The notes: generated by a model not told the origin, from the letters alone. DNA of 64,000 nt from Botryllus schlosseri (GCA_051294905.1 CM119371.1:26972001-27036000); one strand, 5' to 3'; shown: positions 1 through 64,000, counted from the stretch's first letter. Program-made: numbers and translations.

Positions 1-299
1 CAAAATAGAAAAAACGCGATGCTCATTCAACTCAATGATCGCGTCATTCATAAACATCTATAGAAAATACCCATGACATTGCCAATAGAGTTTTTCACTA
101 TTTTCCTTACTCATCCTGACGACGTCTGAAGCAATGCCTCAATTGAACTTCAGACCGCGCGGTGGTTTGTACCATGGCTCTTGTGTCTGCTAGTTTTTTG
201 TTATTATTACGTCCCATAAACATATTATTTCCTACTTGGCGGGTTTTATCCACCGTATTACTGACGTTCGCTACTGATCATAGTCTTAGCCTGACGTTA

Positions 300-685
300 A
301 TATATTTTGAGATCCGGATAGGACGCTTTTAACAGGTTGCAAAAGTTACTATAGCGGACAAGTGAATCGTCGATTTTTATATTTATAGAGCTGATTTCGT
401 TAGTTTGAATGAGAAAAAAAAGTATTTTATCGACTTGAATCCCGAAATAACCGCTTTTATTTTAGCGGCATTGACTAAAATAAAAAATAGGTATTTTTCA
501 ACTCGACCCGCGAAATACTCTTAGTCCGAGAGATCGGCCCAACATTACCCGTAAATCATGGTCTTTTTTTGGCATTTTAGGCACAAAAGAAGGCCAAGTT
601 GCTAAAAAGGAAGACATTTGGGTGAATGGAGGACATTTCTTGAAAAAGTATGACAAATCCTCCTAGAGGACGTATGGTAACCATA
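300..685. mobile_element. Right end of a hAT-Blackjack-like MITE (left boundary not found)
   Basis: GGACGTATGGTAACCATA at 668-685 is the reverse complement of the TAGGGTTACCATACGTCC terminus at 31195 and resembles the 17804/18682 termini. Subterminal AGGACA/AAGACA motifs at 610-655. Confidence 0.55.
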
Positions 686-1099
686 TCATAGTTAGTTAAA
701 AGGCTGTTAGTGAATATATTGCCAACGTGAAGCTATTCTTCAGTGTAATACCTGATGCATTGATATCATAATACATCATTATCCCTTCACCCTCAAGCAA
801 TGTAACTACGACAATTACTAGACTGTAAAATCAATGCTACTGAGACCACTGGTAGACATGATGCGCGCTTTAATTACATTGACTGTACTTATAGTACCAA
901 CTATGTATTAACTACGTTACCCCCCTCAAGAAAATACTCAATATATATTTTTCGGAATTTTTATCAACACTTTCGATTGAGTTTGAAGGAGATATCATTT
1001 TAATCGCTCTCTGCATTATCCGCAAGCTTACCTTTCATCTCGAATATCATATGCACACTTCTCGGTAGAATGATAATTAGTGCGACTGCTTTTTGACAT

Positions 1100-2825
1100 G
1101 TCAAAATTTTGTCAAAATTGATACTTTAGGACGAAAAATTGTCCCAATTGTTCAAAAAGTTAATATTTTTTGCAACCTGCATTTCGTTTGTATCGTAGAT
1201 GTTTGCACTGTCGATGAACCATATACTATATATAGGCGATGCATGAACTTATCATTCGACACTTTACAGCTTGTAGCCTATTATATAGGCCTACCGGGGT
1301 GGACGGCCCATTGTCTGCTCAATTTGAATCGTAAACGGTCATATGAACTAAATAGGTTGACATGGTATTATGTTCAACGTACCGCAATATCTAAACTGAG
1401 GCAAGACTCGTGGGCATTGGTTCTTATATCAAGAAGCGCACGATGAAAAAGTGTAATGTATACTACATTGTCAGAATAGAGCAACAAGGTGTGTAACCAG
1501 CATTGTACGCACAACTTGAGTGTTGACAGCCAACAACTGCTGCTGTTGAACGCTCTTTCTCCATTATAGGCCAGCTACTTAGCATGGACAGACACTGTCT
1601 ACGCGAGAATGTAGGAAAGTATCTTTCGTTGTACTATAACGAGTCTTCATTATTTTAAACACGAGACATGATGTAACTACTGCCATTAGTTATAGGTCCA
1701 GATTTCGTCAAAATGAAGTTTTTTTCAGGCCAAACTACTTCTTCGAGACATACAGTCCAACCAAAAATGAAGAATAGTAGTCCGATTCTAACATTATGTG
1801 GAAAAACACCTAATTTACATCACTGTTAGGATGACTCGAGTCATCTTTTTCGTATGATTTGACTCGAGTCACTTTGCTAAAATGACTTGACTTGACTTGA
1901 TTCGGCGTATAGAAAATGTCAATTGACTCGTGACTCGAAGCAAAATTCACGAGTCAATTTCAAGTCATCAAGTAATCGGTGTCGATAAAAATCATTGTAT
2001 GCTTGCATATGATCGGATTGCTCGCGATACGCTCGTGTAACCCGTGAGAGCAACTAATCATTCAATGATCGTGCGTTTCACTGTGCCTCCATCGTTCTTT
2101 CACATATAAATTGACCGAGAACGAAGTGATCGAAGCGATGTCTAAACAAGTATAGTTAAGTAATTTAATAGCAAAATGTATATTTCTGTTTTCTGTTCTC
2201 CATAACCAAACCTCTTGTTTTATTGAAATTGAATTCGAATATAGTTTATATAGTCATCAACCGTTAGCGCAGGCTCGAATTGCATCATATCAATCTGTAA
2301 ATGGGTAATGTATTGCATCTTATCAAATCGTTTCTCTATTTTCTATTTAAGCTGGCAACTATAAACTGAGCCCATGCAATTACTTACGTAGTTAAGCAGT
2401 TCTACGTATATGTGAGCGATAAAGCGCCTTATTGCGTGTATATTTAACCGTATATTCGTACATTGGTTCAGAATCAATGACCACTCAATCTGTATTTCAG
2501 ACAGCTAGTAAAATGCAATGACGTAATCATGCCTCATACTTCGAAAAGGGAACTTGACTTGAATTGTGACTTGACTCGTGTCTTGACTCGACTTGACTCG
2601 AGTCACCTCCAAAAATCGAGTGACTTGACTTCACTCGAGTCACCTTCGAAAATCGATTGACTTGACATGACTCGAGTCAAAATGTGCAATGACTAGAAAT
2701 GACTCGTGACTCGAAGGTTGTGACTTGATCCCAACACTGATTTACATACATGAGATCAAAATTTGGTCGAAATATGTCAAAACTTTGATTTTTTAGGTCA
2801 AATTCTTTGGTTTTTCACATCAAAA
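1100..2825 (+). mobile_element. Degenerate hAT transposon remnant (paralog of 44890-45740), interrupted by MITE 1821-2739
   Basis: 1520-1640 translates to C*QPTTAAVERSFSIIGQLLSMDRHCLRENVGKYLSLYYN, a hAT C-terminal dimerisation motif similar to ORF 5282-5737. The sequence aligns by eye with 44960-45730. Confidence 0.75.
1821..2739. mobile_element. hAT-type MITE with TGACTCGAGTCA/GACTT subterminal repeats (copy 1)
   Basis: Termini CACTGTTAGGAT...ATCCCAACACTG. Perfect 8-bp TSD ATTTACAT (1813-1820, 2740-2747). Related copies at 29510-30473 and 63177-64000. Confidence 0.93.
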
Positions 2826-2925
2826 TGAAATTGCCCTAATGCGTTCATTGACTACTCCCACTTCTACTTGAACATTCATTACCAAGACTATCCAATTTTC
2901 GAACGCCAGATCGTATCATCTATAC

Positions 2926-3320
2926 CGGGGGTTCCCAACGTGGGCGATATCGCCCCCAGGGGGCTATTTGGCGGCCTAGGGGGGCGAAAATGGGGAAGGG
3001 GGCGATAGGGGGGCGAAAATGGACAAAGGGGGCGACATGGGGCGAAAATAGCGAAGGCGCGATAGGGGGGCGATGACGCGTTAAAACGGCTATATTGGAG
3101 TCAAGTCGGAGAAATGAGCTTTTTTTTCTAGTCAACCCACGTAAATTTAGTTGCAAAAGTGGAGAATTGGACAACGAGCCGAAAAGTTGACCTTCTTTTG
3201 AGTCAACCCGTTGATGATTAAAGATTATATACCGATTTTTCGGTTCACAAAATTTTGGGGCGATTGACGGCGTTGAGCTTGAAAAGGGGGCGATGAGTCG
3301 AAAAAGGTTGGGAACCACTG
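2926..3320. mobile_element. hAT-Charlie/Buster-type MITE with GGGGCGA subterminal repeats
   Basis: Termini CGGGGGTTCCCAAC...GTTGGGAACCACTG. TSD ATCTATAC (2918-2925, 3321-3328). Confidence 0.92.
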
Positions 3321-5112
3321 ATCTATACAATAGTATATACGGTTTGGAGACGTTCGGATCACTTTTATGTCTGAGATAAGCCATAAGGCTTCCATGAAAT
3401 CACCTCTGTATTCTAGCGACTGGTCATATATGCTCTCAATCATATTACCAATTTTGGTATCATTCATCAGTTTGCCTAGTTTAATCGCGATGATAAGTAT
3501 AGGCCTTGCAATATCGAAAGTAGCCATTTTCAGTCTAGCTGAAAGTTCCAGACTCCTACACCAAAACTACTCACTTCGATTATTTCCAGCCCTCATTTCC
3601 TAATATTAACACTTGCCTCTTTAAGACTGAGTAATTGAATGATGTTATAGCGTAATATTCATAATATTCATCAATATTCATAAAGATATATTTATGAAAT
3701 TTCCGCCTTCAAAAAGTTCGCCCACTTCTTGGTTAAAGTTGGTGATGAGACTATATGCCTTGGGATTAGGGCTATGTTGGATTGGCACGGGTCGGGGTTA
3801 GGATTACAGGATTAAGTCTCATATCACTTACGCGACGATTGAGCATGTTGCCGTGACGTGCCACCCATTTCTTCATTTCGTTGTCCAACATCTGCATTTA
3901 CAAATATGTGGTATTTATCAAGTCAAAAAATCACCATTCGGAGGTTCCTAGCAGCAAGTTGCACGAATTTAAGAAACTAGTATGATACAAAACACAATAT
4001 TCGTCCTTCAGACAGATTAACACAGGGCTCGCGCCATGCCGCGATATCATTTTCTACATACCCGAGGACGATACGCTTTTGCCAGGACAGTCATATAATA
4101 GCGGACGCATTTCCAACGAGTTATGCGAATGGGATAAATGCTGGTGGCCTGTTATGAATGAAATTAAAAACATGCTTTAGTAAATAATTGTACCCAGCAG
4201 TGGTACTATGTAAGGCTGAGGAGATTAACCGAGTACTTGTCGAGAGATTAGTTGGGGATAGGCGTTCAGTCGAATGATTGAGTACCGGTTTTCATTGCGT
4301 CGTACACAGTGATTACAGGAGAGGACCTGTCAGTTCAATTGTATACCTCAATCATGGAGAACAGAATCACCCTATCAGTTACAACAGCTCTTTTCCACCT
4401 TTTTGAGCTTCATTCGCACTTTCTGAAATTTCAATCGCACCAGCCAGCCGGAATTTATTATACAAAAAGAAAATGAAAAAAGTTATCACTTTAGCATTCG
4501 AAGGCCTTCTTGGAGGTATATAGCTTCATTATTTTACATTCAGCGTATCGTATTATTGATCAATCAAGTACTAAAATCACGGCAGTAGAAAAATCACAGA
4601 TATCGCACTCCTTTTGTTCTCAAGGTGTTCGTCGCTTTTTTCGGGGTATCGTGCAGTGACTGCCTTCGAAGCTTAAAGGGCGAACCCAAGAACAATATTC
4701 ACTCGCAACAATATCACTTTTCCTCCAAATCGACATGTTACGTCATCGCGATGTGAATGTCTTCGCATTTAGAACGCAGAAAAGAGTAAAACTGCACATG
4801 AATCGTAGCATCAATATTGCGACTAGCACCGTTGGTTTATTTTTTGACAACATTGGAAAATATGCTTCATCGTACTAAGGTATGTTAGCCATATGGTGAG
4901 CGTTAAAAACAGGAATGCATGGCTATGTAAACCCAGACAATCCGAGTAATTGAGGGCGGTTATTTATGCATAGGCTTAGGCCTCAATCACTTCTTCTCTA
5001 TGCAATACACCTGTGGTTCCCAACCTATGATACTCGTACCACTAGTGGTACGCGAAGGTCTTCCAGGTGGTACGCGAGCATTCTCTTTTTTTCGACCGAA
5101 TGGAGTTATTAC

Positions 5113-6142
5113 TAGGGCCATTTTTATATGACCTTAAAAAATCAATTATATGACTTTATTTTTTGGAAAATATGACTTTATATGACTTTATGCGAAAATC
5201 GTGTATTTTTACATGTAACCAACTCACTCATGGAACTGACGAGTAAAACATGAACAACATAACAGTAATACACATCCATTTTTATTTTAAAACACTTTTG
5301 TAGTACAGTTTCATGTAGTGTGGAATGTTGGAGTCTTTGAAGTTACGATTTGGACGTAAAAATGACTTTAGTAAGGAAGATGAGCGCTCTACAGACGCTG
5401 ATGTTGGTTGACACTTTTGCAGTTTTGTATACAGCGCTGGTGAAATGTCTCGTCTTTGTAGCTCCATAATTTGTTTCACATCGTTTTTGTCCAATCGCTT
5501 CTTAATGTAATTTTTGAGTTCAAGCGGATCTTTTCCGAAATCGAGGGCATTAAGATCAGCATGAGCCTCTTTGATTGTGTACGCACAACTTTCCATTTTC
5601 AGTATCAAGTTTGAAATATTTTTGTAGTGGAGGCATATATCTGTTAACTGACTCGTCAACTTTGGATCGTTCACTGAATCTTTGGCGCTCTTTACAATAA
5701 CTCCTTCAGCGTCGCGTGCGTTGACTATTTCTTTCACTTGTGGAAGTCTCTGAACTTCAAATGACGTCCCACTTCAGTGCACAGAAGTAAAACAGATTGT
5801 GTAGCAACACAATGCAATGTGTGACCTCATAATGCAATATGTTACCTCATAGGTCTGCGACTGTAATGTTATGTAGGCTAACCTTACAGTTTGCCTTCGT
5901 TCAATCAGAAATTGTCTTACTTTCTTAGTGCGTAATTGCTTCAATTGGCACTTTTTATTTAAAGTATACAACAATATGACTTTATAACTCAAATATGACC
6001 TAACCAGGGAAAATATGACTTTATATGACTTTATAACTTTCTTAATATACCCCATATGGATGCGGTTTTTGCGTTAAAATTGATTTTACGACTTACTGAT
6101 GCATAGAAAAAAATATGACTTTAATGACTTTAAATGGCCCTA
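5113..6142 (-). mobile_element. Internally deleted hAT transposon carrying the transposase C-terminus
   Basis: Termini TAGGGCCATTT...AAATGGCCCTA. TSD GTTATTAC (5105-5112, 6143-6150). TATGACTTTA subterminal repeats at both ends. Confidence 0.93.
5282..5770 (-). pseudogene. hAT transposase C-terminal fragment (dimerisation domain)
   Basis: ORF 5282..5737 contains CQPTSASVERSSSLLK, matching the hAT S-x-x-x-E-R-x-F-S catalytic-Glu motif. It lies inside a TIR/TSD-bounded element and has no N-terminal half. Confidence 0.85.
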
Positions 6143-6274
6143 GTTATTACTTTAGTTGGGGTTGATTTTGAGTTTTTTGAAGCCGCTCGTTGTCGTCGTG
6201 GTTAGGTACGTCGAAGAAACGTAACAGACTTGTTGCGCCCATGCATGACTTTCGACGCACTGTGAGCAAACGTA

Positions 6275-6869
6275 TGCCACCATAGTGGCCTATGTGATGT
6301 GGACACAAGAAAATCTCACGGCTCAGTGAAATTGGTCCACGTCACACTTTCCATTTGGTCAAAGGCATTTTACGGCCATTTTTGACCGGCTTGCCGAGCG
6401 TTAAATTCGATAAAACGGGTATCAATGGAAAGCTGCTTCTGTACTGATTACGGAAATATAAATTCTATTCTGCTGGTAGTCCTGGAACCCGCGAAATCTG
6501 CTTCGAATTTTGCATTGTGATCAAGTCTTGACATTGTGACGCAACAATTTTGTTTGGCAAAACGATAATGAAGCGAAGAAGAAAGTGCGAGAGAGCATTG
6601 TTGCGTCACAATTCAAAATTCGATTACGATGCAAAATTCGAGGCTGGTTTTGGGAGGTTCTAGGCCAATGAGCAGAATAAAAGTTATATTTTCGTAATCA
6701 GTACAGCAGCAGCTTTCCATTGATACGGGTTTTATCGAATTTAGCGCTCGGCAAGCCGGTAAAAAAGGCCGTAAAGTTGCCTTTGACCAAATTGAAAGTG
6801 TGACGTAATCCAATTTACTGAGCCGTGAGATTTGCTTGTGTCCACCTCATATAGGACACTATGATGTCA
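6275..6869. mobile_element. Foldback (nearly fully palindromic) MITE
   Basis: 6281-6549 is an imperfect reverse complement of 6597-6863 (e.g. GTGGACACAAG...CTTGTGTCCAC; GCCGAGCGTTAAATTCGATAAAAC...GTTTTATCGAATTTAGCGCTCGGC). TSD not resolved. Confidence 0.85.
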
Positions 6870-7210
6870 CGCCTCGACCAGCTAGTGGAAAATGAACAAA
6901 TGTAGCCATCGCCAAATTGACTTTTGTTGTTTGTTGTTCTTTCATTATATAGTTCTTCTTGTGACTGGTGGTGAAAAAACAATACCATGGATCCCATCAA
7001 TCCTGGCTGATATTGCCTTGTTTAATAGAATTTGTTATTACACCTCACATAGGTCTAATGCGTGATCATGATGTCATAAAGTCTCAATGTAGGTGGTGCG
7101 CGAGCACTGCATCAAACCTCGAAATGGTACGTGGGTGGAAAAAGGTTGGGAACCACTGCAATACACAAATCAAAATATCTTTCAAGAACAACGTGGGGTA
7201 TCCTTTAGGT

Positions 7211-8495
7211 CAGGCATGGGAAAAGTGCGGCCCGCGAAAGGTTGCTTGGAATTCAAAAAAAAAGCTTGCTTTTTCAATGATTAAAACCATAGGCTTCATC
7301 AAATGAGCAGGAAATTCGATTACTTTGAATTACTTTGAAGCCTGTTTATTAATATGCCACGATTACACTGCCATACGTACCTGGCATGCGTAATCTAGAT
7401 TCAAAATAAAGGCAATGTGGCAAAGTGTAAGTAGCAACTGAAGTCACAAGAAATCACTCTTTCCGTAGAGTTTAGTTCAAACCTTTCTTGTTGACATTGC
7501 CACATTACGCATTATACGGTATATGTGTTTCAATTTGTGACGTGATATGTTTCCAAATCCCTAATTCGTAAAACAACTCAATTAGCGCTCACGATTATTA
7601 TATGACTCATCATATCTATCACCCATAAAGGATTAACGGGCATGCCAAAAAAGGATGCTGAAAATGGAAATTCAATGAAGGTTAACAATTTTGAGCACTA
7701 AATATTTGCACCCTCGATCCTGTCGTCGAGAATATGGATTATAATTAAAGTCGGCCTTATGTCAAAATCACGAAACATTCGGTCAGGGCAGGGCGAGGTT
7801 CAGAAAAACTGCAAGCTTCACTCAACATAAAGGCTATTTAACCTGCACCAGCACACCGATTAAGAAAATAAGCTTTGTACTATTGCATATACATTTCAGT
7901 GCAATGGTTATCGAGCTGAGAGATGTGAAAGCATCAGAAGGCTGGTGCGAAGGCAAAGTTTATTGAAAATATTTTTCGCGCTCCGCGCGATGTGACCCAG
8001 CTCATAGTTGTCGCTTTGTGTATGGTCCGACTTAGATTTTTCACAATTGTCTCATCAACAGCCCTAATCGTCCATGCCATCAGCTATCCGTTGAGATTGC
8101 TAGCATTCCGGTTACACTTATTAATATTTTGTGATATCATGATAAGGGTGCACGAAATTGTTCACTATCATAAAGGGAGGCGTGCCTAAAAAGTTTGAGA
8201 ACCATTGTTTTAGAGTCCTAATAAAATAATGTGGATAGGGGGTTAAAGAAAGCTAAAAGGTATCGTGTTTAACATTGTTTCGAATCATGACAGCTAAAGG
8301 ATATTTTTTTTTAATTAAACGTCACTTTCTCATTATCTAATATCAAAACATTCATTGAGCATCATTTATCAACAATAAAATTTAGAAGTACAATCAAAAT
8401 GCGCTGGAGAATAGAGCTAATTTTTGTTCACTCGGCCCGTCAATGAATTTATTTTTCTCATTTGGCCTGCGGTGGGAAATAATTGCCCACCCCTG
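7211..8495. mobile_element. hAT-Charlie/Buster-type non-autonomous element
   Basis: Termini CAGGCATGGGAAA...TTGCCCACCCCTG with GGCCCGC subterminal motifs. TSD CTTTAGGT (7203-7210, 8496-8503). Confidence 0.88.
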
Positions 8496-9294
8496 CTTTA
8501 GGTTGTCAAGCCCAACACTTACACCTTCTTTAATAAGTATTACTTAGATAATATTCATGATTGACACACAGTTATATCAGCCAGGGTTGCCAACTGCGGG
8601 ATGGCTCTTAGGGCAATCGCTCAATATTGGTAAAATGGCTGAAATAAGGCTAAATTATCTTTATTAACGCAAATATCCTTCCTTATACATAAAGAAAAAT
8701 AAGTCTCAACAGTTTAATTAGGCTTACATTGGGCTGCAGTAGAATTAAGCTTAAATTAGGCTGCAGAAAGAATATCGCAAGACATACGTCTTGGGGGTTT
8801 TGATTTTTATCTGCAGAGGGTACTCAAGTTAAATCGGCAGAATTGACCATATTACAAAGTTTGTAGTACAAACAAAGGCGGTACGTATACGATAGAGGCA
8901 AATTTTTTCTGTGGATCAGCAAGCTTAGTGGCATCACCAATTAATTATATAAAGGCCTATGCCTTAACGATCTAGACTCGACCTGAGATGATCAGCCCAA
9001 GAACAGGAAAGCGTGTCTAAGCCTAAATGATGTAGTTCGCATTACAAACAGGCTATTTCCATGTTCAGTGGATAAACTATGCCCAATGACTTAATAATTC
9101 GATGTAATGCAAGATAAAGATTCATCGGACGTAAGACACCAATGTGCCTACTGCAATTTTTAGCCGCCTTTGATACTTCGTTAGGTACACGAGTAAACAA
9201 CACTTGTTATAGATCTAATGTGCCAATTGTTATACGTGAAGAAAGTCGAAAGTGCCAACGTCATTAACGCAAAATTCTGTTGCCGACCAGGGCA

Positions 9295-9555
9295 CGTTAT
9301 GGTATGGTATGGAACGAAATTTCGGTACGGAATATGGAGATGTGCATGTATGGTTTGGTATAGAAGTTCCCAAGTATTTTCCATACTTTCATAGTTTTGT
9401 GAAAACCATGACAATGATCCTACTTTCAATTTGTTAAATTGACTGCATAATAACGAAAATCGCTCACTGTCTATGTTCATGTATTAAATTGCGATTCATG
9501 ACTGCCCCACACCGGTCGACATCTATTTGAAAACAAAAAATTTGCGCAACTTATT
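9295..9555. repeat. Interspersed repeat (TATGG-rich), second copy at 23035-23235
   Basis: ATGGTATGGAACGAAATTTCGGTACGGAATATGGA ... GTCGACATCTAT ... TTGCGCAACT matches 23041-23232. Confidence 0.75.
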
Positions 9556-12500
9556 ACAACTTGTATTTTGCTTATCGTAACGTCCACACCGTAAACTACC
9601 AAGGGAGTTTTAAAATCGTATATACTCTAAGAATATTGCTACCATTTTCATGAATATTTATATCAATTTGTTGAACTTGGAAATAATTTTCTACGCATAG
9701 GTCAGATGATCATCACGCATTATCTATTCGACATAACCATCATTGTAATTCAAAAATATGTAGCTTGTCTTGGAGCGACGTTACGATAAGCCGGCCTCCA
9801 ACAGGCATTGTGACTTCGTGAAATCTGGGTATCTATGATAAAAGAATGGACACCATGCTGTTGGCTAATGTCACTAATATGTGATGAGTGTTTGACCCAC
9901 GGATTGGCGGCGAAATCGGACATTTGATCGACCGTCACGAAATAATTGTAGCGAATTAAAGTTATATGCCAAGATATATTCGAATGCAGTGGTTTCCAAA
10001 CCGATGGGGAATTTAGGGGTTTCTGATGAGGTTAAATAGACACACTTGACAAAAATTATTTATAATATTACCTCGTTTATTAAATGACTTTATGAAATGC
10101 CAATCGTATCTCTAACATTTCTCAGGTCATTTGCAATTCAGCAATTCATATTATCATTGCCTCTGATTAGCGAGAATCGACTAGACAGTGGTGCAGTGCG
10201 ATACCACATATAGATCCACATTTCATGAGATTCTGTTGTGATTTCAAAATATTCCCGCGTGTCTACCGTCTATATCGCTGACGACACATGATACAAAGAA
10301 ACTGGCGATATCATTGGTGCATCATGACTGTTTGAATGGATAATTTCATTCAAAATGATTTGAATTTAAACGAAATATAAACGCGTCGGAAGCGTTCCTC
10401 ACTTGTGAACTAAAAAAAACACGGCTACTAACAAGTTTTTAGAATTGCGTCAAACCGACAAAAAGTTACGCACTGTATGTATGTGTATGTATATGTACTT
10501 AACATCGTATCAAGTTTATTTGAAATATTCCACGTCAGAAAAAGGGAGAAATATGGGCGATTTTCATTCGCACTCGTCCGTATTGTCATTAGCAGCATTC
10601 GCACCACGCTTGTCGTTCACCCTGAATTTTTTTCATTCGCACAAGTGCGAATCGTTGCACAGGTTGAAAAGCACTGAATTACAATATTTGATTCGAAGCG
10701 CAAGACACTATAGAAAACTCAATATAACTCTTTTCAACATACCAGATTGGTGATCTTTACCGTACCTAAAAGTTGTTTCAAGTTCAATAATTTCGCGTCG
10801 CGTTGTACTATGTCCGGGATGCGTGGTCCTCCACTCATGCCAATCCTTTCATGCGGCCCTAATGTTTTACTCCCCGTAATATTGCGACCGCCTTGAGTAC
10901 TCAAATCGGCGTTAGTGAACCCTACTTCTTGGACCTGACGAATAAATTGCGATGGAGTGGAAACCACGTCTCGCAGTACGAGATTGAACGGAATCGATTA
11001 TTCGTGAGAGGTGTATATCTGCTTGAAAAACATAAGATTTCGAAGTAGAAATTAACACTCACCGATTTCATCCCGGTGTATATTAGCAAGTCTTTTGTCG
11101 GTTTCATTTTTCCTCTTTGCCATCATGGGCCCCGGCTATCAATCAATTCGGCTTGCAAAGGTGAGGGATATTTCTGGTCAAGGTTGTGCAAACTTGGGCG
11201 ACCGTCGAATAAGTTCCAGTCAGCACTGAAATTGGGCCCGCAAAACGGGTGTTCTATTTATCTAATAGTTTAACACACTCGAGATAGGCTCAAGTATGGG
11301 GATCAGGGAAAATAACGCTAAAATCACTAAGACATGGCATGCTTACTTAGTGCGTATATGGTATGGATAAACAGTAATCTACTCAATAACCTGAAACATT
11401 ATTTTTGCTTTATTCACGATTTGCCTCAAGAGATATTGGAACTTAGAACTAATTTCGCCTCTGTGTGTCATATGTCTCCTTAGCGTTATTTTGAACTGTT
11501 TCACATATCAAAATGGTTTCACACCCCGCATTTAAACTATCAAAGGCAGCGCTAGTTCTACTAAAAGATATACACAATCCCTTCACGTCACCATTGCTAG
11601 GCTGTAACTTGCTACAAACCGATTAAAGCTTATTGTCGTCGGTCGGTATTGAATCCTAGGTCACAGACAGCACTGAGTCCATTGTGTTGATTGGCGTTGA
11701 TTGAATGTCTGATTGGTGATTGATTGAAGATGGATATCGGGATTTCCGAGTGGGGTGGAACCTTGGGAAAATAATGTGTACAATTGACCCATAAATATGA
11801 AATTCTGGATTTGCGAATTGTTTGAAACATGACTTCGTTCAAATCAGGAGTGTCATAATAGCGATGCCATCAGAATAGCGAGTGGAAACCTGCCAGTGAC
11901 CCAATACCGATGCATTTAAAATAGAAATGCATTGAAAGAAAGGAGCAGCATAACAATTAGGCATTCTTAATAGCGAGTGTTGAAACTTCACCTGATTTCC
12001 GCAATACGGTGCGTATATTGGATTCATAATATAAAGTCAAGTAAAGATACGTTTATTCTTAGGGATTCCGTCGACCTGTAACTCCAGGCATCCATTTCAA
12101 TTTGTAACGATCTACGTTCCCCATTGTTACAATCGCTCGGCTCGTTGTACGTATACTATAGATAGGGAGATACGCTGAAGTTGAGTGTTCGATCCTTGTA
12201 TGGTACAATTTTTTCTTTTCTTGTAGCACAGCATTTACCGCACAATTGTTTTATTAAGAACCGAATACTTTACTCCAAGACACCTTGTCCACAGTTCCCA
12301 GAACACGTTCGCTACTCCTATTTTCAACAAGTTTTAAGGGAAATATGAGACTTAACATCCCGACTCCAACTCCTGAAAAATCAAGATTAAAGTGGTAATT
12401 TATCTATGTACCATCCTCGCTTTTGTAACCAAAAAAATTCAGTCCGGGGAACTAAATTTTACAATTGCCTGCAGGTCACTTTTCAACGATGTTGGTAAAT

Positions 12501-12695
12501 TGTCTCCACTCAAAATTATGGTAGGAATATTTTACTGGTATAAGAGGACGAGATTAACATAAGGATCATTATAAACTGTGACTTCTTAAACTCAGAATTG
12601 CTGGTAGCAGGTAGTACACTATGACGTTTACACTCAAGCGGCATGTCGAAAAATCCTACCGAGGCAATGTGGGGTCTGGCGTCTGTGTAATGTCA

Positions 12696-12767
12696 GCTGA
12701 CATAGCTCACTGGTTTGAGCACTGGTCTAGTAAACCAGCGGCCGTGAGTTCTATCCTCATTCTACAA
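12696..12767 (+). pseudogene. tRNA-Thr(AGU) pseudogene or tRNA-derived fragment
   Basis: D arm TAGCTCACTGGTTTGAGC, anticodon arm CTGGT-CTAGTAA-ACCAG (anticodon AGT), T arm GTGAG-TTCTATC-CTCAT. The 3' acceptor strand does not pair. Confidence 0.7.
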
Positions 12768-12808
12768 TACACACAAGGGGAAACTTACTGTGTCCGGACT
12801 TATTAGCC

Positions 12809-14283
12809 CAGTGGTTCCCAACCTTTTTCATCTCGTGCCTCCCTTGGCCGAAATTTAAGCCAAAATTCCCCCCTTAGGATAAATCTGCCCGACGATTAAA
12901 AAAGGTCATTTTTACCGCGCAAACACCTGTTGACTGAGAGAATAAGACGGGCGGTACCAAGTGTTTGTTTCTAGCAGTGCTGATGTAATAACACTTTGTA
13001 GACCTCCAAAAACAATGGTCTTGCTCGCAATCAAACAAATTTTGGAACGCTTGACTCAACAGACCCCCACACTTCCATTTGTGTTTTCGGCTTACCATGC
13101 ACCAATCGCTAATATAACTGTTGTGAAAGATCAGTATGCATAGATTTGCTGGTCTCGCGATTTTTTTTCAAGTTTGCGTATGCATTTGACCAATAATATT
13201 GGTACTTTCGTATATAGGAGGGTTGACCAGACTCGAGTCTGACTCGACTCTCCATTTTCTGACGACTCGACTTGACTCGAGTCATTTTCTCAAAATACGG
13301 AAACGACTCGACTTGACTTGGGTATTGAGTCGACTTGGACTCGAGTCATGCTCCAATATGACTCGAGGCACTAAGTCGGCCAAGACCGACATTTCATTGT
13401 AATTTCGAAGAACAGTACAGCGACCACCCTATTGGAATTTCGTCTATTGATCCTGGTACTTGACAATGCGACAAGAAACTGCTCAAAGTGAGGAAAATTA
13501 GTATATCATATAGCCAAATCATTCAATATCACCAAACAGTGTTGTCTGGGGTGTGACTTGGACTCGGACTCGAGTCATAATACCATGACTCGGACTCGAC
13601 CCTCTGCTCTGTGACTTGAACTCAGACTTGACTCAATGGTGAATTGAAAATGACACGACTTGACTCGAGTCAAAACTATGAAAGTGAGATTGACTTGTGA
13701 CTCGGAGCCTCGTGATTTAGTTACAGCCCTGATATATAACATACACGTAATTAGATTCCCTGCTGGAGCTCATTGAAATTTAGGACACCCATTACGTTTC
13801 GGCAACATTGCACCAAGTTTAATATGTCTTTTTTCGATCGGGTAGCTGTTTTTTGACTTGAATCGATGACGTTGGAATATTTTGTCACTGTCTGAAAATG
13901 TTGACTTGAAAGTATAAGGTAAATACTTTTTATAGAGGCCTTGTTATGATAGATTCGGCTCAACATTTGCTCGCTTAGGATATAGTTGATTGAGAGGCCG
14001 TCGCTGGCCTACAAAATTGTCTTGCGAACTGCAGCACGTCTGAACTAGTTTGAAAAAAGGGGGGGATTTGTATGTGAAAAAGATTTCAAATAGTATTTGA
14101 ACATACTTTCATCAAACAAAAAACAGCCATGAGGAGCGTACGTTCGGATATAACTGGTTGACTACATGACAGTTCGGACATGAACAATTTGGAAAATCCG
14201 TTACAATTCTAAAGTGGAATTCCTCCCTAAAAATTGCAAAATTCCCCCCAAGGGGGGAATTCCTCCCCGGTTGGGAACCACTG
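12809..14283. mobile_element. hAT-Charlie/Buster-type non-autonomous element with nested MITE
   Basis: Termini CAGTGGTTCCCAACC...GGTTGGGAACCACTG. TSD TATTAGCC (12801-12808, 14284-14291). Internal sequence shared with 31030-32387. Confidence 0.93.
13218..13731. mobile_element. hAT-type MITE with GACTCG/GACTTG subterminal repeats
   Basis: Termini GAGGGTTGACC...GTTACAGCCCTG. Degenerate TSD GTATATAG/ATATATAA. Dense GACTCGAGTC repeats. Confidence 0.75.
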
Positions 14284-14331
14284 TATTAGCCAGTTAATTA
14301 TACTCAGTCAGTCATTACTCGCAACGATTGC

Positions 14332-14590
14332 TGCGAGATAGTGTAATGGTTATGCGTCCGGCTTCTCGAGCGGTAGGTCGTGGGTTCGATCCCCGGCCGG
14401 GTCATACCAAAGACTCGAAAAATGGTATCCGCAACTATCCTGCTAGGCGCTCAGCAATCACGGATAGCATGGAGGAGAAAAAAAACGGGGGCGCAGACTA
14501 GATGACCTCATGGGGCCGTATCGCAACTCCGTCGCCAAAGCATCTCGATGGTGCAGGCGAGAAAGAATATCATATCTCTCTCTCTCTCTC
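14332..14590 (+). mobile_element. tRNA-derived SINE (central domain resembles MetaSINE), (TC)n tail
   Basis: Box A TAGTGTAATGG (14339) and box B GGTTCGATCC (14383). Central GGTCATACCAAAGACTCGAAAAATGGTA...CCTGCTAGGCGCTCAGCA is recalled as the Meta domain and needs confirmation. 3' hairpin and (TC)n tail at 14575-14590. Confidence 0.85.
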
Positions 14591-14602
14591 ACTGGTGGCT
14601 TG

Positions 14603-14684
14603 GTTGTCGTGGCTGGGTGGCTAAGGCGACAGACTTGAAATCTGTTGGGCTATGCTCACGCAGGTTCGAGTCCTGCCGGCAACA
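14603..14684 (+). tRNA. tRNA-Ser (anticodon UGA), possibly divergent or pseudogene
   Basis: 82-nt cloverleaf: acceptor GTTGTCG/CGGCAAC, anticodon arm ACAGA-CTTGAAA-TCTGT, long variable arm TGGGC-TAT-GCTCA, T arm GCAGG-TTCGAGT-CCTGC, TTTT about 10 nt downstream. D arm has substitutions and the discriminator is A rather than the usual G. Confidence 0.8.
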
Positions 14685-17019
14685 TGTTGTTAATTTTGCG
14701 TATTCTGTATTGGAATCGCGATGGTTCTATAAGATATATTTCAGCTGTTCAGTTATAGCCCTCATTCTCACATAACACATGGTCTTACATATGGCACCTT
14801 CATTTCCGAACAAAAACTTACACTACTTCGTAACGTTCAATTTCAGATCTTATAATGTGTGTTTTAATGTAAATTACACCATTTCCTCATTTCATAATCG
14901 TCAATCTTGGTCCACAGGCCGGCTTTGATCGCGCAACAACCGCTTACATGCGAATAGTTCTCCTGTTCCTAGTTCTGCAGTCTCTGTCCATGCGTACGCA
15001 ATAACTATGCATCACACACCATTGTTCAGTGGCGCAGGCGCTGGTCTCGTGTAAATAAGCTAGCGTGAGCACAATCCTCACCGGCGACTCGACGTTGTTG
15101 TGGGCCCAAACAGGCGTATACATCTGCTGTATACGCGCCCCGTCGCTCTAAGTCTTGCCGACAACTTCCATTATTATTTGAAGTAGTGGAGGTTTCTGTT
15201 TATTTCTGTTTATTAGCAGTTCTTGACCGGAACGGATGCTATACCTATGCAGCCCTGTCATTCTGACGGCATCTGTTGTCACTACCTGAACATTGAACTT
15301 GTGGCCTCATGTCATTGATAAAACAAGCGACGTGTGATTGGACACAACGTATCCGCTTTCCGCTATCGATATTGACTTGAGAAGTTACTCAATCCTAGGG
15401 TATTTTAAAACCCGACACCGGGACATGCTGAAATACAAACCGAGGATGGTTATATAACACATAATTCAGCTGTTCAGTTACAGCCCTCACGCTCACACAA
15501 CATATGGTCTTACAAAACTGTTTAGTCAATTTGCACACGAATATACCCTCTGAACAAAAATGGTGATCATGTATTAGACAATTGTTTGAAACATTGTTAA
15601 AAGTATTAAAACTGGTCTGTCAGTAAATGACCCATAGCAGTGGTGTCACGATAATTGGAAAAATATCTTGAATGTGTAAGAAAATGGCAGTTTTCACAAG
15701 CAATGTAGCAATCGATGAATCAGCACAATCTTGGTCCGCCTTTTCCAATGGAATGCGGCCCTGCTTCATCGTCCTCAAGATAGCATGAATCATGAATTGG
15801 TCTGCACACATCCTGCATTAGTGTTGGTGATTTGAAGAATAGGCTTATCATCTGCTGATTCATAGTCCGTGGGATAGCGGGAAATTTTCACATGCCAGTT
15901 TCCATCTAGGCATGCGATTATTGCCATCCCGTTTCTCAGAACGTGCTCAGGCAATCTTTCAAGGAGAACAACTGGATCCCAATTTATTTCGTTCGAAGAT
16001 ATATCCAGAAGAAATGGCTCTTCAAGGCTGGATAATTGCTCCATATGTATCCTATTGCTGATAGTATTTACAGCAGTTTAACTACGATTGACGATATCTT
16101 CTTGTCCTTGGTAAATATAATTTCATAGCCGTTGCTGCGTTGACATATGCAATCAACTAAATCAGATATTGCTCTCACATTTAGTTGGTCATCTAGTTTA
16201 GGCCTATTCCTAACCTGTTGTGAATATCTCATCTAATTGGATATGCCACCATGCAACACCAATACGAATTTCTATGCAATGTAGTCGTTTAGCTTATACT
16301 CCAACATCTCTGAAGTCGATTCGATATGCCTGAATTCTGATAGTGGGCAGCATACAAAAAACTTGGCTCGCCTATAGCTTTGCATTCTATAAAAATTAGC
16401 AAGCCGTACTGCATATTATCACGAAAGGGTTAAACTTACTAACAGACGCAATATTAGATATCCGAACACTCGTGTCAATATAATATCGCTCAAGGCCTAG
16501 CTAGTTCCTACCACGTTTCTAAAGTCACTTTAGCCGCTGCGCAAGCTTCGTCTGTGAGGATTCGCGAAAATCGCCTGTAATTATTACTGCTGATGGTAGA
16601 TAGTTGGTTTGCATCGACGCTATGGTAGAACGTCAACTCCATGCCCGTGATGTAGGCCTAGTGTAGATTCTCAAACGCAAATCTGATGATTACACCACAT
16701 TTATTTCGACGTATATTCGGTCCGCACTCTGTTGAGCTCAGTGGTAGTCAATATTAAGTGCCATTTTGATCGACTTTGTTGTAATTGAAACGAAGTATGC
16801 TATACCTGTACAAGGAAAAAGGTTGAAAGTCGTTTGCCCGCGACATTTAAATGGTCCTCTTCATAAACTATGTGAATCCTAATATTTTTAGAGCTCGTAC
16901 CCCTTGAGCAATCATGAAATGTTCATCGTCCCCCTTATCCAGTATCGAACAGCAGTTTGCCAGGCCGCCTCAAACGCGCGTATTGGGTCGCTGTATAGGC
17001 GTCATAATTGAAAAGAAGG

Positions 17020-17505
17020 CTAGACAGAGATATGTAACTTATGTATTATTATTTTCTTAATAGGCCTCTATTATCTTATTGGTGCAGATGGTACTCAAAT
17101 TGAAAACAAAGATTATGTTGAACCGAAATCTCGCTCTGTTCTAAAGAAAATAATATTTAAACGCCCCGACTTCGAATCCAGCTCCGAGTCTTAGCATTTT
17201 ACGTAGAAATCTATTGACTTTAACTAGCGTTTATCCCAATACCAAGTCTTATGCACATTTTAGTTTTCTAGTGAAATTTGAGCTATGCCTGGATTTTGAA
17301 GGATTCGTAGTAGTATGATCAGGATACGATTGACTTCAAACTAATGTGTGTTTCCAGACTCCAAACGGTTGAATGAAATCTCTGTGCCTCAGCCTCTCGC
17401 ACCGATTCATAGCCCGAACCAAAATCCAGCCCTATTATACTGGCGGGTGTCTTGATGAAAGTAATTTATGATTTCTAATGATTTGATAAATCTCTTAGAG
17501 CTGCG
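17020..17505. repeat. Interspersed repeat (probable decayed DNA transposon), second copy at 55012-55435
   Basis: GATGGTACTCAAATTGAAAACAAAGATTATGTTGAA and CTAATGTGTGTTTCCA...GTCTTGATGAAAGTAATTTATGATTTCT are shared with 55078-55406. Confidence 0.8.
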
Positions 17506-17803
17506 GACTTCGAGTAAAAGTGGAAGAGAGAGAGAGAGAAATATTTATTGATTCGTCCAACCGAAACGAAAATAACATTGGCGCATGAAATTATAACAAG
17601 ATACTTAACGGTGTAGGACAGGGTGTAATCGATATGACTCTGGGTAGGGTCAACTAGTCTGATCACACCCTGCATTAACAGTGACAGATATTCTTTATAA
17701 ATTTGGTTGCAGTTGGTTGGGATTATCTAATTCATCATAGCATAACATAAATAATAACAATAACAATAACATGGAAAAAAGGGTAAGACAAGTGGTGTTA
17801 GTA

Positions 17804-18682
17804 TAGGGTTACCATATTTCTGTGACCCAATTTCCGGATGCTCTTTAGCGCCCACTAGTGGATTTCAAAATGAGTTATGACGTCACGCTAGCAAATCTTT
17901 GCTCATAGACCAGAGGCGGTCACGATCCGGTTCAGGAGTATGTGATGGCTGTGTGTTGTGTAACCGGGGCCGGGAGGATGATGAATTCGAAAATACTGGA
18001 GGGTAATTGTACGTACATCGTTAAGTCGTGTTCATGTCCCATCGATAAGATTGTTTATCAGCCTTATGCCGGTGCGCACCACGGAGTTTTATAAACACCC
18101 CACATCCAGTGGTTTCCAAACTTTTATGGTCGCGACTCCATATCCAATTTGAAAATGTTCCGTGACGCAGATAAAAATTTGACGAGCTGATAACCCAACA
18201 AAAGTCAGAACCTTTGCTCACGGGCTATTTTGGACGCTGATTACGTTCAATATATTCGCGAACCCCAGAATAAAGGCAAACGACCCCCACGTTTGGAAGC
18301 ATCATCTTTGAATAAAGCATTTAAACGGCCTTAACGATGTCTAGGGAAATATCGTTCTCCTATAATTGCGATTACGGTTAGGCTTATTCCAGTGAATGAA
18401 GGTTGTTTTTATTTGTATTTTATTGCAGTTTTTGCGAGGAGAGTAGTCAACTTAATGAAATCAATAAATGTGATAGTAAATCGCGCGCAGCGCGAAGAAA
18501 AATATCATGCATCAGCATAAATATTCCCAAAAAGAATGTTTTTATGTTGATTTACGAAAAAATTATGATCAGGTCTTCAGAATTCCGGACATTTGGCCTA
18601 TTTTAGAAATTCCTCCCGGACGCTAGTTTGAACAGTGAAATTCCGGACATGTCCGGGAAATTCCGGACGTATGGCAACCCTA
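17804..18682. mobile_element. hAT-Blackjack-like MITE inserted just downstream of the LINE stop codon
   Basis: Termini TAGGGTTACCATA...TATGGCAACCCTA. TSD TGTTAGTA (17796-17803, 18683-18690). TTCCGGAC subterminal repeats. Contains a small Charlie-like fragment at 18107-18303. Confidence 0.93.
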
Positions 18683-18684
18683 TG

Positions 18685-19790
18685 TTAGTAATAGGAGATA
18701 AGGTGTCTGAATAATTCTTCTTTGAATAGGTGATAAGGAAGGTCTCTGATAGATGTAGGTATAGTGTTCCAGATATCAGGACCGACATATTCGATTGATT
18801 TCTTTGTGAGGTTACTGGTGGGAGGGCGTACATGGATGTTGCCCTTGGAAGAATATCTGGTGTTGTGGGAGTGTACACTTCGAGCAAGCACGAATAAATG
18901 GTTGAAGACGGGAGGCAAGTCATTCGAAAAATATCGATGCATTAATTTTGCAACTTCAAATGCAAATATGTCATCAAATTTCAAGATTCTGTGTTTGCGG
19001 TAGAACTGGGACAGTCTGGTCGAAGGGGCAGGCCGGCCATCAAACGCATGGCTCGGTTTTGCAGGGTTCGAATTTTAGAGCAATGAGAGGTGCATGCAGT
19101 ACCCCATACAATAATGCCATACTGCAGATACGAGTAGAAAAGTGAAAAATAAATTGTCCTAAGTACAGATCTAGGAGCTATGTGCCTGAGTCGGGTCATT
19201 ACACCAACACATCTAGAAAGCTGAGTAATGGTATGAGCAATGTGCGGTTTCCATGACAATTTAGAGTCAATGACAATTTCAAGATATTTTGTTGAGTCAC
19301 AGAGGGAAACACGGTTGTTATTTAGATTCACAGTAAAGTTATCAGAGGCAGTATTAAAGAGTAGCATCACAGTTTTATCAGTATTTAAACTCAGTTTGTT
19401 GGCAGCAAGCCATTGAGAGACTTTAATAAGTTCACTCTGCACAGTACTTTGTAGGTTGTTTACATTATCAGATGAAATGAAAAGATGTGTATCATCTGCG
19501 AACAGTGTGGTATAAAAGGAAGAACAGTTAATGATGTCATTGATATAGATCAGAAATAGGGTTGGCCCTAAAACTGAGCCCTGTGGAACGCCACATTCAA
19601 CTTCCATTTCTACTGATTTTGATGAACCCAGTTTCACAAATTGCTTACGGTTTGCGAGGTAGTTCATGAGTAAGGACTTGGCAATCCCTCTAATTCCATA
19701 ATGCTCTAGTTTACTTATTAGTATCTCGTGGTTCACAGTGTCGAAAGCTTTTCTGAGATCAATAAAAATGCTGCAACCAACCCGTTTCTG
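18685..19790 (-). pseudogene. LINE ORF2 reverse transcriptase, C-terminal part, one frameshift near 19000
   Basis: Motifs FIDLRKAFDTVNH, GVPQGSVLGP, FADDT, WLAANKLSLN, LQYGIIVWG, LQNRAMR. Continues in ORF 18685..18984 (HSHNTR, GPDIWNTIP). No endonuclease domain. Confidence 0.93.
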
Positions 19791-20365
19791 TTTAATAACT
19801 TGGTAGTAGTTCGTCACAGAAGCGATCAGATAAATGGTTGAACACGGCGATTCTATGTGTGACTGATACGGGATTCCGTAACAAATGCGCATTCGTACAA
19901 TTTGAATACGAAGAAAATATCATGTTATTTTCAATCATGCAGATTGCGATGTACGTATGTATGGAATTTCGATGGCTGATAGATGGTAAACGCATAAACC
20001 TAGTTTTCGATTACTATCCATTGACAATGGCATTGCAGTCGCAGATAAAACCAGCTCACACATGTAAGGATCAGTTTACGCAGATGCTAACGTTCAACTT
20101 GCGTGACTGGCAGTGAAAACGTTCTCGTAATCAACCCGTTGATTATAACACCGTATAGTCATTATAGTTTGCGGATCTCGATTCAGGAGATCGAATAAAG
20201 TCTGTGCATGAGAGTGCTGTTGTAGTAGTCTGCAACTTCTGATCGTGCCTGCGCTTAAATCACCTGAATACGGCGGAGAACCCGGTGATCGGTTTTGCTT
20301 GTTGCTTGCTTTTATTGGATCTGTTTCTCTGTAGTTATATGTTAAATCATCTATCTAGCTTGAAG

Positions 20366-22178
20366 ATGGCATGTGTTTTGTTGCTGTTGTTTCTACTAGC
20401 ATCGGCGGTAGCGGATCCAGATGACATCGGTCAAGGAACAGAAGGTACTGGGTAGCAAACGATTTTTACAGACTGATGGAAAAATGAAAATTTCGATACC
20501 TAGGCACTGAACCTGAGACGCCACCAGAAGAAATCGCAGACGCACTCGTGGATCCGCAGATCGTCGCAGGTATCTACAAACTCCCTAATTCTTGAGGACT
20601 TGGTGAACTGGTTTTTATATTGTGTGTCTTCAGTCGAAGGACACGGTAGTGATCCAGAAGACTCGTTACTGCTCAAGCAACTGGATGATGCGGAATCCGA
20701 AGTCCATGAAATAGCCAGCCAAGGTATTGCCATGTCAACGTGAAAACTTGGGTGTTAGTGACGGCGTCGATATCCGACGATTTAGCGCTTATCTACCCGA
20801 CAATTTAGCGCTTATCCTCAATTTTTCAGTTATCAGCGACCGATTGCAGAGGATAGCCGATGATAATAATATCCGTAAGTTGACTCTCTTTCTATCTATT
20901 GCTCCGCTTCCAAGTTTAATCAGGACCAACGAATCGGTTCAATCTTAGCACCGGAGGAAGCGGCACAGGAATTGGAACATGTGCTCTGGCGCGAGTGGTC
21001 CGGTGTACAGGAGGAACTGGTTTCGCACCTGTGGCGAAGTAAGCGAAGGTTGATTGCCCCACAATTTCCAAGTTAATATGTTGTAATTTTCTGTAGATTA
21101 TTCGTTAATCGTTGGGGACATGACCGCTATGGATATTGCTGCTTTGAGCAAAGGTATTGTTGAGTGAAAGGTATCGTAGACGGTTGAATTGAGATCTGTT
21201 CAAACAAGTTCATATGCTGCCGAAATAGTTATGATAGCATGACTTCGCGCACTAATTAGAATATATACTTTCGGTTGTCGGTTCCACAAATTCCGTTCTC
21301 ACCTACGTTCACGTTCGAAGCTACATGGTTCGGGTAGTGTGATGCGACCATCGACGTTCCGATGCACCATGTTAACACTTACGACAGGCGTAGCCTTTTA
21401 TGCTACATGTTTCGGTTGGTGTGACAACTGTCGAGGTTTGTAAGTTTCATGGCGTCAAGAAAGTATACATTAGTATTCTCCCATTTGGTGTGTCTACATA
21501 TGAATTACTCCCTAGCATTCCTAGCTCCTGAAAATGGGCGCATATTTTCACATCTATTGACGGAATGGCGCTCGATTATCCGATTCCTTATGTCGAGGGT
21601 CATACGAGATATAATTGTTTTGTTAGAATACCTCGTCGCGGAGAAAAGACTGAAAGCTCTTGAGGGAAGAGAAGGATTTTGTCTCGTGAAATATCAAGAA
21701 AAGTGCTTCTGGATTGACTTCCACTACGACGCTGGGATAACGTGTGGCGTTGCCGGTCACATCTGCAAATCCAACGGTGGCCGGCTGGCTAATATCTACT
21801 CGGAAGAGCATTTGGAGATCTTGCAAGGCTACGTTAGGACGTTGATAGTTCGGCAGAATGAGAACCCTAATCCAGCTGTCTCCAGTTGGACCGGAATGCG
21901 TTACAGCGACGAGGTATGTTCCGCTGTATGTTCTATGCTTCTAAGGTTTAGCTGTTACAGTTGCTCAAGCGGTTTCGAATTTTCAGACCGAGACGACTCT
22001 ACTTTCTGACGGCAGCCCGGCACCGTACACGTCGTGGCGCGAGGGTTACCCAATCGCGATGCATGATCATTGCGTTTCCGTCCAGACAACTTTGCGATGG
22101 AGCGACCTCAATCAAGGGTATTCCAACCACGCCCTTTCCGATAGTGCTGAAAGCGTGATTTGCGAAATTTCTGTTTGA
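20366..22178 (+). CDS. Secreted C-type lectin-like domain protein, paralog A (8 coding exons, 301 aa)
   Basis: Exons 20366-20444, 20504-20569, 20634-20723, 20830-20874, 20949-21038, 21097-21153, 21627-21913, 21987-22178. All introns are GT-AG and the frame is open. Signal peptide MACVLLLLFLLASAVA, acidic stalk, CTLD GFCLVKYQEKCFW...ICKSNGGRLANI...SWTGMRY...WREGYP...HCVSV...QGYSN...VICEISV*. AATAAA near 22213. Confidence 0.9.
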
Positions 22179-23749
22179 TTCTTTCGTTTCGATAGACACA
22201 AGATACGATTGCAAATAAAACTATATGTGCGAATTTATCGTTTTTGCCTAGTCGAGTAGCATCTTTGAAAATCCGAGATTCCCGCACGGTGATATTAATT
22301 ATCACTATCATGAGGGTAGGTTATAGGACCACTTCAGTCAATGTTGCGTTTCACGGAAGGTACTACGGCTAATACCACTGGTCCTCTAGCAATAATGAAC
22401 GAACCGGGAATCATTATTTTGATTACAACCAGTGTTCGCACTTGGGAGTCCCGCATTGCGTCCTATTTCCCGAATACTAATTTGTGGCGATACGCAGATA
22501 GATACGACAGATATCCGCATGCGTCAGTATGCCATAGGCATATCTGTGGTAACGTGCGTATAGTTGACTTGGAATGAGTGCAATAGTTCGTCGTTGAAAT
22601 AATATGCTGGTAAATGTACAATCTGCAAATTAAATGAGTCCAATAAAAGTGCTAACTAAACTTTCTCTGAAACTAGGATACTTCGAGGTATATTTGTGTA
22701 GACCAGCGGTTCCCAAACTTTTTATGGTCGCGACCCCAAATTTTGATTTGAGAATCCTACGCGAGCCCACATCTAAATTTGGCGTGCTTATCACTAAAAC
22801 ATGGTCAGCACCGCCACCGAAACCTACTTACGCCCTACGTGAGTAGCAGGCGACTATGTGTTCAGTATCATAAATTATGTTGCCACTCGGTTGCACCAGA
22901 TACTAATTTATTCAATTCGTACACAAGGCAGAATTTGTGAGATGGGTGCTGTTGCATCTTGGCTGTCTATGCGTGGTGCTCTTGTTAGCAAACCACACCT
23001 TAGATTTGGCTTTACCCACAGTTTCTTCTCATGGCATGACATGGTATGGAACGAAAATTCGGTATGGAATATGGAAAAGGGAAAGTATGGTATCGTATCG
23101 AATTTTTTTTTTATATATGGGTTCCATTCTTTGACAATTTTACCAGAACCATGGCAATGATCCAACTTTTTGTTAGTCTGGTCGATTGCGTTCCTGTCGA
23201 CATCTATATGAGGACAAAAAAGTTGTGCAACTCTCATATGAAGCAACACAATATTAACGATATAATCCAATCTGAATATAATAAAAATGGATGATAGTCA
23301 ACCGCTGTCGCGTTGCAGCTTACATTTCGCTTATCGGTTCAACGATATATTTCGATTACAGCAACTTCCACTATATAAACTATCAAGAGGAGCTTGAAAA
23401 CCGTAGACTCTGTGAATTCAGCAGTTACGTGAACAGTTGAATTTGGAAGTCCTTTTCTGCGCTTTGCTCCTACACTCTAAATTCGAATGCGTGCAGAGGA
23501 ACGCAAATTTACACGCCAAATCCGGTTTTTTTTTAACTACCACACAACGTGCTGGAGCCGATGTGTGCCTGGCTATCCTGTGTTTAGTGGTAGTGTGTTC
23601 ATGCTGACTTGCGCAGAGCCCGAAATTAATACCAGCCATCCATGAATTTTTACTCAGCTTAGGCTCGAAAAAGATTTTATTGCAACGAAAGATGAATACA
23701 GAACATTCATTTGCAGACGAAAATGTGTGAATTTCTAGCTTGCACAATT

Positions 23750-25345
23750 GAAAAATTTAAGCTTTTCCAAATAGAAATAAGAACTACAGCTACAAAGTTG
23801 TCATAAATTAGATTCTAATTAGAGCAAAGAAACGTTTCACTAATTGGTGTAGAATTAGAATTATAGCAACACAGTTGTTTTCGCAAATTAGATTCTAATT
23901 AGAGAAAAGAAGCATTTCACAAATTGGTGTAGCAATTGAATTATAGCGACACAGTTGCAACCATAAATCACATTTGAATCAGAGCAAAGAAACAATTACA
24001 ATCCTAGCGACACGGTTGTTTTCACAAATTAGTTTCTAATTAGAGCAAAGAAACATTTCACAAATTGGTATGGAATTAGAATTATAGCGACACAGTTGCA
24101 ACCACAAATTACATTTGAATCAAAGCAAAGAAACATTTCACAAATTGGGATAGAATTAGAATCATAGCGACATAGTTGTCATCACAAATTAGATTCTAAT
24201 TGGAGCAAAAAACATTTCAAAAATTGGAGTAGAATTACAATCATAGCAACACAGTTGTTTTCACAAATTAGATTCAAATTAGAGCAAAGAAACATTTCAC
24301 AAATTGGGGTAGAATTACAATCATAGCAACACAGTTGTTTTCATAAATTAGATTCTAAGTAGTGCAAAAAACATTTCCCAAATTGGAGTATAATTAAAGT
24401 CATAGCGAGACAGTTGTTATCACAAATTAGATTCTAATTAGTGCAAAAAACATTTCATATATTGGAGTAGAGTTAGAATCATAGCGACACAATTGTTATC
24501 ACAAATTAGATTCTAATTAGAGCAAATAACATTTCAAAAATAGGAGTAGAATTACAATCATAGCAACACAGTTGTTTTCACAAATTAGACTCTAATTAAC
24601 GCTAAAATATTTCCCAAATTGGAGTAGAATTAGAATCATAGCGACACAGTTGTTATCACAAATTAGATTCTAATTAGAGCAAAAAAACCTTTCAAAAATT
24701 GGAGTAGAATTAGAATTATGGTAACACAGTTGTTTTCACAAATTAGATTCTAATTAGATCAAAAAAACATTTCCCAAATTGGAGTAGAATTATAATTACG
24801 GTATAGCGACACAGTTGTTATCACAAATTAGATTCGAATCAGAGCAAAGTAACATTTGAAAAATTGAAGTAGAATCAGAATAATTACTGCAGTATATTTT
24901 CTGAATTAGACTAGAATCCAATTAGAGGTAGTTTTTATTTCAAATTAGAGTAGAATTAGAAATATAGCTATACGGTAGTTGTTTTCTAAATTAGATTCGA
25001 TTGAGAGCAAAGAAACATTTCACAAATTAGCGTAGCATCAGAATTTATAGCTACACAGCTTTTTCCAAGTTAGAGTAGAAATAGATTTGTAGCTTTTTTT
25101 CGAAATTATAGTGGGATCAGAATTATAGTAACAGTTTTTTTCAAATTATAGAGTAGAATTAGAACTATAGCTACACTGTTTTTTTCCAAATTAGAGTACA
25201 ATTAGAATTATAGGTTCAGTTGTTTCCACAAATTAGATTCGAATGAGAGAGACGAAGCACTTCACGAATTAAAGTAGAATTATAATTATAGCTAGTTTTT
25301 TTTTCAAAATTAGAGTATCATCAGAATTTTAGCTACACATTTTTT
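23750..25345. repeat. Minisatellite, ~79-bp unit, decaying to ~40-bp subunits at the flanks
   Basis: Unit CACAAATTAGATTCTAATTAGAGCAAAGAAACATTTCACAAATTGGAGTAGAATTAGAATCATAGCGACACAGTTGTTAT. Unit starts at 24421, 24500 and 24579 give a 79-bp period. Confidence 0.95.
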
Positions 25346-28300
25346 TCACTCTAATTAGACAACTAGACTAGTACTAGAATTGTATAGTTGTCCAAGTCAG
25401 CAAACGAAATCAAAATCATTACTGGGATTTCTGAAATCTGCTCATAAAACAGAGAAGCTTGTTTGATTGAAACCCAAATTTTTGTCTCCAATCAGGACAT
25501 ACTGTAAAATTGAGAGTATCTGGAAAACTTTTGGATATGTGGGGTCACAAACATAATAGAGAAGATCCAGCACCATCTCAAATGGTATCGCTTTATTGTG
25601 AGACGATCCCTTTATGCGGAAGCCATTCGCCACGATCCATGACTGCAGGTCACCATTTTCATGGTGCGCTAGTACGAGATGTTGAGGACTCAGCTTTGTG
25701 GCCGTTAATTGGACTGAATGGGCCTGGAACTGAAAGAAATATGTTAAGTAAAATTATATTGCCAATAATCCATGTGTGAATTGAAAGCACAAGATTTAGA
25801 TTATGTAGAAATGCCTTTATGGGACTTCTGCATAATGAATATTGAATAAAAATAGAGCTGAATAGGTCAATATAGGTTTTTGTCAATATGGTTTAACAAG
25901 CTTAACTCATGGAAACAAGTGATAGCAAATTCTGTCGTCACGATATGCTGTGTAGTCGTTGACATGTATGGTTTTTTTTCCACATAATCATAAGTTTACT
26001 AACCTTTAATGATCCATTCAGATTTGATCAGTATACCATCATACAGGTTCCTTTTGGAACGGCACAAGTATTATGTTCACATTCACTGATTCTATGCACT
26101 ATATTCATGGTAGCCATCCTCATGATCTCGAAGTCAGGAAAACCAAAAATTACATTAGCAGCAGAAATGATTTTCCATGGTTTGGGACAAAAACGAATTT
26201 GCACCAGCTCATTCTAACTTAGATTTAGCCTTATCAAAAAGAATGATGTAATTGAAAAGCATTTAATAAACATTTATTTTTGGAGGCCTTCTCCAGTTCG
26301 AGTGTTTATTGCACCGTCATAACGTAAACAGCGTCAATCAAAACATAGGCCTACCATATTTTCAGCCCCCAAAAACAATTGTGCCACATTTTGGCGGCAC
26401 ACATCTGAGCTCAACAGACCCTGAATTGGAACATATGTTTGTGGCGCAACTTGGAAATTAACAGACCCCCGAATTAGAACCAACTCAACATGCGCGCATG
26501 TTAAGCCATAAACTTTTCAAACTAGCTGTACTTTTGTGACGGTCTGTTAAGTTCGAACTTGTGCCAGATAGTGGCATGCAAAACGTCCAAGGTGTTACGG
26601 AAGACGCCGAACAATGTTTGCCGAAAAATCATGACAAGAGTCGAAATCAGTACAAATCTGACAAACCAGGACGTTATGGTACTTCTATGTTCATTGTTCA
26701 CACAGTTCCAGGTTAAGCAAGCAGCAAATCCTACAACTCACCTGATAAAGCGTTATCACCCTCAAATCCTGTTGTGATTCTCTTTTCAGTTACTGCATTT
26801 CATAACTCCATCAGGAGTATAACCGCAGCGGGTTCTTTTCCCTACAAATAAATATAAATAATGTAGAAGATTTGGTTGAAGGACAATCCACTTATTGCAT
26901 TCCGGTTGATATGAAGGCAAGAGTTCTGACACAACAATATTTAATATATAAAATTGCAACAAAAATAAACAGGATTATCCCAATTAATAAATTCATTCTA
27001 GAATAGTTAAATATTACTAACCTCTAACATCTGTCTCTAGCTCTACTCCAAATATTTCGTCATGAGTAGTAAGTATTTCGCTTCGACACTCCTCGGAACG
27101 AACATTTGAAACCCCGCTCTGATCTATTACAAAGGAAAAGTGTTACTATAAAAGCAGCTATGTAGTGAGCTAAGCATGCACATTGCACACACACTTCTAT
27201 GTGTTATATAGAGGGAACTTGATATGAATATAATAAGATTTATTTCACTGGATAATATTAACAATAATTATTATAATGGGTTCATGAATGAAATGTCATG
27301 TTTTCAACCAATGAAAATGTCATGTAATTGGAAAAACAAGTGAGTCAACTGCAAAGCAAGATCTATATAACTTGGTCAAGAATTCTAGTTGTAAACCCAT
27401 ATTGCATCAAGTTAGAGGATTAACAGACATTCAGAAACTCAGTTTCGATGCTACTGCAAGTTGATCTAAAAGGCAATCTACCAATATTTCTCACACTGCT
27501 GCTTGCTGTAATAACCCTCTTGACAACATACCGGTAATCATAACATATCGCATGTTGATATTCTTGAACGAATTACCTTCAATTATTAAAGCAATGTGTT
27601 CTCTCGTAATGCCGTACGCAATCAACATCTTCTTCATTCCTTCCGCTATGATGAGATTAGCGACACGTTCATTCACATCCACAAAGTCACTGTACTGCGA
27701 CCTGTCGCTCCATTTAAATTTGACCCTTTGACCCTGACTGAGTTCCCGCCGTTACCGAGAGATGTGAAGCGTGAATGAGAGAGAAAGAGAGAGAGAGAGC
27801 AATAGAGAAATATAGAGATGTTTATTCAGTCAACAGTCAAAAGCAGAATGCACTGATAATAGCCAGGTAACACTAACGACTACTAAACAACGTACTTCAA
27901 AATTACATGGTGATGACAATGATTGATTGATTGATAGATTTCTTCATTGCTATACTGCTGATATATCAATGATCAATAATGGGGAAACGCAATATAATGG
28001 AAGTCATAGTCAAGTCAGACAATCATGTGGTTGTAACAATGATATATATAATTGGGTTGAAATTATCAATTTCTTCTGCCAGTTTGGTAGGTAAATAAAA
28101 TGAGAAGAGAAACGTTCACAAAACCTAGTAAATGCAAGAAATCGACAAACTAAAATAATGGAGCGACATTGATGAAACAGCAGTCCACTTCATGGCTCCT
28201 GAGCAATGTGCCCTTTTAGGTACGCATGTGTGCAATTGATTTGAGCTGACACGGTCTCTGCTCACATAAATTATAAGTTGCGCACAAAAAATCCGAAGAG

Positions 28301-29229
28301 ATGACCTTTTTTTAGTGGTTACGCACTGTTGTCCAAGGGACCGCGTAGTGAATAGGTGAGCGCTTGCTGCAGACTCGTCAAAATTAGAGGTAACATTGCT
28401 TCTGAGCTATATGTAAACGGGGCTAAAAGCACGCATTACTTACACGAGAGTCGTTATTAACGTTCAACATCTATTATAGAAATGCTGCATCATTTGAGAA
28501 TCTATATCTTGCAGCTTAATTCCTCCCCTGCAAATAACCCAGCGGGAGCAAACGGACCCCAGGGTCATTGGGTTTACCGATGACGTCATGATCGGCACAC
28601 GAGTGTACCGTACCTTACCCTGGATGATCTGGTCATTTACCAGTGACATTACGATAAGTTTCCGCAGCGTTTCCAGCGTCGACCTCACAATCCCTCTCAA
28701 TCTTACTGATCTCACAACTCGTGCGGCGACTTACCGGACTATTAAAATGTATACGTAAACTCTTTCATAGTGATCAAAGCCGGCGACAGATGATAAGATG
28801 AGAGCAGAAGCACATATTTCGTAACTTTATTTGATGAAGTGTGGACTTGCACATATTATGACACCACTTCGGCGAAAGATTTGGGTCGACTTTATGTGTT
28901 TGTCCCATATTGCATCTTTGAATGCACAATTTTGTGTCTAAATCGATCCTTTCGATTTAGAGTGTATGATCATCACACAGACTAATGATATCATATCATA
29001 TTTCTAATATTTTACTAGCTCTTACTTCTTCTGCTCTATAAAAAAATATCTAAGTGGGCCATTCCCAACCTGGACAACAAAAGTTGAAACCACCACATTC
29101 CCAAATCTTCTGAAATTTGATACATGCATAGATGAGTTAATTTCGAACACAATGAAGTTTATTAGAAGAAAATTGATCCCCGGGGTCAAATGTTATGGGA
29201 TTAAGAAAAAATGACGATTTTCTGCTCAG

Positions 29230-30885
29230 TTTAGTTCTGCAGCAATCAGGTTTATCAATGAAAAATTCACAAATAGGAGTAAACAGATGTTGGATTGCAG
29301 TTGAGATTTGGTACTGGGTTTTCTGAATGGCTAGAATATTGGTCTATATTCCCATGTGGTATTGAATGCCGTGCGGTGTAGTGTTAGAGGTTAAATTGAG
29401 GCGAAATTTGGTCGATGGTCTGAAATCGGTCAAGCGTTACGCAATTTAGAATGCGAATTGAGCAAAATCTTATAAGTATATTCAAGCGAGTAGGGTATCA
29501 TGTGAAAGCCAGTGTTGGGATCAAGTCACTACCTTCGAGTCACGAGTCATCTCGAGTCATTGCAGATTTTGACTGGAGTCAAGTCAAGTCTATAGATTTT
29601 CTAAGGTGACTCTAGTCAAGTCACTCGTTTTTTGGAGGTGACTCCAGTCAAGTCGAGTCAAGTCAAGTCAAGTCAAGTCACGAGTCAAGTCACAATTCAA
29701 GTCAAATTGAATTTTCAAAGTATGAGTGATGATTCAAAGTCATTACATTTTGCTAGCTGTGTGAAAGACAGATTAAATGATCATTTATCTAAATCAAATA
29801 ACGAATATCTAGTTAAATATACATGCAAAAAGACGGTGTATCCTTCACGCACACGTAGAAATGCTAATAAAGTACGTGAGTAACTGCACAGCTACCTACT
29901 ACAGTCAGTTCTTATCAGCCAAAATATAGGACCTAATAAGAAGCTTCGAGAAATTACAACAAATTGATATGGTACAATAGCCTACACTACCCATCTACAC
30001 ATCCGTGAGAATATAAACGCACGATATATATTCGTTCGATTTAAATCACACAAGAGGTTTGGTAAATGTGAGCACTGGGCAACGTAAGCATTGAGCCGTC
30101 TAAGAAACAGAGACACATTGCTATTTACATTTATTTTTTACTTTGCGGTCAATTTATTTGTGATCTAACAATGAAGGAACCTTGTAACGTACAATCACTG
30201 AATGACTGGTTGTTCTCACAAGTGACACTGGCGTATCTCGAACAATCCGAACATACACAAGATACAGGGATTTATTGGACACCGCTTACTTAATGACTTG
30301 AAATTGACTCGTAAATTTTGCTCCGAGTCACGAGTCTATGCACATTTTTGAAGCTCCGAGTCAATTCAAGTCAAGTCATTTTTCCAAAGTGACTCGAGTC
30401 AAGTCAAGTCATACGAAAAAGTTGACTCGAGTCTGACTCGAGTCAAGTCATGACTCGAGTCATCCCAACACTGATGAAAGCTGGTTACAAAGACAATTTT
30501 CTATAGCTTTTTCATTTTGGTTTTTCGACTGTAAGGTGGGGAAATCCCAATCGCAAGAGTACACTGCATTTATACATGGATATGCTTAAGTTTGGAATAT
30601 GGCAAACCGAAGGTTCCCATACTTTTTTGACTCAACACACCTTGTTAAACTCAACTTATATACATCACTACCCCTGAAGACTGTATGTCAATTTCCAACA
30701 ACCTATTTGAAGCCCAGAGCTGTTCATTGGGTATATATTAATGAGAATAGCTAACCATTAGCTAACCACCTTACAGTCGAAAAAACAAAATAAAAAAGCT
30801 ATGGAAAATTGTCTTTGTAACCAAATTTCATATGATACCCGACCCGCATGAATATATTGATAAACCTGAATGCTGCAGAGCCGAA
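29230..30885. mobile_element. Decayed foldback-type element hosting MITE 29510-30473
   Basis: 29480-29509 plus 30482-30539 is the reverse complement of 30766-30856. 29236-29259 is the reverse complement of 30856-30879. Confidence 0.6.
29510..30473. mobile_element. hAT-type MITE with TGACTCGAGTCA repeats (copy 2, opposite orientation to copy 1)
   Basis: Termini CAGTGTTGGGAT...ATCCCAACACTG. TSD GTGAAAGC/ATGAAAGC (29502-29509, 30474-30481). Confidence 0.92.
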
Positions 30886-31029
30886 ATGCACAGCTGAAAT
30901 GAAACTAAGACAAACAGTAGCACCCACACACATCTTTTCCGCACCGAACTATAAGTCTGGTATCACGCAATTCGTAGATGCGGCCGTATTATGTAACGCT
31001 GAACTCTAAACTTATTACATTATTTTTGT

Positions 31030-32387
31030 TGGCTCACCATGCACCAATCGCTAATATAACTGCTGTGAAAATCAGTGTTCCTGTATTTACTAGTCGGTTG
31101 AATGTTTTTTTTAAAGATTTTGTATGAATTTTGTTATTAATGCTTGGACTTCCAAAATACATATATAGCACAAACGTGATCGGATTTCCTACAATAGGGT
31201 TACCATACGTCCTCTTTTAAGAGGATTTGTCCTCTTTTTTTACTTTTTTGAAAGCATCCTCAGAGGACGGCCTTTTGTCGTCTTTTTGAGAATCTAGGTC
31301 AAATTTACGACTGAAATCGACTGAGATGCCGTATATCAGCACCGAAGTAACGCTCAGGCGGGTATTTCGAGAGCAGAGTCGGAGATGATCTTTTTACCGT
31401 TTACCGTCAAAGCCTGTTGTTATTTGTGACCTCCGTTAAAGATTGTCGCTAGGCTACTCGAAAGATTCCAAATTCGTATTTCTTGTCTGGGTGATGTGTT
31501 TTTATCGACGGGTCGCAGTTGTACCGCTGTGCTTGGATTTCAAGGGCAGGATTATTCATAGCCTTTATATCGGAGCCGCGCAGTCATAATAATATCGACG
31601 GTTCCGGTAAACATTTAGCGGTCATCTTGGATTCTAAGTGTTATATCATCGTCGATCTTTCCGGGAGCACGCTTAGCGGATACGCAGCTGTCGCGAAATG
31701 TTTGTATGTCGTGATGTCTCCTAGCGCGGATATGCACGTGCATAATGGTCCCGCACTAGCTCACTGCACAACTCTAGACTGGTGCATCCCTTCGACCTCA
31801 GGCGAGACTAAAGAATTACCGTGCTTTCATAATTTTACTATTTAATACTTATAATTTTTAATTTCATATAATTTTATTCATTTTTAGTTTTATAATGACA
31901 CTAAATCGCACAAAGCGAGCAAAGAAATATTTTAGGTTAACTGAATTGCCCCCAAAATAGTCTGTTCATGGCGCATTAAACAAAATTACTAAAGAATTGG
32001 AGGCATGGACCGTTTTGCCTACTGGCTAATAAATATAGTACAAGAAATTATCTTTCGTCACTTTTCATTTTGGCAACATGGCCCAGGCTTAGCTTGTTCT
32101 TATCGCTGGGGTTTCTGATGCTCACTAAAAACAACGCAAGCTCAATTGTGATCTCTCTGACTTTGATCGATGACGTTGGAATGTTTTGTCGCTATAGAGA
32201 TTTCAAATATCATTTGAACATACTTCCCGCAAGGAAAGGCTAAAAGCCAAAAGTAGGCTGCTCTCGAAATTACTGTAGTTGCATACTTGGAAGTTAGGAA
32301 ATGAAACATTTGTAAATCCTTTAATATTCTAAAGCAAAAGCCCCCTAAAAAGGACATAATTCCCCCCCACCATGTTGGGAACCACTG
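31030..32387. mobile_element. Second, 5'-eroded copy of the 12809-14283 Charlie-like element, containing a Blackjack-like insertion from 31195
   Basis: ACCATGCACCAATCGCTAATATAACTG (31036) equals 13094. ATCGATGACGTTGGAAT (32166) equals 13862. Right TIR GTTGGGAACCACTG ends at 32387. TAGGGTTACCATACGTCC starts at 31195. Confidence 0.7.
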
Positions 32388-34047
32388 GTATAGTGACTTG
32401 GGTGGTTCCGCCCAAACGCTCGAAGTGCGAAAAATCGCTATAATTCTTGATTGAATCGGACAATATGATCGGGAATTGCATATATATTGCTATAAATTCT
32501 TATCCGGTCTGTGCTCACGTCATCAGATTCGCCGGTAGAGCTAAGTAAGATGTGTTGGAAAAGGTAGGACCCCTAAATAATAATTAAACATCTTCGGGCG
32601 AATCCGTAGGTATAAAATGACTTCGTTACATGGTGCATTTTCGTGACCTCCTATCTGCTTTGTCAAAAGATATTGAAATCGATCAGCGTACTAAACTAAA
32701 AGACATACACGATTTCAAATTGGTATTTCTTTACTGGCAAATAATGTTCCATGCGAAATGGCATTTGCCTTGTGGAGCTCTGATCGCCAGAGCCGGAACA
32801 TTCGGCGCCAGCCACTTAGGCATCTTTGTACAATAAACATATATATTATATATATTGTATATATATGTAAATTTTCGGTTAGCAGATGGGCAGGGCAGTC
32901 CTGTTCAGCCAGGGTATTCTCGCTCCTAGTCGTTTGGCACGCTTCTCGGAGTAGCATGTTACTGTTACAAGGCCTATAACATCATAATGTCTTGGTGCGT
33001 CGTGACGCGGTAATAGCCGACGCCCAAGTACCCATTTCGATAAATCATGCGTATTTGTTGTTTGGGGAAGGGTATACTCAATAATAAATATATTTGACAA
33101 CATGAATTCGCGCGCAGCGCGAAAATGTTTGTGGAAATGTTGCATAAATTTCCAAAAAATACTCAATGATTTATTTTTGAGCCCCCCTTGAGCTCGGGGT
33201 GTGGCAGTTAAGGTCCTGACTCTATCTCATTGTCAATTCTACTATAACTCGAGTAGCAACCCTGATTCCTGTAACCACATCATATTTGCCCATGTCACGG
33301 GAATGAGTGGTTTCTCGGTTAGAGTACACTCAACAATCCCTGGTGTAACGACGGATGTTAATGGGTAAGATCTCGGGCTGTTACAGAAAGTTTGTAAAAC
33401 TGCTAACATAAGGTAACTGCTAATTTCTTGAATAAATCATATACGATGCACTAACACGAGTTGGCACCCTAGTGTTTGAGAATCATGTTGGGACGGAATA
33501 TAATCTTGACGGCACCATGTATGCTCGTACTTATTTTATTGGGAGCGGGTACCCGGTATTGTTCGGGTATAGATTGTGTTGCTGAAGTATACACAATAGT
33601 CCAGACATATAGGTGATGTGGTCATCATTTGCTACTCTAGTAGACGTGAGAGTTACTTCGTAAATTCCTAAACAAGTCCGATTAGAAGTCGAGATTTCGA
33701 AGAATTATTACAGACCTAGCTTTGCGTATAAAGACATTAGGTAACAGAGCAAGAATGTTTGTCATGATGTGCTTGATCAAATTCGATATTGTGTGCTGAA
33801 ATTGCGTTGCTAGACCGCCGCACGACTACATACTGGAGTCAGAAATATGAGTGATATCAGATATGCGTGAACACGAAAAAATACGAGGTAATATCAGGTA
33901 ATTCACAATTTACATCTCGTTATCCCATTATGCGTGCTTCTTTACTGGGTCTTGATTGCTGCAAATACCTTAACGATGATCGGATATACGCCACCGCTGG
34001 CTCCGGGCTAAATAGTAGGAATGGACCAAACTCCTGAATGGTCCTGC

Positions 34048-34235
34048 ATGGTTTGTTTGTTTTGTGGTATTCATGTTGTTTGTCGACTACTAGGGCCATT
34101 TACACCAGGCCGATATTGTTCATTATTTGCCGTTTCTGCCGACCTATAGCACGGCCCAACCTCTAGGCTTTTTGTAAGACACCGCTTACGCGGACGAGGA
34201 GGCAAGGAGTAGCCTAGGTAAACCTCCAACACTTA
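34048..34235 (-). mobile_element. 3' fragment of a retroposon (SINE/LINE) with (AAAC)n tail; second copy at 51164-51351 (+)
   Basis: Reverse complement of 51164-51351 (AAGTGTTGGAGGTTTACCTAGGCT...CCGCGTAAGCGGTGTCTTACAAAAGCCTAGA...TAGTAGTCGACAAAC...AAACAAAC). Confidence 0.75.
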
Positions 34236-34687
34236 GGTCCTGGTTCGTGTGCTGCATACAGGCTACCTGTGTCTGTGTATAATCCCGCATTAGTCACACA
34301 TGACAATGTGACTTGAGCGAAATATTCCATCATATTATGATCATGACTTCGTATTTAGATTTTATTATATCTTGGTTTAGTGTTAGGCCCATAAAGACCC
34401 GTTATTCGCACCGAGTATTTTAGACTGCTATGAGAATGTACTGTGCCGAGAATGTACTGTGCCCTGGTATATTTGTTGCTTCTTCAGGAATGACCAACCC
34501 TACTGGGAATACAAGGTCCTGACCTGATGAGCGTGCCAGACCAAGCACGTAGCAGTTAACAGAGGAGAGTCAAACAGATATAGGAAGGTAGTTAGGATTA
34601 TCATGTCATTTGATTGCACCAGTTGATACACTTGGTGACGGTGTGGCATCCCGTCGCTAAATTGTGTACATAAATAACTAGACACTT

Positions 34688-34947
34688 CACTGAAATGTAG
34701 GGGTGGAATTAGCAATAAGACCGACAGGCTCACGTTCACACAGAACCTTTGAAAAAGGTTCACGGTCCACTGAAATGTAGGGATGGAATTAGTAATAAGA
34801 CTTGACAGGTTCACGTTCACACGGCACCGTTAAAAAAGGTTCACGGTCACATGCATAGGCCTACCCTACAATATACAAGAGCACTCTCCGCAAGAGTTTA
34901 CTGACTATGCCCTGCGTACCAACCGGTTTTGCATATCCTAACATTAC
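34688..34947. repeat. Local tandem repeats: two ~80-bp units, then a ~100-bp unit that recurs at 36985-37088
   Basis: CACTGAAATGTAGGG...AAAAAGGTTCACGGTC occurs twice. GGTCACATGCATAGGCCTACCCTACAATAT...GCATATCCTAACATTAC occurs at 34845 and 36985. Confidence 0.85.
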
Positions 34948-34973
34948 AGGAGAAAGGGTCACGGGGTCATATG

Positions 34974-36985
34974 CAGTGGCGGCTCGTCCTATAGGGCAAC
35001 TGGGGCATTGCCCCACTTAAAATTCTGTTCAATACCAATTCTTTACCATATATAGACGCACAGCAATCTATATATACCGAAATCACAGCGAAAATCGCAT
35101 TCTTCTTGTCCTTTCGCCTGTAAATGCCCATATACAGCGAAGACTCTGCGAAAATCGAATTCTCTTCTATGTTTTTGCTTTGCGAATGCCTAGCCGGGGC
35201 ATGCCCCGGTAGCGCTCATAACAAGCTTTCACTATTTATTATCTCAAAGCCGCGCACAATAAAGAAACGGTGATTTACTCTCTCCTATTCATAAAATTAC
35301 CGAGCAAGTGGGGCAACATAGGTCTGTTGCCCTTAAGGTGTGATGTAACACTCGTATCTATATCTGAACTCGGTTACCGTCATATGCGTTTAGTCGACGT
35401 TTGCTGGTATAGGTCGATTTTGATGGTGTTTCACACTATGATAATTCTTGAAACTTGGTATGTCATGTCGTGATGGCGGTATTTAACACGGCCCCAAGTT
35501 TCAGGGTTTTTACTTAAAGTTTAGGGTAGTAATTCCGTTTCCGAAGTTGAAGTTGTGCTGATTCGTCATGCATCGCAAACAGATTTTACTCAAAAGCCGG
35601 TATTGGTATCCATTGATTTTGACGATGTTCTATACCGAGATCGGCCATGACATTTGGCACGGTAGGTAAGTCTTGATGTTAGTATCGAACGCTGTACCAA
35701 GTTACAAATTTGTCACTGAACTATGTTAGTGGTAATTTTGTTTCCTAAGTCGAGTGAGATTTGACTCGTCATTTATCGCAAACAGATTTTACGCAAAGCC
35801 GGTATTGGTCTCTATTGATTTTAACGATGCTCCTTACCTAGATCCGTCTTGAGCTTTTGCACGGTATGTCTTGATTTTAATATCGAACGCTGTGTCAAGT
35901 CTCAAGGTTGGCACCCAATGATTGGGGCAGCAATTTCGTTATCAAGGCCGAGTATGGTAGAGATGTGCGCTGATCTGACGCTTAGCCTACCTAACGCATT
36001 GCGGATTTTACGCAAAAGCCGGTGTATCTGTATTAACGTTAACTGTGTTCCATTATAGATAACTAGTTGAGTTATCTATAGTTCCATACTGAGATAGGTG
36101 ATGAGATGATGATATCATGAAACAGTTTACTAACATTCTCGGTTTGCATTCAAATATATACTTTTATTTTATATTCTCCAACGTCAATTTCACCGTGAAA
36201 TTGCGGCCTTCAGGCCATTCGCTTACAATTACAACCCCTGTCAAGCGCGATAGCTGTTTCGTTTTCGATGGCGGCTAACAGCTGATCACTTGATCAGCCT
36301 ATTCCCAAGTAAATTTTACGCAAAATTCGGTGTTGGTCTGTTCGTATTAATTTTGACAGTGTACCATACCGAAAATGGCCATGAGGCTTCTTCTCGATGA
36401 TGTCATGTAACAGTGTACTAAGTTAACGGCTTTTATCCACGTATTTATTCGGTAATATATTTTCCAAAGGCGATTTCGCAGCGGACATATAGACAGTAAG
36501 CCGTATGTGTCGTGTTACAGTCTCCAGTTTCAAGGCCAAAATCTCCTATGGTGTACCCAGACCGAATTTCCGAGGCTGCTATCCTTGATAGTTCTTCAGA
36601 ATGATGTTTTGGATTCAATATGACAGGCCCGGTCTATGAGATAACAATTGCGTGTGTGTCCGATCTCGTTGACCTTTCCAGTTAGGCTTACGCAATCTCT
36701 CGAGTTATAGTCATTTCCATTTGTGCAGATAATTAGTCAGGTCAAGTGCGAACATGAACCGTGTTGAATCTTTGTTCCGTACGCCGTTTACGCAGTTACC
36801 ACACTTCAAGTCACAGCTCACCAGCAGACCTCTCGCGGCAAAATCACTGTTGTCGAGAAATTCATGTTACCGTACCATCATTAAGTTACTTGTTTAAGTT
36901 GGAAAATGCCATTGTGACGTCATCTTGATAAAAAATCGCTTGCAGCCCTTGCCCCACCACCCGATATTGTCACGAGCCGCCACTG
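34974..36985. mobile_element. Non-autonomous hAT (Tip100-like) element with internal ~200-bp degenerate tandem repeats
   Basis: Termini CAGTGGCGGCTCGT...ACGAGCCGCCACTG. TSD GTCATATG/GTCACATG. ATTTTAC(G/T)CAAAAGCCGGT-like motif recurs near 35583, 35786, 36005 and 36313. Confidence 0.88.
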
Positions 36986-37159
36986 GTCACATGCATAGGC
37001 CTACCCTACAATATTCACGAGCACTCTCCCGCAAGAGTTTACTGACTATGCCCTGCGTACCAACCGGTTTTGCATATCCTAACATTACACGAGCAAAAGT
37101 ATAGAAGCCCATAAACTCTTCCGAAACCAAATTGAACACAGTTATCAAGATTTTATTTC

Positions 37160-38593
37160 TCAGAGGCCAGGGTGCGAATGCGACACTTGATCCAACGGTC
37201 GGTGCATCATACACAAAACCCCTCTGGCGACGTGACCGGCCGGTGGGTTGAACATGAACTGATGAATATCCGTCCATTGGGCCGTCGTCTTCATGGCAGT
37301 GCAGCAGCAATTGGTTGGATCGGGATAGCCTTCTCCCCACTGCACGTAAGCCCCTTCCGTTCCATCATCATTCAGAAGTCGACCAGTCTGCAAGGATTGT
37401 TTGGATTTTGGTAGATTGATGACAACACGTCACAACTCACCGCTCTGTCGTATGTCCAGTCCAACCAGCTATCGATGTAATTCTGATGGTCGTCGTTAGA
37501 CAAAGGCAAGATAAGAGTGCGAACGTGCTCTTCGATCATATTGTACAGCTTCTCGCTGTTAATGACGGCAGGTTCCCCACCGCGGGCGTGGCAGACGCTG
37601 TGAATCTCCGCGCAAGTCACTTGATCGCGAAGCTCGACCCAGTAGCAGATGTCCCCGTATCTGATGTGGCAAATATCTGCGACAAAAATCAAAACAAGGT
37701 CATTGACCGTGTGGCATTTAACCCTACCTTACAAACTGAAACCAAAAAACGCCTGAAGCTCGGTACACGCGACTGTAAGTGAAATAATCACATCATACAG
37801 GTATATGATACACGCTGGAGCGAACTGGGTTAATGCATACCTTCGGCTTTCTCCAGGAGTGCGATTCGCATCTTCATTTCAACCAAACCTAACGAGTGTG
37901 CAATGAATATTGACATTTCCCTGTAAATATTTGGTAGTCAAATACTCACTCGCGTTCAGCGCATCTCTCTCGTGTCGTACGTCCTCGACGTCCGCGAACA
38001 TGCTTTCGAAAACTGTATAAAGAAAATACATTAACGAAACGGCGCATGCGTGATAGTACGAAAATCAACCCACATTCTCTAGACTTGGGCGAGTCTAAAA
38101 ACTTTCCGAGTACTTTCTTGAATATCACAGAAAGCCGTTGCTGAAATCGCTCGAATTCGGCAGATAGCGCTAAAAGAAAAAAACGTGACATTTTTAATAC
38201 CGGCTAGATTTGAATAGTGACAGATTCACTGCTCACTTCTATTTCCCGCCTCGAGTTCACCCAAATGTAACACCAATTTCTCCCGATTCACCTCTGAGAA
38301 AACAGTGATAAAGATGTTAAGTAACGCTTCATTGACACCACCAACTACACACATCGTAGCGTACGTACTCAAAAACGCGGACAGCGTGTCGTACTCTTCC
38401 GTAAGCCTAGCGGTCTTCTGTAACAACGCATCGTGCTCATCGCCTGAGATGAGGTCATGTTGAGATAGCTATAAAGAGCCGCTATCATATAGGTCTTACC
38501 GATAACTGGATCAGACGCCGGAGATCTTTCATCGGGATGCTGCGCTCCAACGGAAACCGACAGTAAGAAACACATGGATAGAACGAAAATCAT
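37160..38593 (-). CDS. Secreted C-type lectin-like domain protein, paralog B (8 coding exons, 298 aa)
   Basis: Exons 38593-38500, 38443-38369, 38293-38237, 38169-38074, 38012-37950, 37888-37841, 37676-37441, 37387-37160. All introns are GT-AG and the frame is open. Signal MIFVLSMCFLLSVSVGA, helical stalk, CTLD DICHIRYGDICYW...VCHARGGEPA...DSWLDW...WGEGYPDPTNCCC...QFMFNPP...VLC. AATAAA directly after the stop. Confidence 0.9.
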
Positions 38594-39150
38594 GCTGCAG
38601 CGATCACTACCAAATACCAAATAACGCTGTTTTGCATAAAGAACAGGAGTTGACAATCATTACACTTATCTAAGACGCCATCATCCACACGCTACTGCAA
38701 ATCCCTTTCTATAGATGAGATTTACACTACGAGAGCAGGTCTCGACCGTTATTTTCTTTCTGAGCACAAACGCGAAGGTACTGCAACGTCGTTTTAAATA
38801 GCACAATCATAATTGAAGCGGGCGACTCGCCGAACTCAATAATCACAGGTAATTTAGATATGCGCACGACAATTGCATGAAAACAACAGCTCTCACGTTA
38901 AAAACGTCATATGTGCTTTGGGCGCATTGTCTTCGTTATATTTTTTATCAATTTGCACTCATGACGCACAATATAGTTGCTCGGTGTATGTCATAGAATT
39001 TGTGTCTACGTGTATATTTTTTACAGAGAAAGTGTATGTTTAGAACGGCTGAAATTTTACTGAATGACATACCATAATCTGAAGACCATACAATCCCCTT
39101 GTTCAGTGGCGAAGCTCACCTATCGATGCAACGTGCAGTTCGGGCGTAAC

Positions 39151-41282
39151 CAGCACTTTGGAGCAGCCGTAAATTTGCATCGCTCCAGCTCCGGAGCTTT
39201 CTTCTATCATACATTAGCTCCGGCTCCAGCTCCAGAGCCGCATTATTACCACTGCTCCGGCTCTGAAAACTATCGAAGGTGTCTGTCTATATCACGGTTG
39301 GGCAACCCATATGTGGCCCGCGAGAAGGTTTTGAGTTGCCCGCGAGCTGATTTCCCATTATATTATCGAAATTATGTTATATTATCGAAATAGAATTGCT
39401 CAGATTGTGAACTTGCAAGGCCAACCAAAAATATGATTAGTCTCGCCGCGACACTTGGGATGTTGAGGACAAAAATATCAGTTTCGAGGCATTGGCAGAT
39501 CCAGGGTCCAGTCACATTTTTAGTCAATCATCGTACATTACAATAAACTAAAATAGTAGTAAAATTTGTCACACGATTTTTTCCTTTGTAGCCTACCCTC
39601 ACCTGAAAATGAAGAAACGCCTGATTTAGCCAATTGAGTCTAACTATATTCGTAATTACGAGAGAAAGTATTTTCGCGTTCGCGCTCGCAGAACGATCGT
39701 CGGCGATGAAATGTATAGGCACAAAATGATTGTCGTATATTAGCGGAAATCTTCGATATCGATATCTCCAGATGCCGAATAGTCCTGTCCTTGCAAACCG
39801 AGCCCAGCGGGCGGTATACAGTCGACCCGCAATATACCCAAGTAATGATAATATTCACTTCGACAATTTTACGCGCCTGGCGCGGCTAGTGGGCAGCGCA
39901 CTCTTTCGTCAATTTCATGTGGCCCTTTAGCCGAAAAGGTTGGCCACCCCTGGTCTATATAGATTACTAATTTACCCGTAGGTTAGTTATCCATAGTAAT
40001 CTAGAGTCTGTCAGCCGTCAGTAACATCGGATACAGCAACGAAGACATAGGTGCCACCGTACCCGCTTGTGACGACATAATGAATACTTGTCAATTGTCG
40101 ATAACATAATAGTTCCACTAGAACGCCCTTTACTCCGTGCCATTGCTGTGTACAGCATTAAAATTCTAATGCGGCGTTTTAACACTGGCACTGTACTCGT
40201 TAACATTAAGTCAATTTAATTTTTAAGCGTGCGTTTATTATCCAACTGTAACTCTAGTAAGAGCAATATGGGCGGATATAACGACGTGATCAATAGAAAT
40301 TCGATTTGTACCAAATGGTCAATGGTTTGACGTTCGATATTGGTGCACTCGTTACCAGTTCAACCGGTGTTGATCAAGTTTATCTGAATATAATATTTTC
40401 CGGTTGAAACATATCGAATAATCGAATTAAACACTGTGCCATGCACATTGCGACATGCCCATAACGAATTAAACTATGCAGTATGCACAGTGCGCGATAA
40501 TCTGGGAATACTAGAGTATCAAGCAGACATCAAGAATGAATTAACGAAACAGATGATTACAAATTGGAGATCGCGTATCAAATCAGTAATTTGTCTCCAA
40601 CATAAAATACCATGGGGTTTTGGGCTAGTCTTCTGACATCCCCCATTTACGCTCAAACATCCTTACTGGAGTGAATGACGATGATGCGCAGTAATGAATT
40701 CAAATTAGCATGCATAATTACATACCCAATAACACTGTCCAATTTCGCGGCCCGATTAAAGAACTATCACGAAAGAACGAGTACGAGAACGAAATCACGT
40801 TTTTATCCTCTCTCCCATATCGCGTAATTTATAGTGATCATTATTTTCAAACCGAATACAATTGACCAACAAGGTTGTGCTGATGATGAAATTGCGGGTA
40901 TGCCGAATACGCACAATATTCACAGGCATATTTGGCATACCGAGGCTCAGCACTCATGTATGAAAATTGAACATTGAACATATACGACTGCTCTGCTGTT
41001 AAATCCCCAGGAACATGTTTAGTCAGAAAAGGTAGCGCCAAAGAGGAAAATATTTTTAATTTCGCGAAGGCCTGCTATTGAATTATGTGAACTCAGCAGG
41101 TATGGTTGTTGCATGTATAATAACATCTTATGGAATACGTCGGAGCCGGAGCTACCCCTCAAATAACTGGATCCAGCTCCGGCTCCGGCTGAATTTTATG
41201 TAGAGCTCCGGCTCCGGCTCCGGTGAAAATGCACGACTCCGGGGCTCCGGCTCCTGGCTCCGTCTCCGGCTCCAAAGCCCTG
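39151..41282. mobile_element. Non-autonomous hAT element with GGCTCC subterminal repeats
   Basis: Termini CAGCACTTTGGAGC...GCTCCAAAGCCCTG. TSD GGCGTAAC/GTCGTAAC. Confidence 0.85.
39293..39952. mobile_element. hAT-Charlie/Buster-type MITE nested in 39151-41282
   Basis: Termini CACGGTTGGGCAACC...GGTTGGCCACCCCTG. TSD GTCTATAT (39285-39292, 39953-39960). Confidence 0.9.
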
Positions 41283-41319
41283 GTCGTAACAAACTATATT
41301 TGAAGTGCGGTCATTCGGG

Positions 41320-41775
41320 CGGGGTATGGGCCGGAGTCGGATTGGATATCCGGCCGGATTTTCTCATTTTGGCCGGATCCGGTTAGGAGCCGGATAGGTA
41401 CTTTTTCTAGTACGCCTGGAGTCAGATCGGAGCCGGATCAGTACTTTTGACTAGTATTTATGACAGCCTTACCCTCTTCCACCCTCCATTCAATAGTTAA
41501 TGTTAAAGGTTCATGGAAATAAACCACATGCTAAGTCCAAGTTGGCATAATTGCTTCAGATAACGGGTTGGTTTGATCTTTGAGTTTTTAATTAGGCTAC
41601 CTGTTTGCATTGTTTCAACAAATATCCAATACCATTTTGTGTGGTAAATAAATATTATTGGAGTTTTTCGGATCGGATCACGGTCATTTCTAGAGTCCTG
41701 CCTAGAAGTCGGACCAGAGCTTTAAAAACAGAATCGGAGTAGAACCAGAGAATTTGTCGATCCGCTATGCACTAG
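41320..41775. repeat. Decayed MITE-like element with CCGGAT/CGGA subterminal repeats
   Basis: Clusters of CCGGAT/TCGGA at 41330-41440 and 41668-41765. Similar motifs at 45980-46040. Termini not resolved. Confidence 0.45.
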
Positions 41776-42256
41776 CTAGGCACACATCGAATCATCTTTA
41801 CAAATAGTTGCTTGGAACCATAGCTGCTACAGCGCCAAGTAATACGAAATTTCCAATGAAAACACGCATTTGTATAAGGTAATAGTTGATAAACTTAGCT
41901 ACGATATAATTGGGTTACATGGACCTAAATGAAATAGAAGTTGATTTGCTTGAGAGTACATTTCAATACGTAAAAAATATCTGGTATGACATTTCAATAT
42001 CGTCTGACTAGGTGATAGGTTTTAGGCAAGGATAGTGTATAATTATATTGTCACGCTAAGTGCGTGTGCTGTGTGCACTGAAAACTGTTCGTGTTCGAAG
42101 AAGGATTAGCTTTGATTGAAGGCTAGGGCTAAAGTTTACTTCAGGGCGGGCTAACCCGCGGCCGTATAAGGTAATTTGTGCGGCCGTCGACACGTAATTC
42201 AATTAGTATGTGTTGGCGGCCGTCGACACGCATATGTAACTTATACGAATTGACAC

Positions 42257-43819
42257 CAGAGTTGGATCAATTACATTATTTCAGTTCAATTACAATTACA
42301 ATTACAATTACTTTCATGCATGTTTCAATTACATTACAATTACAATTACTCCATGCTAAAAATTACAATTACAATTACAATTACTCCTTGCATGCTTCAA
42401 TTACATTACAATTACAATTACAATTGCTGCTGTTGAACATGTAATTGAATAATCATAAATTCAACCGTGCTCCTTGACAACCGTAGCGTCGTATTTAACA
42501 ACAATTCAAGTCTAGTTCAGATTGTGTAGTAATAAATGCGTTTATGTGCGTACATACTACATGGTATGCTATGTAAGATGTCATTGTGACGTAATATAAG
42601 CGTGTTTTGTATGCTCGGTAATTATGGCTCACGTAATTGGAAATGTAAAATGTTATTTACCTAATTTCCTATGGGTTAGGATTAAGGATTGGGTGCAGTA
42701 TGTCGTTGAAAAGTATTATACTATATGCACGTGTGGGATTTGCGTATATAGTATATAATTAAAGAAATAATATTATTTTTATCGAGCGACGTAGGAATTA
42801 GGATGAGGAGTAAAAACAAAACCGTGCTTTGTCAGATAAGACGTTATATAATATCCAGTGGTCTGGTTAGTTAGCCAGACGAAGTAACGATGCAGCATCG
42901 GGATCTGAAATCGTATTGTAGATTGCCAACCCACGGATAGATGCGCAAGATGTGAGTCACGGATGAATGCACCGACAAACGTATTGCACAGCCTGCTAAA
43001 AGCAGCAAACTTTGTAGTCCTAGAGCTGGCGATTAATGCGTCCAAATTTGATGCATCTGGTCTTTATCGTAAGCTATTGATGTATTAATTCCGAAAATAC
43101 AAAATAAAATCTTGTCAGGGCAATGTAACTGCTCCAAAATAGCCGTTTAAGGCCGACTGTTCTGAAAAGTGAGAGCGCTGCAGCAGCATGACCACAACAA
43201 TTACCAATTACGCCCAGCGATTGTTCAGAAGAATGCCGATTCCCAGACTTTCACGACTATTTTGGGATGGTACCATTGCCTGGAAATATACTTTTATTGC
43301 GGAATCAGTGCGACACTAGCTTTCGATTAGGACCATTGATATCAAATTTCGACGCTTGGATCGCCAGCTATGGGACTATCAATTCTGCTGCTTTTAGCCG
43401 GCTCAGCAGTTCGCTTCTCGGCGTATTCAATCGTGAGTCACGTGTTGCGAATCCATCCGTTGGTTAGTAATCTAAACATTGTATACAATGGCAGCCGAGG
43501 CCAGCATAGCGGTAAAAATAAAAATAAACTTCGCTCGCAAGGGCGCAGTCAAGGGCTTCGCGAATGGATCCACCAAATTCCTTGTCGTCATTTAAAGAGA
43601 ATGCATTATAATTCAATTCTTCTATGTTGTGCTTGTCAGGTCTCAATAGCAACTTAATATAATTGAAATTGTAATTGAGCAAAATTTTTGTCGAATTACA
43701 ATTACAATTACAATTACACAAAATAAAAATGCTTCAATTACAATTAAATTACAATTACATTGAAAAATGTAATTAATTACATTCAATTACAATTACAAAT
43801 TACAATTGATCCAACTCTG
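42257..43819. mobile_element. hAT-type MITE with (AATTAC)n subterminal arrays
   Basis: Termini CAGAGTTGGATCAATT...AATTGATCCAACTCTG. TSD ATTGACAC (42249-42256, 43820-43827). Confidence 0.93.
42925..43467. mobile_element. Foldback MITE nested in 42257-43819
   Basis: 42925-43100 is an imperfect reverse complement of 43293-43467 (GCTAAAAGCAGCA/TGCTGCTTTTAGC; AGCTGGCGAT/ATCGCCAGCT). Confidence 0.7.
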
Positions 43820-44887
43820 ATTGACACCCGAATTTTTGAGAGATATCGATTAATCGTGAAATTTTCTTCGCGCGATTCGATGTGATTTCATTTTTCGACT
43901 TTAATATAGTAGCGCCTTTCGCAATCTGATCCCCACAGTACAGATGCGAACAGCAGAGAAAATGATGTGTCCCATATTATATGGGCCATATATAAATACA
44001 AACTTCGAATCGTGTGCTCGTCATTTATGAAATTTGTTTCTAGTAGCTTACGTTTGGGCGCTCCAACACCGTTCCACAATTCCGACAATCCCGATGCGAG
44101 GTCAAGAAATAACAGCATGCAACTAAAGACATGGATAATAACAATTGGGCCACCCGAAGATGAATAAATATACATAACTTAACCCAAATTTTCCAAAACA
44201 CACCCTCCATCCACTCTACCAGTAAATTTGATTACATGGGCTGAGTGAGGATAAATATTTGATAGAAATATGTGCTTTTGTGCAACTAATAATATTATTG
44301 ACGAATTCATTGGTGAATATGGAAGATTTTCGTGCATTCCGCGATCATAACGATTCCCAGCAACTGTTTGTAACATGACCACTCACGATCTCGGTGCGTA
44401 TAGTAAGCCGATATGAAAATATATTAGTTCGCAGTTCACCGGAAATGAACATGGGCAGTTCAACATGGGTATTTGCAGTTTAGTTAGTCCATGCGGCCGT
44501 AGGGTACATAAGTAATCGAAATGCAGCCGTGAATAGCAGGTTGGCCACCCCTGGTTTACTTGGACGAATATTAGACTCAGTAGACGTTGTATACAATACA
44601 TACAAGCTTATTAAGGCAATGAAATGTGTTTAGTATCAAGTATGGCGCGTAATCATCACTACAATTATACGGACATAAAGGTAGAATGGTCAGTAACGAA
44701 GTACTGCTGCTCTTTACGGATTACTGCTACTTGTGCTAGTTACTCATGTGGGTATTAATTTCGTGTACTTTCACGTTTCGTGAGCAGATTCGAGGCAAAA
44801 TTACTGACAATATGCATGCAATTTACAATTTCAGTCGCTCAAAACCATATTTAGAGCAAGTTCGAATCTCTTTCATGTGTGGAGTAG

Positions 44888-45740
44888 TCATAAAAAGTCA
44901 TAAGAAGTCATAAAAGTCATAAAATTATTAGGGCGACTTCTTGACATGTCTAAATAAGTCAAAATCTTGCCAAAATTGTAGCGTTAGGTCAAAAAATCGT
45001 CAAAATTGTATACAAAGTCAATTTATTTTTGCAACATGCATTGGTTTGCATCGAAGATGTTTGCATTGTCAGTGAACTTATCATTGGACAATTAGCAGCT
45101 TGTAGCCAACTTCATAGGCATATACCGTTGTAGACTGTCAATTGTCCGCTCATTCTGAATCATAAACGGTCAAATGAAACAGATAGGCTAAGCCGACGTG
45201 CTGTTATGCACAACGTACCGCAATATCCTAATTGAAGCAAGACGGCTTGAGCATTGGTTCTTATATCGAGATGCGCATGATGAAAAATTGTGATGTAGCT
45301 TGTGGACATAATTGTCAGAATGAAGCAACACGGTGTGTCACCAGAAGTGTACGCACAACTTGCTGTGTTGCCAGCCTATAACTGCTGCTGTTAACGTTCT
45401 TTCTTAATTCTTGACAAGCTACTTAGTAAGGACGGACACGTTTTACCAGAGAATGTAGGAAAGTATCTTTCGTTGCACAACGACAAATTTTAATTATTTC
45501 TACCATATTGCGTAGTTCTACGTACTTCCAGATATCCTTAAAAGGAAGTATTTTCTTTTACAATTCTGTCAGTTTTTAAGTCAAAATGTTTTCTCATGCA
45601 AAACTACTTTGAAAGGACAGACAGCTCCAACCAGGAATGAAGAGGAGGAGTGCAATTCCTAACATTATCTGCTATTACATCTAATTTACATACATGAGGG
45701 TAAATGTTGGTCCAAATTAAGTTTTCTGAGGTCGAAAAAT
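44888..45740 (+). mobile_element. Degenerate hAT remnant, uninterrupted paralog of 1100-2825
   Basis: AAGTCATA subterminal repeats at 44888-44925. Decayed CQPITAAV..SF motif at 45365-45480. Single ATTTACAT at 45684-45691. Confidence 0.75.
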
Positions 45741-47377
45741 TTCAAACCCTTCTGTTCATGTCAATTCTTTCTGTGTTTTAGGCAAAAATAAATCACCTCA
45801 CTCATTATACAACCATCACGACAACTGCTGAATATAGTTGCGAAGATCAAACATATATTTGTGGTTTCGTTTGTATTCTTGAGTGGGTCACGAAGATGCA
45901 GCATGCAATTTTGAAGGTAGCCACTTCCGATAATTACCAACAGTATGGGAATTAGTGCTGGGCAGTTCGTCAAATTTCCTAGTCCGACTACGAGCCTGAT
46001 CTTTTTAAATGGAATCCGGCTCTGATGCCAATCCGGCTATATCAGAAAAAAGTATGAGTATGGCTACAATCTGGTGCTGGAAATACATAAAAATACCCTG
46101 CTAACATACACAAATGATCTCGCGCATATCCAGCCAATGGACCACCCATGCCTCGACCGAGTAGGAGCCTCCGACGGATCATACTTTATGAAATTACTTA
46201 TCTGACTACCATTCATACTTTTCATTTTTTAATCCACTTAGCTGTAGCTTCATTTTGTCCGGGAAATCGATAATTTCCGTTGATATTAAGCGGGAATTTG
46301 TGGCATTACGTCTACTTCTACTTGGGTAACAAGGCTGACTACTAATACCACCTTTGTGACATGAATTTGTCCCGAACAGGAGTAGCAAAAGAAATAATAG
46401 TCATCGAGTGCATCTCGGACGACTCTCGCTCAACTCGAGTGTATAATTGGGTCTTGAACCTGAAGTCAATTCGTGTATATTTCCAAATATCTTGTGACAC
46501 CCTTAATCGATGCAGAGCGTGATAGTTTCGTTTTTGAGCTAGCATCACTCGTGAGGTAATCATGATCCAGTTCCGGAGCTGTTTCTGGAATGTTTGCCCG
46601 AATTCTGAGTAATTGTTTTAATGCGGTATTCATGATCTAGAACAGTGATCCCCATCCTTTCTCGGTGTATACATTAGTAATAATTTCCACCATGTCATAT
46701 ATGACACTAAGAACAGAATATTACGATAGAGATGAGCATAGCATCGTATTAAAAGTCTGATTCTCATGAATTTCGCAGGAACTATGCCGTTCGATCGACT
46801 CTCTTCCGTCAACCGCTAATTGTTCCGACAGAAAACTGGGTAGCTAAACATCAAAATCTTGTATGTGCACGCCAGCTGAATTATTCATTTCCACAAATTA
46901 TACTTCGTTCCACACTGTCTACGTAACTGTTTCTCGGCTCAGAAAATTCTGAGCAGTCCAGCAATGCTTTAAGCAACAAGTTGATTTACGTAGGCTACCA
47001 ACGCAAGATCTGTCCCAACCAGAACATGAAGCCGCTCAAGATTGGATTTCAATCCAGTCCTATCATCTTGCTCGAAGTCTCGTGTACTGTTACTAACTAC
47101 TCTTGCTTATTTACTTGGGTAATCTTTTAGACCGGACGCAGATGCAAAGGCGAAAGTGATTCCATACCAAATTCAGCTCCACGGAAAACCAATCGATTGA
47201 GAACCGTATTAGCTGGGATTCCTGAAATCTGCGAACCTTGTTCTGCTATCTAGTGTAGGCTACTTGACACGTTGAGCTACTAACTAGCAAATAGCTATGG
47301 CTAGCGTTCTACGGCATCGAAGAGATCAAGGTAGAGTTTGTATTTCAACAGCAGCACAAATTGATATGCACATCAAC

Positions 47378-49605
47378 TCATTTCTCGCAGATAACGCTTT
47401 TAGCTTGATGCCCATGCGGGGGATTGAACATGTCCTGGTAGACTGCGTCCCACTGTGAAGAAACTTTGACAGCCATGCAGCAGCAAGCGGAATGACGCGG
47501 ATGACCGGGCATCCATTTGACGTAACCCGCACGACCACCGTCTGGGAGCACGACGTGGTTCGTCTTGAAGAGAAATGATTGGTTTACACACATATTTCAA
47601 GCGTATGCCACCAACTGTAAGCAAACCTGTGGATGGTACGACGAGACGATCCAGCTGTCCAGGTAATTTTCGCGAGGCGATGATGGTTTGATGACTACGA
47701 CGGATCGGATGAAGCGGACAAGCTCGTTGTAATGAAGTTGAGAGTAGAACGACGCTGGTTTGCCACCACCTTCAGAGCAAATATCCGCTATTTCGTCGCA
47801 GCCGATCTTCTCTCCTTCCCGAATTTCAAGCCAAAAGCATTTTCCGTTGTACTTCACGGAACAGAATCCTGGAAATGGATACCCCGCGTTTCAAAACCTA
47901 CGACATACTGCCACCAAGCGTACAAGTCGCATATCTAGTAATCGGCACTATCCAACCACCAAGCGTACAAGTCGCATATCTAGTAATCGGCACTATCCAA
48001 TGGGTTCAAATAGAGTCGCATGGTAAAACCAAGCCAATAAGCTCCATTATCTAGTAACGGGCACTATCCAATGGGTCAGATAGTTGCGCAATGCGCATAC
48101 TTAAATTTCCATGAACATCCAACAGGGCTAGTCGGTTCCTTTACTGGTCCCACAATTCTCAGCGATATTAGGTGACGGTACAGAGTTCTTACGACGCGCT
48201 TCAATCCTCGATTATCTGCACATACATATTGCGCGTATTTCGTATTTGAAGTGCTATTTCCGGGTTTCACCGGCATTCACATCCATTCTAACAGGTGTAT
48301 TGTAGTCATAAATTCTCGCAAATTCGTACCGTACATAGCAAGGACGTTACTGGTCGGGGACGGTACACAACAATGAACCGACTCCTCATGTGGGATGCAT
48401 ATCTACGAGTTTTTATATACAGAAGTCCCGGTCACCAATTTGAATCGAGTGTAAAACTGATTTGAGTGTGAAAGTAAAATTTCAAACCATAAAGGAACTC
48501 CACCCAATTTGTATCCAACGCTATATAGCGAAAATGAGCGATATATAGGAGTTACGTTTGCAGTGGACCAACATGGTTACAGTGCACTAAGATTGTTATA
48601 ATCACCTTGTTTATCCCCGACGCTTAGTATCCCCTCGTCCAAGCTTTGAGCACCTGAAAAATAAGTCAATGACACAGAATGCAACGCGGATACGAAACCG
48701 ACCCTCACTTACGTGATCTCAAATCTCGCAGTAGGGATTTCGCGCGAACCACTCTGAGATCGTGAGATTCGAGCACTGAAAAATAATGTTGAATTACTGC
48801 GCAATACTGTTCATGGACGTTTGCACGCTTCTATAATCACTCGTCGAGTTCGTGCTCGCGTCGATCGCCCAGCTGTACACCGAATTCGCGGTCAGCGGTA
48901 GAATTCTCGCCATGCCTTCCTCGATATGTGCGGTCGCGTGATCTGTGAATGGTGAAATTACATCGACATGCTAGATTGGAGCCGTGGGCGCTCGAACATG
49001 CGCCACTTTGAAGCAGGCAGGGCTGCGTTGAGGCTAGTTCACGGGCCGATAAAGTGACATGCTTGCAACTTGCAAGTCGAAAGCGTTATTGCTCAGTTCT
49101 TTGTCAAACTGCGTGGCATGCTCAAAACGTCCTGACAACTGTTGAAAGGATCGAACCCGCGCAGCGAAACGAGCTCCAACTGTCCCCTCAGTAAAGGCAT
49201 AACTTACCGAGGTCTTCCTCCAAGTAAAATTTCTGCAAGTCCTCATTCGACTCTGTTGAATGAATGGATACGGTAGTCACGTGTTGAACGGTATATTAAC
49301 ACTTGGACCTTTATAAGACGATCCAACCTATACTGGTACCTGCAAGCTTTTTTAGCTCAGCCAATCCTTCTTCAGTCGCGTTGATTTTAGTATACAATCG
49401 AGAGTGCAGACCGGCAGAGTCTAAAGAGATGAACACGTACGTTGAAACCTATTCCCAAAAAGCTCGGTACATGATTACCATCGACGTCAGTCGATCTGGC
49501 CACTCGCTCCACTAGGCCATCAACAGACTCGACAATTAGATCACCCGACACGAACAATCGCAGAGACAACAGAGTCCAAAAGAAAACCGAACTGAATACG
49601 ACCAT
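47378..49605 (-). CDS. Secreted C-type lectin-like domain protein, paralog C (8 coding exons, 297 aa; possible extra cassette exon)
   Basis: Exons 49605-49479, 49420-49340, 49252-49208, 48942-48841, 48775-48713, 48653-48606, 47868-47627, 47563-47378. All introns are GT-AG and the frame is open. Signal MVVFSSVFFWTLLSLRLFVSG. CTLD GFCSVKYNGKCFW...ICSEGGGKPA...DSWI...WMPGHPRHSACCC...QDMFNPP...VICEK*. The 63- and 48-nt exons match paralog B. Confidence 0.85.
47911..48000. repeat. Perfect 45-bp tandem duplication in an intron of lectin paralog C
   Basis: CCACCAAGCGTACAAGTCGCATATCTAGTAATCGGCACTATCCAA occurs twice, with a partial third copy at 48048-48076. Confidence 0.95.
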
Positions 49606-50677
49606 ACTGCTAACGTTTGCAACTGAAGATTCGGCGAATTCACTAATGTACGATGACTCCTCTCGCCGCAGTCGCACAAACGTGTAATGTCACCTTGCGG
49701 AGTGTCAGGTACATATCTAGTCCTTCGTTGAGTTCGCTTGCTGATTTAATCAGCGTTTTTTGATCACTCCCTTCTTTCGGATAACACTCGTGTTACTCGC
49801 TCCACTGACCCAAGCAGGCCATTCGCATCCTGGCGTTTGAATCGTTTATTGATGAAATCAGATATTTATATTATATTCTGCGTTCAAGTCTTGGAAGCGG
49901 TGCTTTCGGGATCGCTTGCAATTTATTAAGGCAGCCTGCATTTACGAGAAGTTAACTGCACACTTATGATATGTCCGTTTTGATACAACATTCTAATGCG
50001 TTGTTGTTGTTGTAGTTGTCGTTGATTAGGTTTTCATCCCGCGATTACGACGTAAGTGTCTTGGTTGGCCATATCCAGGTAGTCTTATGCATATGAATAA
50101 TTACATATATATTGCAAACAATACAAATCTATAAACTCAAAGTATCGTTTCGTCGTGAGGTCAAACTCCACAACCCAATGCAAAGCGTTTCCATCGAGGC
50201 ATATTTTATTTTTAGTAGTCAATATAATCCAAATTGTATCAGAATAAATGAATTCACTTCAAAAAGAAGAATTTTAAGTAATTTTAAACAGGGCTCTTCA
50301 ACCGGGTGTATGGTACTCTAGTCGTGACACTGTTATTCACAATTACGACGCTACATTTCCTACATTCTAAAGGGGTGTAGTCAGTTTTGCATTCCACTTA
50401 CCTGCTATTTCAGCAGTATCTGAAGCCCATTCACAGGATCGTGCAGAGGATCGCGGATGTCCTTAATTTGACTAAGGACTTTTGTTGAGTTACAGTGAAT
50501 TGTGACAACTAATATAGGCAACTTTTAGCACCTTCGGAAGCGTCCGAAACTGCAACAAGCGCTACAGTACAATGCGGAAGGAAAATATGTGAGATATCGA
50601 TGGGACAGTGAGTGCGGATGGAATTCTAAATTTTAAATGACAATAGCGGTAAGCACTCAGGACATTTCCATATAGAT

Positions 50678-51598
50678 CAGTGGTTCCCAACCTTTTTGTC
50701 TTCGTGGACCCCTTTCGGACCGTCACGGACCCCCACGAAGTTATAGTTCAAATTTAGATCAATTATCGTGCAATCGTCATCTGTCGTGTGCAAATGATAA
50801 CTAATAGCCTTAGTGATAAACATCAACAAAAAGTCTTTTCTTGAAAATAAGATCATAGGCTACTATTCATGTAGAAATTGGGTTGACTTGTCTTATTTCA
50901 AAGCGAATTTTGCAACTGTATTTCTAGAAATAAGTGGTTGTGTCTTGAAAATCCGCGCCTTCGATTTGACATGAACGAGTGCCGAAAATCCATTTCCACA
51001 AATTAAGATGGTGGCGAATGTATAAATAACGCGGAACGCGTCCGACGACACATTTGGGTATGATCGCAACAAATATGGCACCAAAATGGACAAACAATTT
51101 TGGTTTTATCCTATCTTGAAATTATTATGGGAAAATCGTTATCTATCACAGTGTTGGAGGAGGAAGTGTTGGAGGTTTACCTAGGCTCCTCCTTGACCCC
51201 TAATCCGCGTAAGCGGTGTCTTACAAAAGCCTAGAAGTGGGCCGTGCTATAAGTCGGCTGTTACGGAATAAATATGAAGAATATCGGCCTGGTGTAAATG
51301 ACCATAGTAGTCGACAAACACGATGAATACCTCAAAACAGACAAACAAACAGGAAAAAATGGATTGTTGTACGCATTTCGAAGTCACCGTTATTGACCTT
51401 ACTCATCTAACTTTTCTTTCCCACAATCCCCAACCAAAATCTCTAAACAGCAAAATGTTCGGTCATTCTGTTGATTTGAGCTTTGGAGTTTTAGTAGTAA
51501 TGAAGCGAAACTTCCTCGCAATTTTCCGAATTGAAAAAAATACAAATTAGGTTATCAAATATTTTAAGGCTACGCGGACCCCCGGTTGAGAACGGCTG
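50678..51598 (-). mobile_element. hAT-Charlie/Buster deletion derivative with transposase C-terminal remnant
   Basis: Termini CAGTGGTTCCCAACC...GGTTGAGAACGGCTG. TSD ATATAGAT/ACATAGAT. ORF 50893..51093 YPNVSSDAFRVIYTFATILICGNGFSALVHVKSKAR resembles the Charlie C-terminal YPxL..PFxTTYLCExGFS..KxKxR motif. Confidence 0.88.
51164..51351 (+). mobile_element. 3' fragment of a retroposon with (AAAC)n tail, nested in Charlie element
   Basis: Matches the reverse complement of 34048-34235. Ends AAACAGACAAACAAAC. Confidence 0.75.
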
Positions 51599-52207
51599 AC
51601 ATAGATTCTACAAGCATTTCCGATAACTAGAAGATCCTGTATGTTCCTCCTAAAAGCGGATGTAAGACTTTTAAGTATTCTTGAAGCAAACGAAGTATGA
51701 TCTAGTACGATGTTTTCAAATCATGTACGACTGATACAACACGAGAATCAAGGTATTCAAATCGGGATTGGATATCGTTAAATTTCGGCGGTATGTTACA
51801 CGTCTCGCTTGATTACTCCAATTTTTATCGATTTTCTTGGCTTGGTAGATTCGCGCCTATTTACCGACGGCAGTCTGGAATCTTACCCGATCTGGGGGTC
51901 TGTGGAGCACAACCCGTTCTTCGTAGCCCGGATGAAATTTTAATGGAGTGATGAAAGTGGAGGGTTTTATGCTCGCGGCCATACATCCACTGTCGAGAGC
52001 GTGATTTGCGAGGTCGTTCTGTAATCGGAATCTAGTATAATATATAAATTAATTTCATGAGTTCCTTTGACGAATGAATTGATGTTGTTCATCACGGCTA
52101 TACCGGGACTTTTTGAAGGAAGCACAAAGTGCCCGATATTTACGAATTTCCGACAGGCAGCCACGGGTGTCAAGATTCCAATGCTAGTGGTCAACTATTT
52201 CCACGGA

Positions 52208-52445
52208 GGAAGTGAGTGACGCAGTTGGTTGAGCGCGAGCGTCACGAAACCAATGACAGTGGTTCGAATCCCGGTTCGGACCAACGTCTGTATGTGACTG
52301 CGGTTTGGTTTCTCTGGGCGCCTCGTCGCGGACCTCACTGCCGTAGCTGTGCATTGAAAAGTCCAGAGTGCAGGTGAGCCGAGCCAAGAGTCGAAAGCGA
52401 AGTGCAATAAATGGGAGCGAGACCAATGGTGAAAGAGAGCGAGCA
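52208..52445 (+). mobile_element. Candidate tRNA-derived SINE (second family)
   Basis: Box A-like TGACGCAGTTGG (52217) and box B GGTTCGAATCC (52261), with no complete cloverleaf. GC-rich body and GAGA-rich end. Confidence 0.55.
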
Positions 52446-53831
52446 TGGAAGTCGTCCGGAACATTGCAAGCAAAAAGGACAGAAATTACTGAAATTAATG
52501 TCGTGACGGAAATGACCGTCTGGGCCAGTGGTCGCGAAAATATATGGCTCTTTGTCAAATTTTCATTATTGTACATAATTTATCAATATTGCAGCAACTT
52601 GTTCGTAAATTTTCATCAGGGCCAGAATAATTGTTCCCGTGGCTGTATGACTCTGAGAGGTAAAGACAGTGGCGTATTCAGGGAGGGGGCTCGGGTCCCC
52701 TTTTCAAAATACTCAAATTCAAGTTGCTTTCGCGCCGGTGACCGATACCGCTCGCGAGTTCGATGCACCCGACATAGCGCGCCTCGAAATTCCGGATTGC
52801 ACGAGACGTTGATTGATCAAATGATCGGAGAGAATAGCAGATCTCGCGACGTCTCTATGAGATGACAATGCAGTTTTCAAATACACATTGGCTTCCTGAT
52901 CTACGGCGAGAAATGGGCTGCCGTGGAAGTGACATTCACAATTACAAATTCAAATTACGAATAACACCATAGCTGTAAGAGATCATACTGTTCGTGCTCT
53001 TGATTAGTAAGTAGCTTTGCAGTACTGGCGTTAAAATGTAGGCGTGTTGCGCAACGTTATGTTGCCGCCGAATAATTTGTGAATTGACAAGTCGATCAAT
53101 ATTCAGGTTTTCGGAATCAGTGCGACAGTTAAATTCGATTATTAGAAATTTTAGGCTATTTATGATGAATTGCGCCATCATAGGTGAGTCTCGATATGTG
53201 GCTTCACAAGTGCCTTGCCTCGCCTTTCGCGCTTTATTTCCGAACAATAGACGTGCAAATTGCGTGCGATTGGGAGCGAAAAAGTTCAAAATCTAGACAT
53301 TCATAAACTTCGGTAGAATATACCAATATTCAATGAAGATTTCACAAATTTCGTTCACTGATCCTGACGACAGGTGATGCACTTCCTCACTTGCGCCCTC
53401 TGACGTATTCCACATTACAGTGGGCATGTACTGCTGTAGTGACCACTGACCATGTTTGGGTCCACCTACGCATGTGATCATGGGTCTTCGAATTAAAAAG
53501 GAGCATCAAGACGAGTTGACGATCACGTATAACTGACGAAAGTGGATTCACACTTTCACTGCTGTCTTCATCTGTTGTAGATGGTAATTATCTTACGTTT
53601 CGAAAATATCATATGGCTCTCACTGTAATACAATTAAAAAGATGTCACTTGCCAAATATCTATGTAACTCAAGTACGGTATGATCAAATAAGGCAACATG
53701 CAGAAGTAGTACAAGCTTGCACATTGGAAATGTGACGCCCGCTCTACGAATCCCATGTAGTGAGATCGAATTGATGCTGTGATGACGTCACAAATTTTCA
53801 ATTCATGTGCATATTAGATGACGTTTATAGG

Positions 53832-54730
53832 CAGGGTTGCCATCGACATGGACCCAAAAATAAGGACAGTCGAAAAGTTAGGTTAGCATTAAAAGCGTTT
53901 TTATACAAACGTTTCATTTATACGAGCCGTGGCATATCACATTCCATACTTTTCGAAAGAAACAACCTGGCCCAGCAACTCTTTCTTATTATAAAGTGAT
54001 TCATGGATCTGGCGACAGCTCAGGTCTAGGTTTACCTTTACTCAGGACCGAAACAGCCTATCGTCAGCCCACCCCCCCCAACCCCCCAAATAAAAATACG
54101 TTGGTCATGGGCCACGCATACAGGGTGATAAACCAAACTTCTTCACTGCGTTGTGATTAAAGGCGTCAACCAAGATGGTAAACGGCGTTCACCAACATGG
54201 AAAAAAGGCTGTGTATACATCAAGTTTAGACAAAATAATTTTTTGAGCGTATGGAGCAAGAACTCCAGTATCAATGCGTGTAGTCTTTGTCATGGCCGAT
54301 GCAAACCTCTTTGCGATGGTAATTAACCAAAGTGTCGACTGCAGTGCGCCCTTCTTCAGTACGCACTAAATGCTACCTTTCTCACAGCTTATTCTGCTGT
54401 AGACGTAGACTAAATAGCAGAAACCGGACACTGCTTTTCAAATGCTAAATGCTGCGATAGCTTGGTACAACCGAAACTGCTATACCAATCACTTTCCTAG
54501 CTATCTCACCGCATCGAAGTCAAATCCTGTGGTGCGTACGCCACGGGTGTTCCTTTCATTTATGATGTCAAAAAATCTCGACGCAAAAGCATAATTTAAG
54601 AATATTATGCAACACGGATACCAGAGGGAGACGATCGAAGTTCTGTATAGTCGTTGAAAATAAGACAAACTAAGGACGCAATTCGAAAATAAGGACATTT
54701 CTTAGAAATAAGGACGGTGCGACAACCCTG
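53832..54730. mobile_element. hAT-Blackjack-like MITE
   Basis: Termini CAGGGTTGCCA...CGACAACCCTG. AATAAGGAC subterminal repeats. TSD TTTATAGG/TTTACAGG. Confidence 0.85.
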
Positions 54731-54774
54731 TTTACAGGCAATGGCTTTATGGTGAGCCTTAGGCAGATACAAGT

Positions 54775-54925
54775 TCATAAGAGAACCTCCTGTGAAATGA
54801 GAATGATGTTCACAGAGGGTGTCAAATAGTCTGAGAAAATGTCTGGTAAGGTATTATTGTAGTACTTTTGCGTTTGAATGCCGACTTCAAACATATAGAT
54901 ATCATTAATTTTCAAGATTTCCGAT
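54775..54925 (-). pseudogene. Short L2/CR1-clade LINE ORF2 C-terminal fragment
   Basis: ILKINDIYMFEVGIQTQKYYNNTLPDIFSDYL resembles ILKFDDIFAFEVAKLMHRYFSNDLPPVFNHLF of the LINE at 18890-18990. Confidence 0.7.
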
Positions 54926-55011
54926 AGTCTCCCACAAGCAGGTTTCGCACAGCCGGATTGAAGCACTACAACGCTTCAATCGACCATTCTCTCATAATAA
55001 TTGCAAAGAAG

Positions 55012-55435
55012 TCTAGACATAGATCTGTAACATATGTGTTATATTTATTATTAGCCTACTATTATTTCGTTGGTGGAGATGGTACCCAAATAGAAAACAA
55101 AAATTATGTTGAAACGAAGTCGCGCTCGCTGAAAAATAAATTAATCTTTAAACATACCTTGTGGAATCCGAAAGCGTTTATCTCAATATCAAGTCTTATG
55201 CACAATTAACCTTTCTGATGCAATTGCAATTTTTGGGGTCGTAGTAGGATCAGGATAAGCTCGACTCCAGACTAATGTGTGTTTCCATACCCCAAATGGT
55301 TGAATGAAATCTATGGGTCTCAGACTCTTGCTCCAATTCAAAGCCCGAACCAATATAACGCCCTATTCAATTGCGGATGTCTTGATGTAAGTAATTTATG
55401 ATTTCTGCGGATTTGTTAAATCTGTTAGAGCTAAA
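55012..55435. repeat. Second copy of the interspersed repeat at 17020-17505
   Basis: Direct sequence similarity along its length. Confidence 0.8.
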
Positions 55436-57196
55436 GACATCGCTGCCCTAAGGTACTGCTGGACTCACAAAATTTTCCAATTTTTTTTATATTTATTGCA
55501 GAATCCTAGAGTATGAAACTTGTTCTTTTCAGACATGTATTGCTCTTGTCTGATTTCGAATTCGAAGTATGTTCAAATACAACTTGAAATCTCTCATTTT
55601 CGTACAAAGTAACCATCCATACAATTTCATTTATTTAAACTCACTCAAAATTGTCTATAATGTTGGTGTTATACAATAAATAGAAGAGCCATATCTGTAA
55701 TCGATGAAGCGTGACGTTGTAAACATTCAGCAGGCCAGCAGCCGTTCGCTCACCTGGGAATAGCTGAAAGCTGTCAATAATATTGGTGTTGTTTATCATA
55801 TTGCATATTTTTCAAGATTGCATTGGTATATTTTGATAGCTAATCGTTTAATTGACCATTATGACAAAGACATACACTACGAAAGCATTTGGCAATAGGA
55901 AAAGATAAAACTATGGTAGAAAAGTATACCAGCCCAGTCAACAAAATGGGAAGCGATCGACCGGCCTATTATGCGCATTCGATGTCAAAATGATGCTTCA
56001 AAAGAAACAATTTTCGCACTTCTGTCGCAGACTCATTAACCCGTTGTTGCCGTCCATTAACCCTCTCGCTATTGCAGCTTACAACCGCTATTAGCCCGAT
56101 CGCTACCTGAATCATCGTTGCTTTCTGGCATACATACTGACCCGTATGTTGTAGGACATCACAATTTGACAATATGTTTTCATTATAGTTTTAGTTATAA
56201 ATAAATCCACCACGAGCATACATACAAAATACCGGTCAAATACTGACAGACAGCCATATAAAATGCATGAAACGACATATTGATTTCAGTCGAGATGCAG
56301 AGAGCTCTTCTTTCCGGGACAAGTTTGATACAACTATTCCTGTTCTGCAGACAAGATCTGGTTTATCAAACAAGTCTGTGCCTTGGCGGGAAGAATAGGA
56401 TCAAGCAACGCGGAACTACCATCAGCAGCCTACTCACTGTTTGGCACGCTACTTCATTCAGAGGCCAATTGTGAATGATTTTTCTCAAGTTTAGGCTTGG
56501 CGTACCTAGTCTCTGATATCTGGGTAATTCCACTGGCCTCATATTCGTGCGATCCACTGTCAGTCAGATATCTCTAGCAGTGATAATCGGCTGATCACGG
56601 CAATTGTCGCTGCAGGTTGAACCAATGCTTAGAGGACGATATTTTATGAACCTCTGCCTTCGCCAACGCTGCATTCTTTTCAATTCACCATCAGACTTAT
56701 ACTGATATTTGGGCATATCGCAATCACATCATGGCTTCAGTCTCCATCGTAAAATAAAGGCTTAATATAGCAACAAAATAACTCGTAGATTAACTGAAAT
56801 GAATATCACAAATTTTAATCAGAAATTATTACAAGATACAGTATTTGGCTGAACAGTTGAAATGCCAACCGTTGTAACAAACATCCGTGATTGTAAATTC
56901 AGTCACAGATATTGCAGACAGAGAAAATAGATGGGTTGACCATACTTTATTGAATGCACTAACAAATGATTTCAAAGCCATAACCACAACACGCCAAGAT
57001 TCGGTGACGGGTACCAACACTCTTCCGCGGTTTAGCATTAAAATATCAGTGGACCGGTAGTAGCCCACGCAATACGTTTAGAGCACTAATATCAGTTTTT
57101 GTACATCAAAGGTGCCGCCTCGCTGTAGTGTCAAAACAGTTGCGTTTACTTCTCTCCTGCACTTTCTTCGCCTGGTTCGGCATTGAATGCACGACT

Positions 57197-59493
57197 TAGG
57201 GTGGAGTGAAAATGACTTTTTTTTTTCAAATCAAAAAAGGGCTTCCTCAATCCTGACAAATGACCTAAAACTTCAATAAAAAGTGACTTCAGGGTATTAC
57301 CCCCATTTTCCAGCCAACAACTCCCCAATTTCTGCGCGTGGGGGGTAAAATGGCCCATCTCGGCAACCGCTGGTCGTAGAGTCATGATATATAGCTCAAA
57401 ATCTGCGGAAGCATCATGTTTCTATCTGTCTTAAGAGGAAAGTTTTCTCTATTGTGAACACAAAATGAGTTAGAGCCAAAAAACAATATATACGCACATT
57501 TTTGTTGAAATTCAGCATTTATTCTGACGAATTGTGATCTGTCATCAGTTTTTTTGAATCTAAAAGTAACACACTGACAATACCGAATATTGGGCCCATA
57601 ATACAAATATATTCACAACACAGTCCTTTTAAAATCGGTTCAAGACATCATAATGAAACACTCACATTTAACGACTTATTGAAAATGCATTTTTGTGTCA
57701 AATTTTTTCATCAGTTTACGAGACTTAATTTTTTGGCAATTGAGAGGCCATCTCGTCTTTCAAATCCCGAAACTTGTGCTGATGCTTATGTTACGAGCTT
57801 TACATGTCGTTCCACTGTTTGATTGTAGCATGGATGAAACAAAATCAGAGGCTTCTCGCGGCATTCTTCCAACTCTGCATCAGTTAAGTGCTCAATCGCT
57901 GGAGGAAGTTGTTGATAAGGTTCAATATCAACCAACTCGTGGTATGCCTTTGCTTCGAAGTTCAACTTTGTGACACAGAATAAACGAATAGGACCCCAGT
58001 TCAATTGGTTGGAACTGCTATGACTTTCAATGTCCACAAGTGAATTTTATTCAGCGGCATGTTTTCGAAACGCAAGCACCTTGGTCACACCCTTATTTCG
58101 TATGTCTTCATTATTATCTACCAGCATTGCAATCATAATATTTTCGGGGTGTGCGAAATAACCGTTTCTTATCACCACATTCAAAGCAATTTTCCGAACG
58201 TTTCGGTCAGAAAAATTCAAAACCTGTTGAATCAAGTTGAAGAAGTTTCTGGATCCATGTGTTATATGTTTGTTTCGCTTGATCTCAAACCAAGTCGGAA
58301 AATATACTTCAAGGCAAAAACGAACCAGAATCTCCAGGTTCAAAGGCGATTCATCAACTGTCACATAATACCGTAAAACTCTGCACTGCATCCTAAAGTT
58401 AGCCATCTTGAATGCACAACTGGTCCAACCTCCAAATAAGCCAGATCATCATCAGCATTTCCCTGAATAATTGCCCAGCACATTTATGAACATATAACTG
58501 GTCCTTACTTAAGTCATTCACAATTTCCGATGGGAGCTTTGGAAAGGCCATATAAGTGGTGGCAAGAGCTTTTTGAATTGAGTAACTGGCCAACAAGATA
58601 CACTTCCACATAGTTTTCTTCCAATTGGGTGTGACCAAGATGCTGGCGATACGAAAACATGCCGCTGAACAAAATTCACTTATGGACATTGAGAGTCATA
58701 GCAGTCCCAACCAATTGAACTGGGGTCCTATTCGTATATTCTGTGTCACAAAGTTGAACTTGGAAGCAAAGGCATACCACGAGTTGGTTGATATTGAACC
58801 TTATCAACAACTTCCTCCAGCGATTGAGCACTTAACTGATGCAGAGTTGGAAGAATGCCGCGAGAAGCCTCTGATTTTGTGTCATCCATGATACAATCAT
58901 ACAGTGGAAGGACATGTAAAGCTCGTAACAGAAGCATCAGCACAAGTTTCGGGATTTGAAAGACGAGATGGCCTCTCAATTGCCAAAAAATTAAGTCTCG
59001 TAAACTGATGACAAAATTTGACACAAAAATGCATTTTCAATAAGTCGTTAAATGTGAGTGTTTCATTATGATGTCTTGAACCGATTTTAAAAGGACTGTG
59101 TTGTGAATATATTTGTATTATGGGCCCAATATTCGGTATTGTCAGTGTGTTACTTTTAGATTCAAAAAACTGATGACAGATCACAATTCGTCAGAATAAA
59201 TGCTGAATTTCAACAAAAATGTGCGTATATATTGTTCACAATAGAGAAAACTTTCTTAAGACAGATAGAAACATAATGCTTCCGCAGATTTTGAGCTATA
59301 TATCATGACTCTACGACCAGCGGTTGCCGAGATGGGCCATTTTACCCCCCAACGCGCAGAAATTGGGGGGTTGCCGGCTGGAAAATGGGGGTAATACCCT
59401 GAAGTCACATTTCATTGAAGTTTTAGGTCATTTGTCAGGATTGAGGAAGCCCTTTTTTTATTTGAAAAAAAAAGTCATTTTCACTCCACCCTA
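57197..59493. mobile_element. Foldback structure made of two inverted 3' ends of a hATm-like transposon
   Basis: 57197-58093 is a near-identical reverse complement of 58627-59493. Both ends are TAGGGTGGAGTGAAAATGAC. No flanking TSD. Confidence 0.92.
57786..58620 (-). pseudogene. hATm-like transposase C-terminal remnant with stops and frameshifts; inverted partial copy at 58627-59003 (+)
   Basis: YFPTWFEIK...HGSRNFF...RNGYFAHPENIMIAML and HPCYNQTVERHVKLVT match the hATm-type PCHTQAVERxVKLVTEAS region. Confidence 0.85.
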
Positions 59494-59822
59494 AATTGTA
59501 CGTACACACTTTTGTTGACTGGGAGTGGTTCCTGAACAGCTGAACTGAACAATCAAAGAAATCTTTTGAAAAAGATTGGAGCTTTCACCGCATTCAAGAT
59601 CCGATAATGGTGGTTCGGATTCGGCGGAATCATTTTTCCTCGCAATTTCTGCATTTTTGATGCAGTCTTCCCAAAAATTGTGAATTGTCTGACTGTGGCT
59701 CATCTGGCAAAGGATATTCGAACTGCATACGGGCTACAGCATATGGGTTTCGGAGTGTCATGATGAAATTGATGCTAAAAATTGTATGTTTGAATGGTCT
59801 CGGGGGAAATTTGGATGTACAC

Positions 59823-62668
59823 TAGGGTTGTCCAAAATTTGGAAAATCTTAAAAATACCCCGTGATTGTGTCTCATTCCATAGATTATTGATAAATAACA
59901 ACAATGAGCCTGAAAGAAGCTCGCGGGAAAGCCGTTAAGATTTCGGGCAAAGCGTTTGAAAGTAGCTGCCCAAGAATGGGCGTGCCACCGACCATAGAAC
60001 GGCGAGAAGACTAGTAATCAAATAACCACGGCTCTTGATTGGCTAATTGGCTATGCTTCAATGATCACCACAGCCACAGCTTGCCGATTATGTGTTCAAG
60101 GAGTCTGCAACCGGTGGGGATTCTGAAAGCGCGTTGTTGGTAGGTTGGCAGATGATGATTTCAGATTAATTCAGGACATTTTGAGGTACGAAATACATGA
60201 TGAACAAACAACAGCTGTTTCACAAAAACTTTTACAGCATGACTGCTATATTGTGAAGGAAACGGCTCTAACCTACATGCCGTGTTTTCATCGAGGGACA
60301 GCAAAGACGCTTATGCAAGTGGTGAACGAATTCCCCGTTTCAGAAGGGATCCAACCTCAGTGAATACAAATATAAAGCTTGACCATGACACTATACGTCG
60401 TGTGATCTTATTAGACCCATAGTTGAAGTTTTGAATGCTCCAGGGATCGACTGAATCAGCCGGTTATGCTTGGCGGTTATACTTACAGCAAATTGAATTA
60501 ACATGAAAGTGTTGTCAAAGTCCTTAATGATGCTGCAGAAAAGAGGTATAAAGTAAGCACAGACTATGCTGGATATGATATCCAAACTATGCTGGATACT
60601 ATGCAGCATAGTCTGTGCTTTTCTTTACATCTTTTCTCTGCGGGATCAATAAGGACTTTGACATACCACATCCAGCATAGCCTGTGCGAGTGTGCGTTAT
60701 CATCAGGGACTTTAGCAACACTTACAAGTGAATTCAATTTACTGTAAACATCTGATGAGTGCCAAGCATAACCCGCTGATTCAACCGATCCCTATAGCAG
60801 CGGTTCTCAACTTCCCTCGTATAACGGATCGCATTTTCACACTAAAACACGCCGCGGGCCGCAGAACTTTATCACCATGTATTTGTGAACCACTATTAAA
60901 TTTAGGCTTCTGTAGCCTATTTACCAGTCTTATACGGGAATTTAGTACATTTTTATGCATTGTAAAGCATTAATGGAGAGCGTTCGTAAGTTTGCAGTTG
61001 CTGTTTTTTTGTGAGGATATCTATCTTCAAGTGGCGCAAGTAGGCTAAATCCCTTCATGGAGCGTACATTTTATTCGTTGCCATGTTGGTATGTGAACCC
61101 TTCAAACCCTTCCACCAGAGAACCGAACTCGCTGTTTCAATGCGTGAGAGAGCAAGTATAAAATTACGGTGATATTTTCGTTGCAGAGGTCATTATCACT
61201 TTGAGCTCTCAGTGCCATAAGAAGTCAGACGTTCGGGGACATTTCTGAGCAAACCAATCAACTCTTCTCCTTTCCTTCCATGACTGGAGCCTTACACCAA
61301 TAGTTACAGAAGTCAGCTTTGTCAAATTCATGTTTTTCACTGGCCCCCTTCCCACGTTTGCCCGTCAGCATTTCCTCTGGAAATATGTCCACTCTGATAA
61401 AACGCACCTGGATAATTAGCTATGCAATGTGTGTGCAGTGTGCACTGTGTACAGTCGATGGATTCGTCCAATGCTAGGCTAAAGTAGTCTATGCGTGGCA
61501 ACGTGTTTCAGAACATGCGATAAGAGGTCGACTGAGATAGCTGTTACTCCTTCTGGTGACTGTTAGAGTGTTGAATCAGACAACTGTAGCCTCGAAATTT
61601 GTCAGGTGTTGTTGAACTTGCTGCTAAGTTCCGGAAACAGCGAATATTCGCACAGTACGTTAAATTTTTATTGAAGTCACACCTTCTCTAGCAGACTCTT
61701 CGGTTTATCGATATTCCAAGCAATTTTGAACAATGCGTCTGTCACGTCGTCGGCAATTTTAAAAATGCCTCGAAATATGGATTGCTGGGCTTGAAACCAA
61801 GCTAGCAACTTTTCTCTAAGATCAGGCGATATGTATAACTGCAGGTGAAACTATCGTGTTATCATTTGAAGCTTCTAGGCTTTGTTACAACAACTGTTCT
61901 TCGACAAATGTGACACATCGGTCTTCCATAACGATGCTGTACCAGTAGTAATTGCGTTCATATTGAAAGATGTCGCGGGCCGCAAAAGAATCGTCTGCGG
62001 GCCGCGGGTTGAGAACCCCTGCCCTATAGCATTCAGAACGTCACCTATATATTACAGCTTGAGCCTACTAAGATCACACAAAGTATGGTATCGTGTCATT
62101 GTTAAGCTTTATATTTGCAATCACTAATGATGGATCCCTTCTGAAACAGGGAATTCGTTCACAACTTGCATAAGGTCCTTTGCTTTCCCTCGATGAAAAC
62201 ACGGCATGTAGGCTACAGCCGTTTCCTTCCAATAAAGCAGTCATGCATTAAACGTTTCTGTGAAGCAGCTGTTGTTTGTTCCTTTGTTCATAATGTATTT
62301 CATACCTCAACATGTCCTGAATTAATCTTAAATCACCATCTGCCAACCTACCAACAATGCTCTTTCAGAATCTCCGCCGGTAACAGACTCCTTGAACACC
62401 TAATCAACAAGCTGCTGCTGTCGTGATCATTGAAGCATAGCCGATTTGCCAATCAAGAGCCGTAGTTATTTGATTACTAGTCTTGTCGCCGTTCTATGGT
62501 CAGTGGCACGCCTATTCTTGGGCAGCTACTTTCAAACGCTTAGCCCGAAATCTTAACGGCTTTCCCGTGAGCTTTTTTCAGGCTCATGGTTGTTTTTTAT
62601 CAATAATCTATAGAATGAGACACAATCACGGGGTATTTTTAGGATTTTGCAATTTTTGGACAACCCTA
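59823..62668. mobile_element. Palindromic hATm-derived element with ~750-bp inverted arms
   Basis: Termini TAGGGTTGTCCAAAA...TTTTGGACAACCCTA. Perfect TSD ATGTACAC (59815-59822, 62669-62676). 59823-60580 mirrors 60675-60797 plus 62030-62668. Arms carry transposase remnants DDFRLIQDILRY...KLLQHDCYIVKE and KVLNDAAE/RGIK. Confidence 0.9.
60798..62021. mobile_element. hAT-Charlie/Buster-type element inserted in the right arm of the palindrome
   Basis: Termini CAGCGGTTCTCAAC...GTTGAGAACCCCTG with GCGGGCCGC motifs. TSD CCCTATAG (60790-60797, 62022-62029). Confidence 0.92.
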
Positions 62669-63176
62669 ATGTACACTCTAAATTCACAGCGCTGAGTGAC
62701 ACACAACATTGTGCATGGGTATATACAATATTTGGCTGACACATATTATTGGCTGAGATCTGACATCTGGAATCCGCCATGTTTGGTGCACGTCCACACA
62801 TCATCAGGGAATGTTATAAGATGTGGGTTCATGCTCATATGATGTGTCTATGAGCTCACATGCATATCAGTAGTCATTCCGAACGAATTTTATGCGGTGT
62901 CAAACATTCATACCAGATATCAATTGGGAGGGAGTTCGAAAAGCCTCGCAAAATGTGATTTGATCGGTATGGTTAATAACCCTAAGCTATAGATTTTTCA
63001 TCAGGCGTCATTGTTTAATAACTAATATTATTACTGATATAACTAACCAAGGTTGTAATCGACGGTGGTGCCGGGTTTGAAGCAAATAGGTAGTTGATCA
63101 GATATTATGGTCGTGCTGTACCAATACTTGACTGACGACTCGCTTTCCTGAGGTTTGCTATGATCTGACTTTACAT

Positions 63177-64000
63177 CAGACTCGAGTCAACTTTTTCGTG
63201 TGACTTGACTTGACTCGAGTCACTTTGCAAAAATTACTTGACTTGACTTGACTCGACGCTTCAGAAATGTGGATTGACTCGTGACTCGGAGCAAAATTTA
63301 CGAGTCAATTTCAAGTCATCAAGCAAACGGTGTCGATTAAATCTCTATATCTTGTTTATGTTCGGATTATTCGCGATACGCCGGCTTGACTTCTGAGAGA
63401 AATTTATCATACACTGATTGTACCTTTCACTGATCCCCCTTGTTACATCACAAATAAATTGATCGAAAACGAAATGATGGCAGCTTACGTTTATGTGCTA
63501 GCAGAAAAATAATCTAATAGCAACGTATCTGTTTCTTAGGCGGCTCAGTGCTTACATCGCGCAGTGCCCACCTTAACCAATCATCTCCTTGTATGATTTG
63601 AATCGAACGAATAAAGTTTATGCGCTCATATTCTCACGGATGGGTAGTGTATTATGCCATATCAACTTGTTTCAACTTCTCGACGCTTCGTATTCGATCC
63701 TCTATTTTGGTTCGCGTATTTTATTAGCTGCTCTACGTCTGTGAGAGCGATACAACGCCTTTTTGCATATATATTTGACTTGATACTTAGTATTTTATTC
63801 AAGATATATGACCAATACATCTGTCTTTCACACATCCAGTAAAATGTAATGACTTACTCATAATTCGAAATTTCAAGTTGACTTGAATTGTGACTTGACT
63901 CGTGACTTGACTTGACTTGACTCGACTTGACTCGAGTCACCTCTAAAAATCGAGTGACTTGACTTGACTCGAGTCACCTTCGAAAATCAATTGACTTGAC
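63177..64000. mobile_element. TGACTCGAGTCA MITE, copy 3 (left TIR missing, right end beyond window)
   Basis: Colinear with 1835-2665 (e.g. GCAAAATT.ACGAGTCAATTTCAAGTCATCAAG; GAGTCACCTTCGAAAATC). Confidence 0.88.

Follow-up and report, generated by a model that had tools for sequence, protein, structure and literature searches.

Three divergent stalked C-type-lectin-like genes of Botryllus schlosseri are members of a large family also expanded in Styela clava

Results

Gene models and a decayed fourth copy

The window analysed here, a stretch of 64,000 nucleotides of the Botryllus schlosseri genome in which positions are counted from the first letter, contains three genes ending in a CTLD (C-type-lectin-like domain), named here A, B and C. 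Gene A lies on the plus strand, with exons at 20366-20444, 20504-20569, 20634-20723, 20830-20874, 20949-21038, 21097-21153, 21627-21913 and 21987-22178. Gene B lies on the minus strand (38593-38500, 38443-38369, 38293-38237, 38169-38074, 38012-37950, 37888-37841, 37676-37441 and 37387-37160), and so does gene C (49605-49479, 49420-49340, 49252-49208, 48942-48841, 48775-48713, 48653-48606, 47868-47627 and 47563-47378). Rebuilt from the window, the models encode proteins of 301, 298 and 297 amino acids, respectively, and bear out the initial annotation's description of three intact, stop-free genes of eight exons, with GT-AG borders at 21 out of 21 introns. Intron phases are identical in all three (1,1,1,1,1,1,0), 17 of the 21 introns (counted by hand) are 53-106 nt long, and GC content is 0.51 in coding sequence versus mostly 0.34-0.44 in introns, with a single intron (the third of C) reaching 0.51. 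A polyA signal follows the stop codon of gene A by 36 nt.

The exon layout is conserved in its phases and in total length, but the exons themselves are not homologous one to one. Gene A lacks the intron that separates the neck from the CTLD in B and C, so that its exon 7 (21627..21913, plus strand) carries a 48-nt neck segment fused to the N-terminal half of the CTLD, and it has one more stalk exon than the other two; the shared count of eight is therefore partly a coincidence. The genes had also been described as hidden from the track of open reading frames, which holds for the stalk exons but not for the CTLD frames of exon 7, visible as stop-to-stop frames of at least 80 amino acids.

The count of three genes overlooked a fourth, decayed copy at 51706..52024 on the plus strand, comprising exon 7's 3′ end (up to 51790), a 58-nt GT-AG intron and a last exon (51849-52024) with an in-frame stop at 51941. 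This remnant is an A-like paralog (tblastn against A, E 0.003), and none of 2000 shuffles scored as well as its last exon against exon 8 of A; its match to the family HMM is weak (2.7 bits). Its 5′ part was not found, and there are repeats upstream of the remnant; a six-frame scan of the 64-kb window with the family HMM returned no paralog other than A, B, C and this remnant.

RNA coverage

RNA support concerns B and C and comes from raw runs under the same species label, among them a DNA-like run (X13); none of the listed holders of gene B is on record as RNA. Coverage in run X18 is restricted to exons, in line with the splicing proposed earlier: gene B has 16-72 reads at 11 listed exon or UTR sites and 0 reads at five listed sites of its intron 6, where the DNA-like X13 has a depth of 74. 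Gene C has 110 and 130 reads in X18 at two listed sites, and its depth per bin is 14-88 in X18 against 0.3-1.7 in X22, a run in which gene B has no coverage. Contig pieces of X1 stop at, or at most one base from, the predicted exon edges of B and C, the C contig ending at 47563. For exon 2 of B and exons 1-5 of C the RNA support consists of bin depth.

Upstream acceptors for exon 5 of A and exon 2 of B were rejected, as each leads to an early stop. For an extra exon in intron 3 (the one with a GC of 0.51) or intron 6 of C, the bin depths fit the eight-exon model with a 3′ bias, without being decisive. An optional 30-nt exon in intron 6 of B would keep the frame, with a weak donor.

Leader, stalk and neck

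The three proteins share a predicted signal peptide, a stalk devoid of cysteine and a C-terminal CTLD. That of A (20366..22178, plus strand) has an acidic stalk, a predicted helical neck and a CTLD with six cysteines and the triplet YPI; that of B (37160..38593, minus strand) has a CTLD with YPD, a CCC motif and a 14-residue C-terminal tail; and that of C (47378..49605, minus strand) has a CTLD with HPR and the same CCC motif. The secreted stalk-plus-CTLD layout noted before is supported by the homologous CTLD, by the hydrophobic N-terminus (10-residue Kyte-Doolittle maxima of 3.4, 2.9 and 2.0 in A, B and C) and by a hydropathy scan, which finds no membrane-length stretch beyond it in any of the three.

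The stalks measure 142, 127 and 134 amino acids in A, B and C and comprise six or seven exon modules of phase 1, that of A having 35 acidic (D+E) versus 10 basic (K+R) residues. The mature stalks contain no cysteine, hence no N-terminal cysteine-containing cross-linking segment as in collectins, and none of the proteins has a run of three or more Gly-X-Y triplets. The statement that the stalks share almost no sequence is true of whole stalks, which align no better than shuffles (z from -1.1 to +1.2), but not of a short motif common to exon 2 of B and exon 1 of C (z 4.6, the best of 171 exon pairs, equalled in 0 of 300 shuffles). Compared with the N-terminal parts of 57 relatives, the stalks gave no significant match (best E 0.027).

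Evidence from the sequences for coiled coils in the stalks is mixed. Shuffles match the best heptad window in 129, 3 and 73 out of 300 cases for A, B and C, and the helical moment in 12, 141 and 17 out of 300, residues 68-95 of the B stalk giving the clearest heptad pattern of the three. The neck of A aligns with that of collagenous relatives, appears as a helix in the model (pLDDT 52-72) and again has mixed heptad scores.

The CTLD heads

Pairwise identity between the CTLDs of A, B and C is 29-35% (z 34-55 against shuffles). An HMM built from 43 relatives spans the three domains from end to end, with 133, 114 and 130 bits for A, B and C, and the cysteine pair of helix 1 and the terminal strand, invariant in the family alignment, is present in all of them. 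When single exons are scanned with Pfam Lectin_C, exon 7 of A scores 19.6 bits (E 0.0016) against a cut-off of 22.6, and five of the six CTLD exon pieces have no match. The exons of A, B and C assemble into real genes that annotation based on open reading frames and Pfam largely misses.

The AlphaFold model of exon 7 of A (pLDDT 81) shows the neck helix, a beta hairpin and two helices; a fold search with this half domain returned CTLD rows no stronger than E 0.54, all of them weak, and no match at E≤0.001. The full fold was modelled for a relative, P0009 (pLDDT 92.5), whose model resembles CTLDs with Z values reaching 17.5, and by homology the heads of A, B and C are predicted to carry it too. 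Clusters in the ESM Atlas carry Lectin_C at 0.84-0.92, which we note as a lead only.

The EPN of SP-D aligns to a Y-P-x triplet in another relative, P0147, and the EPN/QPD position of Ca site 2, located with SP-D and the IgY receptor as references, reads YPI in A, YPD in B and HPR in C. The WND motif is absent from beta4 of the three proteins, where the strand of the P0009 model aligns, in an inferred register, to YSN/MFN with no cysteine after it. The triplets WSD, WTD and WDA were rejected as WND motifs, since in the alignment with the P0009 model they fall in the beta3-beta4 loop. With EPN/QPD replaced and WND absent, Ca-dependent sugar binding by A, B and C appears unlikely, though some acidic residues persist: A has an Asp two residues ahead of its beta3 cysteine and B has one at the third EPN position. 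This beta3 cysteine and an extra one at the start of helix 1 are present in A, B and C and, among the 43 relatives, are shared only with P0005 and P0147.

Relatives and phylogeny

A search with the exon-7 profile finds 140 representatives at E≤0.001. Among the 30 looked up, all 18 named ones are from Styela clava, which supports the earlier guess of a tunicate-type animal, and they are mostly labelled ‘uncharacterized’ or ‘surfactant protein A-like’. The proteins retrieved with a name include no GBL (glucose-binding lectin) sequence. The family profile also matches 82 PDB sequences, and Pfam assigns Lectin_C to 20 and Collagen to 11 of 50 relatives. The 47 full-length representatives with a single CTLD comprise 22 with collagen, 16 with a signal peptide and a non-collagen stalk, four anchored in the membrane and five others; the commonest form in this styelid family is collectin-like, with a short collagen. 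A stalk cysteine, or more than one, is present in each of the 16 non-collagen relatives, versus none in A, B and C. When full-length forms were sought in word-indexed protein collections, the outcome was either nothing or just four relatives; that no full-length copy of the three turned up in the protein collection searched is weak evidence.

For alignment and trees, 14 of the 57 relatives were excluded because they lack the anchor pattern and 43 were kept. B and C are sisters in two trees (support 98/85 and 90/83), and the monophyly of all three is neither supported nor rejected (p-AU 0.21). They group with collagenous relatives at 97/92 in one tree (starred, as the bootstrap had not settled) and at 63/81 in another, which is weak, and the direction ‘collagen lost’ is therefore not fixed.

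Table S8 of PMC7540406 gives 88 S. clava genes for the surfactant protein A-like family 5041 and none for two Ciona species, Molgula oculata and Oikopleura. Going by its annotation name, this is probably the family to which A, B and C belong, and the table agrees with the relatives search in supporting the lineage expansion proposed for them. The proposal of an undescribed system is not supported: the stalk-plus-CTLD layout occurs in the above 16 of 47 relatives and has precedents in the GBL of H. roretzi and in tetranectin. A, B and C are previously unstudied members of a large family also expanded in S. clava and do not amount to a novel type of system. A literature search, mostly without subscription papers, found no study of these proteins, and the accessible portions of PMC12212465, PMC9953650, PMC7401272, PMC12817120, PMC514892 and bioRxiv 10.1101/2025.05.20.655184 contain nothing specific to them.

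Divergence and polymorphism

Each gene has its own counterpart in Logan contigs, with 58-77% identity (58-65% for A), as opposed to the 29-35% between paralogs. This fits old, maintained paralogs and leaves the label ‘fast-diversifying’ unsupported. Five synonymous and seven non-synonymous coding variants are found among the variants listed (40 of 1341, a biased subset), and pieces of X13 diverge from the window by 1-6%, in both flanks and genes. In X1, second contigs 91-93% identical lie over exon 7 of B and exon 8 of C, and could represent either divergent alleles or paralogs of recent origin.

Discussion

The interpretation we favour, with a probability of about one half, is that A, B and C represent old and divergent styelid paralogs with an atypical CTLD, secreted, probably oligomeric and acting in innate defence as Ca-independent binders. 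Once secreted, several chains, probably three, would be bundled by the helical stalk segments and by the neck homologous to that of collagenous relatives, and such bundling would lend avidity to binding by the heads. These would dispense with the canonical Ca2+ site, using the long loop region to hold proteins, lipids or unusual glycans, and the proteins would most likely serve in soluble recognition or in opsonisation, whether in blood, mucus or the tunic. The immune role is suggested by analogy: according to the text available of PMC5465252, CiCD94-1 is an ascidian CTLD that binds no carbohydrate and acts in phagocytosis. As strings of symmetric phase 1-1 exons, the stalks could gain or lose modules without frameshift, which would explain the turnover of stalk and exon layout whilst the CTLD is kept.

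It is tempting to go further and imagine a modular, antibody-like repertoire, although we think this quite unlikely. The family would then consist of soluble receptors found only in styelids, with a sugar-blind CTLD, a new helix-1-to-beta3 disulfide (to which B and C would add a vicinal cysteine pair), a long beta3-beta4 loop as the variable protein-binding surface, and phase-1 modules swapping the effector stalk (collagen, helical or membrane-anchored). A, B and C would be the colonial-ascidian branch of about a hundred germline-encoded genes mislabelled as surfactant protein or MBL.

Other readings have to be weighed against these. The proteins might be structural or regulatory components of the extracellular space (i.e., matrix or growth-factor proteins like tetranectin and CLEC11A, or parts of the tunic, mucus net or adhesive) and no immune recognisers, which we regard as rather unlikely but worth keeping in mind. 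The tetranectin layout, a tetranectin profile match covering neck and CTLD, the high rank of 1htn (Z 17.1) in the structural comparison of the P0009 model, the missing canonical sugar site and the maintained counterparts with 58-77% identity all agree with such a role. So would the strong difference in expression between X18 and X22, except that the identities of these samples are not given, making it uninformative on tissue. Against it, the closest full-length relatives are collectin-like, and large lineage-specific expansions are more typical of defence genes. There is also a slim chance that A, B and C are GBL-like, Ca2+-dependent lectins whose helical stalk recruits MASP and leads to C3 activation, as the retained Asp residues of A and B might hint. 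The available text of PMC8605247 describes H. roretzi GBL as replacing collagen with a coiled coil and associating with MASP, and the parts of PMC7540406 at hand report an expansion of complement and MBL-like genes in S. clava. However, each of the three proteins has Tyr or His where EPN has its first Ca ligand, there is no WND on beta4, and stalks so nearly unrelated are hard to reconcile with a single conserved protease partner.

No more probable is a role as rapidly evolving, highly polymorphic ligands in self/non-self or gamete recognition under diversifying selection, the direction in which the initial annotation leaned. Very low identity between paralogs, the second contigs of X1, if allelic or recently duplicated, and the gene turnover witnessed by the decayed fourth copy would suit it; yet every gene has its own maintained counterpart, X13 differs from the window to the same extent in flanks and genes, and the synonymous share of the coding variants (5 of 12, among 40 of 1341 listed) is above neutral expectation. 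Least probable is that one or more models are artefacts of splicing by hand, or that gene A is silent. The joints listed (15 of 579) all derive from repeats, with no junction-spanning read among them, the RNA concerns B and C, and alternative in-frame splices such as the 30-nt exon of B exist. Even so, the RNA of B and C tracks the exon pattern, and A combines seven canonical introns with an open frame of 301 amino acids, a polyA signal and a counterpart with 58-65% identity.

Although they carry the names collectin, MBL or surfactant protein, most members of the family are probably unable to bind sugar in canonical fashion, which bears on how the lectin-complement repertoire of ascidians is counted. 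The CTLD expansion counted in S. clava reaches another styelid. Secreted CTLD proteins that have expanded within a lineage are common among invertebrates, and this will not greatly surprise the specialist; still, if the heads turn out to be variable modules that bind independently of Ca and sit on exchangeable stalks, they would offer a tractable case of innate receptor diversification in the sister group of vertebrates.

Among known proteins, the nearest are the surfactant protein A-like or uncharacterized CTLD proteins of S. clava (e.g., XP_039270131.1, XP_077976405.1 and XP_039265182.2), whose CTLD is homologous from end to end to that of A, B and C and has the same GGxPAxIYS motif, W-x-x-G-Y-P in place of EPN and no cysteine after beta4. 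They also have a homologous neck, a similar size, a signal peptide and, in some, a non-collagen stalk. In spite of this, identity is only about 27-39%, and A, B and C differ in lacking collagen and stalk cysteines and in having the extra helix-1 and beta3 cysteines, with CCC in B and C. The GBL of H. roretzi, going by its description in the part of PMC8605247 available, is a secreted protein of a stolidobranch ascidian in which a coiled-coil region takes the place of collagen ahead of a C-type domain, a layout resembling that predicted for A, B and C; it works in the lectin pathway, binding glucose and activating MASP/C3, whereas A, B and C lack the canonical sugar-site motifs. Collectins (MBL, SP-A, SP-D, CL-K1 and the ascidian MBL-like proteins) have the signal peptide, helical neck and C-terminal CTLD that are predicted for A, B and C, and the alignment of the relative P0147 to SP-D runs through collagen, neck and CTLD, but the Gly-X-Y run, the N-terminal cross-linking cysteines and EPN/WND are all missing from A, B and C. 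The tetranectin family (group IX: CLEC3B, CLEC3A and CLEC11A/SCGF) has the layout predicted for A, B and C, being secreted, with a helical stalk and a long-form CTLD. Tetranectin ties with many CTLDs in profile and fold searches (the trees contain no vertebrate rows), and it is no nearer to the P0009 model than other CTLDs, its Z being tied with those of CD23, Mincle and CL-K1. It keeps its Ca sites and the canonical second disulfide, unlike A, B and C, whose stalk of six or seven phase-1 modules is in addition much longer.

Results

All-frame translation of the window, with exon ends set to GT and AG, rebuilds the three stalk-plus-CTLD (C-type-lectin-like domain) genes as initially annotated: gene A (20366-22178, forward strand; 301 aa), gene B (38593-37160, reverse strand; 298 aa) and gene C (49605-47378, reverse strand; 297 aa), each with eight exons, seven GT-AG introns in phases 1,1,1,1,1,1,0 and no internal stops. 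Two alternative acceptors were rejected, as early stops result. The coding parts have a GC of 0.51 and the introns mostly one of 0.34-0.44, the majority of introns measuring 53-106 nt; window GC is 40.4%, and that of Styela clava 35.25% (PMC7540406 Table S6). The proteins start with a hydrophobic stretch, a predicted leader, and no membrane-length segment was found after it. The conservation noted initially holds for the phases in all three genes but does not extend exon for exon: in B and C a 63-nt and a 48-nt exon precede the CTLD, whereas in A the equivalent 48-nt neck is fused to the CTLD exon and there is one extra stalk exon. Since exons do not correspond one-to-one, the shared total of eight is partly coincidence. 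All stalk introns being in phase 1, stalk exons are symmetric modules that could be gained or lost in frame, and such turnover may actually have occurred.

Some introns deserve mention in their own right. Intron 2 of gene B (38368-38294, reverse strand) is 75 nt long, in frame and stop-free, and its retention would insert a hydrophobic 25-residue stretch; the same gene could carry an optional 30-nt exon at 37772-37743, likewise in frame. Intron 3 of gene C (49207-48943, reverse strand; 265 nt) has a coding-like GC of 0.51; no extra in-frame exon was found in it, and bin depth requires none.

Read mapping covered 36900-52300, the stretch with genes B and C. The raw RNA run X18 gives 16-72 reads at 11 listed exon/UTR sites of gene B, 110 and 130 at two listed sites of gene C, and none at five listed sites of gene B intron 6, where the DNA-like run X13 has a depth of 74. 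In a further run, X1, contig pieces end where the models place exon edges, exactly so at 37441 and 47563 and within one base at 37388. The distances to ends of the pieces, 17, 33, 17 and 23, equal the exon-edge distances of B exons 6, 5, 4 and 3. A second raw RNA run, X22, has zero depth in three gene B bins and 0.3-1.7 over gene C, which, compared to X18, indicates that expression varies among samples. For exon 2 of B and for exons 1-5 of C the RNA support consists of bin depth. RNA thus maps to the models as exon-restricted coverage in B and C, but no junction-spanning read occurs among the 15 of 579 joint rows listed, all of them repeat-derived.

The CTLDs of the three genes are 29-35% identical in pairs (z 34-55 against 500 shuffles). 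Their whole stalks show no pairwise likeness (z -1.1 to 1.2), in keeping with the claim that these share almost no sequence, except for a short motif that exon 2 of B shares with exon 1 of C, the top-scoring of 171 pairs (z 4.6). Logan proteins each match one paralog, P0002 and P0162 at 75% and 77% to C, P0004 at 61% to B and P0016 at 58% to A, versus 26-53% for the remaining paralogs. The description of the family as fast-diversifying is not borne out by these 58-77% counterparts, which fit old paralogs represented in another species or a divergent lineage.

Only one of six exon pieces matches Pfam Lectin_C, at 19.6 bits, under the cut-off of 22.6. A profile built from exon 7 of all three genes retrieves 140 representatives at E<=0.001; 30 were looked up, comprising 12 Logan records and 18 named proteins, all from S. 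clava and called 'uncharacterized' or 'pulmonary surfactant-associated protein A-like', with one cluster 'macrophage mannose receptor 1-like'. The closest full-length relatives are about 27-39% identical to A, B and C. Together with the GC contents above, this marks the source as a styelid ascidian distinct from S. clava, probably a botryllid. An HMM of 43 relatives spans the three domains end to end (133, 114 and 130 bits), a non-independent match given that these relatives were retrieved with the same exons. Lectin_C is found in 20 of 50 relatives scanned and Collagen in 11, and the profile of relatives matches 82 PDB sequences. The AlphaFold model of the relative P0009 (pLDDT 92.5) matches CD23, CL-K1, Mincle, tetranectin and other CTLDs with Z of 16-17.5. 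The model of A exon 7, half a domain, has pLDDT 81; its fold search gave no match at E<=0.001, and 40 of the 41 rows listed are lectin-fold chains by title. The CTLD assignment is firm but indirect, carried by homology to relatives with the fold (Z up to 17.5 for P0009), while the domains' own Pfam and half-domain matches are sub-threshold.

As for the usual sugar/Ca2+ site motifs (EPN/QPD and WND), the EPN of SP-D aligns to Y-P-x of the relative P0147, and the IgY receptor gives an equivalent mapping; this position reads YPI in A, YPD in B and HPR in C. The segment corresponding to beta4 in the family model is YSN or MFN, without a subsequent Cys, and an EPN/QPD-like triplet occurs anywhere in just one of 46 aligned rows. 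WSD/WTD/WDA triplets were rejected as the WND motif, being located in the beta3-beta4 loop. Established CTLD chemistry makes it unlikely that sugars are bound in the canonical, Ca2+-dependent manner. Among the 46 rows, only A, B, C and P0005/P0147 have a Cys where helix 1 begins; all five have the beta3 Cys, and B and C, likewise three other relatives, add two adjacent Cys. A re-routed disulfide in these heads seems reasonable.

The stalks are acidic, that of A most so, and no collagen was found in them. Shuffles reach the best heptad window in 129, 3 and 73 of 300 cases for A, B and C, and the mean helical moment in 12, 141 and 17 of 300, making the evidence for a coiled coil mixed. The neck of A aligns with the one found in collagenous relatives, and its model is a helix of low confidence; by analogy, the proteins may oligomerise.

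A domain match is present in 122 of the 140 representatives: 37 distant CTLDs, 34 fragments, four multi-domain and 47 full-length single-domain proteins. The latter comprise 22 with short collagen, 16 with signal peptide and non-collagen stalk, four with a membrane anchor and five with neither. With 16 of 47 relatives so built, the A/B/C architecture is ordinary within the family, and the initial suggestion of an undescribed system gives way to a known protein kind. Trees and alignment excluded 14 of 57 relatives for a missing anchor pattern. In the 46-row tree A, B and C group with three collagenous and one membrane-anchored protein (97/92, bootstrap not settled), the nearest equivalent in the 25-row tree reaching only 63/81; both trees recover B and C as sisters, and monophyly of all three is neither supported nor rejected (p-AU 0.21). 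Five relatives with the same atypical CTLD (P0001, P0003, P0020, P0029, P0028) include 4-5-domain tandem arrays, membrane-anchored stalks and long helical stalks, indicating that the family swaps N-terminal parts freely.

A fourth copy, remnant D (51706-52024, forward strand), absent from the first reading, retains the 3' end of exon 7, which a 58-nt GT-AG intron separates from a last exon resembling that of A (reached by 0 of 2000 shuffles) with an in-frame stop at 51941; by its sequence it is a decayed A-like paralog. The X13 piece over it differs at 25 of 389 letters, above the flanks. No further paralogs were found in six frames of the window.

The intergenic space is mostly repeats. A reverse-transcriptase fragment (18981-19919, reverse strand; RVT_1, E 3.6e-24) lies ~450 bp upstream of the start of gene A and an AT-rich tandem array of an 80-bp unit (23776-25359) ~1.6 kb downstream of this gene. 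There are also a tRNA-Ser(TGA) gene (14603-14684, forward strand; 3' part repeated at 15445-15514), a ~900 bp inverted duplicate (57196-58092/58627-59494; 94% identical, broken ORFs, no Pfam match) and other palindromic elements (6275-6869, 42919-43474). We read 52208-52290 (forward strand) as a SINE-type element: it is tRNA-like and has motifs resembling A and B boxes, and neither Rfam nor ARAGORN makes a call for it. Hundreds of X18 and X22 reads have loose ends at 52208, resembling a template-switch adapter, and diverge from the window past 52281-52289, which indicates that related copies elsewhere are transcribed from the same start.

Discussion

We regard A, B and C as real, unannotated members of a known protein kind, in an expanded but unstudied family. 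Judging from the names, this is probably the expanded SP-A-like gene family of S. clava, gene family 5041 of PMC7540406 Table S8, which counts 88 genes there and 0 in two Ciona species, Molgula oculata and Oikopleura. In the literature, mostly open-access, no study of such proteins was found, only the S. clava gene count and a remark in PMC12212465 that C-type lectin genes are numerous in Botrylloides.

At even odds (roughly 0.5), these are secreted, probably trimeric, Ca-independent binding proteins, serving as soluble recognition or opsonic factors, where helical neck and stalk would give the heads avidity. A role in matrix or tunic, or as growth factor, is conceivable although clearly less probable. 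It is unlikely that they are GBL-like, MASP-activating lectins, and just as doubtful that they are polymorphic allorecognition or gamete ligands. Coding variants number 12 among the 40 of 1341 rows listed (five synonymous, seven non-synonymous). Over B exon 7 and C exon 8, X1 has additional contigs with 91-93% identity, which may be alleles or recent paralogs. Least probable is a model artefact or a silent gene A.

Soluble recognition by a sugar-independent head on a non-collagen stalk would have precedents. Unlike all 16 comparable relatives with non-collagen stalks, which have at least one stalk Cys, the A/B/C stalks have none. According to PMC8605247, the GBL of H. roretzi has a coiled coil instead of collagen, a precedent for a non-collagen stalk joined to a CTLD. 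CiCD94-1, described in PMC5465252 as an ascidian CTLD that does not bind sugar, would be one for the sugar-independent head.
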